Virus record (IMG/VR): IMGVR_UViG_3300029305_004519 | Location: 77,541-135,466 of that record | Strand: one strand, 5' to 3' | Origin: a virus | DNA: 57,926 nucleotides | In this document: piece by piece, positions 1 through 57,926 of the stretch | Numbering within the stretch: position 1 is the stretch's first letter | How the letters are laid out: each line of letters opens with the position of its first letter | Program-made: the position numbers and the translations under genes | Notes under the pieces: model-generated | Told to the model about the DNA's origin: nothing | Databases searched by the model: none | What the model saw: only the letters and a program-made list of their open reading frames with translations

Positions 1-227
1 TTATAGGCAGGGGAACCGCTTTTGGAAAGCCATGATATAATGCCTATGCGAAAGCCTTTGCGTTGCAAGTTATTCAATCTCTTGGCAAGAGCTGACATAT
101 TTACAAGCGGTCGTGCCTGTTGGTATGGACGAGTGCTAAAATTTTCAAGGTCTGCAAGCCATTGCGGTTGCCCATAGAAATCGGCAATAGTGCCATCCAT
201 GTCAAAGTAAATCGTGCCTTTATTCAT
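1..227 (-). CDS. HAD-superfamily 5'(3')-deoxyribonucleotidase-like protein. The N-terminus is present and the C-terminus runs off the window edge.
   Basis: Minus-strand ATG at 227 with a GAGAGGG Shine-Dalgarno. N-terminus reads MNKGTIYFDMDGTIADFYG, a HAD motif I DxDGT of the NT5C-type nucleotidase family. Confidence 0.55.
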   Translation of the reverse strand, partial: MNKGTIYFDMDGTIADFYGQPQWLADLENFSTRPYQQARPLVNMSALAKRLNNLQRKGFRIGIISWLSKSGSPAY

Positions 228-254
228 TGGTTGTTTCCCTCTCTTTCTGTATAT

Positions 255-283
255 ATTATACCACACTTTTATGGATTTGTCAA
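255..283 (-). promoter_or_regulatory. Sigma-70-type promoter (minus strand TTGACA-17-TATAAT)
   Basis: Plus tgtcaa at 278-283 and attata at 255-260 with a 17-bp spacer. It lies upstream of the nucleotidase gene. Confidence 0.7.
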
Positions 284-286
284 GGG

Positions 287-308
287 GTTTTTGAAAAGTT
301 TTTCAAAA
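287..308. promoter_or_regulatory. Perfect AT-rich palindrome TTTTTGAAAAGTTTTTCAAAAA abutting the -35; possible operator
   Basis: Arms of 9-10 bp are self-complementary around a central G. A related GGTTTTCAAAAA sequence sits upstream of the 2432-2460 promoter. Confidence 0.35.
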
Positions 309-375
309 ATTTTTTCGAGTTGCGGTGGTCGGTCATCTTGTTAGCCGTTAACCTTTCGCCCTTGACTACATCAAT

Positions 376-404
376 ATTATATCACAAATCGCACGATTTG
401 TCAA
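376..404 (-). promoter_or_regulatory. Sigma-70-type promoter with an 8-2-8 palindrome (ACAAATCG-CA-CGATTTGT) in its spacer; candidate operator
   Basis: Plus tgtcaa at 399-404 and attata at 376-381 with a 17-bp spacer. The palindrome spans 384-401. This promoter sits ~90 bp upstream of the next promoter with no ORF over 20 codons between them. Confidence 0.6.
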
Positions 405-478
405 GCACTTTTGGGAATTTTCTTTTCGTCAAGTTGCACAAACATTTGGCGAAAAAATATGTGGAATCGTGCAATTTG

Positions 479-545
479 CACAAAAACGGCGCGCGAGGGT
501 CCTTGGCGCGCCGGCAAAAAGAAAAGGGGTGAATTACTCCACCCC
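479..545 (-). terminator. Two tandem rho-independent terminators for the operon ending at 534
   Basis: Hairpin GGGGTG-loop-CACCCC at 526-545 spans the stop codon and is followed on the minus strand by a U-run. A GC hairpin GGCGCGC-loop-GCGCGCC at 488-512 is also followed by a U-run. Confidence 0.6.
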
Positions 546-761
546 ATAGAATTTATTATAGCTTGGATGAGCTTCAATTTTTTCTGCAAGTTTATCTTGC
601 TTAATCATAGCTCTCTGCATGATTTTCTCTTGAATACTTACTGAAAAGCGAGATACCCAACAACCAAAATCGCTGATTTTTTCAAAAACTCGCGCTGACA
701 ACGGGTTCTCTAAATGGTCGTATTTTTTTTCCAATCTTTTAAATGCCTTATCTTTGTTCAT
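534..761 (-). CDS. Hypothetical small protein (75 aa)
   Basis: Part of ORF 534..776. The internal Met MNKDK is preceded by a G-rich Shine-Dalgarno. Its ATG overlaps the TGA of the upstream gene (ATGA). Confidence 0.5.
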   Translation of the reverse strand: MNKDKAFKRLEKKYDHLENPLSARVFEKISDFGCWVSRFSVSIQEKIMQRAMIKQDKLAEKIEAHPSYNKFYGVE

Positions 762-877
762 ACCAAATCCCCCCAAAATGTAATATCATCGTAATCATTT
801 AAAGTAGGCTCATCACTGCACAATTGCCCAACGATAATTAGAGCAAAGAGTATAGAGAAAAAGATTACTGCTTTCAT
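758..877 (-). CDS. Hypothetical 39-aa peptide with a hydrophobic N-terminus (MKAVIFFSILFALIIVGQLC...), signal-peptide-like
   Basis: Its start and stop are both ATGA-overlapped with the flanking genes. It is below the ORF-track size cutoff. Confidence 0.3.
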   Translation of the reverse strand: MKAVIFFSILFALIIVGQLCSDEPTLNDYDDITFWGDLV

Positions 878-1041
878 ATCTCCACCTCTTTAATAATTAT
901 CATTTTTCGTACTTGGAAATATAATTTCCAACCCAGCAATTGTCGCAAATGTCTGCGCACTCTTTTTTCATTCCAAGTGCAGAACGCTCCTTTCATGAAG
1001 CCGTTGTCTATGGAATATTCAAACTGTTTAATCTGTTTCAT
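874..1041 (-). CDS. Hypothetical small protein (55 aa)
   Basis: Part of ORF 874..1056. Start MKQIK is preceded by TGGGGGTTAAAG, a G-run. Confidence 0.45.
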   Translation of the reverse strand: MKQIKQFEYSIDNGFMKGAFCTWNEKRVRRHLRQLLGWKLYFQVRKMIIIKEVEI

Positions 1042-1049
1042 ATCTTTAA

Positions 1050-1080
1050 CCCCCAATTATCATTTGAAATAAGTTCCACA
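1050..1080. repeat. Copy A of a 31-bp direct repeat (minus sense TGTGGAACTTATTTCAAATGATAATTGGGGG)
   Basis: It duplicates 1494-1524 except for one base. Here it encodes only an 11-aa remnant ORF MWNLFQMIIGG, which is the C-terminus of the 1489-1743 protein. Confidence 0.6.
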
Positions 1081-1083
1081 TAG

Positions 1084-1179
1084 TCATTCCGATTCAATGA
1101 GCCACTTGACGGCTTCTTTGATAGAAGTTGCCGCGCCAATCGTGCCGTGGTTTTCTTCATTGATTTGAATGATTGTCAT
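1084..1179 (-). CDS. Hypothetical 31-aa ORF (MTIIQINEENHGTIGAATSIKEAVKWLIESE)
   Basis: Its ATG is ATGA-overlapped with the stop of the 1176-1484 gene. Short and speculative. Confidence 0.2.
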   Translation of the reverse strand: MTIIQINEENHGTIGAATSIKEAVKWLIESE

Positions 1180-1484
1180 TCTTCGGTCTCCTTTTCTTCT
1201 TTGTATTTTATTGTACCTTTTTCGATACAAGTTTGTATGTTTCGAGCCAAGAAATTTTCATTGAACACTCCCGTCATAAAAACCAATCCGCAAAAAATAT
1301 TATACAGAGGAATGGCGCATTGTAAAAATAGCTTAAACCATTGAAACAGGCGCTCACCGAAAGAACGACGAATAGCGGAAATAAGGTTGTGTCTTTTGGC
1401 ATAAAAGCGAACTTCAATAGTCATCAGAAGAACGCTTGCAAGGGCAAACAGAATTGTGCATACATAAATGTTTAAGATAATCAT
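1176..1484 (-). CDS. Small membrane protein (102 aa, multiple hydrophobic helices)
   Basis: Part of ORF 1176..1499. Start MIILNIYV follows a GGAGGA Shine-Dalgarno that lies within repeat copy B. Confidence 0.55.
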   Translation of the reverse strand: MIILNIYVCTILFALASVLLMTIEVRFYAKRHNLISAIRRSFGERLFQWFKLFLQCAIPLYNIFCGLVFMTGVFNENFLARNIQTCIEKGTIKYKEEKETEE

Positions 1485-1488
1485 TTTT

Positions 1489-1743
1489 TTATCCTCCAAT
1501 TATCATTTGAAATAAGTTCCACATGTTCATCACCCAAAGGGCGATATTAAGAACCACAAGATTGATTTTGTGCGCTTCCCAACAGAAAGTGGATGCGATG
1601 CTTGCGCCAATGCACCATAGAATCGTCATATTGGCGCCCATCATGCCGCCTATGACGCATATCGTGTAGATTAAGGCGGTGAGGTCGGTGGCGTCAAACT
1701 CATAGGGGCGGTCAAGGTTGAAATAGTTAGCGATTTTCTTCAT
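1489..1743 (-). CDS. Small membrane protein (84 aa)
   Basis: ORF track entry. Hydrophobic throughout. Overlaps the upstream gene by 17 nt. Confidence 0.55.
   Translation of the reverse strand: MKKIANYFNLDRPYEFDATDLTALIYTICVIGGMMGANMTILWCIGASIASTFCWEAHKINLVVLNIALWVMNMWNLFQMIIGG
1494..1524. repeat. Copy B of the 31-bp direct repeat
   Basis: It encodes the C-terminal 11 aa and stop of the 1489-1743 gene and contains the GGAGGA Shine-Dalgarno of the next gene. Confidence 0.6.
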
Positions 1744-1915
1744 ATTTTACTGCTCCATTCGGATAAGTTACAATGCGGTTTTGTTCTTTGAGTATGCGTT
1801 CTATCCTACAACCGCAACCGCATTCCCAAACCTCTGTTGAATGAGAGGTGGTAAAATGGTCAATCCATAACAATTTGGCTTGTGCGGTGCTACCGCAATT
1901 TGGACATTTAATCAT
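1727..1915 (-). CDS. Zinc-ribbon protein (62 aa; CPNCG...CGCGC)
   Basis: ORF track entry. AAGAGG Shine-Dalgarno. ATGA overlap with the upstream gene. Confidence 0.55.
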   Translation of the reverse strand: MIKCPNCGSTAQAKLLWIDHFTTSHSTEVWECGCGCRIERILKEQNRIVTYPNGAVKYEENR

Positions 1916-2073
1916 TTTACTTTTACCTCTTTGAGTTTATAAACTTGTACTTTTTCCCAATAGCGTTGATAATAATGAACGCAATTTTTCATTGTCTCTT
2001 TGGGGCAATCAATAACAATATTGCGACTGACAGAGCCGTCGATATTGCTGACGATTAAAAGCCATTTAATCAT
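1912..2073 (-). CDS. Hypothetical 53-aa protein (MIKWLLIVSNIDGS...)
   Basis: GGAGGA Shine-Dalgarno. ATGA overlaps at both ends. Below the ORF-track cutoff. Confidence 0.4.
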   Translation of the reverse strand: MIKWLLIVSNIDGSVSRNIVIDCPKETMKNCVHYYQRYWEKVQVYKLKEVKVK

Positions 2074-2327
2074 TTTCTTTTATCCTCCCTATATCCAAAA
2101 TATCTGCGACCTTGGTAGTATTCGATATTGATATGCCCCATTCGTGCAAGATTGCGAAGTGCATTTTCCATGGCACTAATAGTGACATATCCCTCTCCAT
2201 CTTCATCGTGAGGAACGCGAGCATAGATTTCCTCTTTATGAAGATAGTATTCCTTGTTTTCTGCGAGAATGTTCTCTACCCAATAAAACGCATCTCTCGG
2301 TCTTTCAAGATATTCTTTTCTAATCAT
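2070..2327 (-). CDS. Hypothetical protein (85 aa; MIRKEYLERPRD...)
   Basis: Part of ORF 2070..2378, using the internal Met with a GAGAGG Shine-Dalgarno. The longer ORF would overlap the tRNA-like element. Confidence 0.5.
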   Translation of the reverse strand: MIRKEYLERPRDAFYWVENILAENKEYYLHKEEIYARVPHDEDGEGYVTISAMENALRNLARMGHINIEYYQGRRYFGYREDKRK

Positions 2328-2350
2328 GGTTATTACCTCTCTTTTTTTAG

Positions 2351-2418
2351 TGGGCGTGAGGGGAATCGAACCCCTCATTTAACTTTCACTCATAGCAGAG
2401 TGTTTTTCCTGCTCGCCC
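2351..2418 (-). tRNA. tRNA-like element, possibly a tRNA gene; the cloverleaf could not be completed by eye
   Basis: The minus-strand RNA has a canonical T-arm AGGGG-UUCGAUU-CCCCU and a 7-bp acceptor stem GGGCGAG/CACGCCC with one mismatch, plus discriminator A. It is 68 nt long. A CUA triplet is present centrally, but no canonical anticodon stem could be found. It lies immediately downstream of a consensus promoter as the first element of an operon. Confidence 0.45.
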
Positions 2419-2431
2419 TTACTGCTCTTAT

Positions 2432-2460
2432 ATTATACCACATTATGTAGGTTTTGTCAA
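2432..2460 (-). promoter_or_regulatory. Consensus sigma-70-type promoter (TTGACA-17-TATAAT) driving the tRNA-like element and downstream small genes
   Basis: Plus tgtcaa at 2455-2460 and attata at 2432-2437 with an exact 17-bp spacer. Confidence 0.75.
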
Positions 2461-2607
2461 GAGGTTTTCAAAAAATATTTGCAACTATTTTTCGACAAGT
2501 GGCTTCCGTCGTCCCCTACTCGTTGTTTCTGTTCTCAACTCGCGCGTGTAGTTTCTGTTCCAAACTTTCGTCTGTGCCGTTCACACTTGGTTCCTCTTAA
2601 CATTATT
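2461..2607 (-). ncRNA. Candidate small noncoding transcript between tandem promoters
   Basis: About 145 nt lie between two consensus promoters with no ORF or Shine-Dalgarno. It contains an internal direct repeat GAACAGAAAC that occurs twice. Confidence 0.2.
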
Positions 2608-2636
2608 ATTATACCATACAATCGGGAAAATGTCAA
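2608..2636 (-). promoter_or_regulatory. Consensus sigma-70-type promoter (upstream member of a tandem pair)
   Basis: Plus tgtcaa at 2631-2636 and attata at 2608-2613 with a 17-bp spacer. The TTGCACAAA upstream element is at about 2647-2655. Confidence 0.7.
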
Positions 2637-2697
2637 GTGGTAATTTTGCACAAACTTTCAGCGGAAAAATGGCGAGAAGTGTACAGAATGCACAAAT

Positions 2698-2774
2698 CGG
2701 AACGCGGCGGCCGGCCTCGTTCCGCCGGAGTTTTGGGTAAAAAAGAAAAACCCCAGAACTTACGAAAAGCTCTG
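2698..2774 (-). terminator. Tandem hairpins terminating the 2840-3142 transcript
   Basis: Hairpin CCAGAGC-loop-GTTCTGG at about 2752-2774 is followed on the minus strand by UUUUUCUUUUUU. A GC-rich hairpin GGAACG-loop-CGTTCC sits at 2699-2724. Confidence 0.5.
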
Positions 2775-2839
2775 GAAATTTGCTGAGAGGTCTAAGTCGC
2801 GGAAAATCGGACTAGGCGCGAACGCTTTCGTCCGTCAGC

Positions 2840-3142
2840 TTAATGGCTGAAGTGTTTCAACACGTCTTGCGCATCGTACTCATTTTCGTTCTCACTCATA
2901 ATTATAATTTTATTTTCCCATTCAGCAGGAATGCTTAAAATTTTAAGTGTTTCCTTTAAGAATGAAATCATATCCGAACAATCATTTTTTTGATTGTCAG
3001 AAAGAAAGAGAAGGGCGCCCAACTCTTCACAGTAAAGCGCGTGAAGGGGATAGTCTTGCGCCGAGAGGGTTTCCCAATCAAGGGGAGTGAGTGAAGATTC
3101 AAAATGAGTGATTACAAGAGCGTGGCTGAAGTGGTACTTCAT
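2840..3142 (-). CDS. Hypothetical protein (100 aa)
   Basis: ORF track entry. GGAGG Shine-Dalgarno. Its own promoter lies upstream. Confidence 0.55.
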   Translation of the reverse strand: MKYHFSHALVITHFESSLTPLDWETLSAQDYPLHALYCEELGALLFLSDNQKNDCSDMISFLKETLKILSIPAEWENKIIIMSENENEYDAQDVLKHFSH

Positions 3143-3188
3143 ACCGCGTGACCTCCTTGTATCTCTTATTTATTTTTCTTACATATAT

Positions 3189-3217
3189 ATTATATAATAA
3201 ATTTTTTAAAAAGTCAA
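3189..3217 (-). promoter_or_regulatory. Sigma-70-type promoter (TTGACT-17-TATAAT)
   Basis: Plus agtcaa at 3212-3217 and attata at 3189-3194. Confidence 0.65.
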
Positions 3218-3220
3218 AAG

Positions 3221-3240
3221 GCGCAGATTATGCTGCGCCC
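3221..3240 (-). terminator. Rho-independent terminator after the 3244-3447 gene
   Basis: Hairpin GGCGCAG-cataat-CTGCGCC is followed by UUUU on the minus strand. Confidence 0.5.
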
Positions 3241-3243
3241 CGA

Positions 3244-3447
3244 TTATTCATTCCATCGGCAACAGTTGGGGCAATAGTATTGCGTTCCATAACGACCACC
3301 ATTTGGAATTACTTTTTCTTCGCATACTTGACAGTATCCATTATTGAAGCGCTTTTCTGTCAAATGCTCTCCAAGTAAATAGGCGCCATACCAAGATATA
3401 ACTCCTATCACAAGGATTATAACAAGAATAATCCAAGAATGTTTCAT
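3244..3447 (-). CDS. Membrane-anchored zinc-ribbon protein (67 aa; one TM helix, then CQVC...CPNCC)
   Basis: Part of ORF 3244..3531, using the internal Met MKHSWIIL with an AAAGGAAAG Shine-Dalgarno. Confidence 0.5.
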   Translation of the reverse strand: MKHSWIILVIILVIGVISWYGAYLLGEHLTEKRFNNGYCQVCEEKVIPNGGRYGTQYYCPNCCRWNE

Positions 3448-3508
3448 TTTCTTTCCTTTCTGCGCATTTCCAAATTTTTCCAGTGCGCTCTTTTTATGTA
3501 GAGGGAGA

Positions 3509-3928
3509 TTACTCTCCCTCGTCCTCGTCAATCATGCGATCCTCACATTCTTCATTGTCGCATTCATCGCAATTGAAGTCGCACTCATCATCGAGTTCAT
3601 CCTCATCATCATCGAGGAAATAGTTGGGAATGTCGGGGAACTCGCCCGCTTTGTTGGCACGGACATTGTGAACCTTGACCTTATTCGTAAGGTCAGATTT
3701 GGCAAGAGGTTCAAACACATCGATCTTGCGACGGAGAACCGAACCATCGTTGCGGAATACCGATACCTGATAGCCACCCCTGACTTTCAACACATAGGGA
3801 GAAGAAAGTCGGTCTTTTTCGCAGGTATTGAAGCGGATATTTGCATACGCATCTTGCACTGCGGTTTTGAGGTCTGCATAGTCAACTCCCGTACAGATAA
3901 GGCGGTAAACATAGTTTTTCTTTTTCAT
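3509..3928 (-). CDS. Hypothetical protein (139 aa) with an extremely acidic C-terminal tail (DDDEDELDDECDFNCDECDNEECEDRMIDEDEGE)
   Basis: ORF track entry. GAGAGGA Shine-Dalgarno. Candidate DNA-mimic or anti-restriction protein by composition. Confidence 0.6.
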   Translation of the reverse strand: MKKKNYVYRLICTGVDYADLKTAVQDAYANIRFNTCEKDRLSSPYVLKVRGGYQVSVFRNDGSVLRRKIDVFEPLAKSDLTNKVKVHNVRANKAGEFPDIPNYFLDDDEDELDDECDFNCDECDNEECEDRMIDEDEGE

Positions 3929-3964
3929 AATAAAAATCCTCTCTTTTCTTTTGATTACATATAT

Positions 3965-3993
3965 ATTATATCATAAGATATGTACTTTGTCAA
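3965..3993 (-). promoter_or_regulatory. Consensus promoter with a duplicated -35 (TTGACTATTGACA)
   Basis: Plus tgtcaa at 3988-3993 and attata at 3965-3970 with a 17-bp spacer. Confidence 0.7.
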
Positions 3994-4553
3994 TAGTCAA
4001 GTTGCACAAACTTTTGATTATTTATTTGTGCAACTTGACGATGGCGCTTGGCTATTTTGTTAATATAATGCTCTGCATAGTACTTTGCGGCTTGCGCAAT
4101 GTCATTGCAGTTTGCTGATAGTTTTGCTTTACGTATAAGTTCCTCAAACTCATGTTCGGCGCGCCATTCTTGTGCGATAATGTTCTGCTCTTGGGTTACC
4201 TGCTCCCATTTGAGAATCTCAATATCAAATCCATGGTCATTGAAATTATCGACTTTATCTTCAAGGCGGAAGCAATATTGTACCTCTTTGGACATAAGAT
4301 ATGCCCATCCAACAGTGATAGGAATCCATATTAAATCCAACCAAGTGACCGATATTGAGAGGGAAAGTATAAGTCCAACCCCATAAATTACTATCATTGC
4401 TACGAAAAGCCAGCAACTCAAATAATATTTGATACTCATGTTTAATTCTTTTTCTGTCATGGGGCGCTCATGAGTGATTTCTTTATAGTCAAACTCATTG
4501 GTTTTGGTATTGAATGTTGGGTAGTACATTGTGCGCTTTACTGTTTTAGCCAT
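3990..4553 (-). CDS. Membrane protein (187 aa; two central TM helices, C-terminal coiled-coil-like region)
   Basis: ORF track entry. GAGAGGAATA Shine-Dalgarno. Confidence 0.6.
   Translation of the reverse strand: MAKTVKRTMYYPTFNTKTNEFDYKEITHERPMTEKELNMSIKYYLSCWLFVAMIVIYGVGLILSLSISVTWLDLIWIPITVGWAYLMSKEVQYCFRLEDKVDNFNDHGFDIEILKWEQVTQEQNIIAQEWRAEHEFEELIRKAKLSANCNDIAQAAKYYAEHYINKIAKRHRQVAQINNQKFVQLDY
3996..4039. repeat. Perfect 15-bp inverted repeat GTCAAGTTGCACAAA / TTTGTGCAACTTGAC separated by 14 bp
   Basis: Its arms contain the conserved promoter-upstream element TTTGTGCAA in both orientations. It lies inside the 3' end of the 3990-4553 CDS. Confidence 0.5.
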
Positions 4554-4584
4554 TGTATATTCCTCTCTTTTCTTTGGTATCTAT

Positions 4585-4613
4585 ATTATATCATATTTAT
4601 CGGGAAAAGTCAA
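4585..4613 (-). promoter_or_regulatory. Sigma-70-type promoter (TTGACT-17-TATAAT)
   Basis: Plus agtcaa at 4608-4613 and attata at 4585-4590. It shares an extended ~45-bp homology with the 8578-8606 promoter (gtcaatgaataaaYtgtaa). Confidence 0.7.
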
Positions 4614-4668
4614 TGAATAAACTGTAAACTAAATGTAAACAAAAAATGAATGAGAGGTAGGGCTTGCG

Positions 4669-4702
4669 CATAAATCGGCTCGACGCGCCCCACGTCGAGC
4701 CG
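4669..4702 (-). terminator. Rho-independent terminator
   Basis: A 10-bp GC stem CGGCTCGACG-loop-CGTCGAGCCG is followed by AUUUAUG on the minus strand. Confidence 0.6.
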
Positions 4703-4726
4703 CTGAAAAATTGAAGGGCGAGTTTT

Positions 4727-5216
4727 CACTCACCCTTGATAGGTCTGCCGAGAATATCGTGATAATCGTAGTAGCGATACATCGACCACACTTTTTCATC
4801 TTTGACTTTGGAACCATCATACACTACAAGAGTGCCAAGGAAGATGCCACCCAGCCGCTCAATCTCTTCTTTGACAACTGCCACGGTTTTACCGCTGAAA
4901 TAGCTATCATCAATGAAAAGAAATTCGCGCCCTTGATGCGATTTTGGAATGGTTCAAGATTGATTTTAGATGGGTCATGGCGAAAACCACCCGGAACGAG
5001 CAGGTCAATTTCAATACCAAGGTTATGCATAGACAACCCAATCTCACCGCTTGCAATGGTTAGCGCATTATATGCAAGTATATGCGATTTTGCAATGAGG
5101 TCTTGCAGAATTTCATAATCAAACTTGACCGCTTTATCAAGTTCCGAAAAGAAGATTTGACCACCGATGAATTTTTCTAAAAGTTCATTTACAGTTTCAA
5201 AAATTTTATTTTTCAT
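4727..5216 (-). pseudogene. Phosphoribosyltransferase-domain gene disrupted by a -1 frameshift (or a sequencing error) near 4925-4935
   Basis: Frame A (ORF 4824..5216) encodes the N-terminal part. The -1 frame continues with a PRPP-binding motif FLFIDDSYFSGKTVAVVKEEIERLGG...PIKGE and stops at about 4727. The join lies within aatttcttttcattg. Confidence 0.5.
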
Positions 5217-5220
5217 TTCG

Positions 5221-5559
5221 TTATACCCCCAAACTGATTGCTATTGCTTTATCAACTTCCCACATTTGTTTACTATTTGCGATGCCGACAAAGGTTTTTA
5301 GTCTGCGCTTGTCAAGGGTTCGCATTTGCTCACATTCGACCATGCTCTCCTTGCATAAACCGCAAGAGGTATCGAGTAATACCTGTGTTGGCAGACGGAA
5401 TTTATGCGTGCGACTGGTGATGGCCGCCGCAATGACGATAGGCGCGCGTCTGTTGCCTATATCATTAGATACAATCAACACTGGGCGCAAACCGCCTTGC
5501 TCACTGCCGACTACTGGTGAAAGGTCTGCGTAATAAATTTGTCCTCTTTTGATTTCCAT
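5221..5559 (-). CDS. mazF: MazF/PemK/EndoA-family toxin endoribonuclease (112 aa)
   Basis: RGQIYYADLSPVVGSEQGGLRPVLIVSNDIGNRRAPIVIAAAITS...ECEQMRTLDKRRL closely parallels Bacillus EndoA/NdoA and E. coli MazF motifs. AAGGGGG Shine-Dalgarno. Confidence 0.85.
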   Translation of the reverse strand: MEIKRGQIYYADLSPVVGSEQGGLRPVLIVSNDIGNRRAPIVIAAAITSRTHKFRLPTQVLLDTSCGLCKESMVECEQMRTLDKRRLKTFVGIANSKQMWEVDKAIAISLGV

Positions 5560-5572
5560 ATGTACCCCCTTG

Positions 5573-5594
5573 GGTAGAGCCTTACGGCTCTACC
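5573..5594 (-). other. Perfect 9-bp intercistronic hairpin (GGTAGAGCC-ttac-GGCTCTACC) with the upstream gene's stop codon in its loop
   Basis: It lies between the 69-aa gene and the mazF ribosome-binding site. No U-run follows, so it is probably not a terminator. Confidence 0.5.
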
Positions 5595-5791
5595 TCTATA
5601 ACCTCAATGCTTTGTTTTACTACGAACTCCCCGCAAATTTCGCCCGTAAAATTGTTGACGATAATAACATTGGTTTCTTTGTTGATTGCCATGCCATTAG
5701 CAAAATACTTTGCATGGTTAAGGTCATCAAAATCCGCAATGTGCTTGCATTCGCAATACACTCCATAGTCGAGAATGTCAAATCTAATCAT
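5582..5791 (-). CDS. Hypothetical 69-aa protein upstream of mazF (candidate non-canonical antitoxin)
   Basis: ORF track entry. AAAGGAAAGG Shine-Dalgarno. It has no recognisable MazE/AbrB or RHH signature. Confidence 0.5.
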   Translation of the reverse strand: MIRFDILDYGVYCECKHIADFDDLNHAKYFANGMAINKETNVIIVNNFTGEICGEFVVKQSIEVIEVEP

Positions 5792-5827
5792 AAGTTTATA
5801 CCTTTCCTTTCTTTTGTTTACATATAT

Positions 5828-5856
5828 ATTATATCATATTGATTGCCGTTTGTCAA
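5828..5856 (-). promoter_or_regulatory. Consensus promoter (TTGACA-17-TATAAT) with the upstream TTGACTATTGACA / TTTGTGCAA element
   Basis: Plus tgtcaa at 5851-5856 and attata at 5828-5833. Confidence 0.7.
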
Positions 5857-5888
5857 TAGTCAATTTGCACAAAGTTTTTGGGTGGGAC

Positions 5889-6200
5889 TTATGCACAATA
5901 CACAAGCCCCATATCGCGCCAGCGGAGAACAGAGATTTGATTACAAGCGCGCCCAACTTCAAGGGCTTCATGCTTTGTTGCTACTCTATGCGATAAGTCG
6001 ATATAGTAGATGCCAGCGCTGAACCAAATACCGCAGTTACCGCCATATGCCTTGACCGCGTTAATGGCTTCGCGGGGGTCGGTGGTTTCAATGCCCTCTG
6101 TTGCGACTTGATACCCAGACTTGTAAATGATGCGCTTACCGCCTTTAAGGGTCATTCCGTCATTATCTTTCAGATTGCGAATGGAGCGAATGTTGATCAT
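5889..6200 (-). CDS. Hypothetical protein (103 aa)
   Basis: ORF track entry. AAAGGAAAGG Shine-Dalgarno. Confidence 0.55.
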   Translation of the reverse strand: MINIRSIRNLKDNDGMTLKGGKRIIYKSGYQVATEGIETTDPREAINAVKAYGGNCGIWFSAGIYYIDLSHRVATKHEALEVGRACNQISVLRWRDMGLVYCA

Positions 6201-6233
6201 AATATGTATTTTCCTTTCCTTTATTGTATCTAT

Positions 6234-6262
6234 ATTATATCATAAAAGCGGGAAAATGTCAA
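6234..6262 (-). promoter_or_regulatory. Consensus promoter
   Basis: Plus tgtcaa at 6257-6262 and attata at 6234-6239 with a 17-bp spacer. Confidence 0.7.
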
Positions 6263-6323
6263 TAGTCAAATGTAACAAAGTTTTGGAGAAAAAAAGATGG
6301 TGATTTGTACAGATTGCACAAAA

Positions 6324-6380
6324 CGGCTCGCGGCGGAGGATCGCGAGCCGGGCAAAGAAAAAAGGTGCCTGTTGGCACCT
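6324..6380 (-). terminator. Tandem rho-independent terminators after the 6380-6565 gene
   Basis: Hairpin CGGCTCGCG-loop-CGCGAGCCG is followed by UUUUGUG. Hairpin GGTGCC-aaca-GGCACC is followed by UUUUUUCUUUG on the minus strand. Confidence 0.65.
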
Positions 6381-6565
6381 TAATCAATGATGAGGATATT
6401 CTCTTGCGGGAGCCCGAGGGAGATTGCATACCAAAGGGCATCGTCTACACTCTCGCAATCTTTTAGTTTAATTATTTTGAATTCATTTCTGACACGACAT
6501 TCATAGTTAGTTTTGTCAGTAATGCACCATCCATAGAAAAAATCTTTCCATAAAATATATTGCAT
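6380..6565 (-). CDS. Hypothetical protein (61 aa)
   Basis: ORF track entry. AGGGGGTAG Shine-Dalgarno. Confidence 0.5.
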   Translation of the reverse strand: MQYILWKDFFYGWCITDKTNYECRVRNEFKIIKLKDCESVDDALWYAISLGLPQENILIID

Positions 6566-6579
6566 TTTTCTACCCCCTA

Positions 6580-6816
6580 TCAGTAAGTGTCATAGCCGAG
6601 GCAATCGCCTTCGGCATCGGTAATAAGAGCAACGAAACAAGCGTATTCAAAGTTTTCATCAGCGGTTGCTTGGCAACGAGTGATGAAATCTTCCATTTCT
6701 TCGCCTTCTTCCTTTTTCCATTCTACAAGGAAAATTTCACCGCTTTCCCTGTCATAGAATTTGGCGTCAAGCCATTCGCCAACTTTTGTCTGTTCCCAAA
6801 TCTGTTCGTTTGTCAT
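6580..6816 (-). CDS. Highly acidic small protein (78 aa; 22 D/E residues against 4 K/R)
   Basis: ORF track entry. AGAGAGG Shine-Dalgarno. Candidate DNA mimic by composition only. Confidence 0.55.
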   Translation of the reverse strand: MTNEQIWEQTKVGEWLDAKFYDRESGEIFLVEWKKEEGEEMEDFITRCQATADENFEYACFVALITDAEGDCLGYDTY

Positions 6817-6860
6817 TTGTGTTTACCTCTCTTTTATGTATTTGTCCTTTTGACACTCTT

Positions 6861-6889
6861 ATTATATCATAAATAAATGTATTTGTCAA
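6861..6889 (-). promoter_or_regulatory. Consensus promoter
   Basis: Plus tgtcaa at 6884-6889 and attata at 6861-6866. Confidence 0.7.
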
Positions 6890-6922
6890 GTATTTTTGCA
6901 AAGTTTTTTTGAAATATCGAAC

Positions 6923-7043
6923 AAGTTTACAAAATGTTCATAATTTAACAGCAGGTCTTAAACTACTGCTTTTACGGGTAACAAAATAGAAATGAATGGT
7001 TCATAATTTTGCGTATAAAAGTTTACAAACTGTTCACAAAATG
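6923..7043. repeat. Three iteron/operator-like repeats (GTTTACAAAATGTTCATAATTT, ATGGTTCATAATTTTG, GTTTACAAACTGTTCACAAAATG) upstream of the 6861-6889 promoter
   Basis: Direct reading gives a shared core TTTACAAnnTGTTCAyAA. Related copies lie at 8655-8715 upstream of another promoter. Confidence 0.5.
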
Positions 7044-7045
7044 CA

Positions 7046-7081
7046 AAAAGCGCGCCGCCCCGGGTGTCAGCGGCGCGGCGA
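7046..7081 (-). terminator. GC-rich terminator hairpin after the 7100-7384 gene
   Basis: GCGCGCCGC-loop-GCGGCGCGG is followed by CUUUUUGCAUUUU on the minus strand. Confidence 0.5.
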
Positions 7082-7099
7082 TGGAAAGAGGACTGCTTG

Positions 7100-7384
7100 T
7101 TAGCAGTCCCCTGTGTAGCAACCCATGTAAGGGTCAAAGCCAGTTTCATCGACGTCAGGCTCATAGTCCTCATCTTCCTCGTCCCAATCCTCATTGTAGT
7201 AGAGGCTTTCGGTGCCGTGGTGGTAGATGATTTGCGCCATAGGGGTAGCCTCGTCTTTGGTGAGGTGGTCATCTGCGACAAGGTCAACCAACCGCGCGAT
7301 TGCAATGGTATGGGGGTCTTCAAGCCCGAACTCCGAGCAGGCGAGGTTGTGGCAGTTGATGAGCGAAAGTTTGGTGTAATCCAT
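7100..7384 (-). CDS. Hypothetical protein (94 aa) with an acidic C-terminus; paralog of the 8116-8316 protein
   Basis: ORF track entry. AAAGGAGAA Shine-Dalgarno. Shares the motif ACxxxGLEDxHTIAIA with the 8116-8316 product. Confidence 0.55.
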   Translation of the reverse strand: MDYTKLSLINCHNLACSEFGLEDPHTIAIARLVDLVADDHLTKDEATPMAQIIYHHGTESLYYNEDWDEEDEDYEPDVDETGFDPYMGCYTGDC

Positions 7385-7387
7385 GGT

Positions 7388-7645
7388 AGTTCTCCTTTAT
7401 GTAGATTGAATTGGCTCTGCTCCGTCCATCCGAGGCGGTCGGCTCCTATGAGCGGACTGTGCCATCCTCGGCATCTTTGCCCTACTTGGTTTATATAGCG
7501 ATGGGCGTCTAACACGGTCTTTGCTGACCTCTGACTGCGCTCTGCGGAGAGCGGGCTCTTTACACCGCTTGCAAGGGTACTCGTTTCTTCAAGTTGTGGC
7601 TAAACTCGGTTGGTAGCGCTCCCAACGGCTTTCCCCTTGACACCT
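7388..7645 (-). ncRNA. Long (~250 nt) GC-rich untranslated leader or candidate structured RNA between the promoter and the 7100-7384 gene
   Basis: No ribosome-binding-site-preceded ORF. Several internal complementary segments such as CCGAGG/CCTCGG. The track ORFs here (6958..7515, 7064..7498) lack Shine-Dalgarno sites and look like compositional artefacts. Confidence 0.25.
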
Positions 7646-7647
7646 AT

Positions 7648-7676
7648 ATTATATCACACTTTCGGGCAAAAGTCAA
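7648..7676 (-). promoter_or_regulatory. Sigma-70-type promoter (TTGACT-17-TATAAT)
   Basis: Plus agtcaa at 7671-7676 and attata at 7648-7653. Confidence 0.7.
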
Positions 7677-7736
7677 TAGGTAATATTGCACAAACTTTTG
7701 GCGCCAAATTTGTGCATCTTGCACAAGAAGGCAAAA

Positions 7737-7800
7737 TCGTCGCGCCACGACCGCTGGCGCGACGGCGAAGGGAAAGAGGGCTTTTCAGCCCTCTCTTTGT
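7737..7800 (-). terminator. Tandem terminator hairpins after the 7785-8081 gene
   Basis: AGAGGGC-loop-GCCCTCT at about 7776-7797 and GTCGCGCCA-loop-TGGCGCGAC at about 7741-7767 are followed by GAUUUUGCC. Confidence 0.55.
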
Positions 7801-8081
7801 TTCAATGCGCGATAAGCATCGCGCTCTTCTTTGGTATCAAACCATGTCTTTTCGCCGTACATCCAAATCATATCAACGGAGTCGACACAGTGCACAAGAG
7901 CGAAGCCTTTATGCGCTTGTTGATGTGTGGCTCTAATGGCATATGGGCTACCATTCAAGCGTGCGGTTGAAACGCTCTCTCTGGTAGTTGCAATTTGATA
8001 TTCTTCAATAAAAGCAGGCGTTGCAAGAAAGGGACGTTTTACGCCAAGGACTTTGTAAAGCTCTCTAATAGAATGTTTCAT
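7785..8081 (-). CDS. Hypothetical protein (98 aa)
   Basis: ORF track entry. AGGAGGA Shine-Dalgarno. Confidence 0.55.
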   Translation of the reverse strand: MKHSIRELYKVLGVKRPFLATPAFIEEYQIATTRESVSTARLNGSPYAIRATHQQAHKGFALVHCVDSVDMIWMYGEKTWFDTKEERDAYRALKQREG

Positions 8082-8115
8082 GATATATCCTCCTGTTCGA
8101 TGGGGTAGAGGACTA

Positions 8116-8316
8116 TTAGTCCTCTACCATATGGTATGCGCCGATTGCTTGCATATAGATCGCACGACAGACCATTGCCGCATCCCAACATTTGGCGCCG
8201 CCGGCTTCATGCATTTCTACAATTCCGGCTATTGCAATGGTGTGCTTATCCTCAAGCCCAAGGTCAGTGCAGGCTTTATCCAGCCACTGCCGAGGAGTCA
8301 TGAAATAGTTGCTCAT
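8116..8316 (-). CDS. Hypothetical protein (66 aa); paralog of the 7100-7384 protein
   Basis: ORF track entry. GGAGGTG Shine-Dalgarno. Carries the GLEDKHTIAIA motif. Confidence 0.55.
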   Translation of the reverse strand: MSNYFMTPRQWLDKACTDLGLEDKHTIAIAGIVEMHEAGGAKCWDAAMVCRAIYMQAIGAYHMVED

Positions 8317-8328
8317 ATGCCCACCTCC

Positions 8329-8520
8329 TTATGCGCCGAGGGCTCTAAAACGGAGCCCTTCATATGTGCCGTGATAAAAGCGCCACTTGCCTGCGCCGTA
8401 GCCATAACGAACATTCCAACGCGTATTGCGTGTAACGTGACGGCGGAGCGCATTGCCCGTCATAGAGCCAAGGACTTCGCCTGTCTCAAGATTATAAGCC
8501 CAGTGTTTGCAGTTAGTCAT
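8329..8520 (-). CDS. Basic small protein (63 aa)
   Basis: ORF track entry. GGAGGT Shine-Dalgarno. Confidence 0.5.
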   Translation of the reverse strand: MTNCKHWAYNLETGEVLGSMTGNALRRHVTRNTRWNVRYGYGAGKWRFYHGTYEGLRFRALGA

Positions 8521-8577
8521 AATAGACCTCCAAGTATGTATTCAGAGGGGGAGCGTCCTCCGCCCTTCTGTGTCTAT

Positions 8578-8606
8578 ATTATATCACATAAAGGCGCAAA
8601 AGTCAA
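8578..8606 (-). promoter_or_regulatory. Sigma-70-type promoter (TTGACT-17-TATAAT)
   Basis: Plus agtcaa at 8601-8606 and attata at 8578-8583. Confidence 0.7.
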
Positions 8607-8654
8607 TGAATAAATTGTAACTTATATATGAATATTTTATGAACTTTGCGGGAC

Positions 8655-8715
8655 GGGAAGTGTTCACATTTGGTTCAAACAACTGAAACAAAAAATTTAC
8701 AATTTGTTAACAAAT
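8655..8715. repeat. Operator-like repeats related to the 6923-7043 set (GTGTTCACATTTGGTTCAAACAA, TTTACAATTTGTTAACAAATC)
   Basis: Same TTTACAA..TGTT.A.AA core, found upstream of a different early promoter. Confidence 0.4.
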
Positions 8716-8721
8716 CTTAAA

Positions 8722-8800
8722 AGCGGCGCGTCGCGGGGGATGACGCGCCGGCCGGCACTTCAAGAAGGCGCAACCCTATGACCGGGCGCGCCTTCTTCGC
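8722..8800 (-). terminator. GC-rich terminator hairpin(s) after the 8815-8964 gene
   Basis: GGCGCGTC-loop-GACGCGCC is followed by UUUUAAGAUUU. A second hairpin GAAGGCGC-loop-GCGCCTTC follows. Confidence 0.5.
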
Positions 8801-8814
8801 TGATATGGGATGCC

Positions 8815-8964
8815 TTATACTATACACACATAGGTTCCGGCTCTTGTCCCTTCAGCCTGATACACTTCGGTAATATCAATATTACCGCTATTGCTGTCAA
8901 ATACCCGGATGGGCATATTCTCGTCATATTGGTTAAGCAATTCTTTCAACTCTTTTATAGTCAT
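8815..8964 (-). CDS. Hypothetical 49-aa protein
   Basis: Part of ORF 8815..9006, using the internal Met MTIKEL with a GGAGGGAG Shine-Dalgarno. Confidence 0.4.
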   Translation of the reverse strand: MTIKELKELLNQYDENMPIRVFDSNSGNIDITEVYQAEGTRAGTYVCIV

Positions 8965-8981
8965 GATATAACTCCCTCCTA

Positions 8982-9146
8982 TTAATCGCGGTCTTTCTTC
9001 TTCCAAATCCCTATGAGGATTGAAATCTCATTGCAAATAGTTACAAATACCGCAACCAATGCAATCATAAGTGGGGTAACATTAAACATGCCACTGCTAT
9101 ACATTAAAAGCAGAATAGTCAACCCTATCAAATACATTCTTTCCAT
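8982..9146 (-). CDS. Hypothetical 54-aa membrane peptide (two hydrophobic segments)
   Basis: AAGAGG Shine-Dalgarno. Its start overlaps the upstream stop (TAATG). Below the track cutoff. Confidence 0.35.
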   Translation of the reverse strand: MERMYLIGLTILLLMYSSGMFNVTPLMIALVAVFVTICNEISILIGIWKKKDRD

Positions 9147-9418
9147 TATGCCCAACCTCTTTCTTTCTTAATTTGCTCATATCGAGCTTTATTCTCTGCC
9201 TCAATGCGCGCCTTATCATAGACGCGCGCCTTGATTTGAGTATATCCATATTTACGCATGTCGCGCACTGTCATATGACGTTTTGCTAACATCTTCGTGA
9301 CAGCCTTTTGTTGATATGCGACTTTATTCGCCATATAGTCTACCCATGACGCAACTTCTATCAATTCGGAAAGCGGTCTATAACCGCTTTCCGATATAAT
9401 GGTGACTTGAATCTGCAT
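9146..9418 (-). CDS. Hypothetical protein (90 aa)
   Basis: ORF track 9146..9421 trimmed to its ATG. AGAGGTAAT Shine-Dalgarno. TGATG overlap with the Lar gene. Confidence 0.55.
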   Translation of the reverse strand: MQIQVTIISESGYRPLSELIEVASWVDYMANKVAYQQKAVTKMLAKRHMTVRDMRKYGYTQIKARVYDKARIEAENKARYEQIKKERGWA

Positions 9419-9630
9419 CACATTACCTCTATACTTTCATTGTTCCATGCTTCAATGGCGAGGTCTACGGTATAGCCGGTTTTGCCTGCCGCTTCACAAG
9501 TGGGGCATTGCATAAAATAACCCTCATCCCAACCGGCAAACTCCCGGTTGATTCTATGCAATTGAGTTTTACAGTAGGGGCAGGGGCGGATATAATCCGC
9601 CTGCCCTTTTTCGATTGCTTTAATTTTCAT
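9418..9630 (-). CDS. lar: Lar-family restriction alleviation protein (70 aa zinc ribbon)
   Basis: CPYCKT...CPTCEAAG...AIEAWN matches the Lar family pattern CPxC..C..C with AIEAWN. Confidence 0.7.
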   Translation of the reverse strand: MKIKAIEKGQADYIRPCPYCKTQLHRINREFAGWDEGYFMQCPTCEAAGKTGYTVDLAIEAWNNESIEVM

Positions 9631-9824
9631 TTATTTAATTCTCCTTTCGCTAATGCCAAAGTATAGGCGTGATAATCATCGCAAAATTTTTCAATCGAAA
9701 GAATTTCGCAATCCTGTTCGATAATATGTGCCAATGCGGTATGCATGCCGCCGCCCGATACAGTATAACTATCACATGGAGTGGTAATTCGATAACCTGC
9801 TTTTTCTTCATATCTTGTAAACAT
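9627..9824 (-). CDS. Hypothetical protein (65 aa)
   Basis: ORF track entry. GAAAGGAAGG Shine-Dalgarno. Confidence 0.5.
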   Translation of the reverse strand: MFTRYEEKAGYRITTPCDSYTVSGGGMHTALAHIIEQDCEILSIEKFCDDYHAYTLALAKGELNK

Positions 9825-9846
9825 ATAAATACCTTCCTTTCTATGT

Positions 9847-9867
9847 GGGGTAGGTTTAACCTACCCC
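9847..9867 (-). other. Perfect 10-bp hairpin (GGGGTAGGTT-t-AACCTACCCC) with the stop codon of the 9856-10107 gene in its loop, just upstream of the next ribosome-binding site
   Basis: Same arrangement as the hairpin at 5573-5594. Confidence 0.4.
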
Positions 9868-10107
9868 GTTTATTTTCATGGCGTCAAGCATCTCGCCCGC
9901 GCCCTGTTCGACTTCTTCCGCCAATGCGGTGAAAAAATCATCTTCCGATTCTTCCACCACGGGAGCGGTAACAAGCTCCACATGAGAGCTAACGAAAAAC
10001 AATTCGTTTACCTCTTGAATTGTTTCACCATTTACTAAAATGGTTTTGTGGGGGTCGCATTTTTGCAATTCTTGAATAAGTTGAGAAACAGACATTGACA
10101 TGATTTT
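9856..10107 (-). CDS. Hypothetical acidic protein (83 aa)
   Basis: ORF track 9856..10119 trimmed to Met MSMSVSQ with an AAAGGAA Shine-Dalgarno. Confidence 0.5.
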   Translation of the reverse strand, partial: KIMSMSVSQLIQELQKCDPHKTILVNGETIQEVNELFFVSSHVELVTAPVVEESEDDFFTALAEEVEQGAGEMLDAMKINGVG

Positions 10108-10138
10108 GATTCCTTTCATATGTAAAAAATTTTTTTGA

Positions 10139-10240
10139 TTAATTGAACAGACAACCCAACAGATGAACGACTAAACCGAACAGACAAACACCAATAAATG
10201 CGCCAATAGATAAGAGTACTAAAAGCAATTCAAGTGGCAT
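10139..10240 (-). CDS. Hypothetical 33-aa hydrophobic peptide (MPLELLLVLLSIGAFIGVCLFGLVVHLLGCLFN)
   Basis: GGAAGTG Shine-Dalgarno. It is the first gene after the leftward divergent promoter. Confidence 0.3.
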   Translation of the reverse strand: MPLELLLVLLSIGAFIGVCLFGLVVHLLGCLFN

Positions 10241-10293
10241 TTTTTTCACTTCCTTTCAATTTGATTTTTTGCCGTGTTTACCACCGCAAGACT

Positions 10294-10322
10294 ATTTTAC
10301 CACAAAGCCAAGCATTTGTCAA
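10294..10322 (-). promoter_or_regulatory. Leftward promoter of the divergent control region (TTGACA-17-TAAAAT with an extended TG)
   Basis: Plus tgtcaa at 10317-10322 and atttta at 10294-10299. The TTGCACAAA element is inverted-repeated at about 10336 and about 10373. Confidence 0.6.
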
Positions 10323-10547
10323 CACTTTTTTCATTGTCATTTTGCACAAATTTTTTGGGGGTTTGAGAATTTTTTTTGTGCAAACTACACACAATTATAA
10401 GAGGTATTTTTGGGATTTTGAAATTTCTATTTTCTTCCAAAGCCTTTCCTACGGCAATTCACTCCTAGAAAATTCATTTCATTTCAAAAGACGAACAGGA
10501 TTTTTATAGCTCTCTCTCCAAACCAATAATCCAACGAAAAATTATCA

Positions 10548-10557
10548 CACGCATATG
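10548..10557. promoter_or_regulatory. Perfect palindrome CGCATATGCG about 25 bp upstream of the rightward promoter's -35; candidate operator
   Basis: Read directly from the sequence. Confidence 0.3.
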
Positions 10558-10579
10558 CGATCCCTAACCTCGACCGTTC

Positions 10580-10608
10580 TTGACAACTTTAAAATTTTTT
10601 GGTAAAAT
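10580..10608 (+). promoter_or_regulatory. Rightward promoter (TTGACA-17-TAAAAT, extended -10 TGgTAAAAT) driving the recoded gene block
   Basis: TTGACA at 10580-10585 and TAAAAT at 10603-10608. AAAGGAG Shine-Dalgarno and ATG at 10646 follow. Confidence 0.65.
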
Positions 10609-10645
10609 CCTTATAAAGATAGATGAAAGGAGTCTTGCTAAATAA

Positions 10646-11761
10646 ATGTTAGAAGAAGCAGAATTAATAGAAGACAAAATGCAAGAAGCATAGATTGAGC
10701 CTCCTTCTCCAATTAAATTAGACTATACTCTTAAGACATGCGACGAGCGCGCGGCCTTGGTATAGCGCATCATTGAGTCAACGCCGGGCGCCCAACTATC
10801 AAATCGATATCTTGAAATTCTCGGTGATTACATCATGGGCGCCATTACCAAAGAAGAGCGCAAAGAAAAATTATATCTAACAGACAACCGCCTTGTAACT
10901 ATTAATAAGCGCGAAACCTCATATGAAGGCATGGTTGAAAAATTTGAAAATGGTGAAGATGGTATCTACAATCTCATCACCAATGACAAAAATATTCTTT
11001 TTTAGCCTAAAGTTAGCATAACAGATCAAGATATTGAAGAAGTACCAGGTCTAAAAGAGTTGCGCGCGGCCATGAAAGAAATTGAGGCAGAGGGAAAAGC
11101 GGCAACGGGCAGGCGCAAATACCTATTGAAAAAACAATTAATTGAAATGCGCCGCGATCAATACGTGCTTAAAAACGCCTATAAGCCACCGATGGCGCTT
11201 ACCCCTTCAGCGCGCGCCATTAATAAAATAGATTTATCTGAGCGGAGATACATTGATGAGAATGGAGACCCACAAAGCACCGGTTTAGTTTCATTCTTTA
11301 ATCCCAAGCATATCTCTGCGCTTTTGTGCAACTATAATGCGTTAAAGATTGAAACCAAAGGGCGCTATTGGGACGATTTCTTTTATTTAATGGAGGCGTT
11401 CGATGAATTAATAAAATAGGCGCTGGCGCCTTACCCTATGTATCAAGAGCTAGTCCGTATGAAGATAGACGGGGCGCCCAACAGTGAAATTCAATAGGCG
11501 CTCGCCGAACACTACAATACCTAGCACTCGGCGCAATATATCTCATCCTTATGGCGAAATAAAATTCCAAAAATCATTGCGGAATAGGCGCAAAACGATT
11601 ATTTAATATGGCATTACCAAAATGAAGAAAAGGGACAATGGAAAAAATGTTCCTGCTGTCATCAATATAAACTGGCAAATGCGCGCTTCTTTTCCCGTAA
11701 TAAGACTTCAAAAGATGGTTGGTATAGTATATGTAAAGCCTGTAGAAATAAAAAAATTTAA
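10646..11761 (+). CDS. Hypothetical protein (371 codons including about 6 in-frame TAG) with a C-terminal Cys-rich zinc ribbon (CSCCH...CKAC)
   Basis: A single frame runs from ATG 10646 to TAA 11759-11761, interrupted only by TAG. ORF-track pieces such as 11060..11419 are in the same frame. Confidence 0.6.
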
Positions 11762-11825
11762 TCTCATTTTTATAAAATATGATTAATTAAATTTTTAGTT
11801 TACTACGAAAGGAGAATTAAAACCT

Positions 11826-13037
11826 ATGGCAAAATATCATTGTGATAAATGTAATAAAGAATTAGAAGAAGTTAACTTCTATAAATATCGAGATGGCAGT
11901 TATGTAGAACTGTGCAAAAAATGTTTAACTATGCACGTGGATGTATTTGATCCTTCTACCTTTACCTGGCTATTAGAAAAATTAGATGTACCTTATATTC
12001 CTCAAGAATGGAATACAGTTATTGAAAAAAAGATGGCGCGCAAGCCCGATGCGCCGATCTCTCACTCAGCTGTTTTCGGCTCCTATATATCAAAAACTAA
12101 ATTAAAGCAATGGAAAGATTTCTATTGGAAGGATAATGATCTTATTTAGGAAAGATTTTTTGCGCAAAGCGCCCAGCTGGATGAGGAAAAGGCTGAGCTT
12201 GACGCGCTGTATCAAGAACAATACGAAGCAGGCTAGATTTCTGAAGCACAATATAAAACTTTAACATCGCCAAAGGCGCGCAATGACCAAATGATGAATA
12301 TGCTTGCGGCGCAAGGTCCTTATCTTGGAGAAAATAACGCTTATGACGAGAATTTCTTTATCGACGAGTCAGAGCTACCAGATCCCGCAAATTCGCTTAC
12401 ACAAGAAGATAAAATTTATCTTGCTATGAAATGGGGTAAATTATACAAACCAAATGAATGGGTTGAGCTTGAAAAAGATTATACAAAAATGAAATAGTCC
12501 TTTGATATTCAAGATGCAGACTCTGAAAATACTCTGATTTTATTATGTAAGACAAATCTTAAAGCTAATCAGGCGATTGACTGCGGTGATATTGAAGGAT
12601 TCCAAAAGTTATCTAAAGTTTCAGAATCATTGCGTAAGTCTGCTAAGTTCACCGCACAATAGAACAAAGATGAAAAAGGTGATTACGTAGACTCTATTGG
12701 TCAGCTTATTGCAATATGCGAAAAAGAGGGCTTTATTCCTCGCTTTGCAACTGATATTCCTCAAGATAAAGTAGATATGACTTTGCGTGATATGAACGAA
12801 TATGTGCGCAAACTTGTAACTCAGGATTTAGGATTTGGACAATAGATCGAAGATTCGTTGAAGAAGATTATGATTCAAAATGAAATGAATAAAGAGGCGG
12901 AAGCTCGCTAGGAAGAAGAGGGCGATGATTATGATCCTTACGCACCTACTGAATTAGAAGATGAAGATATCGTGGATTATTATGATAATATTATGAATTA
13001 GAAATTATATGATAGTAATATCTATGACAAGGGGTGA
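11826..13037 (+). CDS. Hypothetical protein (403 codons, TAG-containing) with an N-terminal zinc ribbon (CDKCNK...CKKC) and an acidic C-terminus; possible packaging-associated or small-terminase-like protein
   Basis: Frame 0 from 11826 to TGA 13035-13037. Track ORFs 11826..12149 and 12291..12497 are in frame. It sits immediately upstream of terL. Confidence 0.5.
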
Positions 13038-13042
13038 GGCTT

Positions 13043-14788
13043 ATGGCACTACAAGATTTACTAGACCTTTCTCTTGATCGAAATTAGTAGAAAATTGGAT
13101 TATCCGAAGAACGCGTGAAGGCGCAGATTCCTATCGTGCGCCAGTATGTTGCCTATTGGCGCGAGTACCCTGATATGTTCGTAGAGTTTCTATGTGGACC
13201 TAATCCTGAAAATTTTTCGCTTTTCTTTTATTAGCGCTTGTTTTTACGTGCAGTAATGCGCCATAGATATGCCTATGCAACATTTCCTCGTGCCTATTCA
13301 AAGAGCTTTTTATCTGTCCTAGTATTAATGCTAAGATGTATTCTTTACCCAGGCAGTCATTTATTCGTAACCACAGGCGGAAAAGAACAGGCGGCGGGTA
13401 TTGCTAAAGAAAAATCAGACGAGCTTTGTAAGCTTATACCTGGCTTACGCAATGAGCTCGATATGACAAGAGGAAAAACTAAAACTAGTAAAGATAATAT
13501 TGAATTGATCTTTAAAAATGGTTCAAAATTAGACATTATGGCGGCGCGCCAGTCTTCTCGTGGTAAGCGTGCAACCGGTGGATTGATGGAAGAATGTATA
13601 TTAATTGATCAAACGCTGCTGAATGAAGTGATAATTCCTACAATGAATGTAGACCGAAGATTATCAGACGGCTCCCGAGTAGAAGAAGAAACTGTTAATA
13701 AATCGTAGATTTATGTTACTACTGCGGGGTGGAAGAATAGTTTTGCTTATGAAAAGCTTATAGAGCTTCTTATTCGTCAAATTATCTACCCTGATGAAGC
13801 TATTGTTATGGGTGGAACCTGGCGTATTCCTGTTATGGAAAAGTTGCTTAAAAAAAGTTTTATAGAAGAGCTTAAGCTTGATGGTACTTACAATGACGCG
13901 TCTTTTAGTCGAGAATATGAATCAGAATGGTCTGGAGATGCAGAAAATGCATTTTTCTCTGCGGAGAAATTTGACAAACATCGTTAGTTGCTATAGCCTG
14001 AATATGAGTATTCTGGACGCACGTCTAAAAATGGATATTACGTACTTGGCGTCGACGTAGGTAGATTAAAATGTACTACTGAAGTTTGTGTCTTTAAAGT
14101 CACCCCTTAGGCGCAGGGCGCCGCTCTAAAATCTTTAGTCAATATTTATACTTATGAAGCTGAAGATTTTGAAGCACAAGCCATTAAAATTAAGCGCTTG
14201 TTCTATAAATACAAAGCGCGGGTTATTGCCATTGACGCAAATGGTTTAGGAGTAGGTTTAATCGACTTTATGACGAAAGGACAAGAAGATCCAGAAACTG
14301 GAGAATATCTATCTCCTTTTGGCATAGAAGGCGGAACTTCTGATGAATTTAATGAGCAATATAAAAAGATAAAAGGGCCTGGAGTAGAAGAAAATGCTAT
14401 GTATTTAATTAAGGCTAACGCGCCAATCAATACAGAAGCTCATACTTATGTTCAAACGCAATTAGTTGGTGGAAAAATTAAATTATTAATTGATGAAACA
14501 TAGGCTAAAACAAAATTAATGACCACTAAAATGGGTCAAGAAATGGATGCATCTAAACGAGCAGAATATTTGAAACCTTTTACTTTAACTACCATTTTAC
14601 GAGAATAGCTATTAAATTTGGTAGAAGATAACGAAGGAGTAAATATTATTTTAAAACAATCCTCTCGTAGCATTCCTAAAGATAAATTTTCTGCTTTTGA
14701 GTATGGACTATATTATATTAAACAAGAAGAAGATCGTAGTAGAAAACGTAAAAAGAGAAATATATCTGAGATGATGTTTTTCTCTTAA
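13043..14788 (+). CDS. terL: Terminase large subunit (581 codons; two consecutive TAG near the N-terminus and at least 7 TAG in total)
   Basis: Motifs YVTTAGWKNSFAYEK and ARVIAIDANGLGVGLIDF (RNaseH-like nuclease domain). Frame 2 is continuous to TAA 14786-14788. Confidence 0.8.
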
Positions 14789-14853
14789 CCAAAAATTTAG
14801 GACATTTTTAAATAAATGATATTATTCAATTTTTATATAACAATAGTAAAGGA

Positions 14854-15219
14854 GTGAGAGATATAAAAGCAAGCCGAGGCGAAATTAAAATTTGTGATAT
14901 TTTAACTGAAGCTGGCGTCTCTTTTACTGAAGAATATTCATTTCCAGATCTTGTGGGACATACAAAAACGCCATTGCGTTTTGATTTCGCAATTTTAGAT
15001 GATAATGGAGAAGTTGACTTTTTAGTTGAGTTTAATGGAATACAACATTATCAACCTAAATCTAAATTTGGTGGCGTCGCAGGGTTGCGACAATAGCAGT
15101 ACTATGATATGTTAAAAAGAGAATATTGTAAGAAGCATAATATTCCCTTGGTTATTATTCCTTATTATGACGAAGGAAGAATTAACTACGACTATATTTT
15201 TACAGCTGCGGGATATTGA
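14854..15219 (+). CDS. DUF559/Vsr-like PD-(D/E)xK endonuclease-fold protein (121 codons; GTG start, uncertain), possibly a free-standing homing endonuclease
   Basis: RFDFAILDDNGEVDFLVEFNGIQHY matches the DUF559 core. One in-frame TAG. Ends at TGA 15217-15219. Located between terL and the portal gene. Confidence 0.5.
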
Positions 15220-15261
15220 CAAGATCAAAATTTTTGAATATAATATTTAAAGAAAGAAGAG

Positions 15262-16878
15262 GTGCTTAGCTTGAGTAATAGTAGAATAGAAGAGATTCAT
15301 AGCAAAGGCTTTGATATAAGCACCCCGAAACGTATTCCAACTGAAGGAAACATTATTCCAGAAATGGATTATTCAAAAATAAAAGTAGGAATTAAGCATC
15401 TTGATGATGCAATTATTAATTTAGGTTCCTATAAGAAGCTTAACCCTAGAATGACCAAAGAAAATATTCAACGGGCAATCTCCACTGGAGATGTAGATTT
15501 TATGAGAGAAGCTTCTGAATTTTATTTTAAGGTTAGCGGAATCTATTCAAGATTGTGCAAACACCTAGCTAATTTTTATAGATACGATTGGTTTATTACT
15601 CCTTTTACCCCATCTGATAAAGTCACTCCTGACAAAATCATAGATGGTTTTAATAAGAGCTCGCAGTATATAGATACTTTCGGCGCCAAGGAATACTTTG
15701 GCGAAACGGCACTCAAGGTAATGCGCCAAGGCTGCTATTATGGGTATATTATCCGTGATACAGATACCGCGCAAGTCCAAGAGCTGCCGCCGAAATACTG
15801 CCGCTCTAGATATAGTGTAAAAGGGCGCCCAGCGGTCGAATTTAATATGAAGTTTTTTAATGACTTATATAAAAATGAAGATCAGCGTATTCGTGTTTTA
15901 AAAATGTTTCCAAGAGATTTTCAAAAAGGCTATCTTGCTTTTACAAGAGGCGAGTTATTGCCTGAATTCCCTGGGGATACTGCGGGATGGTATTTACTAG
16001 ACCCAGAGTGTACAATTAAGTTTAATATAAATGGTGAAGATACTCCACCTTTTGTGTCAGTTATTCCTCATATTATTGATTTAGATGCGGCACAAGAGTT
16101 GGATAGAAAAAAGATGGCGCAAAAGCTATTGAAAATTATTATTCAAAAAATGCCATTGGATAAGAATGGCGATTTAATATTTGATGTAGATGAAGCGCAA
16201 GAACTTCACAATAATGCAGTTAGAATGCTTGGAAAAGCAATCGGCATTGATGTATTAACTACTTTTGCAGAAGTAGAAGTTGCAGATATGGCCGATAAAA
16301 ATTCTGTAGCTAGCATCGATGAGTTAGAAAAGGTTGAAAGAACCGTTTATAATGAATCTGGTACTGCATAGAACTTATTTAACACAGATGGTAATATTGC
16401 TCTTGAAAAGAGTATTCTTGATGACGAAGCGAATGTATATAACCTTGTACTTCAATTTTAGTCATTTTTAAATTATCTTATCAAACCTTTCAATAAAAAT
16501 CCAAAAAAGTTGTATTATAAAGTAGAAATACTTCCTACAACAATTTATAATTACAAAGATATGTCAAAATTATATAGAGAGTAGGGCGCGACTGCAGGCT
16601 CAAAGTTACTTGCAAGCGTTGCTCTTGGGCAATCTCAAGCTTCTGTTTTAGCAACAGCAAGATTTGAGAACGATATTTTAGATGTATCTGATCTTTTCCA
16701 ATCAAAACAACAACGAGAAGAAGCTAAAGCAAAATAGCAAACTTCAAATAATGTCAATCCTGCAGGAGCTCAAAAAAAGCAAGAAGAGGTAATTGACAAA
16801 AAAAAGGTTGGAAGACAAGAGAAACCAGATGATCAAAAAAGCGAAAAAACAATTCGTAATCGTGAAGCTATGAATTAA
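15262..16878 (+). CDS. Putative portal protein (538 codons; TAGs cluster in the C-terminal quarter)
   Basis: Position after terL and size. Track ORF 15262..16371 continues in frame through TAG codons to TAA 16876-16878. Confidence 0.5.
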
Positions 16879-16895
16879 GGAGAGGAGAAGTACAA

Positions 16896-18302
16896 ATGCA
16901 TAAATCAGTTGCTACGATAAACTCTCCTGAGTTTATCAACCTACAACCTCTTGATATTAATCCTTTAATGAGCGCATGCGAAATTAAGGTGTTATATGTA
17001 GGGGAAAATCGTAACAGATCCTTTATCACCAAAGAAGTCGCAACAGATATGGCTAAAACCTTACGAGGCGCGCCTATCGTGGGCTACTATAAAGAAGAGA
17101 AAGAAGATTTTAGAGACCACGGGCGCGAAGTGATCATTGATGATGAAGGTATTAAATTTAACTGCAAAACCGTTCCTTATGGTTTTGTTGCTCCAGATGC
17201 AAAAGTATGGTTCAAGGAATTTGAAGATACTAATGATTTTGGAGAAACTATTGTAAGAGAATATCTTATGACTACTGGATATTTGTGGACTGGTCAATTT
17301 GAAGAATGTAAGTCTGCTGTTGAGGGTGATGGCAAGCCGCACTCAATGGAATTAGATGAAGAGTCTTTACAAGGACACTGGGAAACTAATACTCGTGGCA
17401 TGGATTTCTTTATTATAAATGACGCAATTTTTTCAAAACTTTGCATTTTGGGAGATGACATTGAACCTTGTTTTGAAGGTTCTAGTGTTACTGCGCCAAA
17501 TGTTAGTGCGTCTTTCACGAAAGTAGATGATACTTTCAGACAAACATTATTTACCATGATGCAGGAACTTCAAACTGCATTACAAGGAGGTCAGCAAATG
17601 AACAATGATGTTGAGAATGTTGTTGTTGAGGAGCCAGTAATTGAGTTTGGTGCAGAGCCAGTATTTGAGCCTGTTGTCGAACCTAATTTTGAGTCTGCGC
17701 CCGCGGCATCGACAGAATCTTCTTTTGCTGCATCAGAAGAGACTCCAGTAGTGGATAATACCCCTGCTGAGCCTGTTGTTGAAGAGGCGCCGGTCGCTGA
17801 AGGGTCTGCAACCGAGCCTGAAGTTGAAGATCCTCAACCTACTGTTGAGCCAGAAAACGAGCAGGATCAAACGCATAGCGCGGAAGAATTTGCACGTCTT
17901 CAATCTGAGCTTGAAGAGGTAAGAGTTGCCTATTCCAACCTTGAGACTCAGCTTCAAACTCTTCAAACAAATTATGACACTCTTCAATCTGCTCATGCAG
18001 AACTTGTTGAATTTAAAAGACAAAGTGACGATGCAAAGAAAGATGAAATGATTGGCAGATTCTACATGCTTACCGATGAAGATAAGGCAGATGTTTTATC
18101 TAATAAGGCAAACTACACTGTAGAAGAAATTGAAGAAAAACTTTCTGTAATTTGTTTCAGAAAAAAGGTCAATTTTGAATTAGAGGATAACTCTAAAAAT
18201 AATAATAAGATAGAGCAACCAGCTGTGACATTTAATATGTCCAACCTTGGTGCTTCCAAGCCCGATTGGTTAATCGCGGTTGACAATGCAAAAAATAATT
18301 AA
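16896..18302 (+). CDS. Putative scaffolding / prohead protein (468 aa; acidic Pro/Glu-rich linker and a C-terminal coiled coil; no TAG)
   Basis: ORF track entry. GGAGAGGAG Shine-Dalgarno. Position between portal and capsid genes. Confidence 0.45.
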   Translation: MHKSVATINSPEFINLQPLDINPLMSACEIKVLYVGENRNRSFITKEVATDMAKTLRGAPIVGYYKEEKEDFRDHGREVIIDDEGIKFNCKTVPYGFVAPDAKVWFKEFEDTNDFGETIVREYLMTTGYLWTGQFEECKSAVEGDGKPHSMELDEESLQGHWETNTRGMDFFIINDAIFSKLCILGDDIEPCFEGSSVTAPNVSASFTKVDDTFRQTLFTMMQELQTALQGGQQMNNDVENVVVEEPVIEFGAEPVFEPVVEPNFESAPAASTESSFAASEETPVVDNTPAEPVVEEAPVAEGSATEPEVEDPQPTVEPENEQDQTHSAEEFARLQSELEEVRVAYSNLETQLQTLQTNYDTLQSAHAELVEFKRQSDDAKKDEMIGRFYMLTDEDKADVLSNKANYTVEEIEEKLSVICFRKKVNFELEDNSKNNNKIEQPAVTFNMSNLGASKPDWLIAVDNAKNN

Positions 18303-18322
18303 TTTTAAGGAGGACATATAAC

Positions 18323-18847
18323 ATGGCTACTATTAAGCGTATTGGTTTTGGTCAAGTTGAGCCTAACCATCTTTCCGCTCAAAGAAATGGTCAAGTTTAC
18401 GGACAGCTTCCTTGCAATGAGGAAATTAAGGTTCTTGAGAATGGTCAGTTCGTAAAGTATGACTATGCTAATGGCGAAGTAAACTTCACTGGCGCCGGCG
18501 AGTGGATGCTCGTTATGAATGAAGTTAAGTTATATGATGATTTCTGGAGAGAGTCTTATAAGGATTTTGCTCTTCAAGCATCTAATTTTGATAAGGGTGT
18601 AATGACTCCTCGCGTATTAAAGACTATGCCTGGCGATATTTACACAACTAACTGCCTTGAGAAGGGAAATACTTCTGGTAAGGCTGAACTCGTTGGCACT
18701 GAAGAGATTGAGGTTGGCACTGAGCTTAAGATTAATGCTCAAGGTTTCCTTTCTACTGCAGGAACTAGCGATATCGTATTCCAAGTTGTAAAAGTTTACA
18801 CAATGCCTGATGGCCAACAAGGCGTCAAGGTAATGCGTATTAAATAA
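18323..18847 (+). CDS. Putative head protein (174 aa; no TAG)
   Basis: ORF track entry. AAGGAGG Shine-Dalgarno. Confidence 0.4.
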   Translation: MATIKRIGFGQVEPNHLSAQRNGQVYGQLPCNEEIKVLENGQFVKYDYANGEVNFTGAGEWMLVMNEVKLYDDFWRESYKDFALQASNFDKGVMTPRVLKTMPGDIYTTNCLEKGNTSGKAELVGTEEIEVGTELKINAQGFLSTAGTSDIVFQVVKVYTMPDGQQGVKVMRIK

Positions 18848-18865
18848 TAAGGGAGGGAAATAGTA

Positions 18866-19909
18866 ATGGCATTAAGTAGAGAAAGTTTACGCACATTAGC
18901 ATTGCAGGCTGCAAATGCTAATCCTTCTGCTCCCGTTGCTTACTCATTCGAGGGTTAGAACTATAGCTGTGCGGATTTAAATCGCGCAGTATGCAAAGAG
19001 TTAAATGAACTCATGGGCACTTATGCTCTGTGGAGAGAGAATAAAAACACTGTATTTGCTCTGTTAGAGGAAGTTATTTCTGATAAGCTTCCTGCTAAGG
19101 TAATGGCGCAATATGGCGCTTTCGCTGACGTTAATATTTATCGTCAAGGTGAAAAGCCTATTTTCGTTCAAAGAATTACTGAAGCTTCTAAGAGACGTGC
19201 TAAGCAGTTCGTTACTAAGGTAGGACTTGCTGGTCGTTACGAAGTGTTCAAGCTTGATGGTCGTAGCTATGAAGTAACAACTTCTGCTATCGGCGCTGCT
19301 TGTTAGGTTGCTATTGAAGAATTGTTAGATGGTCGCGTTGATATGGCTACTTTGGTAGACATTATCATGGACGCAATGGATGAAAGAATCTATGCTGAGA
19401 TCGCTAGCGCTTTAATTGCTACTGTTGAGACAATTCAAGCTAGCAACAAGGTTGACGCAGATAGCTTTGTTGAATCTGAAATGGATAGATTACTTGCAGT
19501 AGCTGATACTTATGGTAACGGCAACGCAGTGATTTATTGCACTTTTGAGTTTGCTTCTCAAATGCTTCCTGATAATGCTTGGGAGCAAGGCAGAATGTCT
19601 GACGCAATGAAGAATGAATACTGGACTAATGGCCGTCTTGCTAACTACAAGGGCCACCAGGTGATTGTTCTTCGTCAGTCCTTTACTGATGAAACCAACT
19701 CTGTAAAGGTAATTGATCCTTCTTACGCTTGGATTATTCCTGGCGGAGCAGACAAGCCTGTTAAAGTTGCTTTCGAAGGAGAGACCTTAATTAAGGAAGT
19801 AGAAGGCGATGACTGGTCTAAGACTATTCACTTCTACAAGAAGGTTGGCGTAGCGGCTATCGTAAATAATGATATTTGCGTATATCGCAACAAGTCGCTT
19901 ACAGTCTAA
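18866..19909 (+). CDS. Putative major capsid protein (347 codons, 3 TAG)
   Basis: AGGGAGGG Shine-Dalgarno. Track ORFs 19013..19306 and 19322..19909 are in the same frame as ATG 18866. A strong terminator follows. Confidence 0.45.
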
Positions 19910-19930
19910 TTAAATAACTGAACTTTAATG

Positions 19931-19977
19931 AGGGAAGTGAAGAAGGTGGGTCTTCCCTTCCCTCGTATTTTTAATTT
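19931..19977 (+). terminator. Rho-independent terminator after the capsid gene
   Basis: GAGGGAAG...CTTCCCTC stem followed by GTATTTTTAATTTT. Confidence 0.6.
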
Positions 19978-20002
19978 TGGAGATAAAAGGAGATTTATAA
20001 AT

Positions 20003-20587
20003 ATGTTACAAAATACAGATAAAGTTAGAGTCGAAAATAGACAAAACGCAATTGTTTGTTATCGAGTCCCTGATGAAAAGATTACTCGTCACTTTGAAAA
20101 ATATGAGACTAAAGAAATCTCTATGGACGAGTTGCGTAGAGCTGTGCAAGTTGCTGGTACTAGAAGATTAATTCAAGATGATTTAATTATTCATAGTAAA
20201 GAAGCAGTAGATGAATTATTCCCAAGCGCTGAGCCAGAATATTTTTATAATGCAAAAGATGTTGATTTTCTTTTAGAGAGAGGAACTTATGATCAGCTAT
20301 TAGATGCTTTAGATTTTGCGCCAGATGGAGTGATTCAATTAATTAAAGATGAAGCGGTTAGAACTTGTTTGAACGATATGCGTAAAAGAGAAGCTATTTT
20401 AGACAGAACTGGTTTTGATGTAACTAAAGCAATTGAGAATAGACGCTTGGCGCAAACCGAGGAAAAAGAAGAAGTAAAGGTTAGACGTACGGCCCCTATC
20501 ACTGATACGACAACAGAAACTTCTGCCGATGCGCCTGCTAGAAGAACTACCGCTCCTAGATTTAAAGTGAATATTTCTCAATCATAA
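20003..20587 (+). CDS. Hypothetical structural protein (194 aa)
   Basis: AAAGGAG Shine-Dalgarno. Internal Met of track ORF 19928..20587. Confidence 0.45.
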   Translation: MLQNTDKVRVENRQNAIVCYRVPDEKITRHFEKYETKEISMDELRRAVQVAGTRRLIQDDLIIHSKEAVDELFPSAEPEYFYNAKDVDFLLERGTYDQLLDALDFAPDGVIQLIKDEAVRTCLNDMRKREAILDRTGFDVTKAIENRRLAQTEEKEEVKVRRTAPITDTTTETSADAPARRTTAPRFKVNISQS

Positions 20588-20618
20588 TTTTAATATATAA
20601 GTTAAGGGGTGATTTACG

Positions 20619-21653
20619 ATGAATATTATTGTATCATCGCTCAACTCTACAGATGTGCGTCTTACCAATTATGATTCTAATATGGTATATGACATTAACA
20701 CTGTAAAAATATTCATAGCCAAAGACTTGGGCGCGACTCCGTTATCTTTAAATCTTTTTCGACAAAAGAATGAAGATATTGCTTTAATAGTTAACCCCTT
20801 ATACTCTTTAGGTATTATATAGAATACTGCTTTTGATAAGAATAATTATTATGGCTATGTTTTAACTACGGATACATCTATACCTAGCGCAAGCTATTAG
20901 GCTACATTAATTTTTGATGAAGCTGAAGTGGTACTAGAGTCTCCAATCAATTTTGCTAACGATCTAGAAGATGAACACGATCCTTTTGTTATTAATGAGC
21001 GTACTATAACAGTTGGCGAAAAAACCGTGATTATTGCTGAAGATTGTTTATCGTAGCAAATTGAGTTTTTAATTAAAGAAAAGTATGATGGAGTTTCTTT
21101 TTTAGATGACTCTAAACAAATTTATATAGATTATATCCCAGTTGGCTTTCAACCTTTTGTAGATGATTAGGGTAATGAAATTAATTTCTTATCTTCAGAA
21201 ATTAAAGAAAAAGAGCCTATTATAAGAAACGGTGAAAATTGGCTAAATCTTAAATGGAATGTTCCTTATGATTTTTCTAAAACTGCTGGTATTGTAAAAT
21301 TTGCATTAACAGTATTAAATGTTGATGGAATGAGTTATATATGGCAAACGAGTCCTGCTTAGATTACGATTCAACCTAATCTTGGGCGCCGCCCCGTGGT
21401 TCCTGTTTCTTCGACACAAGAGAGTACTTTATTAGCAAAAACTTTGGAAAGAATTAATAATTTAGAAGAATTTGCTACAAATATTGATAATGTTTCATCA
21501 ATTGATGCAGGGAATGGTACTATTACTTATACTACAAGAGATGAGAATGGGGTTGCAGAAGAGACTATTTCAATTATAGATCTTTTTGCAGAAGGTTCGG
21601 ACGAAGCAGAAGTTTTATTTGGCGGCGGTGGCGCGCCGGTTGAGGAGGGATAA
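20619..21653 (+). CDS. Hypothetical structural protein (344 codons, 5 TAG)
   Basis: Track ORFs 20619..20822 and 21396..21653 share a frame. AAGGGGTG Shine-Dalgarno. Confidence 0.5.
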
Positions 21654-21655
21654 AA

Positions 21656-22126
21656 ATGACACAACTATCTGTTATTTATGATTCTTTCTTAGGACAAATT
21701 ACTGATGATATGTATATGGAACTAACAAAAGATGAAACATATAATATGTTGTTTGATCTTTTTGAAAATTCATTACATTGGTTTGAATTTCCTCGTTTCA
21801 ATCTTTACGGATATGATGCAGAAATGCAAGAGTATGAATATGATTTAACACAAGAAGAAGTTAAAATTATTGCTATGTATATGATTGTAGAATGGATTGG
21901 ATAGCAATTAGCGAGTATTGAAGTTACTCGTATGAAATATAGTGGCAGCGATTTTAAATTTACTTCTTAGGCAAATCATATGCATAAACTTAAGGATTTG
22001 CAAAAGGAATATGAAAGAAAGGGATTCCATTTACAGCGTTTATACAAGCGTAGAAAAGCTGATAAAAATGGAATTATGAGATCAACTTTTGGTAGCATTA
22101 TGTCATCTTCTTTTAAGGAGGATTAA
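21656..22126 (+). CDS. Hypothetical protein (156 codons, 2 TAG)
   Basis: GGAGG Shine-Dalgarno. Ends at TAA 22124-22126. Confidence 0.45.
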
Positions 22127-22128
22127 AT

Positions 22129-22443
22129 ATGTTATTAAAGTATGATTTTGATATTGATAAAGATGCTATTGTGACTAATTTAAAAAGAGTTACAAATTAG
22201 ATCTATAAATTATTACCTATCAGAGAAGAAGGCGCCGATTGGCAAAAACCTTTAACCACCATCCTCGAAGAGCTATCTGGCGCCGATAGGTTGTTTATAT
22301 AGTCACAGCCTTTAATGTATAAATTGATTTGTAAATTAGAGGGATTATTCTCTTTAACTGGCGCAAATGACTTTATGACTTATAGAGGTGTGATCTTTGA
22401 ATGCTTAGGGATTATAGGAGAGTTGTCTAAATGTCTGGATTGA
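22129..22443 (+). CDS. Hypothetical protein (104 codons, 2 TAG)
   Basis: AAGGAGG Shine-Dalgarno. Its TGA overlaps the next gene. Confidence 0.45.
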
Positions 22444-23435
22444 CGAACCTTCAAAAGCGTTTAAATTATCGCGGCGGCGCAAGATAGATAGATAGAATGA
22501 TTGAGGATAAACAAAGAAGCTTGAATAAGGCTTTGTTATATGCTTATTAGTCTGCTACGGCTGTGCTAAGGGATGGGCGCGAATTTAGATGCTTGATTAA
22601 TCCAAATAAAATCTCTATGGAATTAGATGATAAAGTTTTATCGATTCCCTTTAGAGATGTTTGTTTAAATAAAGACAAGCCAGAAGAAACCACTACATCA
22701 GATGGAAAAGAAGATATCGGTGTAAAATGTGGAGATATTATTCAATGGAAAGAGAATTCTACCTATTGGATAGTGTATTCGCAGTATTTGCAAGAAACTG
22801 CCTATTTTAGAGGACAAATGCGCCAATGTGAGCCAGAGGCTATAACAATTGGCGATCAGCAGTTTTGGTATTATCTTAAGGGCCCTGATGAAAAGGGAAT
22901 CGATTGGCAAAAAACTAAGCATTTTGTTTTTAATGAATTGAATTATTCAATAGAAATTTATATTTCTAAAACAATAGAAACAGAATAGTTCTTTCACAGA
23001 TTTAAAAAATGTAAAATTCATGGAAAACCTTTTGAAGTACAAGCAGTTGATAATTTATCAATTGATGGTATTTTAATAGTGTACTTAAAAGAAGATTATA
23101 GCAATCAATGGACAGAAGAAGAACCTGAAGAGGTATTACCTTCTGAGGAAGAGAATGAAGGTGCGCAAACTTTTGCTTTATTCCGCAGGTAGGCTAGCCC
23201 GGCGCATATTGAAGGACCAAATACAGTATATCCGTATGATAAGATATCCTATACAATACATAATGCCATTGGTGGCAAATGGTATTTAAGCAATAGGCGC
23301 GCAAAGATTCTAGATTGCAATGATTCTTCTGTTAAAATAGAAATTACTACAGGCAAAAGCGGCAATGTAGATTTAATATATAGAATAGAGAATAGTGAAG
23401 ATGTGATTTATCATATTGAAATACTTTCTCTTTGA
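22431..23435 (+). CDS. Hypothetical protein (334 codons; one run of three consecutive TAG)
   Basis: Frame 0 is continuous from ATG 22431 through track ORF 22563..22988 to TGA 23433-23435. Confidence 0.45.
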
Positions 23436-23455
23436 GATAAAAGGAGTGTTAGATT

Positions 23456-24025
23456 ATGCAAAGAAATATTGTGACTAACGAAATCCCAGTTTCATCTTTT
23501 TTATCTTGCGAAAAAGATACGGAAATTATTTTGCGTAAATTATTTATATCAAGCCAACCATATAGCGATATTTTAAAACGATTATTGGTTATTCAAGCAA
23601 AAGATTGTTTGGATAAAAAATACGATGTGTCTGAGTACACTTTAAAGCGTCTTGTAGATGAGTAGTATATTATTATGGGGCCTAAATTAATTATCCCTGA
23701 GCACGAACAAGTAAAAGCTTATTTAGGAATTCATTTTGATAACTTTTCTCCAACTTCTAATCCAGAGTTTCGAGATTGTATGATTTATTTTACTATTATG
23801 ACGCATGACGATTTTGATAATTTGGGTAATTATAGAAGACGCCCTTTTAAAATTATTGGCTATATAGATGGTTTATTAAATAAAACAAGGTTAACTGGAA
23901 TTGGTTAGCTTGAATTTATGGGCTGTTCAAGTAAATCTGCTGGCCCAGGGTGGACTGTGCACGCTTTAACTTACAGGGCAGTGCATGGCACTGGAGAAGA
24001 CGAAGAGAAAATGTCTAATGAATGA
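23456..24025 (+). CDS. Hypothetical protein (189 codons, 2 TAG)
   Basis: AAAAGGAG Shine-Dalgarno. Track ORFs 23456..23665 and 23675..23908 are in frame. Confidence 0.45.
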
Positions 24026-24773
24026 TTTATTACTTCTCTCCGGGGCAAATATTCCTTTTATTGAGGGCACAGTAACGATTCATTAGCCTACAATATATGA
24101 AATCTCTTTAATTGGTGAAGAAAAATTATTCACAGGATGTGAATTACTGAAATTTTCAAAAGACATATTAAATTCTGAGGACAAAAATAGATTAGCCAAT
24201 TATAATGATTTTAATATATTAATGTCAATTATGAATGATAATAGTGGATCAATGATATTTAATATATCTTGTGCCAAATAGGTGTTAGATTTAATCTTCC
24301 CTTTGTATACTGTAGTTATTGCACCAACAGCTATTTTACTCTTGGATTGCAATGATCAAACTAAATTATGTGGCTAGATTAATGAAAAAAATTTTGCTGC
24401 ATTTAAGAATGTTATTATTTAGGTGTTTTGTTTAAAGAAAGCTTCTGCAACGCCTGAATATAATGTTCAATCAGAATTAGCGAAACAAATTGCTGATAAG
24501 TTTAAGAAAAGACAACAATAGCTTGCCGCATAGTCTTCAAATTCTAAGCGAGTCGCAATTTTTAGTAGATATATTTCGATATTAACAGTAGGCGAAAATA
24601 AAGATATGAATTCTTTTATGTAGTACACTGTTTATCAATTATTTGACGAGTTCTAGCGATATTAGTTAAAAGTAGGTCATGATACCTATATAAAAGCTAA
24701 ACTTGCTGGAGCAACAGACTTAGAAGAACCGGCAGATTGGATGAAAGATATCCATGATGCTAGTTCTAATTAA
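24018..24773 (+). CDS. Hypothetical protein (251 codons, about 13 TAG)
   Basis: ATGAATGA overlap with the upstream stop. Frame 0 is open to TAA 24771-24773 apart from TAG. Confidence 0.4.
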
Positions 24774-24802
24774 TTAAAAAAATTTTAAGGAGGATAAGTC
24801 CT

Positions 24803-25690
24803 ATGAAATTCGGTGTTCGTGAAATATGTAATGTTGTTTTTAAAGCAAAAGCAACAACTAAGATCGGTACAACTACTTTCCAAAAGGGCCAACCTGTTCT
24901 CTACATCGATACAGCAAAAACTTCTACTCTTGAAGGTAGTGCTACAACCGTATATGCAACTGGTGGACGTGGAAATGCAAGATTAATTGCTTGGGAAGGT
25001 GAAAAGACTTTAACCTTTACTGTTGAAGATGCAGTTCTTTCTCCGGTTGGTTTTGCTATTCTTTCTGGCGCAGGATTAATTGGTGGAGATACTGGAGCTG
25101 CTGGTAATGTGCATGTTCATGCTACATCTACTGCTCAAGCTATCGATGGAGCAATTGATTTAAGCCACGCTCTTGTTGGAGATGAAACTATTTGTGAAAC
25201 AGCTCCTATTTATGTACTTCCTATGGTGGATGATGATTTTGCTGGCGCGCCTGTTGCTGGTACTCTTGGCGAAGATGGTAAAATTACAGCAGAAGTAGAA
25301 GATGGAACTGTATTTGTTGACTTCTATGTCACAAAAGCTGCTGCAGATGTTTCTGAGCTTCAAATTGATGCAGAAAACTTCGCAGGTTATTACTATGTTG
25401 AAGCAGACTGCTTATTTAGACGTAAGTCAGATGGCGTAGATATGCCTGCTGAATTAACTCTTCCTAAAGTTAAGATCCAATCTAACTTTACGTTTAATAT
25501 GGCTGCTACTGGCGATCCTTCAACATTTACTTTCACAATGGACGCAATGCCTGATTATACGCTCTTTAACAAAAAGCGTAAGGTGCTTTGTGCAGTTCAA
25601 ATTGTTGATGATGCTATTACAAGCAATGCAACAATGCAATCTGTATTCCCTTGTGATGAAGATGGTCATAACGCAATTGACTTTGAATAA
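24803..25690 (+). CDS. Putative major tail protein (295 aa; no TAG; strong AAGGAGG Shine-Dalgarno)
   Basis: ORF track entry. Size, expression signals and position upstream of the chaperone-like genes and the tape measure. Confidence 0.5.
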   Translation: MKFGVREICNVVFKAKATTKIGTTTFQKGQPVLYIDTAKTSTLEGSATTVYATGGRGNARLIAWEGEKTLTFTVEDAVLSPVGFAILSGAGLIGGDTGAAGNVHVHATSTAQAIDGAIDLSHALVGDETICETAPIYVLPMVDDDFAGAPVAGTLGEDGKITAEVEDGTVFVDFYVTKAAADVSELQIDAENFAGYYYVEADCLFRRKSDGVDMPAELTLPKVKIQSNFTFNMAATGDPSTFTFTMDAMPDYTLFNKKRKVLCAVQIVDDAITSNATMQSVFPCDEDGHNAIDFE

Positions 25691-25706
25691 TTTCATAGTA
25701 TTGGAG

Positions 25707-25731
25707 GAAGGTGGCGCAAAGCGCCACCTTC
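25707..25731 (+). terminator. Strong stem-loop or terminator after the major tail gene
   Basis: GAAGGTGGCGC-aaa-GCGCCACCTTC. Confidence 0.45.
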
Positions 25732-25752
25732 TTGCATAATAAGGAGTAATTT

Positions 25753-27483
25753 ATGGCTAAATTAGGTGAATATATCCATTTAACATGGCAAGGATATCAG
25801 AATTCAGGTGTCGAATGGGATGATGGATCGAAAGTTAATGATTTAACAACAGAAATTTTTGATATGCATAAATAGAACATTCTCAAGAAGGCTAAAGAGA
25901 CTTTGTATATTCCTAATTTAAAAGAATTATAGGATGACTATAATGAGCGGCTATAGGAGAATATGGAATATATGAAAAAGGCTGTTGATAATATGAATGA
26001 ATTAGAGCGTTTTAATTGGTTTAAAGCTATTGCCTTAAGTTCTCATTTCTCAAACGATGACGCAGAAATTATCGCTAAAGACATGGAAATAGATCCTGTT
26101 TATGGTATTAAATATAATCCAAAAAACCCCTCTAATCATATTTTACGAAAAGGTCGTATTACTGTTGCAAATTTTCCTTCTAAGGTTAAGATTTCAACAG
26201 CAGATGGGAAAACTCAACAAATAGTAAAAAATTTATTTCACTATCGCACCACGGTAATTAAAAAAATTAAAGAAGCGATTGTAAAAGTTTAGAATTTAGA
26301 AGCTATTGATTTATCTATTCGTAAAAGTATTTGTACAGATTTAGGCAATATAATTAGAAATATTAATGAGGCTGTTGTAACTGGAGCAGAACTTGATGCT
26401 ATTAATAAAAAATTAGGCTATGCTATTACAGCTCCTATTATTTCTCATGAAACTGCAAATAAAATTCTTGAATAGGTTCGTAATATTTTACGCAAAGTAT
26501 CATCAATTGATGCAATTAATAGAGATCTAGCTGCATACTGGGCGGAAAATGAAGGTATGATTATTGCAGATAAAGCAGCTTTAATTGGTTTTTCTCGCAC
26601 CCAAGAAATTATTGAGGGTTTAGCAAATAAAACTTTAAAGAGTACTGGTTCGACTATGTCAAATGTTAGAGTGACGGTAGATATGCTAACTTCTGGAAAA
26701 ATTTTTGAACAAAGAATAAAAGAATTAGAAACAAGAATAAAATAGGAGACTTAGTCTACAAAATAGACTTATGAAATTGACACTGGTGGCGAAAAAACTT
26801 TTATTCATTATGATTTATTTAGAGACTATAGTGTTCAACAAAAAGCAGATATTGAATATATATTCAATGAGAGTAAAATAGGAATTTCTATGAAGTCTAC
26901 TGACTTGTCTGCTACCAAATATATGAGAAATGGAAAATTGCAATTAGCTACTGTTGATTTGCAAGGGGCAACATCTTTATTGCTTTATTTGGCAGGATTA
27001 GAACAAATGACAAGTACGTTAGGAACTCATTATTTAAATATATTGGCAGACCATGGAGAAGAAAATGTAGATAATAGTATTTATTAGCATGCTTTAGATT
27101 CTTTAGCATTAAGTTTAACATATAGTGCTTTAACTGGAGAATTATAGAATAGAGAAAGTGGTTTAAATGCCACTATTTTAGCTGTCAGAGATAAGGCTAT
27201 TAATAAAGATTTAGATCGAGTTAAATTATTTGATATGAGCGTTATTTTAGATTTAGTTGCTAAAAATGGATTTACTAATAATATTATCTTTTTTCCTTCA
27301 TTAGATAAAATAAAATTAAATAATATTAAAATTGCAGAGGATAAGGACGATGGCGCAAAGGCGCAATGGCTTGCCGCTAGAAGAAGATGTGCAAATGTTA
27401 TAGCTGAAGCTCGTTTATAGACTATTTCTATTGGTATTACAAAATAGTTATTAAATAGTATAATAAAGTCAAGAGGCTATTAA
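25753..27483 (+). CDS. Hypothetical tail-associated protein (576 codons, about 15 TAG)
   Basis: Frame 1 is continuous through track ORFs 25963.., 26557.., 26890.. and 27235.. to TAA 27481-27483. Confidence 0.45.
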
Positions 27484-27484
27484 C

Positions 27485-27513
27485 TTGACTTATAAAAAAT
27501 TTTTCTATATAAT
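27485..27513 (+). promoter_or_regulatory. Internal sigma-70-type promoter (TTGACT-17-TATAAT)
   Basis: Exact hexamers and spacing. Confidence 0.5.
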
Positions 27514-27555
27514 ATAAATAGAAAATATCGAGAGAAAAAAGGAGATTAATTAATT

Positions 27556-28086
27556 ATGATTTTTAATAGTCTTAATTTAAGAACTTATAATGGTTTTAAT
27601 ACTTTTAACATTAATCCTGAAGTTGAAGTAAAAGTATTACAATATCTTCCTATTGAAGATAAAAATGATATTATTCATTTCACTTTACAAAATTCAGAAG
27701 AAAATGGTATTTATAACGAATTAAAGATTAATATGTATTTTCATCTTTATATTACTTATATGTACACTGATTTAGAATTTACCGTTGAAGAAAAGAATGA
27801 TCCAGTTACTCTCTATAATATTTTGAAAAGTAATGGAATTATTGGGGCAATTGTTGATGCAATCCCTGAACAAGAGTATAAACAGTTATTAGCTACTCTT
27901 GACATCATGCTTGAGAGAAAAATGAAGTATAAAAATACTGTTGCATCTGTGCTAAATAATTTTATTGAAAATTTACCTAAAAATGCAAAAGAGGCGCAGG
28001 AAATTATTGAGAAATTTAATCCTGAGGACTTGCAAAGAGTGTTAGATTTTGCAAGGGCGGCTAATGGCGGAAGAGAGATTAATTAA
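27556..28086 (+). CDS. Putative tail assembly chaperone-like protein (176 aa; no TAG)
   Basis: ORF track entry. Position immediately upstream of the tape measure gene. Confidence 0.35.
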   Translation: MIFNSLNLRTYNGFNTFNINPEVEVKVLQYLPIEDKNDIIHFTLQNSEENGIYNELKINMYFHLYITYMYTDLEFTVEEKNDPVTLYNILKSNGIIGAIVDAIPEQEYKQLLATLDIMLERKMKYKNTVASVLNNFIENLPKNAKEAQEIIEKFNPEDLQRVLDFARAANGGREIN

Positions 28087-28107
28087 GGTCAATTTAAGAT
28101 AAAATAC

Positions 28108-28150
28108 ATACCCTTATTATTATATATTAGTAGTAAGGGTATTTTATTTT
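28108..28150 (+). terminator. Rho-independent terminator
   Basis: ATACCCTTA-loop-TAAGGGTAT followed by TTTATTTT. Confidence 0.55.
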
Positions 28151-28182
28151 ACCCAATTGATGAGTAAAAGGAGGAATATAAT

Positions 28183-31100
28183 ATGGCTAATAATTAGGGA
28201 AGAATCAATTTTGGCATTGGTTTTAATGTTGATAAAACTGGCTTAAATGAACTTCGCGCCCAACTTCAGTCATTGCAGAATCTATCTACTAAAGATTTGG
28301 TGAATATATCTAATGCTAAACAGGCAGAAGACACTTTAAAAAGTATCACTGACACTGCGCAGAAGGTATAGGCAGCATTAGAGTCAAGTTTTAATGTTAA
28401 ATTAAATTCAACTGATTTAAATAAATTCCAATAGTCATTAAATGCGGCTGGATTAAATTTAAAGACTATTGAAGCTGAATTTGCAAAAGCTGGTGTTCAA
28501 GGCCAAAATGCGTTTCGTAATATCACAACTGAATTATTAACAACTAATAGATATATTAAATAGACTAGCAAATGGCTTGATAAAATGGTCGAGACAATGG
28601 GGAATACTGTTAGATGGTCTATTTCATCTAGCGCCTTAAATGCTATTACTGGTTCCGTTCAAAAAGCTTATAGTTATACTAAAAAACTTGATCAATCTTT
28701 AAATGATATCGTTATAGTTACAGGTAAGAGCTCAGATGAAATGGCGCGCTTCGCTAGAGAGGCGAATAATGCGGCCAAGCAGTTAGGCGCCACTACAACT
28801 GACTACACGCAAGCTGCGCTGATTTATTACCAATAGGGTTTATCAGACCAAGATGTACGCGCTCGTTCAGAAGTTACAACTAAGGTTGCAAATGTTACTG
28901 GAACAAGTGCGCAAGTAGCATCTGAACAATTAACTGCTATTTGGAATGGTTATAAAGTATCTGCGCAAGAAGCAGAGGCATATATTGATAAGGTTTCTGC
29001 TGTTGCCGCAACTACCGCTGCAGACTTAGAGGAACTTTCTGTTGGTATGTCTAAGGTAGCATCTGCCGCTAATATTATGGGTGTAGATATTGACCAATTA
29101 AATGCACAATTAGCTACTATTGTATCTGTTACGCGTGAGGCGCCTGAGTCTATTGGTACTGCATTAAAGACTGTTTATGCTCGTATGAGTGATATTGAAG
29201 CGGGGCTCGATACCGAAACTACTCTTGGTGAATATACTGCGCAAATGGCAGAAATGGGTATTAATGCTTTAGATGCAAACGGTAATTTGCGTGATATGGG
29301 TGAAGTTGTAGAAGAAATTGGTAATAAGTGGAATACTTTAAATCGTAATCAACAAACTGCATTAGCTCAAACTATTGCTGGTACTCGTCAATACTCGCGT
29401 ATGATGGCATTGTTCGATAACTGGACAATGTATGAGAAAGCATTAAGCACTTCCGCAAATGCTATGGGTACTTTAAATGAGCAAAATGACCGTTATTTAA
29501 ACTCAATGGAAGCTCATTTGAATAAATTAACAGCTGCTTCTGAGGGATTGTATGATAGCTTATTAGATCCAGAGAGCTTAAATGGTTTAATTGATGGTTT
29601 AACAACTGTTGTTACTTTGATTGACTAGATGGTATAGGGTCTTGGAGGTGGCGGCAATGTTTTAATGAATTTTGGCGCTATCGCTCTATAGGTATTTAAT
29701 CAATAGATTTCTAGAGGAATTTCCAATGTTATTAGAAATGCAAAAGGTTTAAAAGATAATTTAAAATAGGCAGCGGCAGAGGCTGAATTAATTGCACAAA
29801 TGGAAGAGTTGCAAGATGATAAGATGAAGCCTATTATTGAAGCTTATAAGGAAATGAATAGTCTTAGACATTTAATGACTGAGGCAGAAGAAAAAGAATT
29901 TAACCTTTTATAGAAAAAACGTACTGAATTGGTTAATGAGAATGCTCTACTAGAAAATCGTAAAAGTTTGATTGAAAAAATGTATCTTCTTTAGACTAAA
30001 GAGAAAAATATAGATATATCTAAAGTAAAAGATGCTGACAAAGTGCAAGGTGCACTTTTAGATTTTGCTTCGGGTGGTTTAAGCGATGTTGGAGAAGATT
30101 TATTAGAAGATGCTTTAAACATTTCAAACTTATCATAGGAAGTTTCTTCGGCAGCGGCATCTGCGCGAGGTAAACGAGCTTGGACAACACGGCTTCAAAG
30201 CATAGAAGGCAAATCAATGTTGTATGGAGAACAATCAACCTCTTGGTCTGATAAAACTTAGGCAGCAATTGATAAAGCCTTGGAGGCAGAAAAATATGCA
30301 CGAGAGTTACAAGAAGAATTATCTGCTTCTTTTGAAAGTAATATTCAAAAATAGAAGAAAGCATTTGATGAAATGGCAGACAATGCTAAATGGCTGTCAG
30401 AACTAGGTCTTTTTAATGATGAAGATGTAAAATAGTTAAAAGAGATTCAGCACACTTTTAATAATTTAACTGAAAAGGATGCAAAAAAATTACCTGAGTT
30501 ATTAAATGCTTATCAAAAATATGTTGAATCAGCTAGAAAAGCTGCGGGCGCCAATGCCGATTTTGCAAAAAAATATTAGGCAGAGTATGATAAACTTAAG
30601 ACAGCAGCTGAAAATGCTACCTTAGCAACCGATAAATTTTTAAAAAGTTTTGACACGGCTAAGGCTGTTGGGGCAATTACTAATCTTGCAGGAGGCATTT
30701 CTGGTCTTGCTTCTGGCATGACTACTTTAAGTAATATTGGTAGTATTTGGGATGATGATAATTTAAGTGGTTGGGAAAAAATGCTTCAAATTACTACTAA
30801 TTTAAGCATGTCTTTACCAATATTGTTTAATAGTATTTCTTCTATCAAAAAAGGAATGATAGAATTTAAAGATGTTACAAAAACAATTGCTAACACTTGG
30901 AATAAATTTAAAACAGACTAGGCCAAAGCTTAGGCTGCTAGTATTATCATGGCTAAAAAAGAAGAATTAGCGCAAGATAAAGTAACTAAGTCAGCATTAG
31001 AGTAGGCTTTTGGCAATAAAGTATTGGAAGAGGCAATAGAAGAAGTAATAGAGGATAAAGAAAGATTAAATAATGAAACACTTGAAGAAATTCTAAATTC

Positions 31101-34100
31101 AGATGAGGCAACGAAAAAGAAGTTGCTTGAAGCAGCGGCAAACAAGGCAGTAGATGCAACAGACGGAACTCCGGTATCTAATGGATAGGCTATTGGATAG
31201 TTACTTAAAGATGGCGGCAAGAAACTTTTAAGCGGTTTAAAATCTGCTGCTCCTATACTACTGATTGTTGCAGGCATTGCAGCCATGACTGCCGGAATTA
31301 AAGCTGGAGTTGATGCATGGAAAGAATAGGAAAATCGTTTATAGAATATTAAAGCAGAATGCGCATTAATTTCGGAAGAATTGAAGAATTAGATTTCTAT
31401 GCTGGAATAGACAAAAACTAATACTGAGTCTTTAATTGATACTTATAATAAGCAAAGACAAGCCTTAGATTCTTGTGTAGCTGGTACTGATGAATATAAT
31501 TCTGCGTTGCGTAAAGCTAATTTATAGGTTATTGAATTATTAGAACAATACCCAGAATTAACTCATTAGATAGAAGAATCTAATACTCAGGCTGGTTTAA
31601 TGGTTGTAAATCAAGCCGCCTTAAATAATTTATTATCCGAAGCAGATGCAAAAATAGCATTGGCTCGCTCTGCACAATTTGAAAGTGCGGCTAGGGAGAA
31701 ACAAGCTGATTCTGATATCGCAATGAGAGAATTGGCAGAAGATTTAAGTAAAAACGAAGAGACTATAAAAACAATCTCTACAATTGCATCTGTAATAATA
31801 GGAGGCGTAGCTATCGCAGGAGCCATTGCTGCTACTATTGTTACTGGAGGAATAGCAGGCGCAGCAATAGGCGCAGGAATTTTAGCAGCTGGTGGAGCTC
31901 AAATTTGGGGCATGAATGAAGGAAGCGCAGCATTATCAGAAGCTGATCTTCAAAAAAGAGAAAAGGCTTTAGAAAAAGTTGTAATTGCTTATGAACAAGA
32001 TGCAGAAATTTTTGCGAAGTCTAAAGAAGATTTAAAAGAGTACTTTGGAGATATTGGTATTGATGATGCGGCATTACGAGAATCTCTTGCAAATAATAAA
32101 GAAGAAGTTGCGAAATTAGCAGATGAAATTGCTACTACTAATCGCTTAATTGCTACTTATAATACTTAGGCAGCATTTGACTACATATCTTCTTTGAAAA
32201 ATAATTATGGATTTAATACCTCTGCTTTTTAGAATCAAATCGCTTATGCTTATGGTCAAAAAGCCGATCCGTTACAAAAGGAATATGAAGAACAAGCTGA
32301 AAAAATGTCTAATGAAGAGCTTGGACGAGAGGTTGCAGAAAAATATGGCTATGAATATATCACCTCTAATGAAGATACTATAACCTTTAGAAATAAAGAG
32401 GGTCAAGAGTTTACTCTGAATGAAGAAACGGTAGAAACACAATGGGCTTCGCGAAAAGGCTATGAAGATTTAGAAAAAGATTTAGAGCGCCTAATTACGA
32501 TTGTAACTAGTACAGCTACATCGTCTAGCGATGCAGTGAATCAATAGATTGCTAATTTAATCACTGGGCAAAAGGTAAATTTATCTGCTTTATCGCAAAA
32601 TGAATTAGCTGAATTTTAGGCTTTATATGATTCATTAGATTTCACTGATCAGTAGTTAGAGATTTTAAATATAACGACAGATAACCTTAATACAGCTTTT
32701 ATGGCAGCAATTGGGGCAGTTACAGATTTTAGAAATAAATTAATAGAAGATAATATCAAAGATCCGCAAAGACAAAATTAGTATATAAACTTTTTAGAAT
32801 AGTCTAATTTAGGAAATGCAAGTTATATAGCACAAAAGAATTTAGCTGCTCTCTTTGGTTTAGGATCTGAAGATACACTTGCTTAGTTGTAGACATTGAC
32901 AAATCAACTAGGAGATTAGGCTTCTGATTTCTTTAATTTAATGCCAGAGCTTAAAACTGCCGCAGATGTTGAATCTTGGTTAAATAGTTTGGGCAATAGC
33001 GAATTTGCAAATTATTTAAACGACGAATTATTTAGAGGTTTTATAACCTTATTAAAAGACGATTTAAATCTATATGAACGTAGTGCTAAAGCTTTAGAAG
33101 AGCAAATTAGAACCAATAATAAGATTATTACATCATTAAAAGAAATTGGTGATGAAATTAGCGCGGAAGATTATGAAAAGCTTTCTGCTGCAATGAAGCA
33201 ATATTTTGTTGAAACCATAAATGGAACATATGCTTTAATTGCTTCTGCAACGGTGTTTAAACAACAAACAGAAAAGCTAAATAGACAAAATTTGATTGCT
33301 GCCCTAGACTAGCTGAATGAAATTATAGAAAAACCATTTGAATAGACTAATTTTGCTTATACAAATATATTAAAAAAATTTCAAAGTGAACACACTGCTT
33401 CTATGGAGGACTCAGAGTATCGCCTTGGAAGGTGGAAGTGGAATGATAGAGCTGCAAAATCAATAGTTGCAAACGCAGCGCCTGTAAATTATTACGAAGA
33501 ATATATCGGAAAATCAGGTATTTGGGAAGGTGTATATAATGAGTTAATGGCGAATAGTGCTTTTGCTGGTTTGGTAGATATTATTAACTCACATGCAAAA
33601 GATTTTAATTTTACACCTCTTGCAGATGATCCATCCGCTTCAGCTTTGCAAGTATTAAAATTAATGAGCACAGGATAGATCGATCCTACAAATATTGGGG
33701 TGCAAGAATTTTTTGGAGATTATGAAATAAGTCCTAACACAAAGGCGATATATGATCTAACAGGCGACTTATTAGAAAATAGCGCAAAAACGCTATTTGA
33801 TGCAGTTGTAGACATTGAGAAGAACTTATCTGGATTAGCTCAAGAGGAATATAGTAGCCAATACAATGCTTGGCTAGCAGAAAATATTCAAGCAAGAGCT
33901 GATAAAAAAGCTATTTAGTTAGATTTGGCTAAGACAGCAGGTTCCCAAGCTCAATTTGAAGAATGGGTAACTGCCGGGGTCATTAAAGCCGATGAAGAAA
34001 CAGGAATTGGAGAAGAAGAATTTAATAAATATTCTCAATATTGGAAAATTCAAACTGAAAAAGTTAAAGAATATATTGATGAATAGAATCTATCTCTTAA

Positions 34101-36873
34101 GGAGACTGAGCGATTACTAACATCTATTGAGCGAAAACTAGATCGCAGCTAGAAAAAATTAGATATATTGGGTACTCATAATGATAGAATAGCTCAATAT
34201 GCTACACTAAGTGGCTAGGCAGAAGACGCAGCAGACGCTTATAATACAGCTGAATAGAATGCCCGTCAAGACGCAAATGATTATTGGAACAATAATATTG
34301 CAGAAGTTTTTTATGGATTAAACAATATCTCATATGAAAACTTAAAGCGTAATGATAAAACAGGATACATTGAAAGCTATGGAGGACAAACTATTGAAAC
34401 ATGGCTACAAGCATAGGCTGGGATGCTAGATGAGAGCACTGTTTCTAATATTATTAATTTCATTGATACTTATAATGATAAGGTAAATAATATTTATGAA
34501 GAAGCTGATAAAGAATTAGACAAACGATTAGAAGCTATTTCATGGAAATTTTAGGCTTTTGAAGAAGAAATTTCATGGATTCTTGAAGTGGATGAAATTG
34601 AGCGCGGTTGGAAAGAATTTGGTGATTTAATTGCTGAGGTTGATATAGAGGACATTGGTGTTGCTCGAGGCAATTTACTCGAGAGTATGACGGATGACAT
34701 TAATTTGATCAATTCTCTTTAGGCCGAAGTGGAAAAATTAGATACTGATGAATACAAAAAGGACTAGGCATCTAGATTAGAAGCTCAAAAAACTTTGTAT
34801 AATGAATTGATTGAGACAGCAACAAATTATGCTAATAAATTGAAAGAGTTAAAAGAGCTTGAAAGCAAAGGGTTAGAAGATATTTCTCAAAATTATGATA
34901 AGATTGTTGATAATTTAGATTCGCTAAATACTATGCTTGATCATCAATTAACACTTACTAAATTATTATATGGAGAAAAAAGTTACAATCAATAGAAAGC
35001 TTATTACGATTTGCAAAAAGTAAATATAAAAACAATTTTAGATATGCGTCAAAAAGAGTATAATGATTTACAGACACGCATCAATAATACAGAAAAGCCA
35101 TTATAGGGTGTTAATTTAGAACAAGCAAAAGCACAGTTAATTGAGGCCGGTGAAGCAGTAGCTGCGGCAAGCGCAGAGTATGCATAGATTATTGCAGATA
35201 GCTTTACCGCTGAAATTGAAAATATGATTGACACTACTTTTGGAGCTATTGAGGATGCAAAAGACGAGTTTGACTGGATTGCATCAAATGAAGAGCGTAG
35301 TTTCAATACAATTGATAAAGCTTTTGCCATTAGCTCTTTAGAATATGCAATTCGAGAAGAAGCGGCTAAAGAAAGAAGTGTTAATGCTTAGGCTAAACTT
35401 AATTCCTTCCTTGCAACAGAAATCGCCATGTTGCGTGAAAAAGATAAATTAACGCAATATGATTTAGATCGCGCCCAGGCGCGCTATGAATTACTTTAGG
35501 CGCAGATTGCTCTTGAAGAAGCGCAAGCTAACAAGAGTACAATGCGTTTAGTAAGAGGCGCTGATGGGTCTTATGGATATGAGTATGTTGCAGATATGAA
35601 CGACATAAATAAAAAGCAAGCAGATATCTTAAGTGCTCAACAAGCTGTAATGCAATTGGATAAAGAAGAATTGCAAAATAACATGAGTGATATTTCTACT
35701 CTTATTACAGATTTTTCATCTTATTTTATGAAAGCTTTAGAGGGTGATAGAAATATCGACGCTGATGAATAGAGTATTTTACAAGAGATTTGGGATTCCT
35801 TATTGAGTGAAATTGGAGATACTTCTACATTAGCGAATAATTTAAAATCTTCTGTCGCAGAATCTGCAAGAGCTTTAGGAATTAATGATTTTACTAATTT
35901 AACCGACGCTAATATGAAATAGCTTTTCCCATGGTTAGATTCTAACATGTATGAATTAGTACAAGGTTGGCTTCGTGGAGATAATTAGTTGACAAATGCT
36001 AATTTTACTAGCTTAATAACTCAAGCTAATTTAGCAGGAGCAGATGTCCAAGGGCTTTTGAGTAATTTGGGATTAGATGCCTATTATGGGACAACTAATA
36101 ACATAGTTTCTTCTGAGAATAGTCGTCTTGAAGGAGAAATTGGCGATATTTAGGCTACTTTAGATACCATTGCTGGTAACTTTACTGTTATTAGGTCAAC
36201 ATTTGAACAGATATGGTAGCCCACGACAATTGCAAATCTTAAGGCTGCTTTGATTGCAGAACAAGCTAGCAAAGAGGATTTGAAGAAACTATAGTCAATG
36301 GATGTTGCTGATTTTGAAGTAACTGGTAGCGTAAAACTGCCAGAAACATTAGCGGATATTTGGGATGGAAATAATCCAGAGTCCAATGAGACTGGTCCAA
36401 CAGGTACCAAGGATAACCCTTTCTTTGTTTGCCCGATTTCCGCTTCAAAGCCTCCAGAGTCTTGGAATTATGATCCTGCAATACACGGTGGCGGATTAAT
36501 ATCTGTATTGGAGCGCCCTGTAGGGCTTGATACTGGTGGATATACTGGTGAATGGGGCGCCGAAGAAGGTCGCCTTGCGTTGCTTCATAAAAAAGAATTA
36601 GTGCTGAATGAAGACGATACTTCGCATATTCTTTCAGCAGTGTCTATTGTGCGTAGCCTACAAGAAAGTTTAGACAATTCTGTAGCGGCGCGTATGACAG
36701 CAATGAACTCTAGTTACAATTCTGCTTTGTCTAACTTTATGACAAATAATTCTGAGGTAGCGCAGAATATTGTAATTAATGCAGAGTTCCCAGATGCAAC
36801 TGATGCGCAAGAAATTAAAGAAGCATTTAGCTTATTGGTTAATATGGCAAATTAGAAAGTGCATGAGAAATAA
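28183..36873 (+). CDS. Tape measure protein, about 2,896 codons with more than 50 in-frame TAG
   Basis: All frame-1 track ORFs from 28585 to 36855 are in the same frame as ATG 28183. The gaps between them contain only TAG. Classic motif NQQTALAQTIAGTRQYSRMMALFDNW. Ends at TAA 36871-36873. Confidence 0.7.
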
Positions 36874-36885
36874 ATATGCTGTTCT

Positions 36886-36916
36886 TGAGGCGGCGATGGG
36901 TAACCATCTGCCGCCT
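36886..36916 (+). terminator. Stem-loop or terminator after the tape measure gene (GAGGCGGC-loop-GCCGCCTC), followed by a TTGGAC-18-TATAAT promoter-like site at about 36925-36957
   Basis: Read directly. Confidence 0.45.
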
Positions 36917-37017
36917 CATTGCATTGGACATTTTAAATTAATTTAGTTATAATATTTTTGAATATATAAAGAAAAAAGATTTAGTCTTTTTAATATGAGA
37001 TAAAAGGAGGAAAGTAT

Positions 37018-40000
37018 ATGTCAAATAAGACTCCACAAAATGCTCAAGCTATGGTGCGAGATTGGCTAACTGCCATGCAGATCATTGCAGATGGATCAAC
37101 AAGTCCTGGAGATACTACTGTTATTGCGACAGTTATAGCCACTCCCTCAGAGGGATCGAATGAATACACGATAGATTTGGGCGGTGATAATAATACGCGC
37201 ACAGCTCTTGGTCAGAGAGGATTGTATGCAAAAGATAGTCGAGTATATGCCACATGTCCAGCAGACTAGAGTCTTAAAGCGGTGATTTTATGCTCTGCTA
37301 CTAGCACAAGCGGCGCCAGCGAGGTAATTTTACCAATAGATAGATATGCTATAATTTATGAATTAGAAACTATGAATAATAGGCCAGAGGATGATTATAA
37401 GCCGCAACAATGGGCAGGTAGCTCAACACCAGCCACACATTTAAAAATTTCTGCAACTTTAAATCCTACTGATGCGAGTCTAGATTATTATGTACCTTTT
37501 ACGATTAACTTTACAGATAACACCGAACTTGAATTGGTAGATGCTGTAGGCAGTGGCGCTGTAGAAGGATATCCTTTTGTAGCAGGGCCTCATGATATAG
37601 AAGTTTATGTTGATATTAAAGATAAAACTATTAGTAATATTATTCAAGGTAGGACATCTAATACAAGCATCGATAATGTTAAATATACTACTCTATATGA
37701 TCGAACTTTGTTATCACAGAATAAATTAATTATTTATTCTTATGAAGATTCTAGTAAACAATTATATGCAGTTCCTATTCATAAAAATAAAAATGATGAT
37801 AATTTAACTTATAATTATTCATGGCAAAAAGAATAGAAGACATATGAAGATCTTGGTACAAGTAACCCTATAGAGGCGGGCGCGCTAGTTCATGCAAAAG
37901 TTGGCTTTAAATGCACTGCGACCTGCACCAGTGAAGGCCATGAAGATGAATAGTTAACTGGTGAAATTGTTTTAGATGGAACTGCATATACTGTATCAGT
38001 GGCTGTAACAAGAGATAGTGGAGAGAATATAGATAATTATAATTTATCAGCATCTATTAATCCACCTCTTCCAGAAACAGTTTCTCCAATTTATCAATGG
38101 TATAAAGATGATATAGAATTTGAGGATGAAGGTAATCTTCCAAATAGAGTAATTAATGGCGTTACAGAGATTAGCGGAAGCGCTCATTATATTTGCATTA
38201 TCGAAGATAATAATGGAGAGTATTATGGAGAAGATGGTGTAACCTTATAGCAGATTATTTGGAGTGTTTAGAGCTCTACTGTTTATTATACAACGACTTC
38301 AAGTAATTCGAAACCAGATCTTCCTTTAGATTCTTCAGACTGGAGTACCAATGTTCCAAATGATTACGGAGAAGAGAACCCCTATTTATGGTCTTATTAG
38401 GAAACGATTTATACAGACGGTAATAGAACTAAAACGATCCGAACTGAGGTTTCTTTATAGTCTTTCTTTGTATCTTCTTCTTATAAAATGGAATTAACTA
38501 ATCCTTTTGATATGATTCCTGTTGATGCAGATAGTGTTTTGGCATCTTCTTCTGCGTTAAATGAAGCTTGGACTGAGATTAAGATTTATAGAGGCTCAGA
38601 GTTGCTTAATCCAGAGTCCATTAATATCGTTGATACGTTGTTGCCATCCTATGAGAGTGAAGAGACTTTAAATGGGTTGTATTTAGAGGATAAAACTTAT
38701 AATGAATTTACAGGAACTTATTCATTTGGTCTTAGCGCAGATAATAAAATTATTTTTAAAGTCAACTCATGGTCTTGGGAAGATAATTATACAGAAGAAA
38801 AAGATAGTGTATCATTTAATTTCTTTTATTATGAAAATGATGATGAATTAGCAACTGGCACTTTTACAATAAAAACCAATATTGCGACTGTTGATTATTC
38901 GTTGATGCTTTCATAGCGCATTGTTAATATTTCAAATTTACCATCAGAAGATAATCAATTTATCACTGTTAATTCAAAGAAAATTTGGGGTAATCGCTCT
39001 TAGATAAATGGCAATGGAGCTCGAATCCGATACAATTGGAATAAAGGTTTTGATAGCGACGACTATGCAGAGATTTCCGATATGAGTGACGCCCGACGAA
39101 TTAGCTATGCGGATAAAGTTACTGATGTATCTAATAAATTATATATTTGGCTAGAAGCACAAACTGGTCCCGATGATGAAAAGGAAGAGCCTATTTGGCA
39201 AGTCTGGGATTAGGACATTGTCTCTTTTATTGAAGATGGCGAAAACTCTTATTCAATGAGTTTAAATAATGACAGTGATGTTATTGCGATCAGCGCAGCT
39301 AGCGGCAAGGTTCTTGGTTCATTACCTACTATTTCTGTATAGACTTTTTACGGAGAAACTGTCGTAGATACGGGAACTGTTACAATTGATCCGATCAATT
39401 GTACACTTGACGAAGAAGAAGAAGAAGAAGTAGACAGAAGAACCTGTACATTACAAAGCATCTCTGCAGGAGAAACCTCTGGTAGTGTTACATTTACTTG
39501 GGATCCAGGGGAAAGCGCTCCATCTCTTACAAAAACTTTCACTTTTAATGTAGTAACATCATCTGTAGATTATGATTTAGTAATTCCTCAAACTACATTT
39601 AATACCTCAAGCAGCGTACAAGTAGCAGTATAGGTTAAGCGTACAAGAGAGGGCCAAGCAACTGACATTATTGCGCCTAATGGCGATTCTGATGTTGTAG
39701 TGCAGTATTAGAAGCAGAATGCTACAGGGTGGGAGACTTTAACCAACAGTAATCTTACAATTACTGATACTTCTGCCCCTTATACTTTTAGAATTATTAA
39801 GAAGAAAGATAAGGCAACTGATCCTGATTTTGTATGGGATGAAGAAACTATTGAATTTGTACGAGATGGTATTGATAAACCAATAAATACATGGCTTCGT
39901 GAATTTCCTTGGAGCACATGGGAGTATCACATAATTAAGAATCCTACTAGCTCTTGGGACTATTATAAAAAAGGCGAACATGAAGAATCCTATGATAATT

Positions 40001-42285
40001 CTCATATTAGCATTGGAGATTCTGTATATATCACAGGCATTATTACAGATAGGGATGCGGCACCAGGTATTCCAATGTCTATTACAGCTTATGGTATTGT
40101 AATAGCTATTGATAATGAGGGTGACGACAAAACGATTACAATGCAAAATACAAGGTATATAACTAGTGGTGGTCAAGGAGATAAAGGCGCGGATGGAGCT
40201 GATGGTAAAGATGGGGCAGATGGAGCCGATGGCAAAGACGGCGATCCAGGAAAAACCATTGAAACAAAATATGCCTACTATCGTTCGAATAGCTCTACTG
40301 CGCCAACATCTAAGCCTTGGGCAAATGGATGGCAACAAACTCCTTTAGGAGTTACGTATGATAATCGCTATGAATACGTGTCTTAGGCTACGGTGACAGA
40401 TGGAGAAGAGGGAACATGGTCTACTCCAACATTATGGAGCAAATTTAGTGTGGATGGTACGTCTGTAACTATTGAGTCGGGATATCCTCAATATCTTGTA
40501 ACAGATAGCGCGGACACACCTGGCGATGATCAACTATGGCAATCTTCATGGAATGCGATTAAAGATTAGATTGGCCCAGGTAAATATGTATGGACTTGGA
40601 TAAAATATTCAGACGGCACATCAACAAAAACAGCTTCATATCAGGGAGATAAAGGAGACAAGGGAACTGCTGGAGATACTGTGATATCGGAAACTAAATG
40701 GGCTTATTTAGGTTCTGATACGATGATTTCAGATTTCACAAATTATCCAATTAATAATATTGCTAGTTCGACGCAAGATAATCCTTCTCTTGGTAGTTAT
40801 TGGAAATGGGAAAAACCTAGTCAAACATATGTTTATAAACGTAGCATTGTTAAAAAAACTACTAAAACTTCGACGCAAACAACTTTTACTTGGAATGAAA
40901 CTGAATGGAGTGCCCCAATATTACATTCATTTCGAGGAAATACTAATTCTAGTTACTTAAACAGTGTTAATATTTTTGATGCATTAACAGCGGGCGGCGA
41001 GAAGCAGGGCATTTATTATGCTAATGATAAGGGAGAAGCGGTTTCTGCTGCTGAATTTGATCCTTCTAACCATAAAATGTATTTAAATGCTACATATATT
41101 AAGGCTGGAGAGATAACCTCAGATTTTATTAATACTAAGGATCTGTAGGCTGAAAAAATTTTAGTAACAGATGGTAATAATAATATTCTTTTATCAGCAG
41201 ATGGAAGAACAAATAAAGAAGGAGAATTAATAGCTGAAAATCCAGTTATTATAGGCGGTTTTAATGTTGGTGAAAAATATTTACGCTCAAACTCGGCTGT
41301 GACAATGGAGAATCCTCAAGCTGATAGTGTATATCTAGGCACAGATGGCATTAGTTTAGGCTCAAATTTTAGCGTAAATGCAGATGGTGCTATGACTGCT
41401 AAGAGCGGTACTATTGGTGGTTGGAATATTCAACCAGAAAAATTATCGGCTAATAATGTAACTTTATGGGCTAAAGGAACTCCATATGGCACGAATATGT
41501 CCCCTTTACGTTTTAGTGCAGGATTTAGATCCTCAAGTGCTTTACCATCATTTACTTCGGGAGACTATATAGAAGGGCAAGAACACTATAATGCTTTCGG
41601 TCCTTTTCTTAGTGGTGACTTACCCTATGATGTAATGAGAACTATTTATATTACAGATTCAAAGATTACTGGTAAATTTAATCCTGATACTCAATATCTT
41701 ACTCTTACTAACTTGCAAGCTTATTTAAGTTCTGATGATAGTGAACCATTAACATATGATTGGTCTGATATTGATATAATATCTTCTATTATTAATATTG
41801 TTAAAGTTGCAAAGAATTCATCTGGGGATCTAATAATTACTGCTCGTTTTTATGAAAATGCAGATATTATAGGTTTTGGAGAAGAGGATGGAAGAACAAT
41901 TACTTGCAAAGCTACTTTTCAAATCACAAATATGTTTCCTTTTGCTGTAACCGAGAATGGAGAAGCGTATTTGAATCAAGGCCATTTGGGAGGCCAAGGA
42001 TCTATAGGGGATTGGGAATATAAAGGAAGTATTTTATATTCAGATGATTATAATATGATAGGATAGTTAGAGAAAGGAACTGGTTTTCAAAGTCCTTGTA
42101 GCGGAGCGTATTCAATAGCAGTAGGATACACAACCCATGAAACCTGGGCAGGCGCGCCATTTAGAGTAAAGCACACTGGAGAAGTATATTGCGACAATGG
42201 ATTATACTTAAAAGGAGATAATGGAAGCACTTATAAGATTTCGGTAAATGCAAATGGCTCCTTGGTTGCAGCAATTCAATAGTAA
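37018..42285 (+). CDS. Giant tail fibre / receptor-binding protein (about 1,755 codons, about 20 TAG) with collagen-like Gly-X-Y repeats and a poly-Glu run
   Basis: Frame 1 is continuous from ATG 37018 through track ORFs 37282, 37999, 38488, 40075, 40681 and 41299. Collagen-like repeat GDKGADGADGKDGADGADGKDGDPGKT at about 40180-40260. Ends at TAG-TAA 42280-42285. Confidence 0.6.
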
Positions 42286-42402
42286 TATAAAAAATTAATA
42301 TCAAATTAAGATAATCGTATTATCACAAAAATAATATATTTATAGATCAAGGGGGATTGTAAAATCTCCCTTGAGACTTATTAAGATAGGAGGTTATAAA
42401 AC

Positions 42403-42735
42403 ATGGTAATTCAAAAAAATTGTAACTTTGTTACGAATACCAATGCTCCTATTGTATCAAAAATATTTACCAACGCAACTGGAGATGTCTTGACACTTCA
42501 AATCTCTGGCGCAAATGGGGTATATCATCTTGAAGGACGCAATAATTCTAACGGAGATTGGTTCCCATTAGCAGCAATTAATCTAAGTAACTTTGCCGCA
42601 GTAAAAGGCAGTTTTACAACACCTGGTATTTACGAAATTGGCATTGTGGGTATTAGAGAGTTGCGCGCACGCGTAGAGTCTGCGGAAGGTAATGTCTCAA
42701 TGTTTGGTCAAATAATTAGTACGGAGGAAACTTGA
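42403..42735 (+). CDS. Hypothetical tail protein (110 aa)
   Basis: ORF track entry. GGAGG Shine-Dalgarno. Confidence 0.5.
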   Translation: MVIQKNCNFVTNTNAPIVSKIFTNATGDVLTLQISGANGVYHLEGRNNSNGDWFPLAAINLSNFAAVKGSFTTPGIYEIGIVGIRELRARVESAEGNVSMFGQIISTEET

Positions 42736-42736
42736 C

Positions 42737-43633
42737 ATGGCAATAGATATTATTGCAAGGGGTCTTGCTTCGTCACTAATTGGCGCCGATGGTAGAGTTG
42801 ATGCAACAAAAATGCCAACCTTGTCAATTCCTGTTGGAGGATAGTTTACACCTCTTGGAGGTATTACTGATATTAATCAGCTACAAGGGAAGACGGCAGA
42901 AGAAATTTTATTAGCTTTATTTTTTGGTCTGGTTCAGCCCACCTTAACTGAGCCTGCTTTTTCAGTAGAGTTAATAAATGATTCTATTCTTATTGCTTAT
43001 CAATCACAAACTCTTGAAGGCGTATTAAAATTTGATCAAGGTCTAATTTGTGCGACCGATGGTTCAAAACTGCCGCGCGCGGGCGCCCCTGAAAAATATA
43101 CGGTCAATGATACAGAGATTATTAATTCTGGCCTAAATGTGCCTTTTACAATAGTATTAACGCCTACTTTAGGAGAGAATATAATCACTGCTACCGTATC
43201 TTTCGCAGAGGGAAAATAGCCCGTAGACAGTTTGGGGAATCCTTATGGCACCCCTTATCCCGCTGGAACTTTAAGCACTTAGATTGTTATTACTGGAATA
43301 AGTTCACTTACTACTGAAGATAATCAAGTTATTGACTTTGTTTATTTTACAGAAGAAGATGGCGGCGGCTATTAGGCTATTATTGCTGCCGAGATTGGTG
43401 ATACAAAGCAGTCATTTAAGGTACTTAAAAATACTCCAGTACTTGGGATAAAGCAGTTTAATCCTTTGTCTCAATAGTGGGAGTGGATCGGAGGTAGCGC
43501 AGAGGCCTCATTGAAGACTTTTGATGCAACTGAAATATAGGGAGAAACCCCTGAAACTACTTATATTGTTTATATTCATAATGGCTCAATTAAGGGTTAG
43601 CGTGAATTAAGACTATATACAATTATAGAATAA
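42737..43633 (+). CDS. Hypothetical tail protein (298 codons, 7 TAG)
   Basis: GGAGGAAA Shine-Dalgarno. Frame 2 runs to TAA 43631-43633. Confidence 0.45.
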
Positions 43634-43650
43634 TAAGGGGGAATATACTT

Positions 43651-44004
43651 ATGCAAAGAGAATTTGGCACTTTCCCCGTAGCGGCCAACTATGAGCCTTA
43701 GGTGGGCGCCCCTTTTGATGCTAGATCTTTGGTTAAAACTAAAGAAGCATTAATACAAAGTGCCACATGGCTACAGCCTGATGGGGGAATGTATATTTAT
43801 TCGGGTATGTTAGTTGTTGTTTGGAATGATACAGAATCTAATAATGGTTTATATATTTTAAACAATAGTAATAATTATTCATTGGAGTCCAGTTGGACAA
43901 AGCTAGTTAATATTTCATAGCTAGCAGAACTATAGGCGCAAGTTAATAATTTACTAACGCTGGATAAGGTTCAAATAATTGATGGAGGAGGTGCGGCTGG
44001 ATAA
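43651..44004 (+). CDS. Hypothetical protein (117 codons, 3 TAG)
   Basis: AAGGGGG Shine-Dalgarno. TAATG overlap with the next gene. Confidence 0.45.
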
Positions 44005-45125
44005 TGCAAGATAGATTTAAAACAATAATTATTTTAAGAAATGATTCTTCTGCAAACTGGCTCGCAAATCCGAATACCCTTCTGCAGCGCGGTGAGGTTG
44101 GTTTAGAGTTCCTTGATAACGGCAACGTGAAAATGAAAATAGGCGACGGTATTCGAGTATGGACTACATTACCATACTTTGGAGGCGAAGCCGCAGATGT
44201 TTCAGAAGCTATTGCAGAGTTAGAGACTCAAGTTGGTAAATTAAATACAGATATTCTAGCACTTATTACACGTATGACGACTGTAGAGAATAAACTATAG
44301 GATGTTTATACAAAAGCAGAAGTTGATAGTTTATTATCTTCAATTTATCGAGTAAAAGGTTCTGTAAATACAGTAACAGAGTTGCCCACTGATCCTGCAA
44401 TTGGAGATGTTTACAATATCATATCTGCTGATATTACCACTGGCATTAATGCTGGCGATAATGTTGTTTGGAATGGCTAGGCGTGGGACCGCTTGGGTGG
44501 CAGTATTGATTTAACTGCTTACACTTTGAAAAGTGACTTTAATAAACTTGTTGCTACAACGAAAAAGATTAAATATGAAGTGATGACTCTGCCTAAGGGC
44601 GCCCAAGTAGACTACGATAGAGAAAAAGAAATTAGAGTATTCTGTCCGAAGGATACTGTATGGACTTTTTAGACGCCTGGCGCCACTGATAATCCTAATA
44701 TGCATTATATGCAATTTAGAGCATATGCTCCCGAAGGAGCGGTCAGCTTTAAAGAAGACGACAAAAATCATATTGAAGATGATACAATGTATTATTTTGA
44801 TGATGATTTTGCGGGGATTGACCAGTATGGTAGAAAATATAGCGTTTTATAGTTAGCTCTTGCTAATTATAATGATGCTACTCAAACTTGGACTTATTAC
44901 GGAAAAAACTCTTCGGTTAAAAAATTTATCGGATGGTTTTATTCTGTTGAATGGTATGATGAAAATGGTTAGATCATTGGATCAGATACCATTCGTATTA
45001 ATTTAACAAATGAAGATTGTCACACTGCAATTGAGCCATATTATATGGGTTCAATTGATATTGAGAAGCTTGTTCAAAAAGATGGACATGAATTAATTCT
45101 CAATAGTGGGACAGCTTTAATTTAA
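44004..45125 (+). CDS. Tail fibre protein with a HylP-like fibre N-terminal domain (373 codons, 5 TAG)
   Basis: The N-terminus ILRNDSSANW...LLQRGEVGLEF...KIGDGIRVWTTLPYFGG matches the conserved N-terminal module of phage tail fibres and prophage hyaluronidases. Confidence 0.6.
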
Positions 45126-45154
45126 AATATTTTATTTTTTGGAGGTAAATTAAA

Positions 45155-46789
45155 ATGACTAATACCACTTTTAATACTCGCATTCTGTTGAAGTATGACC
45201 TGTATACGAATTGGACTACTATCAATCCCGTATTAAAGGCCGGTGAGGTTGCAATTGCAACTATTCCTGCGGCTGAGGGTGCAACTTCTTTAAACCACAA
45301 CAGCGTTACTCTTCCTCAGGTTTTAATTAAGGTTGGTGACGGAACTTCTCATTATAACACGTTGCCTTTTGCTAGCGCACTTGCGGCAGATGTGTATCCT
45401 TGGGCAAAAGAGAGTCTTGAGCAATTTAATACTCGAGTTGGGGATCTGGTTAGAGGTTTAACTTATGTAAAAGCAGATCTGTATAACAAGAGTGAAATCG
45501 ATGCTTTCTTAGCTCAGTATTATAAGAAGACTGAAATTGATGCATTGACAGGCTCATTGACAGACCTGAATACAACAAATAAAAACAATTTAGTTGCTGC
45601 AATTAATGAAGCCCTTCAAGCTGTTGAAGTTGGTGGTACAGGCTCTGTTGTTAGTGTTGTAAAAGAAGATACTCCTACTGAAGGATCTCAAGCTACCTAT
45701 AAAGTAACTCAGGGTGGTAACACTGTTGGAGTGAAAATTGAAATTCCTCAAGGCTATGATGAAACTGCGCTAGCAGGTCGTGTAAGCGCCATTGAGGGAG
45801 ACTACGTCAAGGCAGCAAATATCGCTGATTTTGCTACTCGTACAGAGGCAGAGGGCTATGCCAATGCTAAAGACGAGGCTATTGCAGCTGCTAAGAAAGC
45901 CGGCGACGATGCCCAGGCAGATGTGGATGCATTAGCTGATCTGGTAGGAACTTTACCTGAAGGCGCAACTGAAACTACGGTTGTTGACTATATTAATGCT
46001 AAAACTGCTAACATTGCTTCTAATGATACAGTTAATGGCATTGATGAAAGATTGGCCGCAGTGGAAGGTGACTACTTAAAGACTGCTGATAAAACTGCAC
46101 TGCAAGAGCAAATTACAGCTAATGCAAATGCAATTACTACTTTAACTAATGGCGTAGACCCTGAAAAGATTGACGGTCTTAATGACTTAGTTGAATGGGC
46201 TGATACGCATGCTCCTGAAGTTGCTAGTATTAAAGAAGATATTGAAGCAAATACTACTGCAATTGAAGCTGAAGTAACTAGAGCTACTGGCGCAGAAGAA
46301 GCGCTTGCTGGTCGCGTTAAGAATTTAGAGGATAATACAGCAGGCTATGCAACGACTACTGAAGTAGCTACTGCAAAACAAGAGGCTATTGATGCTGCTG
46401 CTGGAGATGCAACTACCAAGGCTAATAAGGCTTTAGAAGATGCACAAGCAGACGCGGCAGAAAAATATGAGCTTAAGGGCGTTGCTCAAGGCCTTGTTGA
46501 TGGATTGGGCGCAACTTATGAAACCATTAATGGCGCTGCTGGTAAGTATGCAACTATTGAGAATCATAATGCCCTTGCAGAGCGCGTTACTGCAACTGAA
46601 GGTGTTGCAAACGCAGCATCGGCAAAAGCTAACGCAAATGAAACTGCTTTCAATGAATATAAAACTGCTAATGATGCTGCTGTGGCATTGAAGGCCGATA
46701 AGACAGAGTTGTTCTCTGGTAAAATTGATGATTTAACTCAAGACAACTATATTATTCTTTATTGTGGCACTGCAGAAGAAGTAATGTAA
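45155..46789 (+). CDS. Tail fibre protein (544 aa; same N-terminal module, then a long Ala-rich coiled coil; no TAG)
   Basis: ORF track entry. RILLKYDLYTNW...GEVAIA...KVGDGTSHYNTLPF. Confidence 0.6.
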   Translation: MTNTTFNTRILLKYDLYTNWTTINPVLKAGEVAIATIPAAEGATSLNHNSVTLPQVLIKVGDGTSHYNTLPFASALAADVYPWAKESLEQFNTRVGDLVRGLTYVKADLYNKSEIDAFLAQYYKKTEIDALTGSLTDLNTTNKNNLVAAINEALQAVEVGGTGSVVSVVKEDTPTEGSQATYKVTQGGNTVGVKIEIPQGYDETALAGRVSAIEGDYVKAANIADFATRTEAEGYANAKDEAIAAAKKAGDDAQADVDALADLVGTLPEGATETTVVDYINAKTANIASNDTVNGIDERLAAVEGDYLKTADKTALQEQITANANAITTLTNGVDPEKIDGLNDLVEWADTHAPEVASIKEDIEANTTAIEAEVTRATGAEEALAGRVKNLEDNTAGYATTTEVATAKQEAIDAAAGDATTKANKALEDAQADAAEKYELKGVAQGLVDGLGATYETINGAAGKYATIENHNALAERVTATEGVANAASAKANANETAFNEYKTANDAAVALKADKTELFSGKIDDLTQDNYIILYCGTAEEVM

Positions 46790-46913
46790 GTTTATATTTC
46801 TGACAAGAGGCGCAATACCCTATCTGCGCCTCTTGTTTAAGTTTTATATTAGAAGAATCTGAAAAGAGATGGATTCGATTATGACGCTCTTTTGAAAGGA
46901 GAAGAAAGAGATT

Positions 46914-47150
46914 ATGGCTAATAATAAACAAATACAAGCGCGTATTTTAATGAAACACGATACTACTGCACATTGGGACGCGGCAGTAAATTTCATTCCA
47001 AAATTAGGAGAAATTATTATTTACAGTGATGATCCTCGTCAATTAAAAATTGGAGATGGAGTTACAACTGTAAGTAACTTGCTATTCATGACAGATGCAA
47101 TGGCTTTAACTAATGAAGATATTGACCAATTATTTGAAACTGAAACTTAA
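46914..47150 (+). CDS. Short protein (78 aa) consisting of only the fibre N-terminal module
   Basis: RILMKHDTTAHW...GEIIIY...KIGDGVTTVSNL. Confidence 0.5.
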   Translation: MANNKQIQARILMKHDTTAHWDAAVNFIPKLGEIIIYSDDPRQLKIGDGVTTVSNLLFMTDAMALTNEDIDQLFETET

Positions 47151-47161
47151 GGAGGATAGCT

Positions 47162-47782
47162 ATGGATTATAAAAACAAGCTGTGCTCCGGTGAAAATTTA
47201 GAGTATTTAATCTCTAAACTTAGAGTGTGGATTACAGAAATTACTCAAATTCAAGCAGACTGGGCGAAAACAGATGAGCTTGCAATGGATTATATAGAGA
47301 ATAAACCTTCTATTGATCCGGGTGATGGAGAACGATCATTAATTGCTGGTAATAATACTTCAGCAACTGGACAATATAGTATTGCTGTTGGACAAAATTG
47401 CGCTGCGAGCGGAATAGCTAGTGTTGCCGGCGGAGCAGGGTCGGCCGCCCTAGGAGACTTTTCTCATGCACTAGGCGTATCTGCATAGGCTGTTTCTAAG
47501 GGTAGTACAGCAATAGGTTATCTTACTTCAGCAGGTTGTCGTGGATATTATATGACTGCAATTGATACTGCTCATTCTATGATCTATATTGATACCGTAT
47601 AGAATAATAACCCTCATCTAGGCACTGATTTTAATAGCGATGGAACTACGCCAGATACTGCTTATTGGAATACATCTTTTGATGCCCCTCAATGGACTCT
47701 TGAGTCTACGGATGCTGCAGGAGAAATTGGAGATACCACTCTAAGTGAAGCGAATTTAAAAAAATTGCTTGCTTTATTATAA
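47162..47782 (+). CDS. Hypothetical fibre-associated protein (206 codons, 2 TAG)
   Basis: AAGGAGG Shine-Dalgarno. Confidence 0.45.
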
Positions 47783-47800
47783 AAGGAGGCTTTATTATAA

Positions 47801-50329
47801 ATGAAATTTGATAATAAACATTTTGTTTCGGGAGAAAATTTGCAGCATTATAATGAGCAAATTCAAGACCGATTAAATGATAAGGTAGATATTAAAGACT
47901 ATCCCTCAATAAAACAAGGGGAAGGAGAAAATAGTATTATTGCAAATGATATTGCAATTAATCAAGCAATAGGAGATAACTCTATAGCGTTTGGTACGAA
48001 TACATTGGCAGGCGCCAAGGGCTATTACTATTAGGCAATTGATACTACAAATAAAAAAATTTATTTAAGTCATGAGTAGATTCTATATCCTGTAATCACC
48101 ACAGAAGATTTGACTGATACTACTTTTGATACCCCGGCCTATGAGGTCGGACGCAAGTTTTGCATTATAAATAATAGCAAGTCTAACATGATTGCTAGCA
48201 TTGTTAGCATAGAAAATAATGTTATAACTTATGATGTGCCTCTTTCAATCTTTGACAATGGAATTGTTGAGATTCAAGCAGATTATATCGAACCAGACGA
48301 TTATGCTTTATATGTTCCAGAACAAGCTAGTATAGGTGAGGTTACTGTTAAATTAAATGCAGTTGCTCTTGGAAATGGATCTATTGCGGCAGGTAATGAA
48401 GCTTATGCATCTGGTAGAGCTTCGTTAGCATATGGTGATTATGCATATGTTGAAGGCTATGGTTCACGAGCTGCATATGCGGCACATGCTGAAGGAGTTC
48501 GTACAATTGCAGAATCTCAATGTCACTCTGAAGGGTATGAGACTTAGGCGCTAAAAGCATTCTCTCATGCAGAAGGTTATGGTAGCGTTGCAGGCATGAA
48601 TCGCGCCCATGCAGAAGGTAGTTTAACATATGCGCTTGGAATTGCTGCTCACGCAGAGGGCTAGACTACTGTTGCAGAAGGGCAAGGCTCCCACGCAGAA
48701 GGAACTGAAACTTATGCTAAAGGCAAACATGCGCACGCCGAAGGGTATTTAAGTCAGGCCCAAGCAGAAAGCTCACATGCTGAAGGATATTTAGCCATAG
48801 CTAGTGGTATTTAGGCCCATGCGGAAGGTAACTAGAGTGTTGCTAGCGGCTAGGGCGCCCATGCAGAAAACTATGGAAATACTGCAAGTGGTAAATATTC
48901 ACATGCTGAGGGAGTAAGAACTATTGCCTCAGGTCGAGCTGCACATGCAGAAGGAGAGAACTCTTAGGCTGTAGGAGAGAGATCTCATGCTGAGGGATAT
49001 CAAGCTACCGCCTATGGAAAAGGATCTCATGCTGAAGGACAATCTTTGAATAAAGCATTGACTGTTTTAGAAGGAGTAGAGTTAGACGCTTCTAAAATTA
49101 TTGAAAAATGGAATGAGAGTAAATTTAATTTAGCTTTAGGAGAGTATGCTCATACTGAAGGACTTAATACTTTAGCTTTAAACAAGGCTGCTCATGCAGA
49201 AGGATCTGATACCAATGCTGAAGGAGCTTACTCCCACGCTGAGGGAGTAGGATTTGCTTCTGAATCCTACACAGTAGGCTGGGGGGAGGAGGCTTATGAT
49301 GTTTCGATAGAATTTCAAGGAGCGGCTCGAGGTTTAGCCAGCCATGTCGAAGGAAACGCCACAGTGGCCTCTGGAGATTATTCTCATGCCGAGGGGGTCA
49401 GTTTCTTATTTGCAGAGGAAGGACTCCGTGGAGTACAACAAACAGAAGCTCGGGGGTATGGTGCCCATGCAGAGGGACAAGGAACTTTAGCCATTGGAGA
49501 TTATTCTCATGTTGAAGGAGGCCTTGGCGATGGAGACGATGAAGAATTTGATGGTTCTAAAAGAAGAACTAAGGCGGAAGGAATAAAGTCTCATGCTGAA
49601 GGTTCTGGTACCTGGGCGCTTGCAGATGCGGCTCATAGTGAAGGACATCATACAGCTGCGTCTGGAAAAGGTTCTCATGCTGAAGGTAGTGATACTTCTG
49701 CTAGCGGAGATTATTCTCATGCTGAAGGCTATAACACATAGGCTCTTGGTGAGGGCGCACACGCCGAGGGAAAAAGTTCTATTGCGAAGAATAATTATTC
49801 TCACGCAGAAGGCAACATGACAAGAGCAGAAGCTTCTTGTGGGCATGCAGAAGGTAATAACTGTAGAGTCGGCGCTTTTGATAGAGGTTCTGTAAGTGCA
49901 GGTGGTAATACTAGCGCAGGTGCGTATGGACATGCGGAAGGTAATGCGACTATTGCATCAGGAGTTGCTGCTCATGCTGAGGGTAAATTAACTTATGCAA
50001 GCGGAGAGGCTTCTCATGCGGAAGGTCTATCAACCATAGCCGAGGGAAAAGCATCTCATGCTGGAGGTGAATACTCAGAAGCTCGAAAGATTCATGCTTT
50101 TGCTCATGGTTTCCATGTTACAGCTGACGCCCCTCGGCAAGTAGTTGTAGGGTCATGGAATGTTCCAGATGAAGAAGCTTTGATGATAGTAGGAAATGGA
50201 CAAGATTTTGGCAGTAAAAACAATGCTTTTACGATATATCCTAATAGCATTAAAATTGGAAACGTTGAACTGACAGCTGAAAAGCTTCAAAAGTTAATTG
50301 ATTTTATTGACTCTGTTGAGTTGAATTGA
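47801..50329 (+). CDS. Repetitive beta-roll-like fibre/adhesin (842 codons, about 10 TAG) built from about 30 copies of a roughly 14-aa unit containing SHAEG
   Basis: Frame 2 is continuous through track ORFs 47801, 48110, 49046 and 49817. The repeat xAxGxxSHAEGxxT is reminiscent of YadA-head or Hep_Hag-type repeats. Confidence 0.6.
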
Positions 50330-50349
50330 AAGAAAGGAGTGGATAAAAT

Positions 50350-51285
50350 ATGAGTATAAATAATATTAATTTTAAAACTAATATTTTTACACAAGATAAC
50401 AAAGAAGTAAGTGGCATCAAACAAGTTGATGGATATGATGTTTTTGAAATTAATGGAGCTAGTCAATGGCCTATTGCAGTTAAAGATCATACCGATGAAC
50501 CAGCATTAATGAATAGACCTTTATTGGCATTTAGTGGCAAAAATTTGTTTTCCTTTGAAGATATGTTTTATGAATCTTGGGCTCCATAGGAAGATAATCC
50601 AGATTTAACTCAATATGGCTACAGACTCACAGATAATGCTTTATGGTTTATCGTTGTAGAAGATGTCTCTTTTGGTTTAAGTGGGACTATGCCCGCCAAG
50701 GGATTGCGTGGACGCACTATGACTTTCCATTGTGAAATACCGAATGGAGGCTGGATAGTGGAAGATTGGGATGGATCCGCTTATATATCCATTACAGCAG
50801 AGTTAGAAAATGGTAGTTAGTAGGTTATAATGTATGCAAACCTATATACCACTGATTATGAGGGTTTAAGTAGTAGTTTCGAAGAAGTTGTAAATACAAC
50901 TTTTACGATTCCTAATGAGACGTGTTTATTAAGGTTTGAATTCGCGACACAACATCCCGACGCACTACATTATCATTGGTAGGGCGAAATTACAAATGTT
51001 TCCTTAGAATTATCTGAAGAATTTAGCGGTTTTGAGAAACCAATAGTTGCACGATTTTATTATAATGGTATAACTGATGGACATTGGTCTACATGGCGTG
51101 CTGGATAGCCTTATAATTTACTATGGATACCTCTTGGCCTTCCTTGTACTGTTAGCTACATGAATGCAGATAGCGTGTTTAGTGAACCATTAAATACTTA
51201 TTGTAAGCAACCTTTTGCAGATATAAAATCATTGCAGTCTAGAGTTTCAGATATTGAATTTTATCTTTTTTAGCTGTTTAATTGA
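50350..51285 (+). CDS. Tail protein (311 codons, about 6 TAG) whose 3' end carries the CUU-UUU-UAG putative +1 frameshift site
   Basis: AAAGGAG Shine-Dalgarno. Frame 1 runs to TGA 51283-51285. In the zero frame the product ends ...YLF(TAG)LFN. Confidence 0.5.
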
Positions 51286-52138
51286 AGGCACTAAAATTCA
51301 CATGGCAGACGGGACAGAGAAAAATATTGAGGATATCCAACAGGGAGATATGATTCAATCGTGGGATATTGAAAATAATTGCTTATATGCAGTTCCTGCA
51401 TTATGTAGCGTTAAAACAGGATATGCAAGAGAATATAAAGCATATCTATTTGAAAACGGATCTTATCTAACTATTTATGATCCGCATCATATCTATTCTT
51501 GTACGACTCAAGCGCCTAAACGCGCAAGTTCTTTTAAGATTAGTGAAACAACAATTGGTTGGCCTGGACAAGAAGTTATGTATGTAGGTGATATGAAGCA
51601 TAATTTAGCAAGGCCTAAAGCTCATTATACTTTACTGACTGCGAATAACTTATATTTTGCAGACGGGATTCTTTGTGGACATAATGCGGATAGTAAAAAT
51701 ACATTTGCAGAAATGGGAGTCTTTACTCCAACGGCAGAAGAAAAAGCCTTATATGAATTGGATGCTGAACCATATATGATTAGACGTGAAGAAAAGTTTA
51801 ATCCTGAATATTTAAAAGAAGTAGCTACAATTCGTGGCGAGGTTATTCGTATTAAAAAATAGATTGAAACTTTAAAGAAAAGACTTGGAAATACTGATTA
51901 TAAAGCACTTAAATTCTTTGAAGGGCTGTTGCCTCTTGATGAATGGTCTGGAGCAGCAGACGATAGAGCAGCATTGCGTGAAAAAATTAATGAGAGACAA
52001 GATAAGCTAGCATTAATGCAAGAAAAATATGATGCAATTAAAGCTAAGTATCTAACCAATAAAACCCCAGTAGATTGTTTTAAGGAGTGTTACATCCGCG
52101 ATATGGCGTATTTACGCGAACATCAAACGAAGGAGTGA
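51254..52138 (+). CDS. Hint (Hedgehog/intein-like, BIL-type) domain protein, likely made as a +1 frameshift extension of the 50350 product
   Basis: CLIEGTKIHMADGTEKNIEDIQQGDMIQSWD (Hint N-terminal block with catalytic Cys) ... NNLYFADGILCGHN (C-terminal HN block). There is no ATG or Shine-Dalgarno upstream of the Cys; the track start is a TTG. The first ATG, at 51302, lies downstream of the catalytic Cys. Confidence 0.55.
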
Positions 52139-52146
52139 TAAAATTT

Positions 52147-52434
52147 ATGGCATTGCATAAAATTATTTTACAAGATAACGGCACTATTTGTTCATATCAT
52201 AAAGTAACAGATATTCATTGTTCTACTCTTGAGAATAATGAAATATAGTTAGCAATCACTCTATGCTCATATGTAGATAAGGACATTCGTGATAAATCAC
52301 AAGATTTGTCAGTGATGGGAAAAGGATACCACTTCACTCTTCCATCTACAATTTTAGAGAATTAGAGTATTTTTACTGTGGCATATAATCAAATTAAAAC
52401 TTTGCCATAGTTTGCAGAAGCAGAAGATTGCTAA
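52147..52434 (+). CDS. Hypothetical protein (95 codons, 3 TAG)
   Basis: GAAGGAG Shine-Dalgarno. Confidence 0.4.
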
Positions 52435-52444
52435 AAGTAATAAA

Positions 52445-52480
52445 AAGTAGGCTATTTATGATAGCCTACTTTTATTTTTG
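52445..52480 (+). terminator. Rho-independent terminator
   Basis: AAGTAGGCTAT-loop-ATAGCCTACTT followed by TTTATTTTT. Confidence 0.65.
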
Positions 52481-52563
52481 GTCTTTTTAAATTAATCGTA
52501 TTATATGAATTTTTATATATTTACGAGAACATGAGTATTCTTTATCGAAAGGAGGATATAAGT

Positions 52564-53079
52564 ATGCCTGAATTAATTAGTGCGTATGGTATTACAACTA
52601 TTATTATTGTTCTTCTTGTGGCAATTCCTGCATTGTTTAACTTTATTGGCTGGTGTAAGAAAATTTATGCCTAGAGAGAAAAGTTTAAACAAGACAATAT
52701 TAACAAGGGAATGCAAATTGAAGCAAATCATGAAGCAAAAGAGAATCGTTTAATAAGTGGCGAAACTCGCATTGCTACATTGGAAACAGAGGTCGCTGAT
52801 TTAAAGACATTAATTGTGAAACAACAAAAACAAATTGATTTGTTAGTTAAATCAGATGAACTCGATATTAAGTCTTGGATCAAGGCGCAACACGAGAAGT
52901 GGATTCCGCGCAAATGCATTGATAGCCAGACGCTTGACTTGCTAGAATAGAGATATGCGGTATATACAGAAGAGGGCGGCAATAGCTGGGCTAAGAAACT
53001 CGTAGACGAACTCCGCGCGCTTCCAACCATTACTGTTGTACCGATTACAGATATACATGACGAATCTTTGAATTCGTAA
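52564..53079 (+). CDS. Membrane protein with an N-terminal TM helix and a coiled coil (171 codons, 2 TAG); possibly lysis- or tail-associated
   Basis: GAAAGGAGG Shine-Dalgarno. Hydrophobic stretch ITTIIIVLLVAIPALFNFIGW. Confidence 0.4.
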
Positions 53080-53109
53080 AGAAAATGAGATAAAAGGAGA
53101 TGAGCGTTT

Positions 53110-54123
53110 ATGGGTTCACATAATAACGAAAATTGGATAGAATATGATTCAACTGGACATCGATATGGGTTAAAGCTGCTTGAAGGGCCTATTATTCAAG
53201 TAAATACTTGTGGAGTTCAATCAATTACATTTACAGTTTAGAATATGTATGCAGAAGATTTAACTCCTAATTCTTAGGGAAGGGGTCCTACATGGTAGGG
53301 AAAAGATATCACTTGTACATTTTATCTTTATACAGATGAAGGCGACGATAAAGACACGGTATTAGATTCTCAAATTGTAGATTTAAAAGCAAATGCTATT
53401 TATACTATTTCTTTTTATTCAGCAAATCTATATGAAAGACAATCATATGTTGATTGGAAATATTGGTTTAAATTTAGATTTCAACATTAGACTTGGCCAG
53501 AAAGTTTTTATACTATGCCTTATGTGTTGCCTTTGGAAAAATTCCCTTTCCCAGCGACATTAGATTCATTGCCCACATCTGATAATTTAATATTATATAA
53601 TAATTTCAATAATCAAGAAAAAATTTTAATGATTTCTTATAACCCTACAATTACAAATTACGCATAGGTTAAAAATGAATCATTAATTTAGACTTTAGGT
53701 TCATAGTATCCATTTTATAGATGTAATGGATTAGCAAATTATAGATAGTTTTCAATTGGAGGTTTATTATCTTATCACGGGGAAGAAGAAATACGCAGTA
53801 CAGACTTTTCACTTATTTCTTCAGCTGAACTTAATACGCTATCTTTAACAGATAATGACTACTATACTCAAGAGCTTAAAAGAGAAAAAACATTCCGAGA
53901 TCGTGCATTAAATTTATTATATTCAAATAATCCTTTTGTATTTATTTCTCCTACAGAGGGGTAGCTAATTATTTAGCTAACTAAAGTGTCGTTGACCCCT
54001 AATTAGTAGTTAGGACGCACTATTTGGAGTTTTACAGCATAGGCTACTGAAATAGATTCTTTTAACGCCTGCACCCCTTTATTACATAAGCTTAATATTT
54101 TAAAGGTTGGTGAAGCCACATGA
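53110..54123 (+). CDS. Hypothetical protein (337 codons, about 14 TAG)
   Basis: AAAAGGAG Shine-Dalgarno. Frame 1 is open to TGA 54121-54123 apart from TAG. Confidence 0.4.
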
Positions 54124-56121
54124 GTTTATAGATATCAATAGAACAATTAATATAGCTTGATGAAATGCGCAATACGGTTTTGTAGGTGCGCATTTCTAGT
54201 AAAACCTTTGGCGCCGCCAATGCTGAATATATCTAGGGCTAGACGACTGGTGGTAATATTAGTATTAACGGATCTTCATCTGTGCGCCGAACTGGTAGTT
54301 TAAGTATGATAGCTACTGCTACCAATAAAAATATTACTGCTGTTGATAATGTTATTTCTATTAATAAGATAATTAAGATTGAAGTAGGACTTCAACATAA
54401 TATAGTAGGCCTTGCAAACCCTCATTGGTTTAATCTTGGTCATTTTGTTATTAGCAATGCTTCCATTACGCGCAATACTGCTGGATTTAATATTCAACTA
54501 TCTCTTAAAGATTTGATGGCTAAAGTCAATGGTGAGTGCGGCGGTATGTTGCCTGGAGGCATGACGCATAGCCCAATCTATGTGCGCCAAGCAGATGGAA
54601 TAATGAAATCAGAACCGGTCCAATATGAAGCGCTTATTAGAACATTGATGACTGAATATACAGACTTTGTCAGTGATGATTTAATTATTAATCTTGAACG
54701 ATCTAATTTAGTAGAATTGCCTGATGCTTTAAAACCAGCAGGAGATACTAGTAAATAGTATGGAATTAAAAACACTGTTCGTTGGGGAAGTTCAACAGAG
54801 ATATATGCCACGTATACGGAAGTTAGTTCTACAAATGATACGAAAGTATGGAGACTCAGTACCACTGAGTCAGATGACTCTATTGCGTATAATTTTAATG
54901 ATAATATAGGATATGTTTTAACAGAATTTGTTTATCCAACTAAAAATGATTTAACCTCTAATGCTGGAGAATCTGTTGGATCCGTTTTAGATAAAATAAA
55001 AAATAGCTTGGGCAATTATGAATATTATTTTGATGTTGATGGCAAGTTTCATTTTGAATAGGTGCCAAACGGTATTAATGCAGGTAGTACACAAGATGAT
55101 CTAATCCTGGCTCTTGCTGAATCTTACATTAATCCGATACCTGATGATGATAACGGCCCTTACTATACTTTTGATTCTGCACTATTAGTAAACTCTTATA
55201 GTAATACCCCCTCATATGAATCAATTAAAAATGATTTAGTTGTATGGGGTAAGAGAGGAGATAATGGAGGCGTATTAAGATATCGCTTATTGATTGATAA
55301 TAAACCGACAATGCCTACCGACACAAGTTATCGAGTGGTATTTTATACCGATCCATATGGAATTCCTCGATTGCGCAAGCCTATTGACGCTGATTTGGAG
55401 ACAGCAATTGAAACTATCAATATTACAGATACCACTGATTGGCGTTATTATTACTATTTAAAATATGTAATTAACGATTCAGATAATCCATATAAATGTG
55501 GCGCCGAGTTAGAAGAAGAGTTGCCTAAAATTATGGACGTTAGAACTGGACACTTTTACGCTTCTGGTGTCGCAGGAGATACTAATATCCTTAAGCTACT
55601 CAATAGCATGAATTATTTCATTGACATAATCGATCCTAATGAAATTGAGATAGAGCGAGTCAAAAATGCATTAAATGAGTTGACAATTACAAAAATTGGA
55701 CGTCGTACGAAGTCTATTTAGAATAATGACGTAAATACTTTATTTAATCCGCAATTCCCAGATGTTGCTTATATTGAAATGGGCACTGATAAGACAAATG
55801 ACTGGACTAGAGCAGCGATAGGAGAGGGATGGGATTTTAGTCAAGTTCCGCAACATTTATATGAACATATGGAAATTGGTACTGCTATTTATTCAGCATA
55901 CGATGCAATTCGTATTATGTTGAGTGATGTATTAAGTTATAACAATGCAATATCTTTATAGACAATTCCAATTTACCATTTAGATGTTAATAAATTAATT
56001 GAAGTGGAAGATGATGACACTGGTATTCATGGAAAATATTAGGTAAATAGTATTTCTGTACCTTTAACACCAAATGGATTAATGAATATTACAGCTCGAC
56101 TTATGGTAAATAAAATTTAAT
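54120..56121 (+). CDS. Large tail/baseplate-type structural protein (667 codons, about 10 TAG)
   Basis: ATGA coupling with the upstream gene. Frame 0 is continuous through track ORFs 54282, 55062 and 55779 to TAA 56119-56121. Confidence 0.45.
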
Positions 56122-56130
56122 ATAAAAAAT

Positions 56131-56160
56131 AAAGGAACTCAATTTGAGTTCCTTTTTTAT
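56131..56160 (+). terminator. Rho-independent terminator
   Basis: GGAACTCAA-tt-TGAGTTCC followed by TTTTTTAT. Confidence 0.7.
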
Positions 56161-56177
56161 TGAAAGAAATGATTTAA

Positions 56178-56240
56178 TTGATTTTTAATTGCATAGTGGT
56201 AAAATGATTTCCTCATCATCAAGATGAGGGTTTTTTTATT
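56178..56240 (+). promoter_or_regulatory. Extended -10 promoter (TTGATT-16-TGgTAAAAT) immediately followed by a perfect terminator hairpin (CCTCATC-atcaa-GATGAGG plus a T-run). The arrangement looks like an attenuator.
   Basis: The same TGGTAAAAT -10 sequence occurs at the two divergent promoters near 10.3 and 10.6 kb. A second promoter-like site TTGATA-18-TAATAT with a TATCAAAATTTGATA palindrome lies at about 56263-56302. Confidence 0.4.
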
Positions 56241-56337
56241 CTCCTGTTAAATTTCAAAATTTATATCAAAATTTGATAAATGATTTAATTAAATTTTAAT
56301 ATAAGTTTGAACAAGAGTGAAAGGAGAATAAAACTCA

Positions 56338-56820
56338 ATGAATATGTATAATAATCTAACTCAACAAACGCCTTATATGTATGGATATGGCGTACCTCAG
56401 TATTAGAGAATGATGCAACCTCAATAGACTGAGAATGTGGCGCCCGCCGCTGCTCCATAGCAGTCATATAGTGCGCCTATTATGGTACCTCAAACAAATT
56501 ACATTAAAGGTCGTCCAGTAGTCTCGATTGATGAAGCAAGGGCTAGTCAAATCGATTTAGATGGATCGCTCTATGTTTTCCCAGATTTAGGAAATAAGAA
56601 GATCTATACTAAATAGATTAACTTGGATGGCACTGCTGCTTTTAATGTATTTGAGTTGAGCACGCCTCAAGAAGCTGCGCCAGCCCCGGTATATGTTACT
56701 AAAACTGAACTTGATGAAATTTTAGCTTAGTTTAAAGAATCTTTGATTTAGGCAAAGCCACAAGAAGCGGCACCGGCGCCGAAGATCAAGGCTCAAATTA
56801 ATCAACCATTTAATCTATAA
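56338..56820 (+). CDS. PRC-barrel-like domain protein (160 codons, 6 TAG)
   Basis: IKGRPVVSIDEARASQIDLDGSLYVFPD resembles PRC-barrel cores. Duplicated QEAAPAP motif. Confidence 0.4.
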
Positions 56821-56831
56821 GGAGGTATATA

Positions 56832-57080
56832 ATGGCTTATAATGTAGATCCTATGCATTTGCTATTGCAAATTAAACAAGGAAAAAACCCACAACAATTA
56901 ATGATTGATATTCTCGAAGGAGAAGCATCTTAGAACCCTATAATGGGAAACCTTTTGTCTATGGCAAAAGATAATCGTACAGCGGATATTGAAAAATTCG
57001 CTCGTAATCTTGCTAAAGAGCAAGGCATTGATTTTGATAAAGAATTCAGTAGATTCAAAAAGCAGTATTTTGGACTCTGA
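56832..57080 (+). CDS. Hypothetical protein (82 codons, 1 TAG)
   Basis: AAGGAGG Shine-Dalgarno. Confidence 0.4.
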
Positions 57081-57110
57081 TTCTAAATATATTTTAAAGG
57101 AGGACATAAT

Positions 57111-57926
57111 ATGTTCAACACATCAAATGGATATTCTTTATCCGACATTGCTGCCGTAACAGGTGGAAACAGAGGCAACGGTGGTTTTGGTGACGGCTTC
57201 GGAGAGAACGGCTGGTGGATCATTCTTCTGTTCCTGTTTACAGGCTGGGGAAGAAATGGTTGGGGCGGAAACGGCGGATCTGAAGGTGGATATGCTTTCA
57301 ATCCTTACTTCTATGGATTTGGCTCAGCACCTTGCGCTACCAAGGACGACGTTCGCGCCGCAGTAGATCAGCAAACCTTAATTTCTAAGCTTGACAACCA
57401 AACTTATGGCTTAGCTGATAGCACCTATGCATTAAGCAATGCAATCACAGGTGGATTCCATGGCGTAGATAATGCTATCTGCACTCTTGGATATCAAAAC
57501 CAAGCTGGCTTCACAGCTCTTGGCAACCAAATCGCAGCTTGTTGCTGCGACACTCGCGCAGAAATCGCTGACGTAAAGACACAGGGAGTTATTAATACTA
57601 ATACTCTTGCTTCTCAGTTGGCTGCATGCTGCTGTGACATTGAGAAGGCAAATATGGAAAACAGATTTGCTGCTCAAACCTATAACTGCAATACTCTTCA
57701 GGCTATTGACAAATTAGGTGATAGAATCATTGACTTCATGACGCAAGATAAGATTGCATCTCTTACTGCAGAGAATCAGTCTCTTAAATTCGCGGCATCA
57801 CAAGCAAATCAAAATGCATTTATCACTGCAAATCAAGAAGCTCAAACTGCAGAGTTAATTCGCAGACTATCAACTCCGTGCCCAGTGCCAGCATATGTGG
57901 TACCAAACCCTAATTGCTGCTACGAT
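57111..57926 (+). CDS. Gly-rich, membrane-anchored protein with repeated AACCCD motifs. The C-terminus runs off the window edge. No TAG, and GC-richer codons than its neighbours.
   Basis: AAAGGAGG Shine-Dalgarno. GNGGFGDGFGENGWWIILLFLFTGW is followed by two IAACCCD / LAACCCD repeats. Confidence 0.45.
   Translation, partial: MFNTSNGYSLSDIAAVTGGNRGNGGFGDGFGENGWWIILLFLFTGWGRNGWGGNGGSEGGYAFNPYFYGFGSAPCATKDDVRAAVDQQTLISKLDNQTYGLADSTYALSNAITGGFHGVDNAICTLGYQNQAGFTALGNQIAACCCDTRAEIADVKTQGVINTNTLASQLAACCCDIEKANMENRFAAQTYNCNTLQAIDKLGDRIIDFMTQDKIASLTAENQSLKFAASQANQNAFITANQEAQTAELIRRLSTPCPVPAYVVPNPNCCYD

Follow-up and report, generated by a model that had tools for sequence, protein, structure and literature searches.

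Standard-code early region of a TAG-recoded gut siphovirus: a host-type promoter array with a candidate three-part operator

The first 10.6 kb of the window, as we call the whole 57,926-nt stretch of viral DNA analysed, constitutes the standard-code early region of a TAG-recoded siphovirus. It holds at least 13 host-type promoters and ~30 small standard-code genes (33-187 aa) in ~11 short cassettes. The early-promoter array itself is of a known kind; the novel element of the region is an upstream three-part operator. We consider it likely, overall, that host sigma-A polymerase reads these promoters and that the operator is a candidate site for a host regulator.

Phage identity and code boundary

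Judged by its sequence, the window belongs to a large siphovirus of Bacillota from the gut, distantly phAss-1-like. Terminase, portal and virion-protein PHROG families were matched, and its terminase has relatives in large Bacillota siphoviruses without exception, phAss-1 (42% identity) among them. The phage genome is probably 120-135 kb, more than half of which falls outside the window, and Clostridia of the order Oscillospirales are the most likely host.

On the plus strand, the one opposite to the array, TAG is read as sense from 10646 on, which the initial annotation had omitted. Plus-strand genes from there on contain 0-62 in-frame TAG codons each, and reading TAG as sense raises ORF coverage from 7,759 to 18,658 aa. 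The first recoded gene (10646-11761) matches a PHROG family labelled 'sigma factor'. The stop codons of the 31 early genes are TAA (18) or TGA (13) only. Since TAG is sense from 10646 on, the promoter block is the standard-code early region, and the code boundary coincides with that of the sigma-A promoter array. No suppressor tRNA was found in the window.

Promoters, terminators and gene products

Using the pattern TTGACW-N14-TGN-TATAAT with at most one mismatch, we found 14 matches in 57.9 kb, compared with 0.13 expected from shuffles. All lie within 255-10608, 13 on the minus strand and one, divergent, on the plus strand at 10580; the rest of the 57.9-kb window, including 47 kb of structural genes, has no match. 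The 12 minus-strand promoters of the initial annotation were all recovered in place (Table 1), and a 13th, with TAAAAT, lies beyond them at 10294. Eight of the 12 match at all 12 hexamer positions and have the extended -10 TG, four have TTGACT, and only the promoter at 3189 is without the TG. They sit 25-60 nt 5' of a start codon with a ribosome-binding site, or in tandem. The array continues past the left window edge, a point missing from the initial annotation, and a 5'-nucleotidase/HAD-like gene (1-230) crosses that edge.

The cassettes had been described as near-identical, which the comparison does not support: what they have in common is confined to the positions contacted by sigma-A, the extended -10 TG and short flanking stretches, with at least three upstream classes. 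Flank identity is partial, with TTGACTATTGACA in three promoters only and TG(A/G)TATAATAT common. The operator element precedes seven of the 13 promoters (376, 2608, 3965, 5828, 6234, 7648, 10294), another repeat of GTTTACA / TGTAAAC type precedes 4585, 6861 and 8578, and neither type is found at 255, 2432 and 3189. The suggested 4585/8578 subfamily was borne out.

A GC-rich hairpin (-12 to -18 kcal/mol) followed by a T-run stands at 8 of 11 cassette ends, seven of them with tandem pairs. No terminator was found after genes 5889-6200 and 3990-4553, or between the tandem promoters 2608/2432 and 376/255, so that the view of each cassette as insulated by terminators applies to eight ends and is overstated for the others. 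The reported gene coupling is present as 4-nt start/stop overlaps (e.g. 9627-9630, 2070-2073, 1912-1915, 874-877). Nearly all early products are without a PHROG family match. With three of ~30 early proteins in named families (Lar-like, MazF-like, 5'-nucleotidase-like), 'host takeover' is an analogy, drawn from the layout and these three products, for what the early genes may do.

Table 1. Features of the array from right to left in the window; drives and serves denote predicted transcription, and 12/12 denotes matching hexamer positions
Feature	Position	Strand	Details
Divergent sigma-A-type promoter	10580..10608	+	TTGACA-17-TGgTAAAAT; serves gene 10646-11761
Operator, divergent control region	10342..10383		TTGCACAA 10342-10349, N26, TTGTGCAA 10376-10383
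P10294	10294..10322	-	TTGACA-17-TGgTAAAAT; drives cassette 1
Cassette 1, seven small genes	8815..10243	-	10139-10243, 9856-10101, 9627-9824, 9418-9630 (Lar-like), 9146-9421, 8982-9146, 8815-8964; several 4-nt start/stop overlaps
Tandem terminators, end of cassette 1	8722..8797	-	hairpins 8797-8762, 8753-8722
P8578	8578..8606	-	TTGACT-17-TGaTATAAT; class II upstream region, ATTTACAATTTGTTAA at 8695
Cassette 2	7785..8520	-	genes 8329-8520, 8116-8316, 7785-8081
Tandem terminators, end of cassette 2	7738..7796	-	7796-7773, 7764-7738
P7648 operator	7686..7726		proximal TTGCACAA 7686-7693, N16, TTGTGCAT 7710-7717, N1, TTGCACAA 7719-7726 (plus-strand reading)
P7648	7648..7676	-	TTGACT-17-TGaTATAAT; 255-nt unstructured leader, then gene 7100-7384
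Tandem terminators, end of cassette 3	7053..7112	-	7112-7087, 7080-7053
Conserved non-coding region 5' of P6861	6890..7052		direct repeats GTTTACAAANTGTTCA at 6925, 7021; 91% identity with relatives L028 and L030
P6861	6861..6889	-	12/12 + TG; drives genes 6580-6816, 6380-6565
Tandem terminators, end of cassette 4	6324..6381	-	6381-6362 (-12.7 kcal/mol), 6350-6324 (-16.9 kcal/mol)
P6234 operator	6271..6321		proximal variant TGTAACAA 6271-6278, N26, TTGTACAG 6305-6312, N1, TTGCACAA 6314-6321
P6234	6234..6262	-	12/12 + TG; drives gene 5889-6200; no terminator after
P5828 operator	5865..5905		proximal TTGCACAA 5865-5872, N16, degenerate distal pair 5889-5896 / 5898-5905
P5828	5828..5856	-	12/12 + TG; drives 5582-5791, 5221-5559 (MazF/PemK-like), 4726-5216 (phosphoribosyltransferase-like by eye, spread over two reading frames)
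Tandem terminators, end of cassette 6	4676..4737	-	4737-4714, 4702-4676
P4585	4585..4613	-	TTGACT-17-TGaTATAAT; TGTAAAC repeats at 4623, 4634; drives gene 3990-4553 (membrane protein); no terminator after
P3965 operator	4002..4033		TTGCACAA 4002-4009, N16, TTGTGCAA 4026-4033; overlaps 3' end of ORF 3990-4553
P3965	3965..3993	-	12/12 + TG; drives 3509-3928, 3244-3447
Single terminator, end of cassette 8	3218..3241	-	T-run merges into P3189 -35
P3189	3189..3217	-	TTGACT-17-TATAAT, without TG; drives gene 2840-3142
Tandem terminators, end of cassette 9	2698..2774	-	2774-2754, 2724-2698
P2608 operator	2646..2695		TTGCACAA 2646-2653, N25, GTGTACAG 2679-2686, N1, ATGCACAA 2688-2695
P2608	2608..2636	-	12/12 + TG; first of tandem pair; no ORF or significant fold in ~130 nt 3'
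P2432	2432..2460	-	12/12 + TG; second of tandem pair with P2608; drives tRNA-like element and ~ten genes, 2330 down to 534
Tandem terminators, end of cassette 10	487..545	-	545-526, 513-487
P376 operator	434..483		TTGCACAA 434-441, N25, TCGTGCAA 467-474, N1, TTGCACAA 476-483; proximal site starts 37 bp 5' of -35
P376	376..404	-	12/12 + TG; first of tandem pair, kept in relatives L028-L031
P255	255..283	-	12/12 + TG; drives 5'-nucleotidase/HAD-like gene

The upstream element in phage and host genomes

The conserved upstream element proposed in the initial annotation is real: of the 12 exact copies of TTGCACAAA in the window, 10 fall in intergenic DNA of the early region, and the inverted pairs were found at 4002-4033 and 10342-10383. 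That the element is a phased three-part operator common to host genomes had gone unmentioned. Its layout is TTGTGCAw-N1-TTGCACAA-N16/26-TTGTGCAA, i.e. a tight palindrome (TTGTGCAw-N1-TTGCACAA) and a third copy, TTGTGCAA, 16 or 25-26 bp off. At the seven promoters it occupies the stretch from the preceding terminator to the -35, and its third copy usually ends 8-9 bp short of the -35 or one to two helical turns farther upstream. Related early regions totalling 421 kb contain 282 copies of the 8-mer, where permuted 8-mers average 12.5, with spacers of N16 (24 cases), N26 (10) and N1 (11); relative to the -35, TTGTGCAA starts at -16/-17 (34 cases), -26/-27 (13) or -37/-38 (8). As it is absent from six of the 13 promoters, the operator is not required for promoter function.

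In genomes, TTGCACAA-N16-TTGTGCAA matched at least 120 loci; host matches were chosen by exact arms, which introduces ascertainment bias. Among the matches listed, ~92 are Clostridia, mostly Oscillospirales, and 76% of clostridial copies are intergenic (outside any stop-free frame of at least 120 aa) versus 7% of non-clostridial ones. At 13 loci among the matches listed, the operator stands exactly 6 nt 5' of TTGACA-16..18-TATAAT, with the peptide called at 11 of them; in Oscillospirales the same layout lies 5' of a sigma-A-type promoter that serves a 37-44 aa gene. At several host loci the operator is paired with the tight palindrome partner seen in the phage, and host orthologues keep the operator arms with wholly diverged spacers. 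The host operators stand on long bacterial contigs with ordinary metabolic genes, and only 1 of 120 among the matches listed is a phage fragment.

Because the same module precedes Oscillospirales sigma-A promoters, we infer that the binding protein is host-encoded. That half of the promoters carry a repeat also found 5' of likely-host genes suggests that a host regulator controls the first genes of the phage. The gap to the -35, 6 nt in host promoters versus 8-9 nt in the phage, implies a different rotational setting and counts against the host link, and the 11-13 tiny-gene host loci are orthologues, hence few independent events. No conserved regulator gene was found beside the host sites, bar a TetR-family gene at six loci, and no candidate protein for operator binding could be named.

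Alternative readings

The repeat could instead be the operator of a phage-encoded regulator, acting in early shut-off or as a lysogeny-type repressor, with its gene outside the window, where more than half of the genome lies; copies in bacterial genomes would then be sites of its cellular relatives or prophage remnants. The architecture is palindromic and multi-site, its helical phasing is typical of repressor operators, and promoters this close to consensus have more need of repression than of activation. Like the dispersed C1 operators of phage P1 and the stoperators of cluster A mycobacteriophages, the repeat recurs at many promoters of a single temporal class; those known sites are bound by the phage lysogeny repressor, the stoperators lying inside transcription units. 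They share with the window a short asymmetric word repeated across transcription units of one genome, alone or in inverted pairs, whereas the window sites are found 5' of the -35, and bacterial chromosomes contain them as well. We consider a phage-encoded regulator unlikely, as the early region encodes no recognisable DNA-binding protein, the same three-part layout precedes chromosomal genes on those metabolic-gene contigs, and phage homology appears at one in 120 genome loci among the matches listed.

Conservation of the array across the lineage speaks for the favoured reading of a host-type early region. Similar arrays occur in ~25 uncultured relatives, phAss-1 and the cultured Enterococcus phage H1: most of 25 relatives have 9-29 strict promoters per 20 kb, phAss-1 has 12 (with nine copies of the 8-mer, at 114.9-130.8 kb) and H1 has 6-9. 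Cassettes differ among related phages, as had been suggested. The P4585 and P3965 cassettes are absent from relatives L028 and L030, gene 2070-2330 lies in a different cassette in L030, and homologous blocks break off at promoter or terminator modules (window 2427, 2607, 3231-3240, 6364-6368, 7052, 7775-7794). Cassette gain, loss and movement are real, and orthologous promoters are vertically inherited. Such variation in cassette presence and order among close relatives, the block ends, and P2432, which is 97% identical to its L028 counterpart with different genes just downstream, could indicate that the terminator-operator-promoter junctions are chiefly recombination modules, alike through illegitimate or homologous exchange, with regulation incidental. 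We regard this as rather improbable. Recombination between promoter repeats, the shuffling mechanism of the initial annotation, is unsupported: each orthologous promoter retains its particular variant from genome to genome, with no within-genome homogenisation, which indicates vertical inheritance. One example is the TTGTTACA variant 5' of gene 5889-6200, the most conserved early gene across the lineage, which is common to the window and L028-L031. Shared stretches are short (30-60 bp), and distant relatives keep the hexamers and TG without flanking similarity; these are therefore maintained by selection on promoter function, not by copying.

There is little probability that the repeat is an A/T-rich UP element or curved DNA boosting sigma-A via the alpha C-terminal domain with no dedicated factor. 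The consensus 5' of the -35 in 383 related promoters does consist of A/T-tracts (aAAaAAttTt.aAAAAA), the repeat has an A/T-rich spacer that contains runs of A and of T, and six window promoters are functional, by sequence criteria, without the repeat. However, the conserved words are G/C-containing 8-mers, strictly inverted and at discrete spacers of 1, 16 and 26 bp, which is unexpected for a UP element, and in host orthologues the arms are kept and not the spacers. Reading by a phage-specified polymerase or sigma factor is highly improbable: the sigma-like gene 10646-11761 adjoins the array, but the motif is the exact housekeeping consensus, occurs at bacterial promoters with the same operator and is missing from the 47 kb of structural genes, and the gene itself has the same promoter type and seven in-frame TAG codons, so that its synthesis must await the code switch.

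Known systems and proposed mechanism

As had been noted, the region parallels the SPO1 host-takeover module in layout, with its dense strong sigma-A-type early promoters, small genes and terminators. In that module (genes 37-60), small early genes fill ~12 kb and are grouped into several short operons with strong sigma-A promoters and ribosome-binding sites, which host polymerase reads at entry (PMC6873191, PMC13401047). Both phages have such clusters of ~12 kb; SPO1, however, is a myovirus with the standard code, whereas the window phage is a TAG-recoded siphovirus. SPO1 lacks an equivalent of the TTGTGCAA operator, and kinship by sequence fails, with no SPO1 homologues in the region.

In the phi29 family, host Spo0A boxes lie at several early promoters and early transcription follows the host state (PMC2731898). 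The likeness consists in host-regulator sites, putative in the window, at several early promoters of virulent phages with spore-forming Firmicute hosts. The motif (TGTCGAA vs TTGTGCAA) and the arrangement (tandem boxes vs a palindrome and distant half-site) differ, and the host protein of phi29 is known, with binding and repression shown experimentally, whereas those of the window are predicted. phAss-1 (proposed Phassvirus, from the human gut; predicted Clostridia (Eubacteriales) host) is, like the window phage, a large siphovirus with a tape-measure gene of ~3000 aa and TAG as sense in structural genes, yet distant by terminase identity; its description covers no promoters, terminators or early region (PMC10607447). 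Borges et al. proposed that infection starts from standard-code-compatible genes and that recoded genes are translated only once the code has switched (bioRxiv 10.1101/2021.08.26.457843); their model concerns coding, not promoters, and describes no promoter arrays or operators.

In the host-regulator model that we favour, host housekeeping sigma-A RNA polymerase would start, on entry, at the at least 13 consensus extended -10 promoters, and transcription would run leftwards through ~11 short cassettes of tiny genes, which carry strong ribosome-binding sites. Start sites and early timing are predicted from the DNA. As one or two intrinsic terminators follow most cassettes, each unit would be expressed separately. 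The operator would be bound by a dimeric or tetrameric DNA-binding protein, putatively of host origin. With consensus core promoters and the operator over an A/T-rich zone from -40 to -75, modulation or repression appears likelier than activation, and repression might act, e.g., by blocking UP-element contacts. Binding of a host protein would couple early phage transcription to the host regulatory state.

Promoters, terminators and genes of the early region

The strict pattern TTGACW-N14-TGN-TATAAT, with at most one mismatch, was matched 14 times in the 57,926-base window against 0.13 matches predicted from dinucleotide-preserving shuffles, and all 14 lie within 255-10608 (Table). The initial annotation had proposed about 12 near-identical promoter cassettes, each insulated by terminators, SPO1-like and prone to recombination. 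Reading and scanning of positions 1-10800 recovered every promoter it listed, and its observation as a whole is confirmed. The -35 and -10 hexamers are 17 bp apart at all 14 sites, as expected of sigma-A promoters (17 ± 1 bp); 8 promoters match at 12 of 12 hexamer positions, and an extended -10 TG is present at every site except 3189 (13 of 14). Transcription by the sigma-A holoenzyme is predicted to start 6-8 nt past the -10. A start codon with a strong ribosome-binding site follows each promoter within 25-60 nt, except in the tandem pairs 2608/2432 and 376/255, in which the first promoter precedes an ORF-free stretch of ~90-130 nt. The untranslated segments after P7648, P2608 and P376 (promoters are named by window position) are no more stably folded than shuffled sequences (z = -0.1, 0.04 and -0.3), and riboswitches or sRNAs were therefore dropped as candidates there.

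Coordinates of promoters, terminators and comparison loci (window positions unless a genome is named; L numbers are loci gathered for comparison)
Feature	Position or locus	Strand	Basis
Sigma-A-type promoters (n = 13)	255, 376, 2432, 2608, 3189, 3965, 4585, 5828, 6234, 6861, 7648, 8578, 10294	-	pattern scan
Divergent sigma-A-type promoter of the 10646-11761 gene	10580-10608	+	pattern scan
Terminators, cassette 1 end	8797-8762; 8753-8722	-	hairpin + T-run
Terminators, cassette 2 end	7796-7773; 7764-7738	-	hairpin + T-run
Terminators, cassette 3 end	7112-7087; 7080-7053	-	hairpin + T-run
Terminators, cassette 4 end	6381-6362; 6350-6324	-	hairpin + T-run
Terminators, cassette 6 end	4737-4714; 4702-4676	-	hairpin + T-run
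Terminator, cassette 8 end	3241-3218; no second	-	hairpin + T-run
Terminators, cassette 9 end	2774-2754; 2724-2698	-	hairpin + T-run
Terminators, cassette 10 end	545-526; 513-487	-	hairpin + T-run
tRNA-like gene, closest related phage contigs	L028 14256-14325; L029 8109-8180; L030 14202-14271; L031 14005-14076		ARAGORN
Bacterial loci with peptide gene	L061, L083, L099, L109, L115, L126, L141, L143, L145, L146, L148, L158		
Bacterial TetR-linked loci (n = 6)	L079, L084, L087, L103, L167, L173		repeat 19-22 nt upstream of TetR-family gene

About 30 genes of 33-187 aa are arranged in ~11 cassettes (a promoter with its small genes) of 1 to ~10 genes, and the proposed gene coupling holds, several cassettes having 4-nt start/stop overlaps. 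Fifteen minus-strand G+C-rich hairpins with a T-run, the arrangement of intrinsic terminators, close 8 of the 11 cassette ends, 7 of these 8 as tandem pairs. Their energies are -12 to -18 kcal/mol where computed singly, and T-runs are weak at some second hairpins (e.g. ATTTATGC and ATTTGTGC). The initial interpretation is largely right in kind, but the insulation of each cassette was overstated, because no terminator is found after genes 5889-6200 and 3990-4553.

In the SPO1 host-takeover module, small early genes are spread over several operons, and the sigma-A promoters and ribosome-binding sites are strong (PMC6873191). By analogy, the early region would work like that module in layout, and this part of the proposed likeness stands; however, PHROG scans of 30 early proteins and Pfam gave no homology to gp37-gp60, and on this count it is not a member. 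The PHROG scans named only a Lar-like (9418-9630), a MazF-like (5221-5559) and a 5'-nucleotidase-like product (1-230), and Pfam named only PemK. The MazF/PemK-type toxin gene (Pfam E = 5e-31) lies in an early cassette (region 5221-5791, minus strand) and is preceded by a 69-aa ORF of no assigned function and a strong hairpin without a T-run at ~5562-5583; no recognisable antitoxin was found. The stretch at 4726-5216 (minus strand) appears phosphoribosyltransferase-like by eye (motif ...REFLFIDDSYFSGKT...) and occupies two reading frames with a break near 4930-4945, a split that could reflect an assembly error, a pseudogene or programmed frameshifting.

Genetic code at the edge of the array

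Long-ORF coverage of the window rises from 7,759 aa under the standard code to 18,658 aa when TAG is read as sense, and the plus-strand fragments from 10646 onward then fuse into a normal phage late region, in which PHROG families name terminase, portal and virion proteins. In-frame TAG codons run through this whole region (10646-57926, plus strand; 0-62 per gene), and essential conserved genes are read through them as long ORFs, as in code 15: the terminase has 9, the portal gene 4, a 2,901-aa ORF of tape-measure size 62 and a 1,763-aa ORF 18. The 31 early genes stop with TAA (18) and TGA (13) only. Because TAG is sense from 10646 and the early genes end exclusively in TAA or TGA, the promoter block is the standard-code early region of a code-15 phage. 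Its position fits a model in which infection begins from standard-code genes (bioRxiv 10.1101/2021.08.26.457843), and the coincidence of array and code boundary is worth following up. ARAGORN called no tRNA in the window, including no suppressor with anticodon CTA, which, the window being part of the genome, does not exclude one elsewhere; Rfam searches of the window and of 1-10.7 kb, at gathering and permissive thresholds, returned nothing meaningful.

The first plus-strand gene (10646-11761) contains 7 TAG codons and matches a PHROG family labelled 'sigma factor', a label that rests on one family, since Pfam, NCBIfam and PDB sequence searches gave no match. As it has a sigma-A-type promoter of its own as well as these TAG codons, it could be transcribed early but translated only after the code switch.

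The nearest terminase belongs to an uncultured human faecal fragment (71%), followed at 42-46% by those of large Bacillota siphoviruses, namely Alicyclobacillus KKP_3916, Enterococcus H1/EF1, Geobacillus E3 and phAss-1. The phAss-1 paper, which is silent on promoters and terminators, reports TAG recoding, traits of a siphovirus and a host predicted among Clostridia/Eubacteriales (PMC10607447).

The array in related phages

Megablast of the early region against the phage collection gave no match, i.e. no close relatives, and a search of viral contigs with the sigma-like protein retrieved no relative, probably because of its in-frame TAG codons. IMG/VR was scanned once by pattern and twice from protein seeds, which brought up ~30 related contigs, many of them 100-180 kb long. 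In most of these there are 9-29 strict promoters per 20 kb, and almost all point the same way as the genes. Strict promoters number 12 in phAss-1 (114.9-130.8 kb) and 6-9 in the cultured Enterococcus phage H1 (OP534061), where they precede small genes at 92.9-99 kb. Features common to 383 distinct promoter instances are upstream A/T tracts, TTGACAAAt, TG, TATAAT and an A-rich start region. The promoter array belongs to the lineage; among the closest relatives, L028-L031, it extends at least 3 kb and five more promoters past the HAD-like gene cut by the window's left edge; the window therefore shows only part of it. Strong early promoter arrays are classical in model phages; to our knowledge they are undescribed for large recoded siphoviruses of gut Clostridia, and we know of no cultured host for any such phage. 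The array is an ordinary feature of large lytic Firmicute phages, though unusually clean and previously undescribed in this lineage.

The promoter and small-gene run of phage H1 (92.9-102.7 kb) ends with a HAD-like hydrolase and is without the TTGTGCAA element considered below; H1 could stand in for the architecture in experiments. In IMG/VR contigs of 115-180 kb the array abuts the contig start (L029, L046, L022) or end (L041, L025), and these ends could be true genome termini as in SPO1/T5 or assembly breaks at repeated modules.

The window was compared with four related contigs (L028, L030, L031 and L034) at the gene and DNA levels. A conserved backbone comprises the genes at 7100, 6580, 5889, 5582, 5221, 2840, 1727 and 1489, followed by the HAD-like gene. 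The cassette gain and loss anticipated by the initial annotation is seen against L028 and L030, with differences of cassette size: cassettes P4585 and P3965 are missing from both, an additional cassette lies in L028 between window positions 2493 and 2607, and gene 2070-2330, which follows the 2840 gene in the window, precedes it in L030. Blocks of homology with the relatives stop at promoter or terminator modules. The cassettes are units of gain and loss, for which recombination between promoter repeats would be a candidate mechanism. Concerted evolution, by which copying among promoters would keep them alike, is rejected, as private variants of orthologous promoters persist from genome to genome, among them TTGTTACA ahead of the 5889 gene and the 376/255 tandem unit in its entirety. 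Because these variants are kept and distant relatives retain the sigma-A contacts only, promoter similarity is maintained mainly by selection on function, not by copying.

A tRNA-like element at 2345-2425 (minus strand) lies right after the P2432 start, ahead of gene 2070-2330, at the junction where gene content departs from L028 and L030. Its parts are an acceptor-like stem, a D-like hairpin and a perfect T-arm (GAGGGGTTCGATTCCCCTC), with no anticodon arm, and it folds well (z = -3.0). Neither ARAGORN nor Rfam calls it, it occurs in none of the relatives, and it does not align to the odd tRNAs of L028-L031. The latter occupy one conserved spot of the early array just past the window's left edge (Table) and vary in ARAGORN type (Thr-agt, Pro-agg, or undetermined with a 4-base anticodon tcgt); a tRNA-Lys(ttt) lies inside the array in many of the more distant relatives.

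A proposed three-part operator in phage and Oscillospirales genomes

The conserved upstream element reported initially is real, but it is present at only 7 of 13 promoters. From the -35 outwards, the full operator comprises a gap, TTGTGCAA, 16 or 25-26 bp of spacer, TTGCACAA, one base and TTGTGCAw, followed by the preceding cassette's second terminator; the gap is 8-9 bp, or 19 bp at P10294 and 29 bp at P376. At P7648 the module spans 41 bp (7686-7726). The operator 8-mer was counted 282 times over 421 kb of early regions from relatives, whereas permuted words average 12.5. Spacers in TTGCACAA-Nx-TTGTGCAA are of 16 (24 cases), 15 (4), 26 (10) or 25 (4), and the order TTGTGCAA-Nx-TTGCACAA occurs with a spacer of 1 (11 cases). 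The proximal copy starts at -16/-17 (34 cases), -26/-27 (13) or -37/-38 (8) relative to the -35, positions that step by one helical turn. A/T tracts, as in an UP element, are general in the lineage, but the TTGTGCAA arms and discrete spacers go beyond one. Because of these discrete spacers, the helical phasing and the inverted symmetry, the operator looks more like a putative protein-binding site than a mere A/T-rich UP element. We take the motif to differ in core or geometry from DnaA box, Spo0A box, Rex, CRP/FNR, LexA, NrdR, BirA and CytR sites, and text searches of the literature for a known factor gave nothing relevant.

Three promoters (4585, 6861 and 8578) have GTTTACA/TGTAAAC-type repeats instead, and 255, 2432 and 3189 have neither. 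The subfamily noted earlier for P4585 and P8578 is evident, ~45 bp being held in common. TGTAAAC-N4-TGTAAAC (4623, 4634) lies upstream of P4585 and ATTTACAATTTGTTAA (8695-8710) upstream of P8578; the direct-repeat patterns at 4620-4640 and 8695-8710 presumably resemble response-regulator sites. Ahead of P6861, the non-coding stretch 6860-7052 shares 91% identity with L028 and L030, more than the flanking coding DNA (72-81%). Within it are a small hairpin and two directly repeated copies of GTTTACAAANTGTTCA (6925, 7021); the stretch may represent another type of operator or an RNA that escaped recognition.

When 185,579 species genomes were scanned for TTGCACAA-N16-TTGTGCAA, at least 120 loci were obtained; the arms were the search key, and the order of the genomes in the scan is not defined. 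Among the matches listed, ~92 of 120 are from Clostridia, mainly Oscillospirales (Acutalibacteraceae, Oscillospiraceae, Ruminococcaceae, Ruminococcus bromii and Faecalibacterium), and one (L138) is a fragment of this phage lineage. Carriers of the repeat include Ruminococcus bromii ATCC 27255 and Pseudoruminococcus massiliensis. As an internal control, again among the matches listed, 76% of clostridial copies fall outside any stop-free frame of at least 120 aa, versus 7% in other taxa. At 13 or more loci the repeat ends exactly 6 nt before TTGACA-16..18-TATAAT, compared with 8-9 nt in the phage, and a small peptide gene is called at 11 of 13, these tiny-gene loci being orthologues of one another. 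The motif is thus intergenic and promoter-associated in genomes of the likely host clade, as expected of a host-regulator operator of the phi29/Spo0A type. Several of the 6-nt-gap loci among the matches listed have a third arm (TTGTGCAA/T, one base, TTGCACAA) and therefore the three-part layout of phage P7648, P376, P2608 and P6234.

The downstream gene encodes a conserved, unannotated peptide of 37-44 aa. In Oscillospirales it has the consensus ...KEI..KFSFKKL.KVIELDAL... and is always monocistronic, in varying neighbourhoods, and always behind a three-part TTGTGCAA operator with a consensus promoter. Neither Pfam nor NCBIfam contains a match to the peptide, its only six database relatives are all unnamed, and no conserved gene, such as a regulator, adjoins these sites. 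At the six TetR-linked loci (Table) a TetR-family gene of 219-223 aa is divergent from a 494-aa aminotransferase-like gene, and the inverted repeat is probably that regulator's own operator. One class of candidate binders of the phage operator is TetR-type proteins that bind as pairs of dimers; no homologue of this TetR-family gene was found in the phage loci. Other host sites among the matches listed precede ECF sigma factor and transporter genes.

From the shared motif we infer that a cellular DNA-binding protein of the Oscillospirales clade would recognise the operator and, by extension, that the host would belong to this clade. In logic the operator is closest to the Spo0A boxes at phi29 early promoters (PMC2731898), but it has another motif, and its binding protein is putative. 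It is plausible, though we would stop short of calling it probable, that this TAG-recoded gut phage lineage copied the three-part operator (TTGTGCAw-N1-TTGCACAA-N16/26-TTGTGCAA) from Oscillospirales hosts into about half of its early promoters, so that a putative host regulator, whose regulon includes the 37-44 aa peptide gene, decides the firing of the first phage genes. The phased operator held in common with Oscillospirales chromosomes is worth following up.

The array is a source of very strong, compact promoter-terminator parts for Clostridia. It also delimits the early region precisely, and with the code boundary there the 'code switch as timer' model gains a concrete, testable locus. 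The shared operator is a sequence-only clue to the host clade, Oscillospirales, and a pointer to a putative host regulon. If the proposed copying from the host is true, the operator would represent a phi29/Spo0A-like host-state switch in uncultured gut Clostridia, and its motif would be a computational handle for host assignment and regulator discovery; if confirmed, a virulent phage would for the second time, and independently, be seen to place its early promoters under a host regulator.

Follow-up and report, generated by a model that had tools for sequence, protein, structure and literature searches.

Early transcription and TAG recoding at the locus

Does a phage that reads TAG as a sense codon supply its own amber suppressor as the first product of an early operon? 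The locus examined here belongs to a TAG-recoded gut phage, of which we read a 57,926-nt window (positions 77,541-135,466 of IMG/VR record IMGVR_UViG_3300029305_004519). A further ~11.5 kb from the same phage (L054 and L131) lies beyond the left end of the window, for ~69 kb in total. Strong Shine-Dalgarno sites and the closest phage relatives point to a Firmicute as the probable host. The late genes on the plus strand are genuinely TAG-recoded. The original prediction described these genes as TAG-rich, and 190 in-frame TAGs are indeed found among 11,303 plus-strand late codons (1.7%), with all late ORFs stopping at TAA or TGA and the early genes free of in-frame TAG. When late proteins are aligned to those of relatives, which are highly divergent, the TAG positions (X) correspond to mixed residues. 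The same prediction put forward a tRNA-like element in front of the early genes as a candidate tRNA(CUA) amber suppressor, whose early expression would act as a temporal switch for the recoded late genes.

Both the element and the early operon are on the minus strand. The early promoter (2460-2432, minus) combines a -35 TTGACA at 2460-2455, a 17-nt spacer and an extended -10 TGgTATAAT at 2440-2432, in which TATAAT occupies 2437-2432. It matches 12 of 12 consensus positions in addition to the TG at 2440-2439, and the perfect TTGACA-17-TATAAT promoter that had been predicted is therefore present on this strand. The window has 10 perfect TTGACA-N16-18-TATAAT sites, where chance would give 0.08, and 8 of the 10 fall on the minus strand within 255-6889. 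Relatives carry the same promoter ahead of the homologous gene. Sigma-70 spacing (6-7 nt past the -10 box) places the likely transcription start at A2426/G2425. From there, a predicted 5′ leader AGCAGUAA (2426-2419, minus) runs up to G+1 of the element.

The element itself, GGGCGAGCAGGAAAAACACTCTGCTATGAGTGAAAGTTAAATGAGGGGTTCGATTCCCCTCACGCCCA (2418-2351, minus), is 68 nt long and sits between promoter and ribosome binding site. It begins 13 nt past the -10 box and ~7 nt past the likely transcription start, in agreement with its earlier description as a 68-nt element close behind the promoter that heads the transcript of a consensus early promoter, on the strand without recoding. A 23-nt spacer CUAAAAAAAGAGAGGUAAUAACC (2350-2328, minus), with the ribosome binding site GAGAGG at 2341-2336, leads to the ATG at 2327; the binding site and its spacing are kept in relatives without the element. 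The first gene of the operon (2327-2070, minus) encodes an 85-aa protein with 55 homologues of 49-91% identity, and is found both with and without the element ahead of it. Neither Pfam nor PHROG gave a match to this protein, and an IMG/VR search with it returned no relatives. An in-frame ATG at 2378 would make a 102-aa ORF; this N-terminal extension was rejected, as L041, the one other lineage with the element, lacks that ATG and has an intervening stop, and all 55 homologues begin with MIRKE, MIKKE or MISK. Elsewhere, a 141-nt untranslated stretch behind a second promoter is without detectable structure (z = 0.03).

An acceptor/T-arm helix without a D-arm or anticodon arm

The element folds with a minimum free energy of -27.4 kcal/mol (z = -3.8 against dinucleotide shuffles), and its acceptor and T-arm pairs have probabilities of at least 0.96. 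The 5′ strand of the acceptor stem, GGGCG (element nt 1-5; 2418-2414, minus), pairs with CGCCC at 2356-2352 (probability 0.96-1.0), which is followed by a discriminator A at 2351 and then by CUA, not CCA. The T-arm (2377-2357, minus) has a 7-bp stem, UGAGGGG/CCCCUCA, and a canonical T-loop, UUCGAUU (2370-2364), which fits the tRNA/tmRNA consensus. Its core GGGG-UUCGAUU-CCCC, as originally predicted, spans 2374-2360 and can be extended to the full 7 bp. An acceptor stem of 7 bp had also been proposed: the stem exists, with 5 Watson-Crick pairs (GGGCG/CGCCC), and reaches 7 bp only if an A6.A62 mismatch is accepted and the T-stem is cut to 5 bp. A double change at pair 43-61 in L041 favors the 5+7 reading. 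In this arrangement the 5-bp acceptor and 7-bp T-stem form 12 continuous stacked pairs, as in a tRNA, with an unbroken paired run over nt 56-67. Single-stranded flanks adjoin the helix, with the leader of 7-8 nt on the 5′ side and CUAAAA as the trailer on the 3′ side.

In place of D-arm, anticodon arm and variable loop, the element has a 36-nt middle region (2413-2378, minus). This region can form either of two mutually exclusive hairpins, AGCAGG/UCUGCU (2413-2394) or CACUC-UGCUAU-GAGUG (2402-2387), the latter holding the CUA. The alternative folds are near-isoenergetic, at -27.6 and -27.4 kcal/mol with probabilities of ~0.65 and ~0.34. The CUA (element nt 24-26) falls in a 6-nt loop, UGCUAU, or an 8-nt loop with the closing pair opened, and is flanked by G on its 5′ side and U on its 3′ side, with neither U33 nor R37. 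No D-arm (3-4 bp stem, nt 10-25, G18G19 loop) appears in the minimum free energy or suboptimal folds, and the T-loop has no canonical partner in a D-loop, with GG at nt 10-11 as the sole candidate for that role. Fold analysis thus bears out the earlier remark that no D-arm or anticodon arm could be folded and that the central CUA lies outside a 7-nt loop. When the middle region was compared with 176 phage tRNAs, no convincing ancestor emerged.

The element is very unlikely to be an amber suppressor

Run in standard mode over the whole window, ARAGORN reported 0 tRNA genes, and on the element's strand it found nothing at relaxed thresholds (-ps, -ps80) or in the mitochondrial/D-armless and tmRNA (-m) modes. 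Rfam gave no match at gathering thresholds, and nothing over the whole window at E<=0.5. In a 301-nt search at E<=10, the sole tRNA-clan match was the 17-nt T-arm, which scored 11.6 bits with the tmRNA model against a gathering threshold of 47; the permuted tmRNA model gave 10.8 bits. No residual D-arm or anticodon-arm similarity was found in the element with the Rfam tRNA-clan models. For a tRNA, then, ARAGORN and the covariance models both remain below threshold, which speaks directly against the predicted suppressor.

We rejected a canonical tRNA or tRNA-Sup(CUA) on the grounds of the missing D-arm, the missing 7-nt U33-CUA-R37 loop and the negative detectors. A tmRNA or mini-tmRNA was likewise rejected: ARAGORN -m is negative, the Rfam scores are sub-threshold, and pair 3 is G-C, so that G3.U70 is absent. 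A short frame within the element, AUG-AGU-GAA-AGU-UAA, was considered as a mini-tmRNA reading frame and dismissed for want of a ribosome binding site. Over the ~69 kb of phage sequence (window plus L054 and L131), no canonical tRNA, suppressors included, was found.

The element is therefore very unlikely to serve as an amber suppressor, and an unconventional part in TAG decoding is also unlikely. The most explicit form of such a part would be a D-armless suppressor whose CACUC-UGCUAU-GAGUG hairpin presents CUA to late-gene TAG codons. It would gain from the placement of CUA in a hairpin loop in one of the two near-isoenergetic folds, from early expression off a strong promoter, and from the failure to find a canonical tRNA in ~69 kb despite a TAG share of 1.7% among late codons. 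We regard it as extremely improbable, given that the loop has 6 or 8 nt, that CUA is preceded by G and followed by U, that a D-arm is lacking, that every tRNA detector fails, and that the competing fold abolishes the CUA hairpin. Moreover, G1-C and A73 are at odds with tRNA-Gln identity. The element is also missing in the six closest relatives retrieved, known from early-gene contigs, which may tell further against its proposed role as a temporal switch. Recoded phages without suppressor genes exist (PMC10607447), and the unseen part of this genome may hold normal suppressor tRNAs, as in phAss-1.

Distribution and selection

Identical copies of the element occur in contigs of at least 8 other samples. 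Samples that carry it include JGI 3300018493, 3300018494, 3300022661, 3300024303 and 3300032167 and ENA ERZ27248370. It is carried by the window lineage and by L041, which has a diverged copy, giving two sequence variants in all. At the same site it is absent in 6 of the 6 closest relatives retrieved (L038, L039, L040, L042, L044 and L060), whose downstream protein is 85-91% identical and whose contigs hold early genes only, and it is absent as well from the more distant L027-L037 and L061-L068. Comparison with relatives shows that ~80 nt have been inserted into a short 5′UTR that is conserved apart from this, with the leader stretch 2426-2419 belonging to the segment that the relatives lack. 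Beyond this group, an exact 26-mer had 0 matches in IMG/VR, and an inner 18-mer had one, in a coding region, that we put down to chance. The single match of an inner 21-mer in JGI metagenomes was put down to chance as well, and blastn against INPHARED matched only the T-arm to ordinary tRNAs.

The two variants allow the structure to be compared across divergence. In L041, the T-arm has the stem UAGAGGG/CCCUCUA and the loop UUCAAUU. Relative to the window, three T-stem pairs are changed on both strands with all pairing retained (P ~1e-6 in a random-substitution simulation), and purine 57 of the T-loop is kept through a change from G to A. Element nt 4-33 are identical, with 0 changes across the 5′ 30 nt (expected chance ~0.007), whereas the flanks are ~15% different (adjacent gene 84.9% and UTR 82.6% identical). 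Where readable, the acceptor 5′ strand is the same in L041. Because three compensated T-stem pairs and an unchanged 5′ 30 nt coincide with ~15% background divergence, selection is indicated. On this comparison of two sequence variants, the results indicate that the element is a real structure under purifying and compensatory selection. The six close relatives do without it, so it must be dispensable for the operon, and it could be nearly neutral.

These observations bear on two possible origins without a present role. First, the element may be what is left of a phage tRNA gene in decay, formerly part of the operon and now without function, or with residual processing only. The distant relative phAss-1 has 35 annotated tRNA features among small ORFs on one strand, and 36 tRNAs are reported for its whole genome (PMC10607447). 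Within the element, the middle lacks a convincing arm, and the six close relatives manage without the element. The relatives' short UTR is intact and contains no tRNA, so the element looks gained, not decayed. The compensated T-stem pairs and the unchanged 5′ 30 nt indicate selection, and the Rfam tRNA-clan models find no leftover D-arm or anticodon-arm similarity, so that we rate a remnant as unlikely.

Second, a sharp ~80-nt presence/absence polymorphism in a conserved context might mark an integration-site or mobile-element scar, either an attP-type fragment with a host tRNA 3′ end or the trace that a small mobile element left behind. Fragments of tRNA genes are a frequent feature of integration sites (PMC9897764). 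The pattern RRRGGGTTCRATTCCCYYYACGCCCA, which covers T-arm and 3′ acceptor in both variants, had 0 matches in 185,579 species genomes, after which attP identity was rejected. The complementary 5′ acceptor strand is present and the element is therefore more than a 3′ tRNA fragment. Its position is 13 nt past the -10 box and inside a 5′UTR, neither a target-site duplication nor terminal repeats can be seen, and the divergence of the element equals that of its flanks, which suggests vertical descent and not a recent insertion. The neighboring small ORFs gave no Pfam or PHROG match to an integrase. A scar is, on this evidence, highly improbable.

A proposed non-decoding tRNA mimic in the early leader

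We propose with moderate confidence that the element is a non-decoding tRNA mimic in the early mRNA leader, probably excised by RNase P and RNase Z, and not a TAG suppressor. It retains the tRNA half that is read by the processing machinery, namely the 12-bp acceptor/T helix, the T-loop, G1-C and the discriminator A. Its geometry is that of an RNase P/Z substrate, with a ~12-bp coaxial acceptor/T helix, a T-loop and free flanks inside a longer transcript, and the shape of the element is what suggests processing by these enzymes. RNase P cuts tRNA-like substrates that are not tRNAs, including phage M3 RNA and P1/P7 C4 RNA, as well as substrates that consist of an acceptor and T stem-loop alone (PMC11143913). 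In addition, RNase P and RNase Z act on tRNA-like t-elements to set the ends of mRNAs (PMC1920247). The canonical D-loop partner is missing here, and recognition by RNase P may be weakened as a result.

Under this model, the strong early promoter would transcribe the element first and then the operon. Host RNase P would cut ahead of G2418, taking off the leader 2426-2419, and host RNase Z would cut behind A2351. The two cuts would free a tRNA-like RNA of ~68 nt, to which the CCA-adding enzyme could add its tail, and would leave an operon mRNA starting 23 nt upstream of the AUG, right before a strong Shine-Dalgarno sequence. The useful product may be either the small RNA, as a decoy or ligand for a tRNA-binding factor, or the processed mRNA end.

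The layout of the leader can also be read in cis. The element might stay on the mRNA as a 5′ stabilizer or as a modulator of translation or transcription of the early operon, its likeness to tRNA being incidental or serving protein binding in cis. Its distance is ~7 nt to the predicted 5′ end and 23 nt to the AUG, it is very stable, and the host is probably a Firmicute. In Firmicutes, 5′-proximal structures stabilize mRNAs. Any hairpin could do so, however, and the T-loop, 12-bp stack and discriminator A have been kept through compensatory change, which points to tRNA-specific factors as the recognizers. Its shape and free flanks would also lead one to expect that RNase P and RNase Z cleave it off the mRNA (PMC11143913). 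We thus consider a purely cis-acting leader improbable.

Comparison with known tRNA-like RNAs

The proposed excised mimic has several partial counterparts. The C4 RNA of P1/P7 and the M3 RNA of phi80 resemble the element in being small, close to the promoter and encoded in the leader of the operon that follows, and in their tRNA-like acceptor helix. C4 is not known to have a canonical T-loop. C4 also base-pairs to a downstream ribosome binding site region, whereas the element shows no complementarity beyond chance: the longest perfect complement of the middle region among the window's transcripts is 10 nt, with shuffles giving 9-14. Rfam C4 did not match the element, and a C4-like antisense regulator was rejected for lack of a target above chance. 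What the two may share is release by RNase P, which is documented for C4 (PMC11143913).

As a non-decoding tRNA-like module within a longer transcript, the element also resembles the t-elements of plant mitochondria, MALAT1 mascRNA and tRNA punctuation. Modules of the t-element type are cut by RNase P and RNase Z, defining mRNA ends (PMC1920247), and like t-elements the element sits directly 5′ of a coding region. The t-elements and mascRNA are organellar or eukaryotic, while the element is in a bacteriophage early leader where cleavage is predicted. The tRNA-like domain of tmRNA has the same T-loop and a comparable plan of acceptor and T-arm, no D-stem and a replaced anticodon arm. Unlike tmRNA, the element lacks G3.U70 alanine identity, a tag ORF and pseudoknots, and it has 68 nt against ~360 nt.

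Non-decoding tRNA mimics further include the 3′ tRNA-like structures of plant RNA viruses, YrlA Y-RNAs and the B. cereus 'tRNA-Other' (PMC4201824, PMC3399842). These resemble the element as viral or bacterial RNAs of tRNA shape that are not for decoding. Their architectures differ from it (pseudoknotted 3′ ends in plant viruses, Ro-binding helices in YrlA, a complete cloverleaf in 'tRNA-Other'), with no sequence or model match.

Similar modules in other phages

Unannotated acceptor/T-arm minihelices are common in other phage contigs, among them an AAYGGUUUY family and a 'family A' (GGGCGGCCAGGA...GCCCACUAAAAA). Modules of both families have an ~11-12 bp acceptor/T stack without an anticodon arm, are ARAGORN-negative, and are intergenic, just upstream of an RBS/ATG. 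We raise only tentatively the idea, which we hold to be rather doubtful, that the element exemplifies an undescribed class of non-decoding tRNA mimics widespread in phages, built as acceptor/T-arm minihelices that may or may not have additional hairpins. Such RNAs would be excised from phage mRNAs by RNase P/Z, receive a CCA tail and work in trans on the machinery that binds tRNA. They might serve as decoys for host defence toxins or nucleases that recognize the tRNA acceptor end or elbow, or else adjust translation as expression moves to TAG-recoded late genes.

The results remove a tempting suppressor answer to how this phage reads TAG, in which ~69 kb with 1.7% late TAG codons contain no tRNA gene that was found. 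They also document a selected tRNA mimic in an early phage operon leader and link it to many elements missed by tRNA finders and Rfam. If RNase P/Z punctuation or trans-acting decoys prove true, these elements would add to phage gene expression or counter-defence a layer that has so far gone unnoticed. For annotation of recoded phages, they are liable to be mis-scored as degenerate tRNAs or suppressor candidates.

The relation of the window element to the two families differs. A covariance model of the AAYGGUUUY family (R1; 47 positions, with a 5-bp stem, the AAYGGUUUY linker and a 6-bp T-arm) finds in the element only a local T-arm match over positions 18-38 of 47 at 23.5 bits, against 36 bits full-length for true members, and membership was rejected for the absence of a full-length match. 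The element shares two sequences with family A, a 5′-terminal GGGCGnnCAGGA and a 3′-terminal GCCCACUAAAAA, and homology to this family is no more than a suggestion. Unlike the minihelices of either family, it has a longer (36 nt) and unrelated middle. One of the minihelix families shows strong covariation and has two copies in mycobacteriophage Send513, upstream of the consecutive genes gp49 and gp50.

Promoter and fold of the tRNA-like element

The minus-strand sequence and its fold confirm the observation behind the original prediction, that of a promoter followed by a tRNA-like element. The promoter is a perfect sigma-70-type site (TTGACA at 2460-2455, a 17-nt spacer and TGgTATAAT at 2440-2432, minus strand), from which the minus strand reads ATAAGAGCAGTAA up to the 68-nt element (2418-2351, minus strand; GGGCGAGCAGGAAAAACACTCTGCTATGAGTGAAAGTTAAATGAGGGGTTCGATTCCCCTCACGCCCA), followed by the spacer CTAAAAAAAGAGAGGTAATAACC and the ATG (2327) of an 85-aa gene. 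The element is thereby placed at the very start of the early transcript, as had been proposed in calling it the first product of an early operon. The promoter is no chance match, because ten perfect TTGACA-N16-18-TATAAT sites are found in the window against 0.08 expected. Eight of the ten (all TTGACA-17-TATAAT) are minus-strand sites within the early region (255-6889), most of them with an extended -10 TG, and serve as promoters for a succession of short early operons, whose small genes use the standard code. The remaining two sites are at 15216-15244 (plus strand) and 24199-24228 (minus strand).

A second perfect promoter (2636-2608, minus strand) lies upstream of the element's own. Behind it, the region 2461-2636 (minus strand) holds about 140 nt without an ORF, ending in AGTTGCAAATATTTTTT right before the next -35 box, and a search for structure in this stretch detected none (z = 0.03). 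The motif AGTTGCAAAT is repeated 5′ of the -35 box in two relatives (L032 and L044), and GAACAGAAA repeats also occur. Possible roles for this region are those of an operator, a UP element or an unstructured sRNA. The product of another early gene (5221-5559, minus strand) is homologous to MazF/PemK-family toxins (Pfam PF02452, E = 4.7e-31). Relatives too have PemK-family genes in their early regions, and in some of them such a gene immediately follows the homologue of the 85-aa gene.

The element folds at -27.4 kcal/mol (z = -3.8) into three parts, namely a 5-bp acceptor stem (GGGCG/CGCCC), a 36-nt middle region and a T-arm with a 7-bp stem (UGAGGGG-UUCGAUU-CCCCUCA) that abuts the 3′ strand of the acceptor directly. 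Acceptor and T-arm, with pair probabilities of 0.96-1.0, form 12 continuous stacked pairs, equal in length to the 7+5 acceptor/T helix of tRNA. The description as tRNA-like is supported. The 3′ end consists of a discriminator A followed by CUA, not CCA. For the middle region two mutually exclusive hairpins of near-equal energy are predicted, AGCAGG/UCUGCU (-27.6 kcal/mol, probability ~0.65) and CACUC-UGCUAU-GAGUG (-27.4 kcal/mol, probability ~0.34), and neither is a D-arm or contains a 7-nt anticodon loop. The central CUA sits in the 6-nt loop of the second hairpin, with G on its 5′ side and U on its 3′ side. The reverse complement scores as two weak terminator-like hairpins with T-rich tracts after them (2356-2378 and 2387-2402, plus strand). 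Since no plus-strand gene approaches from the left, these scores are probably a mirror image or by-product of the A-rich linkers.

TAG recoding and the suppressor question

The original prediction saw in the element a candidate amber suppressor whose early expression, if it is functional, would act as a temporal switch for TAG-rich late genes. The recoded context that it assumed is right. Reading TAG as sense approximately doubles plus-strand ORF content (27.6 to 56.3 kb, counting ORFs of at least 100 codons), and the longest ORF then reaches 2,901 codons, 62 of them in-frame TAGs. TAG occurs in frame 190 times in 17 late ORFs (16.8 per 1000 codons), with no bias in the following base, and every late ORF stops at TAA or TGA; internal TAG is absent from the 27 early minus-strand genes. 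Two relatives carry the 85-aa early gene at 75-79% identity (L027, 1-5104; L064, 1-3842), and there the neighboring opposite-strand genes are called intact under the standard code (331-559 aa), whereas each of their counterparts in the window has 7-9 in-frame TAGs. Phages with common early-region modules may therefore differ in TAG recoding.

Neither the suppressor nor the temporal switch is supported; the element has no decoding parts, and no detector identifies it as a tRNA. ARAGORN predicts neither a tRNA nor a tmRNA anywhere in the window, and none on the element's strand with lowered thresholds and metazoan-mitochondrial (armless) and tmRNA models; its sole relaxed call is spurious, made on the opposite strand in the loosest mode. 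Rfam 15 gives no match at gathering thresholds and none at E<=0.5 over the window, and in a sensitive Rfam search (301 nt) the sole tRNA-clan match pairs a 17-nt T-arm with tmRNA (11.6 bits versus a gathering score of 47). Scores below threshold are an outcome that the prediction had itself named as counting against a suppressor. The element is a poor candidate for the TAG suppressor, and we are nearly certain that it is not one.

The same phage extends about 11.5 kb past the left end of the window (contigs L054 and L131). No canonical tRNA is found by ARAGORN in the resulting ~69 kb of this heavily recoded phage, and no Rfam family is matched in the window or L054. The phage is distantly related to phAss-1 and to large Bacillus siphoviruses (prohead protease 38-42% identity). 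phAss-1 has 36 tRNA genes including three tRNA-Sup(CTA) (PMC10607447); the fetched part of its record has 35 tRNA features, one labelled Sup-CTA, among small genes on one strand.

Distribution and selection

The 85-aa downstream protein has 55 homologues (49-91% identity), whose fetched contigs form the comparison set. Identical copies of the element occur in contigs of the window's lineage from at least eight other JGI and ENA samples, and a diverged copy is present in L041, a contig that starts inside the element and encodes a downstream protein 89% identical. The element is not found at the promoter-RBS site in six close relatives (L038, L039, L040, L042, L044 and L060; 85-91% identical protein), nor in any of the more distant relatives fetched (L027-L037, L061-L068). 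In the close relatives lacking it, the same promoter reads ...TATAATATAAG-TGTG-AAAGAGAGG straight into the RBS. An 82-nt segment (2426-2345; the element, 8 nt before and 6 nt after) stands in place of 4 nt, within a 5′UTR otherwise conserved (25 nt). The distribution is patchy among close relatives, and because six of them lack the element it behaves like an accessory (‘moron’-type) module and not a core regulator.

Identity between the window and L041 is 87.7% in the element, similar to that of the adjacent UTR (82.6%) and the gene (84.9%), so both copies appear to have diverged together with their flanks. The eight differences within the element are very unevenly spread. Six make up three doubly compensated T-stem pairs (UGAGGGG/CCCCUCA to UAGAGGG/CCCUCUA), one changes G57 of the T-loop to A, keeping a purine, and one is in the linker; the 5′ 30 nt are unchanged (P ~0.007 at 15% divergence). 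When eight substitutions are placed at random, all pairs are kept with at least three double changes in about one of a million trials. The covariation tool's shuffle control, uninformative with two sequences, gave 57/500; the slid-partner control is clean, with 100% of cells paired in register versus 43-60% when slid. We therefore take selection to act on the helix, the T-loop and the 5′ half, and the element to be no dead relic.

Alternative identities and possible processing

Several other identities were rejected. For an attP site or tRNA-gene fragment, the T-arm plus 3′ acceptor pattern in both variants had 0 matches in 185,579 bacterial/archaeal species genomes (one genome per species); moreover, the 5′ acceptor strand is present and the site is 13 nt past the -10 box. 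For a C4-like antisense RNA, the longest complement of the middle region to any window transcript is 10 nt, and shuffled controls reach 9-14 nt. For a coding extension of the 85-aa gene from the in-frame ATG at 2378, this ATG is lost in L041 and no homologue is extended.

The element is a selected RNA that keeps the acceptor/T-arm half of tRNA and nothing needed for decoding. RNase P, RNase Z, CCA-adding enzyme, T-loop modification enzymes and EF-Tu recognize this half, and in Firmicutes precursors without CCA are RNase Z substrates. Phage M3 and C4 RNAs are among the non-tRNA substrates of tRNA-like shape that RNase P cuts, and an acceptor plus T stem-loop alone suffices as its substrate (PMC11143913). 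In plant mitochondria, mRNA ends are defined by tRNA-like t-elements through RNase P and RNase Z (PMC1920247). The most likely pathway is that RNase P would remove the leader AGCAGUAA by cutting at G2418 and RNase Z would cut after A2351, setting free a ~68-nt tRNA mimic that would then be CCA-tailed, with the mRNA beginning at C2350, 9 nt ahead of a strong SD sequence. The useful product might be the mimic, as decoy or ligand, or else the processed mRNA end. Our overall reading, which we hold at about even confidence, is a non-decoding tRNA mimic in the early leader, probably excised by RNase P/Z.

Similar elements in other phages

In pattern scans of IMG/VR, phage contigs frequently carry acceptor/T-arm modules that lack an anticodon arm and are missed by ARAGORN; such modules make up 9 of the 26 loci with a match to a T-arm/acceptor pattern. 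The window element fits this general picture of non-decoding tRNA mimics that sit a short distance 5′ of phage genes. It is of the tRNA-like processing/mimic kind, and neither it nor the related families found here match Rfam. The value that remains is a selected tRNA mimic in a recoded phage's early leader and a population of similar unannotated elements, for which modest follow-up is worthwhile.

A third scan revealed further non-decoding tRNA-like types with GGGCG...CGCCCA acceptor ends. Family A (L137, L145, L147, L153, L156, L161) is 62 nt long and precedes an ATG by 16 nt; it has GGGCGnnCAGGA and GCCCACUAAAAA in common with the window element. Family B (L142, L146, L149, L150, L152, L154, L158, L160, L162) has a D-arm and a truncated anticodon loop, and is labelled ‘tRNA-???’ with a 2-nt anticodon by ARAGORN. 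Among further tRNA-like loci (L139, L140, L141, L143, L148, L151, L155, L157), L140 has a GAAA tetraloop in place of the anticodon loop.

One narrow pattern additionally recovered a widespread, unannotated AAYGGUUUY family from 64 IMG/VR loci (L070-L130, L008, L011, L014), whose members are 40-50 nt long and consist of a 5-bp stem, an AAYGGUUUY-N linker and a 6-bp T-arm (loop UUCGAUU). All copies are intergenic, often with a terminator before them and a promoter or RBS/ATG after them. The family covaries strongly (double changes in 8 of 11 pairs); no Rfam family covers it, and there are only weak tmRNA-TLD-like local matches. The window element is matched only locally by the model of this family and is therefore not a member. 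The model finds two full copies in mycobacteriophage Send513 (JF704112, ~39483-39529 and 39869-39915; L069, 12-58 and 398-444), and since one precedes each of the consecutive genes gp49 and gp50, the pair suggests mRNA punctuation. One phage contig carrying a minihelix element of this kind (L089, IMG/VR 3300026311_000001) also has a type-P3 twister ribozyme match at 1991-2061 (minus strand; 48.1 bits versus a gathering score of 39.9).

Follow-up and report, generated by a model that had tools for sequence, protein, structure and literature searches.

The DNA analysed here (the window; 57,926 nucleotides) derives from an uncultured virus of gut bacteria that, judged by its sequence, is a phAss-1-like siphovirus with a TAG-recoded genome of about 135 kb, and its host is probably found among gut Clostridia. 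Open reading frames of at least 200 amino acids covered 47.0 kb of the window when TAG was read through, versus 12.9 kb in the standard code. The TerL protein, translated with TAG as glutamine, aligned end to end with the TerL proteins of Enterococcus, Geobacillus and phAss-1 phages.

Predicted early arm and its promoters

The minus strand encodes an early ('host-takeover') arm (2840..10249) with about 22 small genes divided among eight or more short transcription units, recognized from the ORF list, Shine-Dalgarno sites, promoters and terminators, conserved gene order and the absence of in-frame TAG. The arm extends past the left edge of the window and faces the structural module, in which TAG stands for an amino acid. 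Five near-identical metagenome contigs contain an early arm with the same gene order. Repeated promoters and GC-rich terminator hairpins occupy its intergenic regions. The extended -10 motif TGATATAATA is present in eight minus-strand copies between 375 and 8586 (nine copies in the window, versus 0.71 expected), each of the eight with TTGAC(A/T) and a terminator hairpin upstream. The best explanation is that these are host-type promoters transcribed by the host RNA polymerase. The early block contains no TAG sense codons, versus 131 in ten late genes. Promoters, codon usage and the orientation of the minus-strand block towards the structural module together suggest that these genes are expressed early.

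Within this arm, four genes had been predicted from the sequence to share an anti-restriction theme (3509-3928, 6580-6816, 7100-7384 and 9418-9630). All four were found on the minus strand at these positions and with the sequences that had been quoted for them. They possess Shine-Dalgarno sites, terminate at TAA or TGA and contain no in-frame TAG, and they are real genes. The gene 6580-6816 is the first behind its own promoter (6860..6905, minus strand), which reads TTGACA-N17-TGATATAAT. The promoter of the 7100-7384 unit (7647..7690, minus strand) reads TTGACT-N17-TGATATAAT, and the 5' leader behind it measures about 265 nt; relatives kept the promoter and the upstream terminator, but not the long leader. 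An extended -10 promoter element (3964..3989, minus strand) lies upstream of 3509-3928, and 9418-9630 is the fourth gene of an operon that starts at a promoter near 10250-10300.

Three acidic proteins and a Lar-like protein

The products of 3509-3928, 6580-6816 and 7100-7384 are extremely acidic, as had been noted before. Their acidity exceeds the genome background, and they rank as the top three of the window in D/E content: in 37 late proteins the mean is 13.7% (sd 2.6) and the maximum 19.7%. Metagenomic homologues with 59-100% identity and conserved length numbered 129 for 6580-6816, 172 for 7100-7384 and 19 for 3509-3928. Alignment of the three families with hhalign gave probabilities of at most 1%, which indicates that they are unrelated to one another. 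No family in Pfam, PHROG or NCBIfam, Ocr and ArdA included, matched any of the three, and a PDB sequence search found no relative of a solved structure. Pfam returned nothing at E<=1 for 3509-3928 and 6580-6816, and no anti-restriction PHROG was hit at E<=0.1 by any of the three. The sole Pfam match of 7100-7384, to Las1 (E=0.19), is irrelevant.

The 78-aa product of 6580-6816 is uniformly acidic: it contains 21 D/E (27%) and 6 K/R (net -15), close to what had been reported for it. Its predicted fold is a confident, compact alpha-beta-beta-alpha-beta-alpha domain, for which a fold search gave no match. Its acidic residues are spread across all secondary-structure elements, 11 of the 21 are at least 90% conserved, and the C-terminal LGYDTY is invariant. 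Most likely it would inhibit a host protein stoichiometrically, by covering a basic surface there that probably binds nucleic acid.

The product of 3509-3928 (139 aa) indeed has the acidic C-terminus that was quoted for it and ends in ...DDDEDELDDECDFNCDECDNEECEDRMIDEDEGE. Its charge is divided, with a net +8 in residues 1-104 and a net -21 in residues 105-139. It consists of a basic alpha/beta domain (residues 1-75; 3704..3928, minus strand), a conserved basic segment KVKxHNVRxNKxGEFP (residues 83-98; 3635..3682, minus strand) and the acidic tail (3512..3616, minus strand). In the basic segment, K83, K85, H87, N88, V89, R90, N92, K93 and G95 are invariant in 19 sequences, and the segment is predicted to be disordered (pLDDT about 40). 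The tail has the invariant motif DDECDFxCDxCxxxxCEDR (C-x3-C-x2-C-x4-C), in which C116, C120, C123, C128 and the flanking D/E do not vary. Six other small ORFs of related phages encode a similar acidic C-x3-C-x2-C-x4/5-C element. The four cysteines most likely form a small metal-binding knuckle, which may fold back onto the basic part or compete with it. AlphaFold modelled the basic N-terminal domain confidently and the Cys4 tail with a pLDDT near 40, so the knuckle is read from the sequence.

The product of 7100-7384 (94 aa; 24 D/E or 26%, 3 K/R, net -21) begins with a small helical 'HTIAIA' domain (residues 1-63; 7196..7384, minus strand). A tail-less paralogue of this domain (66 aa) is encoded at 8116..8316 on the minus strand (BLASTP 2e-8, 35% identity). 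A deep search found the domain both with and without a tail, and P0269 and P0271, close relatives of 8116-8316, are tail-less too. The domain is followed by the acidic linker NEDWDEEDEDYEPDVDET (residues 64-81; 7142..7195, minus strand), which varies in length and sequence among homologues and retains its D/E/W/Y/P composition. The protein does not end in NEDWDEEDEDYEPDVDE, as had been assumed. It continues with TGFDPYMGCYTGDC, where conservation within the protein is highest, and its C-terminal anchor is GFDPYMGCYTGDC (residues 82-94; 7103..7141, minus strand). The 13-residue anchor consensus, GF(D/N)PYxGCYxxDC, is nearly invariant in the 172 homologues. Of the 'polyanion tails', two have features of their own: an invariant Cys4 motif in 3509-3928 and, in 7100-7384, a variable spacer ahead of the conserved anchor.

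The fourth gene (9418..9630, minus strand) encodes a 70-aa zinc-ribbon protein of the Lar/RalR superfamily, and the gene prediction recurs at its position in the five near-identical contigs. The Lar signature that had been noticed in it is present in full, with CPYC (17-20), CPTC (42-45) and AIEAWN (58-63), and corresponds to the two CxxC pairs (C17-x2-C20 and C42-x2-C45) and the A-x-x-A-W-N of the family motif. Three profiles matched: Pfam PF14354 (E=1.5e-5, 25.6 bits, cut-off 28.6; model positions 3-55 of 58), PHROG 599 (E=4.2e-7, nearly the full model) and NCBIfam TIGR03655 (E=1.5e-7, 31.6 bits, cut-off 39.6). The RalR equivalog NF007260 scored 14.4 bits with a cut-off of 113. The E-values and the near-full-length coverage support a distant Lar/RalR-type homologue, whereas every curated cut-off was missed; the Lar assignment holds at the superfamily level. 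Restriction alleviation was ascribed to Lar (King and Murray 1995, as cited in PMC4041452), but a re-description presents the Lar/RalR protein of Rac as a DNase toxin without specificity, which 'does not inhibit restriction modification' (PMC4041452). Since the reports on the founder contradict each other, the family name fixes no function, and a Lar-like fold is weak evidence for anti-restriction.

The portable linker-plus-anchor module

A DNA pattern scan for the anchor of 7100-7384 retrieved 91 loci (19 GTDB and 72 IMG/VR contigs). The combination of linker and anchor occurs in 215 distinct proteins, and roughly 90 contigs of phages or MAGs carry it joined to at least 33 unrelated N-terminal domains (33 clusters among 79 proteins). 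Proteins of 39-60 aa that consist of the tail only exist as well. The 20 residues ahead of the anchor contain on average 47% D/E in all carriers, with a minimum of 30%. A sigma-A-like promoter was located within 200 nt upstream of 49% of the tail genes, versus 17% of all ORFs. A profile search with 7100-7384 against 1.84 billion representatives gave only 32 matches, several of which are alike in the tail alone. The module had no counterpart in Pfam, PHROG or NCBIfam or in the literature, and among the databases and literature searched it is a previously undescribed sequence family.

Anchor positions 3 and 10 covary (D with T or S in 189 sequences, N with D in 22, N with T in 2 and D with D in none; the sequences are not phylogenetically independent), which argues for a folded mini-structure. 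Cys8 is replaced by A, S, G or Y in 7 of 50 variants, and this weakens a model in which two cysteines form a metal site. The terminal Cys was imposed by the search pattern in most of the sample and is unforced only in the 32 profile matches, most of which also end in DC.

The product of 7100-7384 is modular, with a helical domain, a disordered acidic spacer and a probably folded 13-residue anchor ending in Asp-Cys. Spacer and anchor form a portable unit that is joined to unrelated domains, or made almost alone, in many phages of the same host range. Most likely the unit is a docking element for a single conserved partner of the host (or of the phage); specificity would then come from the anchor, and the acidic spacer would steer electrostatically or occupy a groove.

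Possible roles and known systems

On balance, we lean towards reading the four proteins as small early effectors without relation to one another, in the host-takeover arm of a phAss-1-like phage, and not as a coherent anti-restriction set, where 'host-takeover effector' is a class label for the four proteins rather than a demonstrated function. The Lar-like protein would belong to these effectors as a divergent Lar/RalR-type zinc ribbon. In the original prediction, at least one acidic protein would instead mimic DNA, as Ocr and ArdA do, and so block restriction-modification, BREX or another such defence of the host against DNA, making up an anti-restriction set together with the Lar-like protein. 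Of the 116 residues of Ocr, 34 are acidic and 6 basic (PMC4872106). Such a composition (about 29% D/E, few K/R) is found in 6580-6816 (21 and 6 in 78 aa) and 7100-7384 (24 and 3 in 94 aa), and in 3509-3928 in the tail alone. It makes them legitimate candidates, and it is solely from composition that DNA mimicry is suggested. The genes lie directly behind strong early promoters, the usual place of anti-defence genes, a Lar-superfamily gene is present in the same arm, and 6580-6816 is compact and acidic on all its secondary-structure elements. However, Ocr (T7 gp0.3) and ArdA, which inhibit Type I restriction-modification and BREX as structured mimics of DNA, resemble the acidic proteins in being small and early but share neither sequence nor fold with them. 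No profile or fold match to ArdA (PF07275) was obtained, and none of the acidic proteins has the elongated helical fold by which Ocr imitates bent B-DNA. When the suggested structure prediction was carried out, 6580-6816, the sole fully acidic folded domain, appeared as a 78-aa alpha/beta unit, unlike the elongated helical dimer of Ocr/ArdA. In the other two, the charge resides in disordered or Cys-rich tails: in 3509-3928 it is limited to the Cys4 motif of an otherwise basic protein, and in 7100-7384 it lies in a spacer of variable length, for which the fixed, phosphate-like spacing expected from a structured mimic is unlikely. Given also the disputed role of Lar itself (PMC4041452) and the lack of support for anti-restriction among the other early-arm genes checked, an anti-restriction set seems unlikely. 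Anti-restriction is one among several equally plausible host-takeover roles, and the acidic surfaces would be equally compatible with true DNA mimicry against defence systems.

A more doubtful reading is that the acidic regions are no functional surfaces but solubility-enhancing or autoinhibitory tails (entropic spacers), and that function lies only in the non-acidic parts, namely the zinc ribbon, the HTIAIA domain and the basic domain. In its favour, length and sequence of the 7100-7384 linker are variable, the tails are disordered in the AlphaFold prediction, and 3509-3928 couples a +8 domain with a -21 tail. The latter layout, a basic domain with an acidic tail, is also seen in self-masking nucleic-acid-binding proteins, for example T7 gp2.5 and HMGB1. 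Against this, the existence of tail-only proteins implies that acidic linker and anchor are functional alone, linker acidity is kept across at least 33 N-domain contexts, and 6580-6816 is acidic throughout a folded domain with conserved acidic residues. A further reading, very improbable, takes the acidic C-termini with cysteines for the core peptides of a ribosomally synthesized and post-translationally modified product, or of a cofactor, and the variable N-terminal parts for leaders. Such precursors would be consistent with short proteins whose last residues are conserved and rich in Cys/Tyr and whose N-terminal part is acidic and variable, and with the C-x3-C-x2-C spacing of 3509-3928. Yet no radical-SAM, LanD-type or YcaO maturase was seen by eye among the 25 most widely shared clusters of the 91 loci, many N-terminal parts resemble independent folded domains (one of them with a tail-less paralogue), and the genes are single, each with its own promoter, outside biosynthetic clusters.

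The reading as unrelated host-takeover effectors can be compared with several known systems. The phage shares with the TAG-recoded gut phages of the phAss-1 group (OQ749652; PMC10607447) 42% TerL identity, a genome of about 135 kb, a tape-measure protein of about 3,000 aa (2,896 aa here, 3,149 aa in phAss-1), TAG-recoded structural genes and a predicted Clostridia host (Eubacteriales for phAss-1; PMC10607447). The early arm is not common to both, since tblastn with the three acidic proteins gave no match in a phage collection that includes phAss-1. Lar/RalR of the E. coli Rac prophage (Lar_restr_allev, anti_R_Lar) and 9418-9630 are alike in size (about 64-70 aa), in two CxxC pairs and in A-x-x-A-W-N, but their hosts differ, E. 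coli with EcoKI for the former and probably a Gram-positive anaerobe for the latter.

For 6580-6816, we consider by analogy that a role of the kind played by phi29 p56, PBS2 Ugi and SPO1 Gp46 is the likeliest. These small acidic inhibitors of host proteins (uracil-DNA glycosylase for p56 and Ugi, HU for Gp46) are early proteins of Gram-positive (Firmicute) phages and act on DNA-binding proteins of the host that are not restriction enzymes. The likeness would be one of role, whereas the acidic proteins here showed no homology to any PDB sequence. Lastly, the bacterial SSB tail (...DDDIPF) and the acidic tail of T7 gp2.5 combine a disordered acidic stretch with a short conserved C-terminal tip that docks partners, and as a functional analogy the linker and anchor of 7100-7384 have the same layout. 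The tip itself is unrelated to that of SSB, as it comprises 13 residues with Gly, Pro, Tyr and Cys and ends in Asp-Cys instead of Pro-Phe. Unlike SSB tails, the anchor covaries internally, which suggests a fold, and whereas SSB tails are attached to an OB fold, the module described here is found on dozens of unrelated small domains.

Putative early genes, promoters and composition

The early arm is a block of about 22 small minus-strand genes (2840-10249) that runs away from the structural module and extends beyond the window's left edge. The four minus-strand ORFs at 3509-3928, 6580-6816, 7100-7384 and 9418-9630 exist with the peptides originally quoted. Each has a Shine-Dalgarno site, and they stop at TAA or TGA and contain no in-frame TAG. 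The original prediction described the first three products as extreme polyanions, and 6580-6816 is indeed an acidic protein of 78 aa (21 D/E, 27%; 6 K/R; net charge -15; pI 4.05). For the other two the description has to be narrowed. The acidic C-terminus of 3509-3928 (139 aa, 33 D/E, net -13) is real, its last 35 residues having a net charge of -21, but the charge is confined to that part and residues 1-104 carry a net +8. The acidic run of 7100-7384 (94 aa; 24 D/E, 26%; 3 K/R; net -21; pI 4.05) also exists but is not C-terminal, since TGFDPYMGCYTGDC comes after it. Late proteins in the window contain on average 13.7% D/E (sd 2.6, n = 37) with a maximum of 19.7%, and the three proteins are therefore the most acidic in the window. 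A 185-aa frame with a GTG start (6958-7515), which overlaps 7100-7384 in another frame, was judged spurious because the 94-aa frame is strongly conserved at the protein level.

The plus strand from about 10.6 kb (10646-57926) is sensible only with TAG as a sense codon (code 15-like): with TAG recoded, 47.0 kb is covered by ORFs of 200 aa or more, versus 12.9 kb in the standard code. Translated in this way, it encodes a large terminase (13043-14788), a probable portal (15364-16878), a tape-measure protein of 2,896 aa with 62 in-frame TAG codons (28183-36873) and fibre-like proteins. Full-length alignments were obtained between this terminase and those of Enterococcus, Geobacillus and Alicyclobacillus phages; its identity is 42% to the terminase of the human-gut phage phAss-1 and 71% to an unannotated human faecal contig. 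The 136-kb genome of phAss-1 is TAG-recoded too; this siphovirus has a tape measure of 3,149 aa, and its host is predicted to belong to the Eubacteriales (PMC10607447). The source phage of the window resembles the phAss-1 group in its TAG-recoded late module, terminase and tape measure. A tRNA search of the window found none, and thus no suppressor tRNA. A 202-aa ORF in the late region (51254-51862, plus strand) had weak N-terminal matches to Hint and homing-endonuclease-associated Hint families (E ~5e-4, below cut-off) and may be an intein-like or Hint-domain element.

The intergenic regions of the early arm repeat one design, a GC-rich hairpin with a T-run followed by TTGAC(A/T), 17 nt and TGATATAAT. 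The 10-mer TGATATAATA, the extended -10 consensus of Gram-positive housekeeping promoters, occurs nine times in the window versus 0.71 expected by chance. Eight of these copies lie on the minus strand between 375 and 8586, as strong promoters of the form TTGACw-N17-TGATATAATA just downstream of a terminator hairpin (10-mers at 375-384, 3964-3973, 4584-4593, 5827-5836, 6233-6242, 6860-6869, 7647-7656 and 8577-8586). These promoters divide the early arm into short units, each with one to a few genes, and all three acidic genes occupy the first position behind one of them. TAG sense codons are absent from the early block, whereas ten late genes (~9,200 codons) contain 131, which agrees with the idea, as outlined in a preprint, that recoding marks late genes (bioRxiv 10.1101/2021.08.26.457843). 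From these sequence features we infer, on good grounds, that the block is expressed early. Its gene order is identical in five near-identical JGI and ENA metagenome contigs, and megablast of 3000-10500 against cultured-phage records gave no match.

Other genes of the early arm were also inspected. A full-length MazF/PemK-type toxin is encoded at 5221-5559 (minus strand; Pfam E=4.7e-31), and an acidic 69-aa orphan (5582-5791, minus strand; pI 4.45) lies 22 nt ahead of it, which is the usual antitoxin position. The two may be a toxin-antitoxin pair carried by the phage, or the toxin may be an RNase for host shutoff that comes with its own neutraliser. The ORF at 4824-5216 stops at a TAG in frame with 3990-4553 (both minus strand) across an intergenic terminator and promoter, and a public gene call on a related locus (L003, 7150-8376) joins the counterparts into one 408-aa product; reading through the TAG at a late stage of infection might yield such a fusion. 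At the window edge, the truncated minus-strand ORF 1-266 encodes a HAD-like protein whose motif FDMDGTIADFYG suggests a possible deoxyribonucleotidase.

A portable C-terminal module in 7100-7384

The 7100-7384 protein starts with a domain (residues 1-63) with the motif AC..(F/L)GLE..HTIAIA, here called the HTIAIA domain. The neighbouring 8116-8316 is 35% identical to this domain (E=2e-8) and ends where the acidic part would start. After the domain follow an acidic linker and a 13-residue ending, GFDPYMGCYTGDC, here called the anchor. Across 172 homologues the linker varies in length and sequence and keeps its D/E/W/Y/P composition, and the ending G-F-D/N-P-Y-x-G-C-Y-T/D-x-D-C is almost invariant. 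A profile search of 1.84 billion cluster representatives gave only 32 proteins, several of which resemble 7100-7384 solely in the acidic stretch and the ending.

We then scanned genomes with a degenerate DNA pattern for the ending plus stop codon. Among 185,579 species genomes it matched 19 contigs, all from MAGs and almost all of Clostridia or other Bacillota (Lachnospiraceae, Acutalibacteraceae, Faecousia, a sheep-colon Bacilli bin). The idea that the anchor mimics a host protein's C-terminus was dropped, since these few matches were all small phage-like ORFs. In IMG/VR the pattern matched 72 viral contigs, many of 110-200 kb. ORFs terminating at the pattern sites encode 39-164 aa, with one tail gene per fetched locus. 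With the last 28 residues removed, 79 proteins fell into 33 BLAST clusters, including Cys-rich ribbons, the HTIAIA domain and a 130-aa domain, and several proteins of 39-60 aa are hardly more than linker and ending. The 20 residues preceding the ending contain on average 47% D/E (range 30-75%). Among 215 distinct proteins the ending has 50 variants, in which positions 3 and 10 covary (D with T or S 189, N/D 22, N/T 2, D/D 0). Cys8 can be replaced by A, S, G or Y, and the terminal Asp-Cys is kept, although the search pattern imposed the terminal Cys except in the profile matches. A sigma-A-like promoter lies at most 200 nt upstream of half of the tail genes, versus 17% of all ORFs in the same loci. 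Pfam searches with ten different tail-bearing proteins found no family covering the tail, and a full-text literature search for six anchor strings returned only a degenerate PCR primer.

Judged from these alignments, the 'polyanion' of 7100-7384 is a spacer: with the anchor it makes up a portable C-terminal module of two parts, which would be functional on its own and whose anchor probably folds as a small hairpin-like structure. Of the 91 loci retrieved for the tail motif, 35 contain homologues of the HAD-like protein, so tail-bearing phages have more of the early arm in common than the tail gene. The 5' leader of 7100-7384 (7385-7650, minus strand) is GC-rich and about 265 nt long; about 200 nt of it look like an insertion, because in relatives that share the promoter and the gene the leader measures only ~45-90 nt. 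A riboswitch or small RNA in this leader was rejected (no Rfam match, folding z-score 0.08, absent from relatives).

The other acidic proteins and the Lar-like protein

Searches of a large protein database with 6580-6816, 7100-7384 and 3509-3928 returned 129, 172 and 19 homologues, respectively, which are 59-100% identical, length-conserved, all metagenomic and without a Pfam domain or informative name. The three proteins had no tblastn match in cultured-phage records (E<=1) and no informative match in Pfam, PHROG or NCBIfam; the same scans of ten other early proteins gave nothing informative besides MazF. Family-profile searches against all PDB sequences produced noise only. Kinship among the three was rejected (hhalign profile-profile probability at most 1%). 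In IMG/VR the 78-aa family was found at one locus and the 139-aa family at none, so these two families are narrow. The four genes are independent and conserved and lie behind host-type promoters, and the three acidic architectures are distinct.

The AlphaFold2 model of 6580-6816 is confident (pLDDT 89.4, pTM 0.78; 34-sequence alignment) and predicts a helix, two strands, a long helix, a strand and a short helix. The 21 acidic residues are spread over all secondary-structure elements, 11 of them being at least 90% conserved, and the final six residues, LGYDTY, are invariant. Fold searches gave no significant match, and Foldseek against BFVD returned nothing at E<=0.001. Among the proteins studied, 6580-6816 is the strongest candidate for an acidic inhibitor of structured type.

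In 3509-3928 the region modelled at low confidence is the most conserved in sequence. It consists of a basic segment, KVKxHNVRxNKxGEFP, and then DDECDFxCDxCxxxxCEDR..DE.EGE, in which four cysteines are invariant. Scanning 5,362 ORFs of related loci with a regular expression gave just eight occurrences of the spacing C-x3-C-x2-C-x4/5-C. Seven of the eight belong to small proteins, where the element sits in an acidic C-terminal context and mostly reads CDGxCxxC. This acidic element (C-D-G-x-C-x-x-C-x4/5-C), similar to the 3509-3928 tail, lies near the C-termini of three tail-bearing ORFs (L009, L018, L085), directly upstream of the GFDPY ending, and of small ORFs in three other loci (L028, L050, L081). 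The tail of 3509-3928 is thus a specific element on a basic protein and not a DNA-like polyanion, and it probably binds metal.

The 9418-9630 product (70 aa) carries the predicted Lar signature with CPYC, CPTC and AIEAWN all present. It matched nearly full-length in three libraries: PF14354 (E=1.5e-5, 25.6 bits, curated cut-off 28.6), PHROG 599 (E=4.2e-7) and TIGR03655 (E=1.5e-7, 31.6 bits, curated cut-off 39.6). It scored only 14 of the 113 bits required by the RalR equivalog model, and sequence searches found no relative with a solved structure. We place it in the Lar/RalR zinc-ribbon superfamily as a new and distant member. The name leaves its function unfixed, because the founding Rac protein was first reported as a restriction alleviator and later as a non-specific Mg/Ca-dependent DNase toxin that 'does not inhibit restriction modification' (PMC4041452).

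Possible modes of action

Small acidic early proteins have been the source of many anti-defence and host-shutoff factors, and to our knowledge almost no such factor is known from phages of strictly anaerobic gut Clostridia. We lean slightly towards the view that the four proteins are early host-takeover effectors that act by stoichiometric protein binding; this applies to the class, and the details are less certain. The 6580-6816 protein would mask a basic surface with which a host protein binds nucleic acid, and the tail module would dock via its anchor onto one conserved partner, with the acidic spacer steering docking or filling a groove beside the docking site. The 3509-3928 protein would act through its metal knuckle, possibly folding back onto its own basic segment. 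Restriction enzymes may be one target class, with RNA polymerase, nucleoid proteins, repair enzymes and recombination nucleases equally plausible, as proteins of Bacillus phages suggest.

The original prediction combined the acidic proteins, as candidate DNA mimics, with the Lar-like protein into an anti-restriction set. Distant Lar membership and high acidity speak for it, but the theme is otherwise largely unsupported, since the acidic proteins have no relationship to known anti-restriction proteins, and we regard it as unlikely. That the acidic regions are inert tails and not functional surfaces seems quite improbable. The tails might instead belong to RiPP-type precursors, but no maturase was seen by eye in the 25 most widely shared neighbouring protein clusters, which leaves this explanation with very little probability. 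A further reading of the module is rather doubtful: linker plus GF(D/N)PYxGCYxxDC-COOH would be a new autonomous inhibitor or docking module of gut-Clostridia phages. Its folded anchor with the terminal Asp-Cys would insert into a conserved pocket, perhaps a metal site, on a single host target, either a nucleic-acid enzyme or a defence nuclease. As a flexible DNA mimic, the disordered polyanion would occupy the DNA-binding groove next to that pocket, and this 'warhead' would be fused to interchangeable small domains that add targets, or be expressed nearly alone.

The analysis narrows a guess based on composition to three concrete, conserved and architecturally distinct experimental targets. 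One reusable element also emerges, a C-terminal tag that over 200 distinct small proteins carry behind no fewer than 33 different N-terminal domains; this tag is a concrete, testable lead. If one partner binds the tag, a host hub attacked by a whole phage group would be identified, and the sequence signature could be used to find early effector genes in metagenomic phage genomes. Should they turn out to be ordinary orphans, the proteins would mainly serve as a caution that a 'Lar-like' label and high acidity do not make an anti-restriction module. Compared with known systems, the predicted fold of 6580-6816 is a generic small alpha/beta unit unrelated to the architecture of either Ocr or ArdA. 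Acidic early proteins as such are of an already known kind; the linker-plus-anchor module, common to many gut-Clostridia phages, is undescribed, and the three orphan families are also new.

Follow-up and report, generated by a model that had tools for sequence, protein, structure and literature searches.

What controls a MazF toxin gene carried by a phage, if the gene in front of it does not encode a recognisable antitoxin? In the usual description, MazF toxins are nucleases of bacterial stress or defence, kept in check by MazE antitoxins that bind DNA. The window considered here, the whole 57,926-nt stretch of DNA that was analysed, comes from a gut phage. In it a mazF gene is preceded by the gene of a small acidic protein, below called the partner, and a hairpin with a stop codon in its loop lies between the two. 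The original prediction had offered as readings a novel antitoxin, a solitary toxin restrained by RNA structure, and a weapon against the host or a competing phage. Analysis of the locus and its relatives favours a self-limiting switch at the RNA level over an ordinary toxin-antitoxin pair.

The toxin, its operon and its partner

The mazF gene (positions 5221..5559, minus strand, start codon at 5557-5559) encodes a 112-aa EndoA-type endoribonuclease toxin. The protein matches PF02452 PemK_toxin over positions 1-109 of the 109-position model (E 4.7e-31, 107.7 bits, cut-off 23.1) and phrog_1936, annotated as 'MazF-like growth inhibitor' (E 6e-28), and aligns end to end with solved Bacillus EndoA/MazF chains (7bxy, 4hke, 4me7, 4mdx, 1ne8; E 7e-32 to 8e-31). 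All three results agree with the original prediction of an EndoA/MazF-type toxin, and at the sequence level the assignment to the MazF-type endoribonucleases is secure. In NCBIfam the toxin has only sub-threshold MazF/ChpB matches, and a PADLOC profile search gave no matches. The residues Arg25 and Thr48 (B. subtilis / B. cereus numbering), whose catalytic role in MazF has been described (PMC7354611), are present. They are invariant in two alignments, one of eight partner-linked MazFs and the other of the window MazF with 11 homologs. Thus the phage protein carries none of the inactivating catalytic substitutions that had been named as possible evidence against an active toxin. The RNA-contacting loops are near-identical between the phage MazF and Bacillus EndoA. 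Over the PDB alignments, about half of the positions are identical to enzymes of published specificity, and bacterial MazFs, from Clostridia, are 61-67% identical to the phage protein. The net charge of MazF is +2 to +6.

Both genes are on the minus strand and are co-transcribed from one promoter. This promoter (5828..5856, minus strand) is a perfect sigma-70-type one, with TTGACA, a 17-nt spacer and a TG-extended TATAAT (12/12 consensus matches); it is fully consensus like the other early promoters. It is kept in all orthologous loci, and its -35 region forms the second-longest invariant run of the operon alignment. The stretch between it and mazF gave no promoter-like sites with at least 10/12 matches. 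An autoregulatory operator is not evident, and no DNA-binding fold is predicted for the partner. The intergenic gap between the partner and mazF is 22-28 nt in all loci, and the genes do not overlap.

Downstream, a third cistron (4824..5216, minus strand; 130 aa) starts 4 nt past the mazF stop codon, with its Shine-Dalgarno (SD) sequence within the 3' end of mazF. It matches no known family and ends with TAG, a codon recoded in late genes of the phage. In relatives this slot is occupied by a different gene, encoding a nucleoside deoxyribosyltransferase-like protein, a 57-aa protein or a 165-168-aa protein, and for this reason the 130-aa product was dropped as a candidate antitoxin. The probable end of the operon (4676..4737, minus strand) consists of a terminator-like hairpin (4714-4737) and, after it, one copy of a repeated element that forms a 10-bp stem with a 7-nt loop (4676-4702); the next promoter is at 4585-4613. 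On the other side, a conserved 103-aa gene (5889-6200, minus strand) always precedes the partner/mazF module, which is about 650 nt long. A near-identity DNA search with the early region found no match in annotated phages, and the sole match in a distant DNA search with the late region was a 12-kb unannotated fragment (67.5% identity).

The partner gene (5582-5791, minus strand, TAA stop at 5582-5584) encodes a 69-aa acidic protein of net charge -7. It is a real conserved gene with 39 homologs (62-100% identity), 36 of which are also of 69 aa. No match was found in Pfam, PHROGs, NCBIfam, PADLOC or in a PDB sequence-profile search. The predicted fold is a compact alpha/beta one, beta-beta-alpha-beta-beta, followed by an extended acidic tail E-[IV]-[IV]-E-V-E-P with the invariant end E-V-E-P. 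The net charge is between -7 and -12 in nine of the ten partner proteins compared and -2 in that of locus L012; the opposite charges of partner and MazF are no more than suggestive of binding between them.

No similarity to MazE, AbrB or ribbon-helix-helix (RHH) proteins was found for the partner, either by sequence or by predicted fold. This bears out the original prediction that the upstream protein has no such signature, and the structure model of the protein alone, proposed there as a check, does not show the MazE-like fold that would have made the locus an ordinary pair. An N-terminal DNA-binding dimerisation domain, be it the swapped-hairpin beta-barrel of AbrB/SpoVT-type MazE (PF04014) or a ribbon-helix-helix as in Bacillus, is not found in the partner. 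Inspection of the partner alignment against the description in PMC10769878 did not reveal the motif M-x3-Y-x-E-M of the MazE C-terminal helix. Foldseek searches with the partner model gave nothing significant in PDB and only marginal matches, to uncharacterised small phage proteins, in BFVD. The nearest small solved fold to the model is that of the T4 antitoxin Dmd; this match is weak, with similar scores for LepA, ClpS, PsaD and AcrIF9, and no sequence similarity between the partner and Dmd is detectable. We consider the 69-aa partner a probable candidate for a protein inhibitor of MazF.

The association of the two genes is strict. In all 15 loci of the 69-aa subfamily the partner lies directly 5' of the toxin gene, which is called as PF02452 PemK_toxin in 14 loci and is cut by the contig end in the remaining one (L016). 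Distant partners, namely P0198 (~44% identity), P0169 (~31-41%) and that of L029, are also found directly 5' of MazF. Over more than 20 loci the partner was never seen without an adjacent phage mazF, and the linkage holds down to ~31% identity. Adjacent, co-transcribed genes with the small partner first, conserved as a pair in every locus examined, constitute an arrangement like that of a type II toxin-antitoxin module. The partner and MazF lineages are shuffled against each other and do not co-diverge, which fits either broad compatibility of partners and MazFs or no physical contact between them. In a related phage (L010), mazF stands behind its own promoter and has no co-transcribed partner.

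The partner family comprises 19 cluster representatives among 1.84 billion proteins. A tblastn search of 50,697 phage records gave no match to the partner, and a scan of JGI metagenomes gave one locus. Nothing was found in IMG/VR with back-translated patterns, which were too strict; L029 was later found there via its MazF. An AbrB/MazE-domain protein of 142 or 94 aa, encoded 0.4-4 kb away in some relatives, was considered as the "real" antitoxin and dropped, being absent from the window by tblastn and inconsistently placed in relatives.

Phage MazFs without a canonical MazE are common, examples being ORF37 of Psychrobacillus phage Perkons and the MazF of Clostridium phage NatCom_42228, and a crude ORF screen indicates that many IMG/VR contigs probably also encode such MazFs. 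How common they are had been overlooked in the original prediction. Among 76 usable IMG/VR MazF loci, only L029 and L056 have the architecture of partner, hairpin and UACAUA-AUG that is described below.

The hairpin at the partner stop codon

The hairpin between the partner and mazF (5573..5594, minus strand; GGTAGAGCC-GTAA-GGCTCTACC) has a perfect 9-bp stem and a GNRA-type tetraloop, with a predicted centroid structure of -17.8 kcal/mol. The TAA stop codon of the partner is inside the GUAA loop, and the codons for its invariant C-terminal (E)VEP lie in the 5' arm. The SD sequence of mazF, AAGGGGG (5565-5571, minus strand), begins 2 nt past the stem and ends 5 nt before the AUG. The perfect 9-bp hairpin, the stop codon in its loop and its position directly before the mazF SD can thus be read from the sequence as originally described.

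This hairpin shows no change among 11 unique orthologous DNA sequences, not even at any synonymous position of codons 66-70, and lies in the longest invariant run (26 nt, 5573-5598) of the 10-sequence alignment of the whole operon. About 20 other codons for invariant residues of the partner, the start ATG aside, all vary synonymously, and thus constraint on the peptide alone does not explain codons 66-70. The nucleotide invariance holds within the 69-aa subfamily. Distant members of the family have different stop-in-loop hairpins in the same place, and five different stem sequences occur across the wider family, all of them enclosing the stop codon in the loop.

The hairpin lacks one of the two components of an intrinsic terminator: the stem is there, but the 3' flank is CAAGGGGGUACAU, and the hairpin is not listed in the terminator scan. 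Nothing was found in Rfam near it. In the predicted ensemble, the mean probability that the SD is unpaired is 0.27-0.81 across the variants and 0.81 in the window sequence, and sequestration of the mazF ribosome-binding site by the hairpin is not seen. The idea of a switch, with the SD sequestered by the 3' arm, was also considered and rejected: this pairing amounts to a weak 4-6 bp, is not shared by all variants, and would lie under the terminating ribosome.

Hairpins of this kind are a feature of the phage. In the early region, 10 perfect GC-rich hairpins with stems of 8 bp or more were counted, where 0.2 are expected and 100 dinucleotide shuffles gave 2 at most; a single one in 58 kb would be unremarkable by chance. 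Stop-in-loop hairpins end at least seven early genes, and the same style, with many more cases, is observed in relatives. Most of the other gene-end hairpins are followed by terminator-like U-runs. The second case (9847..9867, minus strand; GGGGTAGGT-TAA-ACCTACCCC), which the original prediction had pointed to, is real: it lies between an 81-aa gene (9856-10101) and the gene starting at 9824, with the stop codon in the loop and a ribosome-binding site after it. In its orthologs the hairpin is kept and the sequences differ, and the same holds for the other early-gene-end hairpins, whose structure is kept between orthologs while the sequence changes. Since at least seven early genes end in this way, the stop-in-loop hairpin is a genome-wide style of gene end and not an invention specific to the toxin. 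What is special at mazF is the nucleotide invariance, together with the conserved place of the hairpin in the order partner, hairpin, SD, UACAUA-AUG. Complete invariance is more than a plain stabiliser needs, and a sequence-specific ligand may be absent from the model set out below.

UACAUA sites in the early region

Strict U^ACAUA specificity has been published for the MazF proteins of B. subtilis, L. monocytogenes and S. aureus. This hexamer occurs between the SD and the AUG of the phage mazF gene itself (5559..5564, minus strand), and its last A doubles as the first base of the AUG. It is found at the mazF start in 9 of 11 unique subfamily sequences (it is missing at the mazF ribosome-binding site in L016 and L017), in the distant loci L023 and L026, and in L029 and L056. 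It is found at none of the 74 other viral MazF loci of the control set. Given the near-identical RNA-contacting loops and the published specificity, we infer that the phage MazF would cleave at U^ACAUA, and the placement of the hexamer in the phage provides indirect support for this specificity.

UACAUA also adjoins the ribosome-binding sites of six early genes besides mazF. One copy (6203..6208, minus strand) lies between the SD and the AUG of the 103-aa gene upstream of the module, and further copies in early 5' untranslated regions (UTRs) are at 10119-10124, 8535-8540, 7398-7403, 6835-6840 and 3495-3500. These copies, like the one on the mazF start codon, had been overlooked previously. The 35-nt upstream windows of 27 early genes contain the hexamer six times, against 0.38 expected (0 of 20,000 shuffles reach six), and 6.7 kb of early coding sequence contain no copy. 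Orthologous UTRs keep the hexamer despite different flanks. In most early UTRs it is just 5' of the SD, so cleavage there would leave the SD and would have to act via mRNA stability.

Late genes contain 5 sense-strand copies and 24 antisense ones. In a synonymous-codon shuffle the observed late-gene number, 4, compares with 9.4 +/- 2.9 expected, which is a modest depletion (p ~0.03). No genome-wide depletion of the pentamer UACAU was seen under a Markov model (52 observed, 54.6 expected); only the hexamer and its placement are informative.

Two promoters in the window also have UACAUA, in their spacers (3979-3984, 2444-2449), and this leaves room for a DNA-level reading. A role as a promoter-proximal element was considered and rejected, as the distance from the predicted transcription starts varies, being approximately +14 to +31 where a promoter is nearby (three cases) and far greater in the others, whereas the relation to the SD and AUG is fixed.

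A possible mechanism, its rivals and related systems

Four conserved elements thus stand in a fixed order, namely an acidic partner, a stop-in-loop hairpin, a ribosome-binding site with UACAUA-AUG, and a MazF with intact catalytic residues. From the gene identities, co-transcription signals, gene linkage, hairpin conservation and motif distribution, we infer a mechanism in all its steps as follows. The operon would be expressed early in infection. The 69-aa partner would bind and inhibit MazF directly, as Dmd of T4 does with its targets, without any DNA-binding domain, and control would then be post-transcriptional rather than by binding to an operator. Free MazF, cutting U^ACAUA like the enzymes of Bacillus, Listeria and Staphylococcus, would cleave its own mRNA between the SD and the AUG, and synthesis of the toxin would stop. 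After such a cut the partner cistron would keep the hairpin as a 3' cap that blocks 3'-exonucleases, and the outcome would be negative feedback in favour of the inhibitor. The same MazF may also cut at least six other early mRNAs in their 5'UTRs, and presumably mRNAs of the host, and early expression might be switched off in the manner of the T4 RNase RegB. To this reading, in which a non-canonical inhibitor is paired with an active MazF whose targets are its own mRNA and other early ones, we assign an even chance.

A bolder form of it is possible, if doubtful: MazF could be a developmental RNase, produced in an early burst, held by a Dmd-like family of inhibitors and controlled by a circuit at the RNA level only. 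UACAUA would then be deliberately placed at early ribosome-binding sites and at the toxin's own start codon. Early and host mRNAs would be shut off, and late TAG-recoded mRNAs, with fewer sites than expected, would be largely spared. Self-cleavage and the hairpin-protected inhibitor mRNA would make the pulse of MazF self-limiting.

It is rather unlikely that the locus is an ordinary toxin-antitoxin pair, with a divergent antitoxin, a hairpin that is routine gene-end punctuation, and a UACAUA unrelated to MazF, which would be an element of translation or stability or a site of another factor. Such a pair would agree with the stop-in-loop hairpins at the ends of at least seven early genes, mostly with terminator-like U-runs, with the occurrence of UACAUA in promoter spacers, and with the late-gene depletion, which reaches only p ~0.03; part of the invariance could also arise because the sequence must both encode an invariant EVEP peptide and pair in the stem. 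However, the order of hairpin, SD and UACAUA-AUG recurs with five different stems in a family diverging to ~31% identity. The start-site hexamer, absent from all 74 other viral MazF loci, is an exact match to the published Bacillota MazF site, and the invariance of codons 66-70 goes beyond peptide constraint, as other invariant residues, the start Met aside, vary synonymously. It is improbable, too, that the partner mainly neutralises a host MazF, as Dmd acts on RnlA and LsoA and as AimX and YosL act on B. subtilis MazF, and that the phage MazF is a captured host gene which, for example, titrates host MazE or excludes competing phages. Clostridia do have MazFs 61-67% identical to that of the phage, there are precedents in phage-encoded MazF binders and in Dmd, which the predicted partner fold resembles in a weak and non-unique match, and the promiscuous pairing of partner and MazF lineages suggests recognition of conserved MazF surfaces. 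Yet a pure anti-host factor needs no linkage, and in more than 20 loci a phage mazF was always adjacent to the partner; moreover, if a host MazF were the nuclease in question, UACAUA sites in early leaders would put the phage at a disadvantage, and alignment inspection finds in the partner no M-x3-Y-x-E-M motif, which AimX and YosL have in common.

Two further alternatives concern the hairpin. The invariant 24-26 nt could be an operator in RNA, bound by the partner, by a MazF-partner complex or by another phage factor, so that mazF translation is repressed from beside the SD as by the MS2 coat protein at the replicase operator; alternatively, the same palindrome could be an operator in DNA. 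The stem and loop are fully invariant while other synonymous sites changed freely, the hairpins of other genes have drifted between orthologs with compensatory changes, the mazF SD begins 2 nt past the stem, and a perfect palindrome is readable by a dimer on DNA. Nevertheless we regard an operator as quite improbable: the stems of distant family members are unrelated, so that any recognition of the hairpin would have to co-vary with the protein, the strong acidity of the partner is unusual for a protein that binds RNA or DNA, and no nucleic-acid-binding fold was detected. Finally, the toxin could be solitary and restrained by RNA structure alone, the upstream ORF being irrelevant to its control. 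The hairpin does abut the SD, and with the 5' arm unavailable, the ACCC end of the 3' arm pairs weakly with the G-run of the SD in most variants. However, that pairing would be only a weak alternative, in the predicted ensemble the SD is unpaired for the most part, and the strict conservation of the partner gene and its linkage in every locus argue that the protein matters. This reading, one of those offered in the original prediction, is very improbable.

The phage joins a MazF to an unannotated partner family and a conserved RNA layout of hairpin, SD and predicted cut site on the AUG. If the proposed mechanism, with its inhibitor and self-cleaving MazF, is correct, the partner would represent a new fold of MazF inhibitor, the toxin would be autoregulated through self-cleavage where operator binding is the usual route, and the phage would be a second independent case, after RegB of T4, of early mRNAs being retired by a sequence-specific RNase. 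The module of about 650 nt is short enough for direct study in E. coli or B. subtilis without culturing the probable Clostridia host.

The type II MazE-MazF pair of B. subtilis (EndoAI-EndoA, ydcDE) is among the closest known systems. Its toxin is a close relative of the phage MazF (E ~1e-31 to 4me7, 4mdx and 1ne8) with Arg25 and Thr48 likewise intact, and the beta1-beta2 loop SPVVGSEQGG and the segments NDIGNR and EQ.RT.DK are essentially identical. In both systems a small acidic upstream gene is co-transcribed with the toxin. However, the phage partner has neither an RHH/AbrB domain nor the MazE-like C-terminal helix motif, the phage operon has a consensus early promoter of constitutive type and no evident autoregulatory operator, and the phage genes are 22-28 nt apart, with a hairpin and no overlap. 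The phage MazF itself belongs to the annotated phage family PHROG 1936 / 35650, 'MazF-like growth inhibitor'.

Several non-canonical or post-transcriptional systems resemble single features of the locus. Dmd of T4 is a small single-domain phage antitoxin that has no DNA-binding domain and blocks the endoribonuclease toxins RnlA and LsoA directly. The partner has no detectable sequence similarity to it, the fold match is weak and not unique, and Dmd targets HEPN toxins of the host, with no toxin gene adjacent, whereas the partner adjoins a phage-borne mazF. AimX and YosL of phi3T / SPbeta are non-canonical phage proteins that bind and inactivate an EndoA-type MazF (PMC10769878). They mimic the C-terminal helix of MazE by sequence, which the 69-aa partner family does not, and they act on the host toxin, with no phage mazF adjacent, unlike the partner considered here. 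In the Kis-Kid system (parD, plasmid R1), the antitoxin is favoured by coupled translation of the two genes and by processing of the bicistronic mRNA, which yields a shorter species with the antitoxin only. Kid is a toxin of the MazF/PemK family, and this post-transcriptional balance of antitoxin over toxin is similar to the circuit proposed for the phage. However, Kis is a canonical DNA-binding antitoxin and parD is also autoregulated transcriptionally, unlike the phage partner, and neither a stop-in-loop hairpin nor a toxin cut site on the toxin start codon is among the features of kis-kid described in a review.

RegB of T4 belongs to a different fold class from MazF. It is an early phage RNase that is sequence-specific, cutting and thereby inactivating the translation-initiation regions of early mRNAs, and the likeness lies in the predicted MazF motif at early translation-initiation regions, including that of mazF itself. 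RegB cuts GGAG inside the SD, whereas most UACAUA sites here flank the SD, and no co-encoded inhibitor gene lies upstream of it. Thus the resemblance, deduced from the distribution of a predicted motif only, is one of function and does not imply membership in a common family.

The toxin and its upstream partner

The 112-aa product of mazF (5221-5559, minus strand) covers the whole PF02452 PemK_toxin model (E 4.7e-31, 107.7 bits, cut-off 23.1) and also matches phrog_1936, "MazF-like growth inhibitor". Solved chains of Bacillus EndoA/MazF and S. aureus MazF align with it end to end (E 7e-32 to 2e-30), and its RNA-contacting loops are nearly identical to those of B. subtilis MazF in the alignment. 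Arg25 and Thr48 are both present and are invariant across the aligned MazF proteins; single mutations of either severely reduce ribonuclease activity and abolish toxicity in B. subtilis (PMC7354611). Given these family matches, alignments and catalytic residues, the MazF assignment of the original prediction is secure, and inactivation of the toxin, which that prediction had considered, was not observed.

The gene directly 5' of mazF (5582-5791, minus strand) encodes a 69-aa protein, further called the partner. It has 39 homologs with 62-100% identity, nearly all of 69 aa, all metagenomic and none named; judging by its sequence relatives, it is a real gene. No match was found in Pfam, PHROGs, NCBIfam, PADLOC or a PDB sequence-profile search. 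The AlphaFold2 model built from the 39-sequence alignment is confident (pLDDT 89.9) and predicts a beta-beta-alpha-beta-beta fold, after which residues 57-69 form an extended tail ending in invariant E-V-E-P. Foldseek against PDB produced nothing significant, and against BFVD only uncharacterised small phage proteins. Neither the model nor the library matches show a clear MazE-like fold, the finding that in the original prediction would have made this an ordinary pair. Fold scores are similar for Dmd, LepA, ClpS, PsaD and AcrIF9, so that the modelled resemblance to Dmd is a lead rather than proof of homology. The net charge of the partner is -7 and that of its relatives -7 to -12, with one exception at -2; in the partner-linked pairs compared, MazF is basic (+2 to +6).

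The partner gene lies directly upstream of the toxin gene in all 15 recovered loci of the 69-aa subfamily, 22-28 nt separating the two. The toxin gene is assigned to PF02452 PemK_toxin in 14 of these; the copy in L016 is cut by the contig end and reads as MazF. An exhaustive search of 1.84 billion representative proteins with the partner profile yielded only 19 clusters (E up to 1e-3). Among three distant members looked up, two are directly 5' of a MazF gene, namely P0198 (73 aa, ~44% identical) and P0169 (83 aa, ~31-41% identical), and the contig of the third ends too soon to tell. P0198 and P0169 share their neighbourhood, each being preceded by a gene for a 103-109-aa protein. A further family member from IMG/VR, of 70 aa and matching the family profile at E 4e-24, is again 5' of MazF. 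Since MazF proteins 86-92% identical are accompanied by partners only 38-44% identical, the lineages have been shuffled; on this sequence comparison, the pairing is maintained through recombination and the two genes do not co-diverge.

In the lineage of the related loci L010 (2253-2845, 4116-4681) and L011, MazF is 63% identical, has its own consensus promoter and UACAUA between the Shine-Dalgarno (SD) box and AUG, and has no co-transcribed partner. A 56-aa protein ending in WWEP is encoded 1.3 kb downstream of this mazF, beside a 102-aa ortholog of the 103-aa gene described below; it matches the partner profile only weakly (E 0.03). Related phages also encode AbrB/SpoVT-domain proteins of 142 or 94 aa (PF04014 "MazE_antitoxin") 0.4-4 kb from the MazF module (L004 1001-1429; L005 1-378; L013/L014 1-390; L015 985-1269). 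These may be transcription regulators and may be unrelated to the toxin, and none was detectable in the window by tblastn.

Operon and phage setting

The window encodes a portal protein and a virion structural protein and is phage DNA. Its first ~10.3 kb (1-10400), with about 27 small minus-strand genes, have the style of an early region and look like a host-takeover block. Sigma-70-type promoters of the form TTGACA-17-TGnTATAAT (extended -10), perfect or nearly so, number 13 in this block, eight of them with 12/12 consensus positions (6889, 6262, 5856, 3993, 2636, 2460, 404, 283). In the rest of the window (10600-57926, plus strand), open frames of 600 nt or longer occupy 25% of the sequence under the standard code (code 11) and 88% with TAG as sense; this late, structural region is TAG-recoded. 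The frames so obtained reach 8.7 kb, those of this class probably including the tape-measure protein. There is no tRNA gene within the window. Contigs on which the same partner protein is encoded measure 98-135 kb. The recoded late region resembles that of phAss-1-type phages, gut siphophages of ~133-136 kb with recoded TAG that probably infect Clostridia (PMC10607447); the phage collection searched contained no close annotated relative of the window.

The module promoter (5856-5828, minus strand) is directly upstream of the 69-aa gene, and no promoter-like site scoring at least 10/12 occurs between it and mazF. As no promoter intervenes, the unit reads promoter, 69-aa gene, hairpin, mazF, 130-aa gene and terminator-like hairpins (4737-4676). 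The 130-aa gene starts 4 nt after the mazF stop codon. It (4629-5216 region, minus strand) ends in TAG at 4824-4826; with TAG as sense, as in the late region, the frame runs on in phase for ~65 codons to 4629, including a KCGRC-containing segment, and stage-dependent read-through is a possibility. A 103-aa gene of no known family (5889-6200, minus strand) always precedes the partner-MazF unit, and orthologs of it occur in L010/L011 as well as in all related loci. The gene has a consensus promoter of its own, UACAUA between the SD box and AUG, and a hairpin overlapping its stop codon, the stem of which differs in more distant orthologs. Another element, CGGCTCGnnG-N7-CnnCGAGCCG (10-bp stem, 7-nt loop) followed by (A/T)TTT(A/G)TGC, is repeated at 4676-4702 and 7738-7764, between a first terminator-like hairpin and the next promoter, and has many copies in L001, L004, L005 and L007. 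The copies differ by compensatory stem changes; the element may act as a second terminator or bind a protein.

Hairpins at stop codons and UACAUA in early leaders

The junction with mazF contains a perfect hairpin, GGTAGAGCC-GTAA-GGCTCTACC (5573-5594, minus strand; centroid -17.8 kcal/mol), with the TAA stop codon of the partner in its loop. The stem is followed on the minus strand by C, the SD box AAGGGGG (5565-5571), UACAU (5560-5564) and AUG (5557-5559). Sequence and folding thus agree with the predicted placement of this structure directly before the ribosome-binding site of the toxin. The hairpin does not occlude the SD box (probability unpaired 0.27-0.81).

Such structures are not unique to the mazF junction. 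GC-rich perfect hairpins with stems of 8 bp or more number 10 in the early region, against 0.2 expected, and in at least seven of them the stop codon of an early gene is located in the loop or next to it (9867-9847, 8128-8104, 7794-7775, 7109-7090, 5594-5573, 3520-3501, 545-526, all minus strand); the first is the similar hairpin noticed in the original prediction. The relatives share this stop-in-loop style. In orthologous genes the hairpin at the stop codon is kept and the stem sequence is altered, e.g. GGTAGAGGACT/AGTCCTCTACC in the window versus ATGGTGGAGG/CCTCCACCAT in L001, and since the structure persists while the sequence changes, these are selected structures. Many early stop-codon hairpins resemble terminators, with a U-run behind them. 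At the mazF junction there is no U-tract, and the SD box follows the hairpin immediately. The three intercistronic stop-in-loop hairpins with the SD box directly after them (5573-5594, 8104-8128, 9847-9867) have the 5'-arm sequence GGTAG(A/G)G and the 3'-arm sequence C(T/C)CTACC in common; coincidence through Val-Glu or Val-Gly C-termini is one possible explanation, a shared recognition element another.

Within the 69-aa subfamily the mazF-junction hairpin is completely invariant. It lies in the longest invariant run of the operon in a 10-sequence alignment, 26 nt (5573-5598), the next being 9 nt at the -35 box. Codons 66-70 (GAG GTA GAG CCG TAA) show zero synonymous variation in 11 unique DNA sequences, in which all other codons for invariant amino acids of the partner, the start ATG aside, vary synonymously. 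Distant family members have stems unrelated in sequence at the equivalent position: GAGGGGA-ACTAA-TCCCCTC (L023), ATGGGCGGA-CTAA-TCCGCCCAT (L026), GGCGGA-CTAAAA-TCCGCC (L029) and AGGGCGA-GTAA-TCGCCCT (L056). As the stop codon is always in the loop, the structure is conserved family-wide, its sequence being frozen in one subfamily.

The strict 6-mer U^ACAUA is reported as the cleavage site of MazF from B. subtilis, L. monocytogenes and S. aureus (bioRxiv 10.64898/2026.08.06.743204). The mazF leader of the window reads GGGGG-UACAUA-UG, with the motif between the SD box and the start codon and overlapping the A of AUG. UACAUA occurs at the mazF start in 9/11 subfamily sequences despite differing spacer lengths, and in the distant L023, L026, L029 and L056. 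Among 76 other MazF homologs on IMG/VR contigs, taken as a control, only two have it within 25 nt of the start, and both (L029 and L056) have the same hairpin architecture.

The sense strand of the early region contains nine UACAUA, all of them outside coding sequence. Seven occur in 5'UTRs next to the SD box or AUG, those besides that of mazF being at 10119-10124, 8535-8540, 7398-7403, 6835-6840, 6203-6208 and 3495-3500 (minus strand). Two (3979-3984, 2444-2449, minus strand) occupy a conserved position in promoter spacers, TTGACAAAnCTACATAATGTGGTATAAT, which could point to an additional role at the DNA level. The 35-nt windows upstream of 27 early genes contain 6 occurrences against 0.38 expected, a value reached in 0/20,000 shuffles, and UACAUA is the most frequent 6-mer, SD-like and A-rich words aside. 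Orthologous leaders retain the motif amid differing flanking sequence, and the pattern recurs in related contigs. The late region has 5 sense versus 24 antisense sites; with codon usage controlled (code 15), 4 were observed against 9.4 +/- 2.9 (p about 0.03). This depletion is suggestive, not strong, and the 5-mer UACAU showed none under a Markov model.

A candidate regulatory circuit and its precedents

Phage-borne MazF is already annotated (PHROG 1936) and is the ordinary aspect of this system; annotated phages carry MazF without canonical MazE. EndoA-type relatives are encoded on 443 viral contigs of IMG/VR, and in a crude ORF screen most of the 76 usable loci (L029-L108) offered no plausible antitoxin ORF upstream of the toxin gene. 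In one large group, which has the leader ...TTCAGGAGGTCATTCTTATG in common, the 150 nt upstream are free of ORFs. MazF without canonical MazE may be common in phages and prophages. New here are the family of the partner, the strictness of its linkage to MazF, and a conserved RNA layout in which the predicted cut site occupies the toxin start codon and recurs in early leaders. In a full-text literature search phage MazF appeared only as an annotation label, and neither the partner family nor the RNA layout was found described.

We propose that the 69-aa protein inhibits MazF by direct action and, like Dmd, without a DNA-binding domain, so that control of the pair would be post-transcriptional. 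The strong early promoter would transcribe both genes. Free MazF, assuming U^ACAUA specificity for the phage enzyme, would cut its own cistron and remove the SD box from mazF, leaving the partner cistron with a stable GNRA-capped 3' hairpin that should block 3'-exonucleases. Synthesis would be biased to the inhibitor, and MazF activity would be a self-limiting pulse. A precedent for this logic within the MazF/PemK family is Kis-Kid, in which coupled translation and the generation of an antitoxin-only mRNA by processing balance the two proteins (PMC3920265). The leaders of six or more further early genes would be targets of the toxin as well, and so would host mRNAs bearing the site. The outcome would resemble that of T4 RegB, which inactivates early mRNAs at ribosome-binding sites (PMC1702504). 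RNase J1 is an exonuclease able to attack 5'-OH ends, and leader cutting would turn 5'-triphosphate transcripts into 5'-OH ends open to it.

Several observations weaken this model. Two subfamily members lack UACAUA at the mazF leader, and the motif is present in promoter spacers too. Partner and MazF do not co-diverge, and the related phage L010 has mazF under its own promoter with no co-transcribed partner, the candidate 1.3 kb away being very weak. Total invariance of the hairpin sequence exceeds the need of a stabiliser and hints at a sequence-specific ligand beyond the model.

A more novel reading, a RegB-like developmental nuclease circuit built on phage MazF, we consider tentative and somewhat doubtful.
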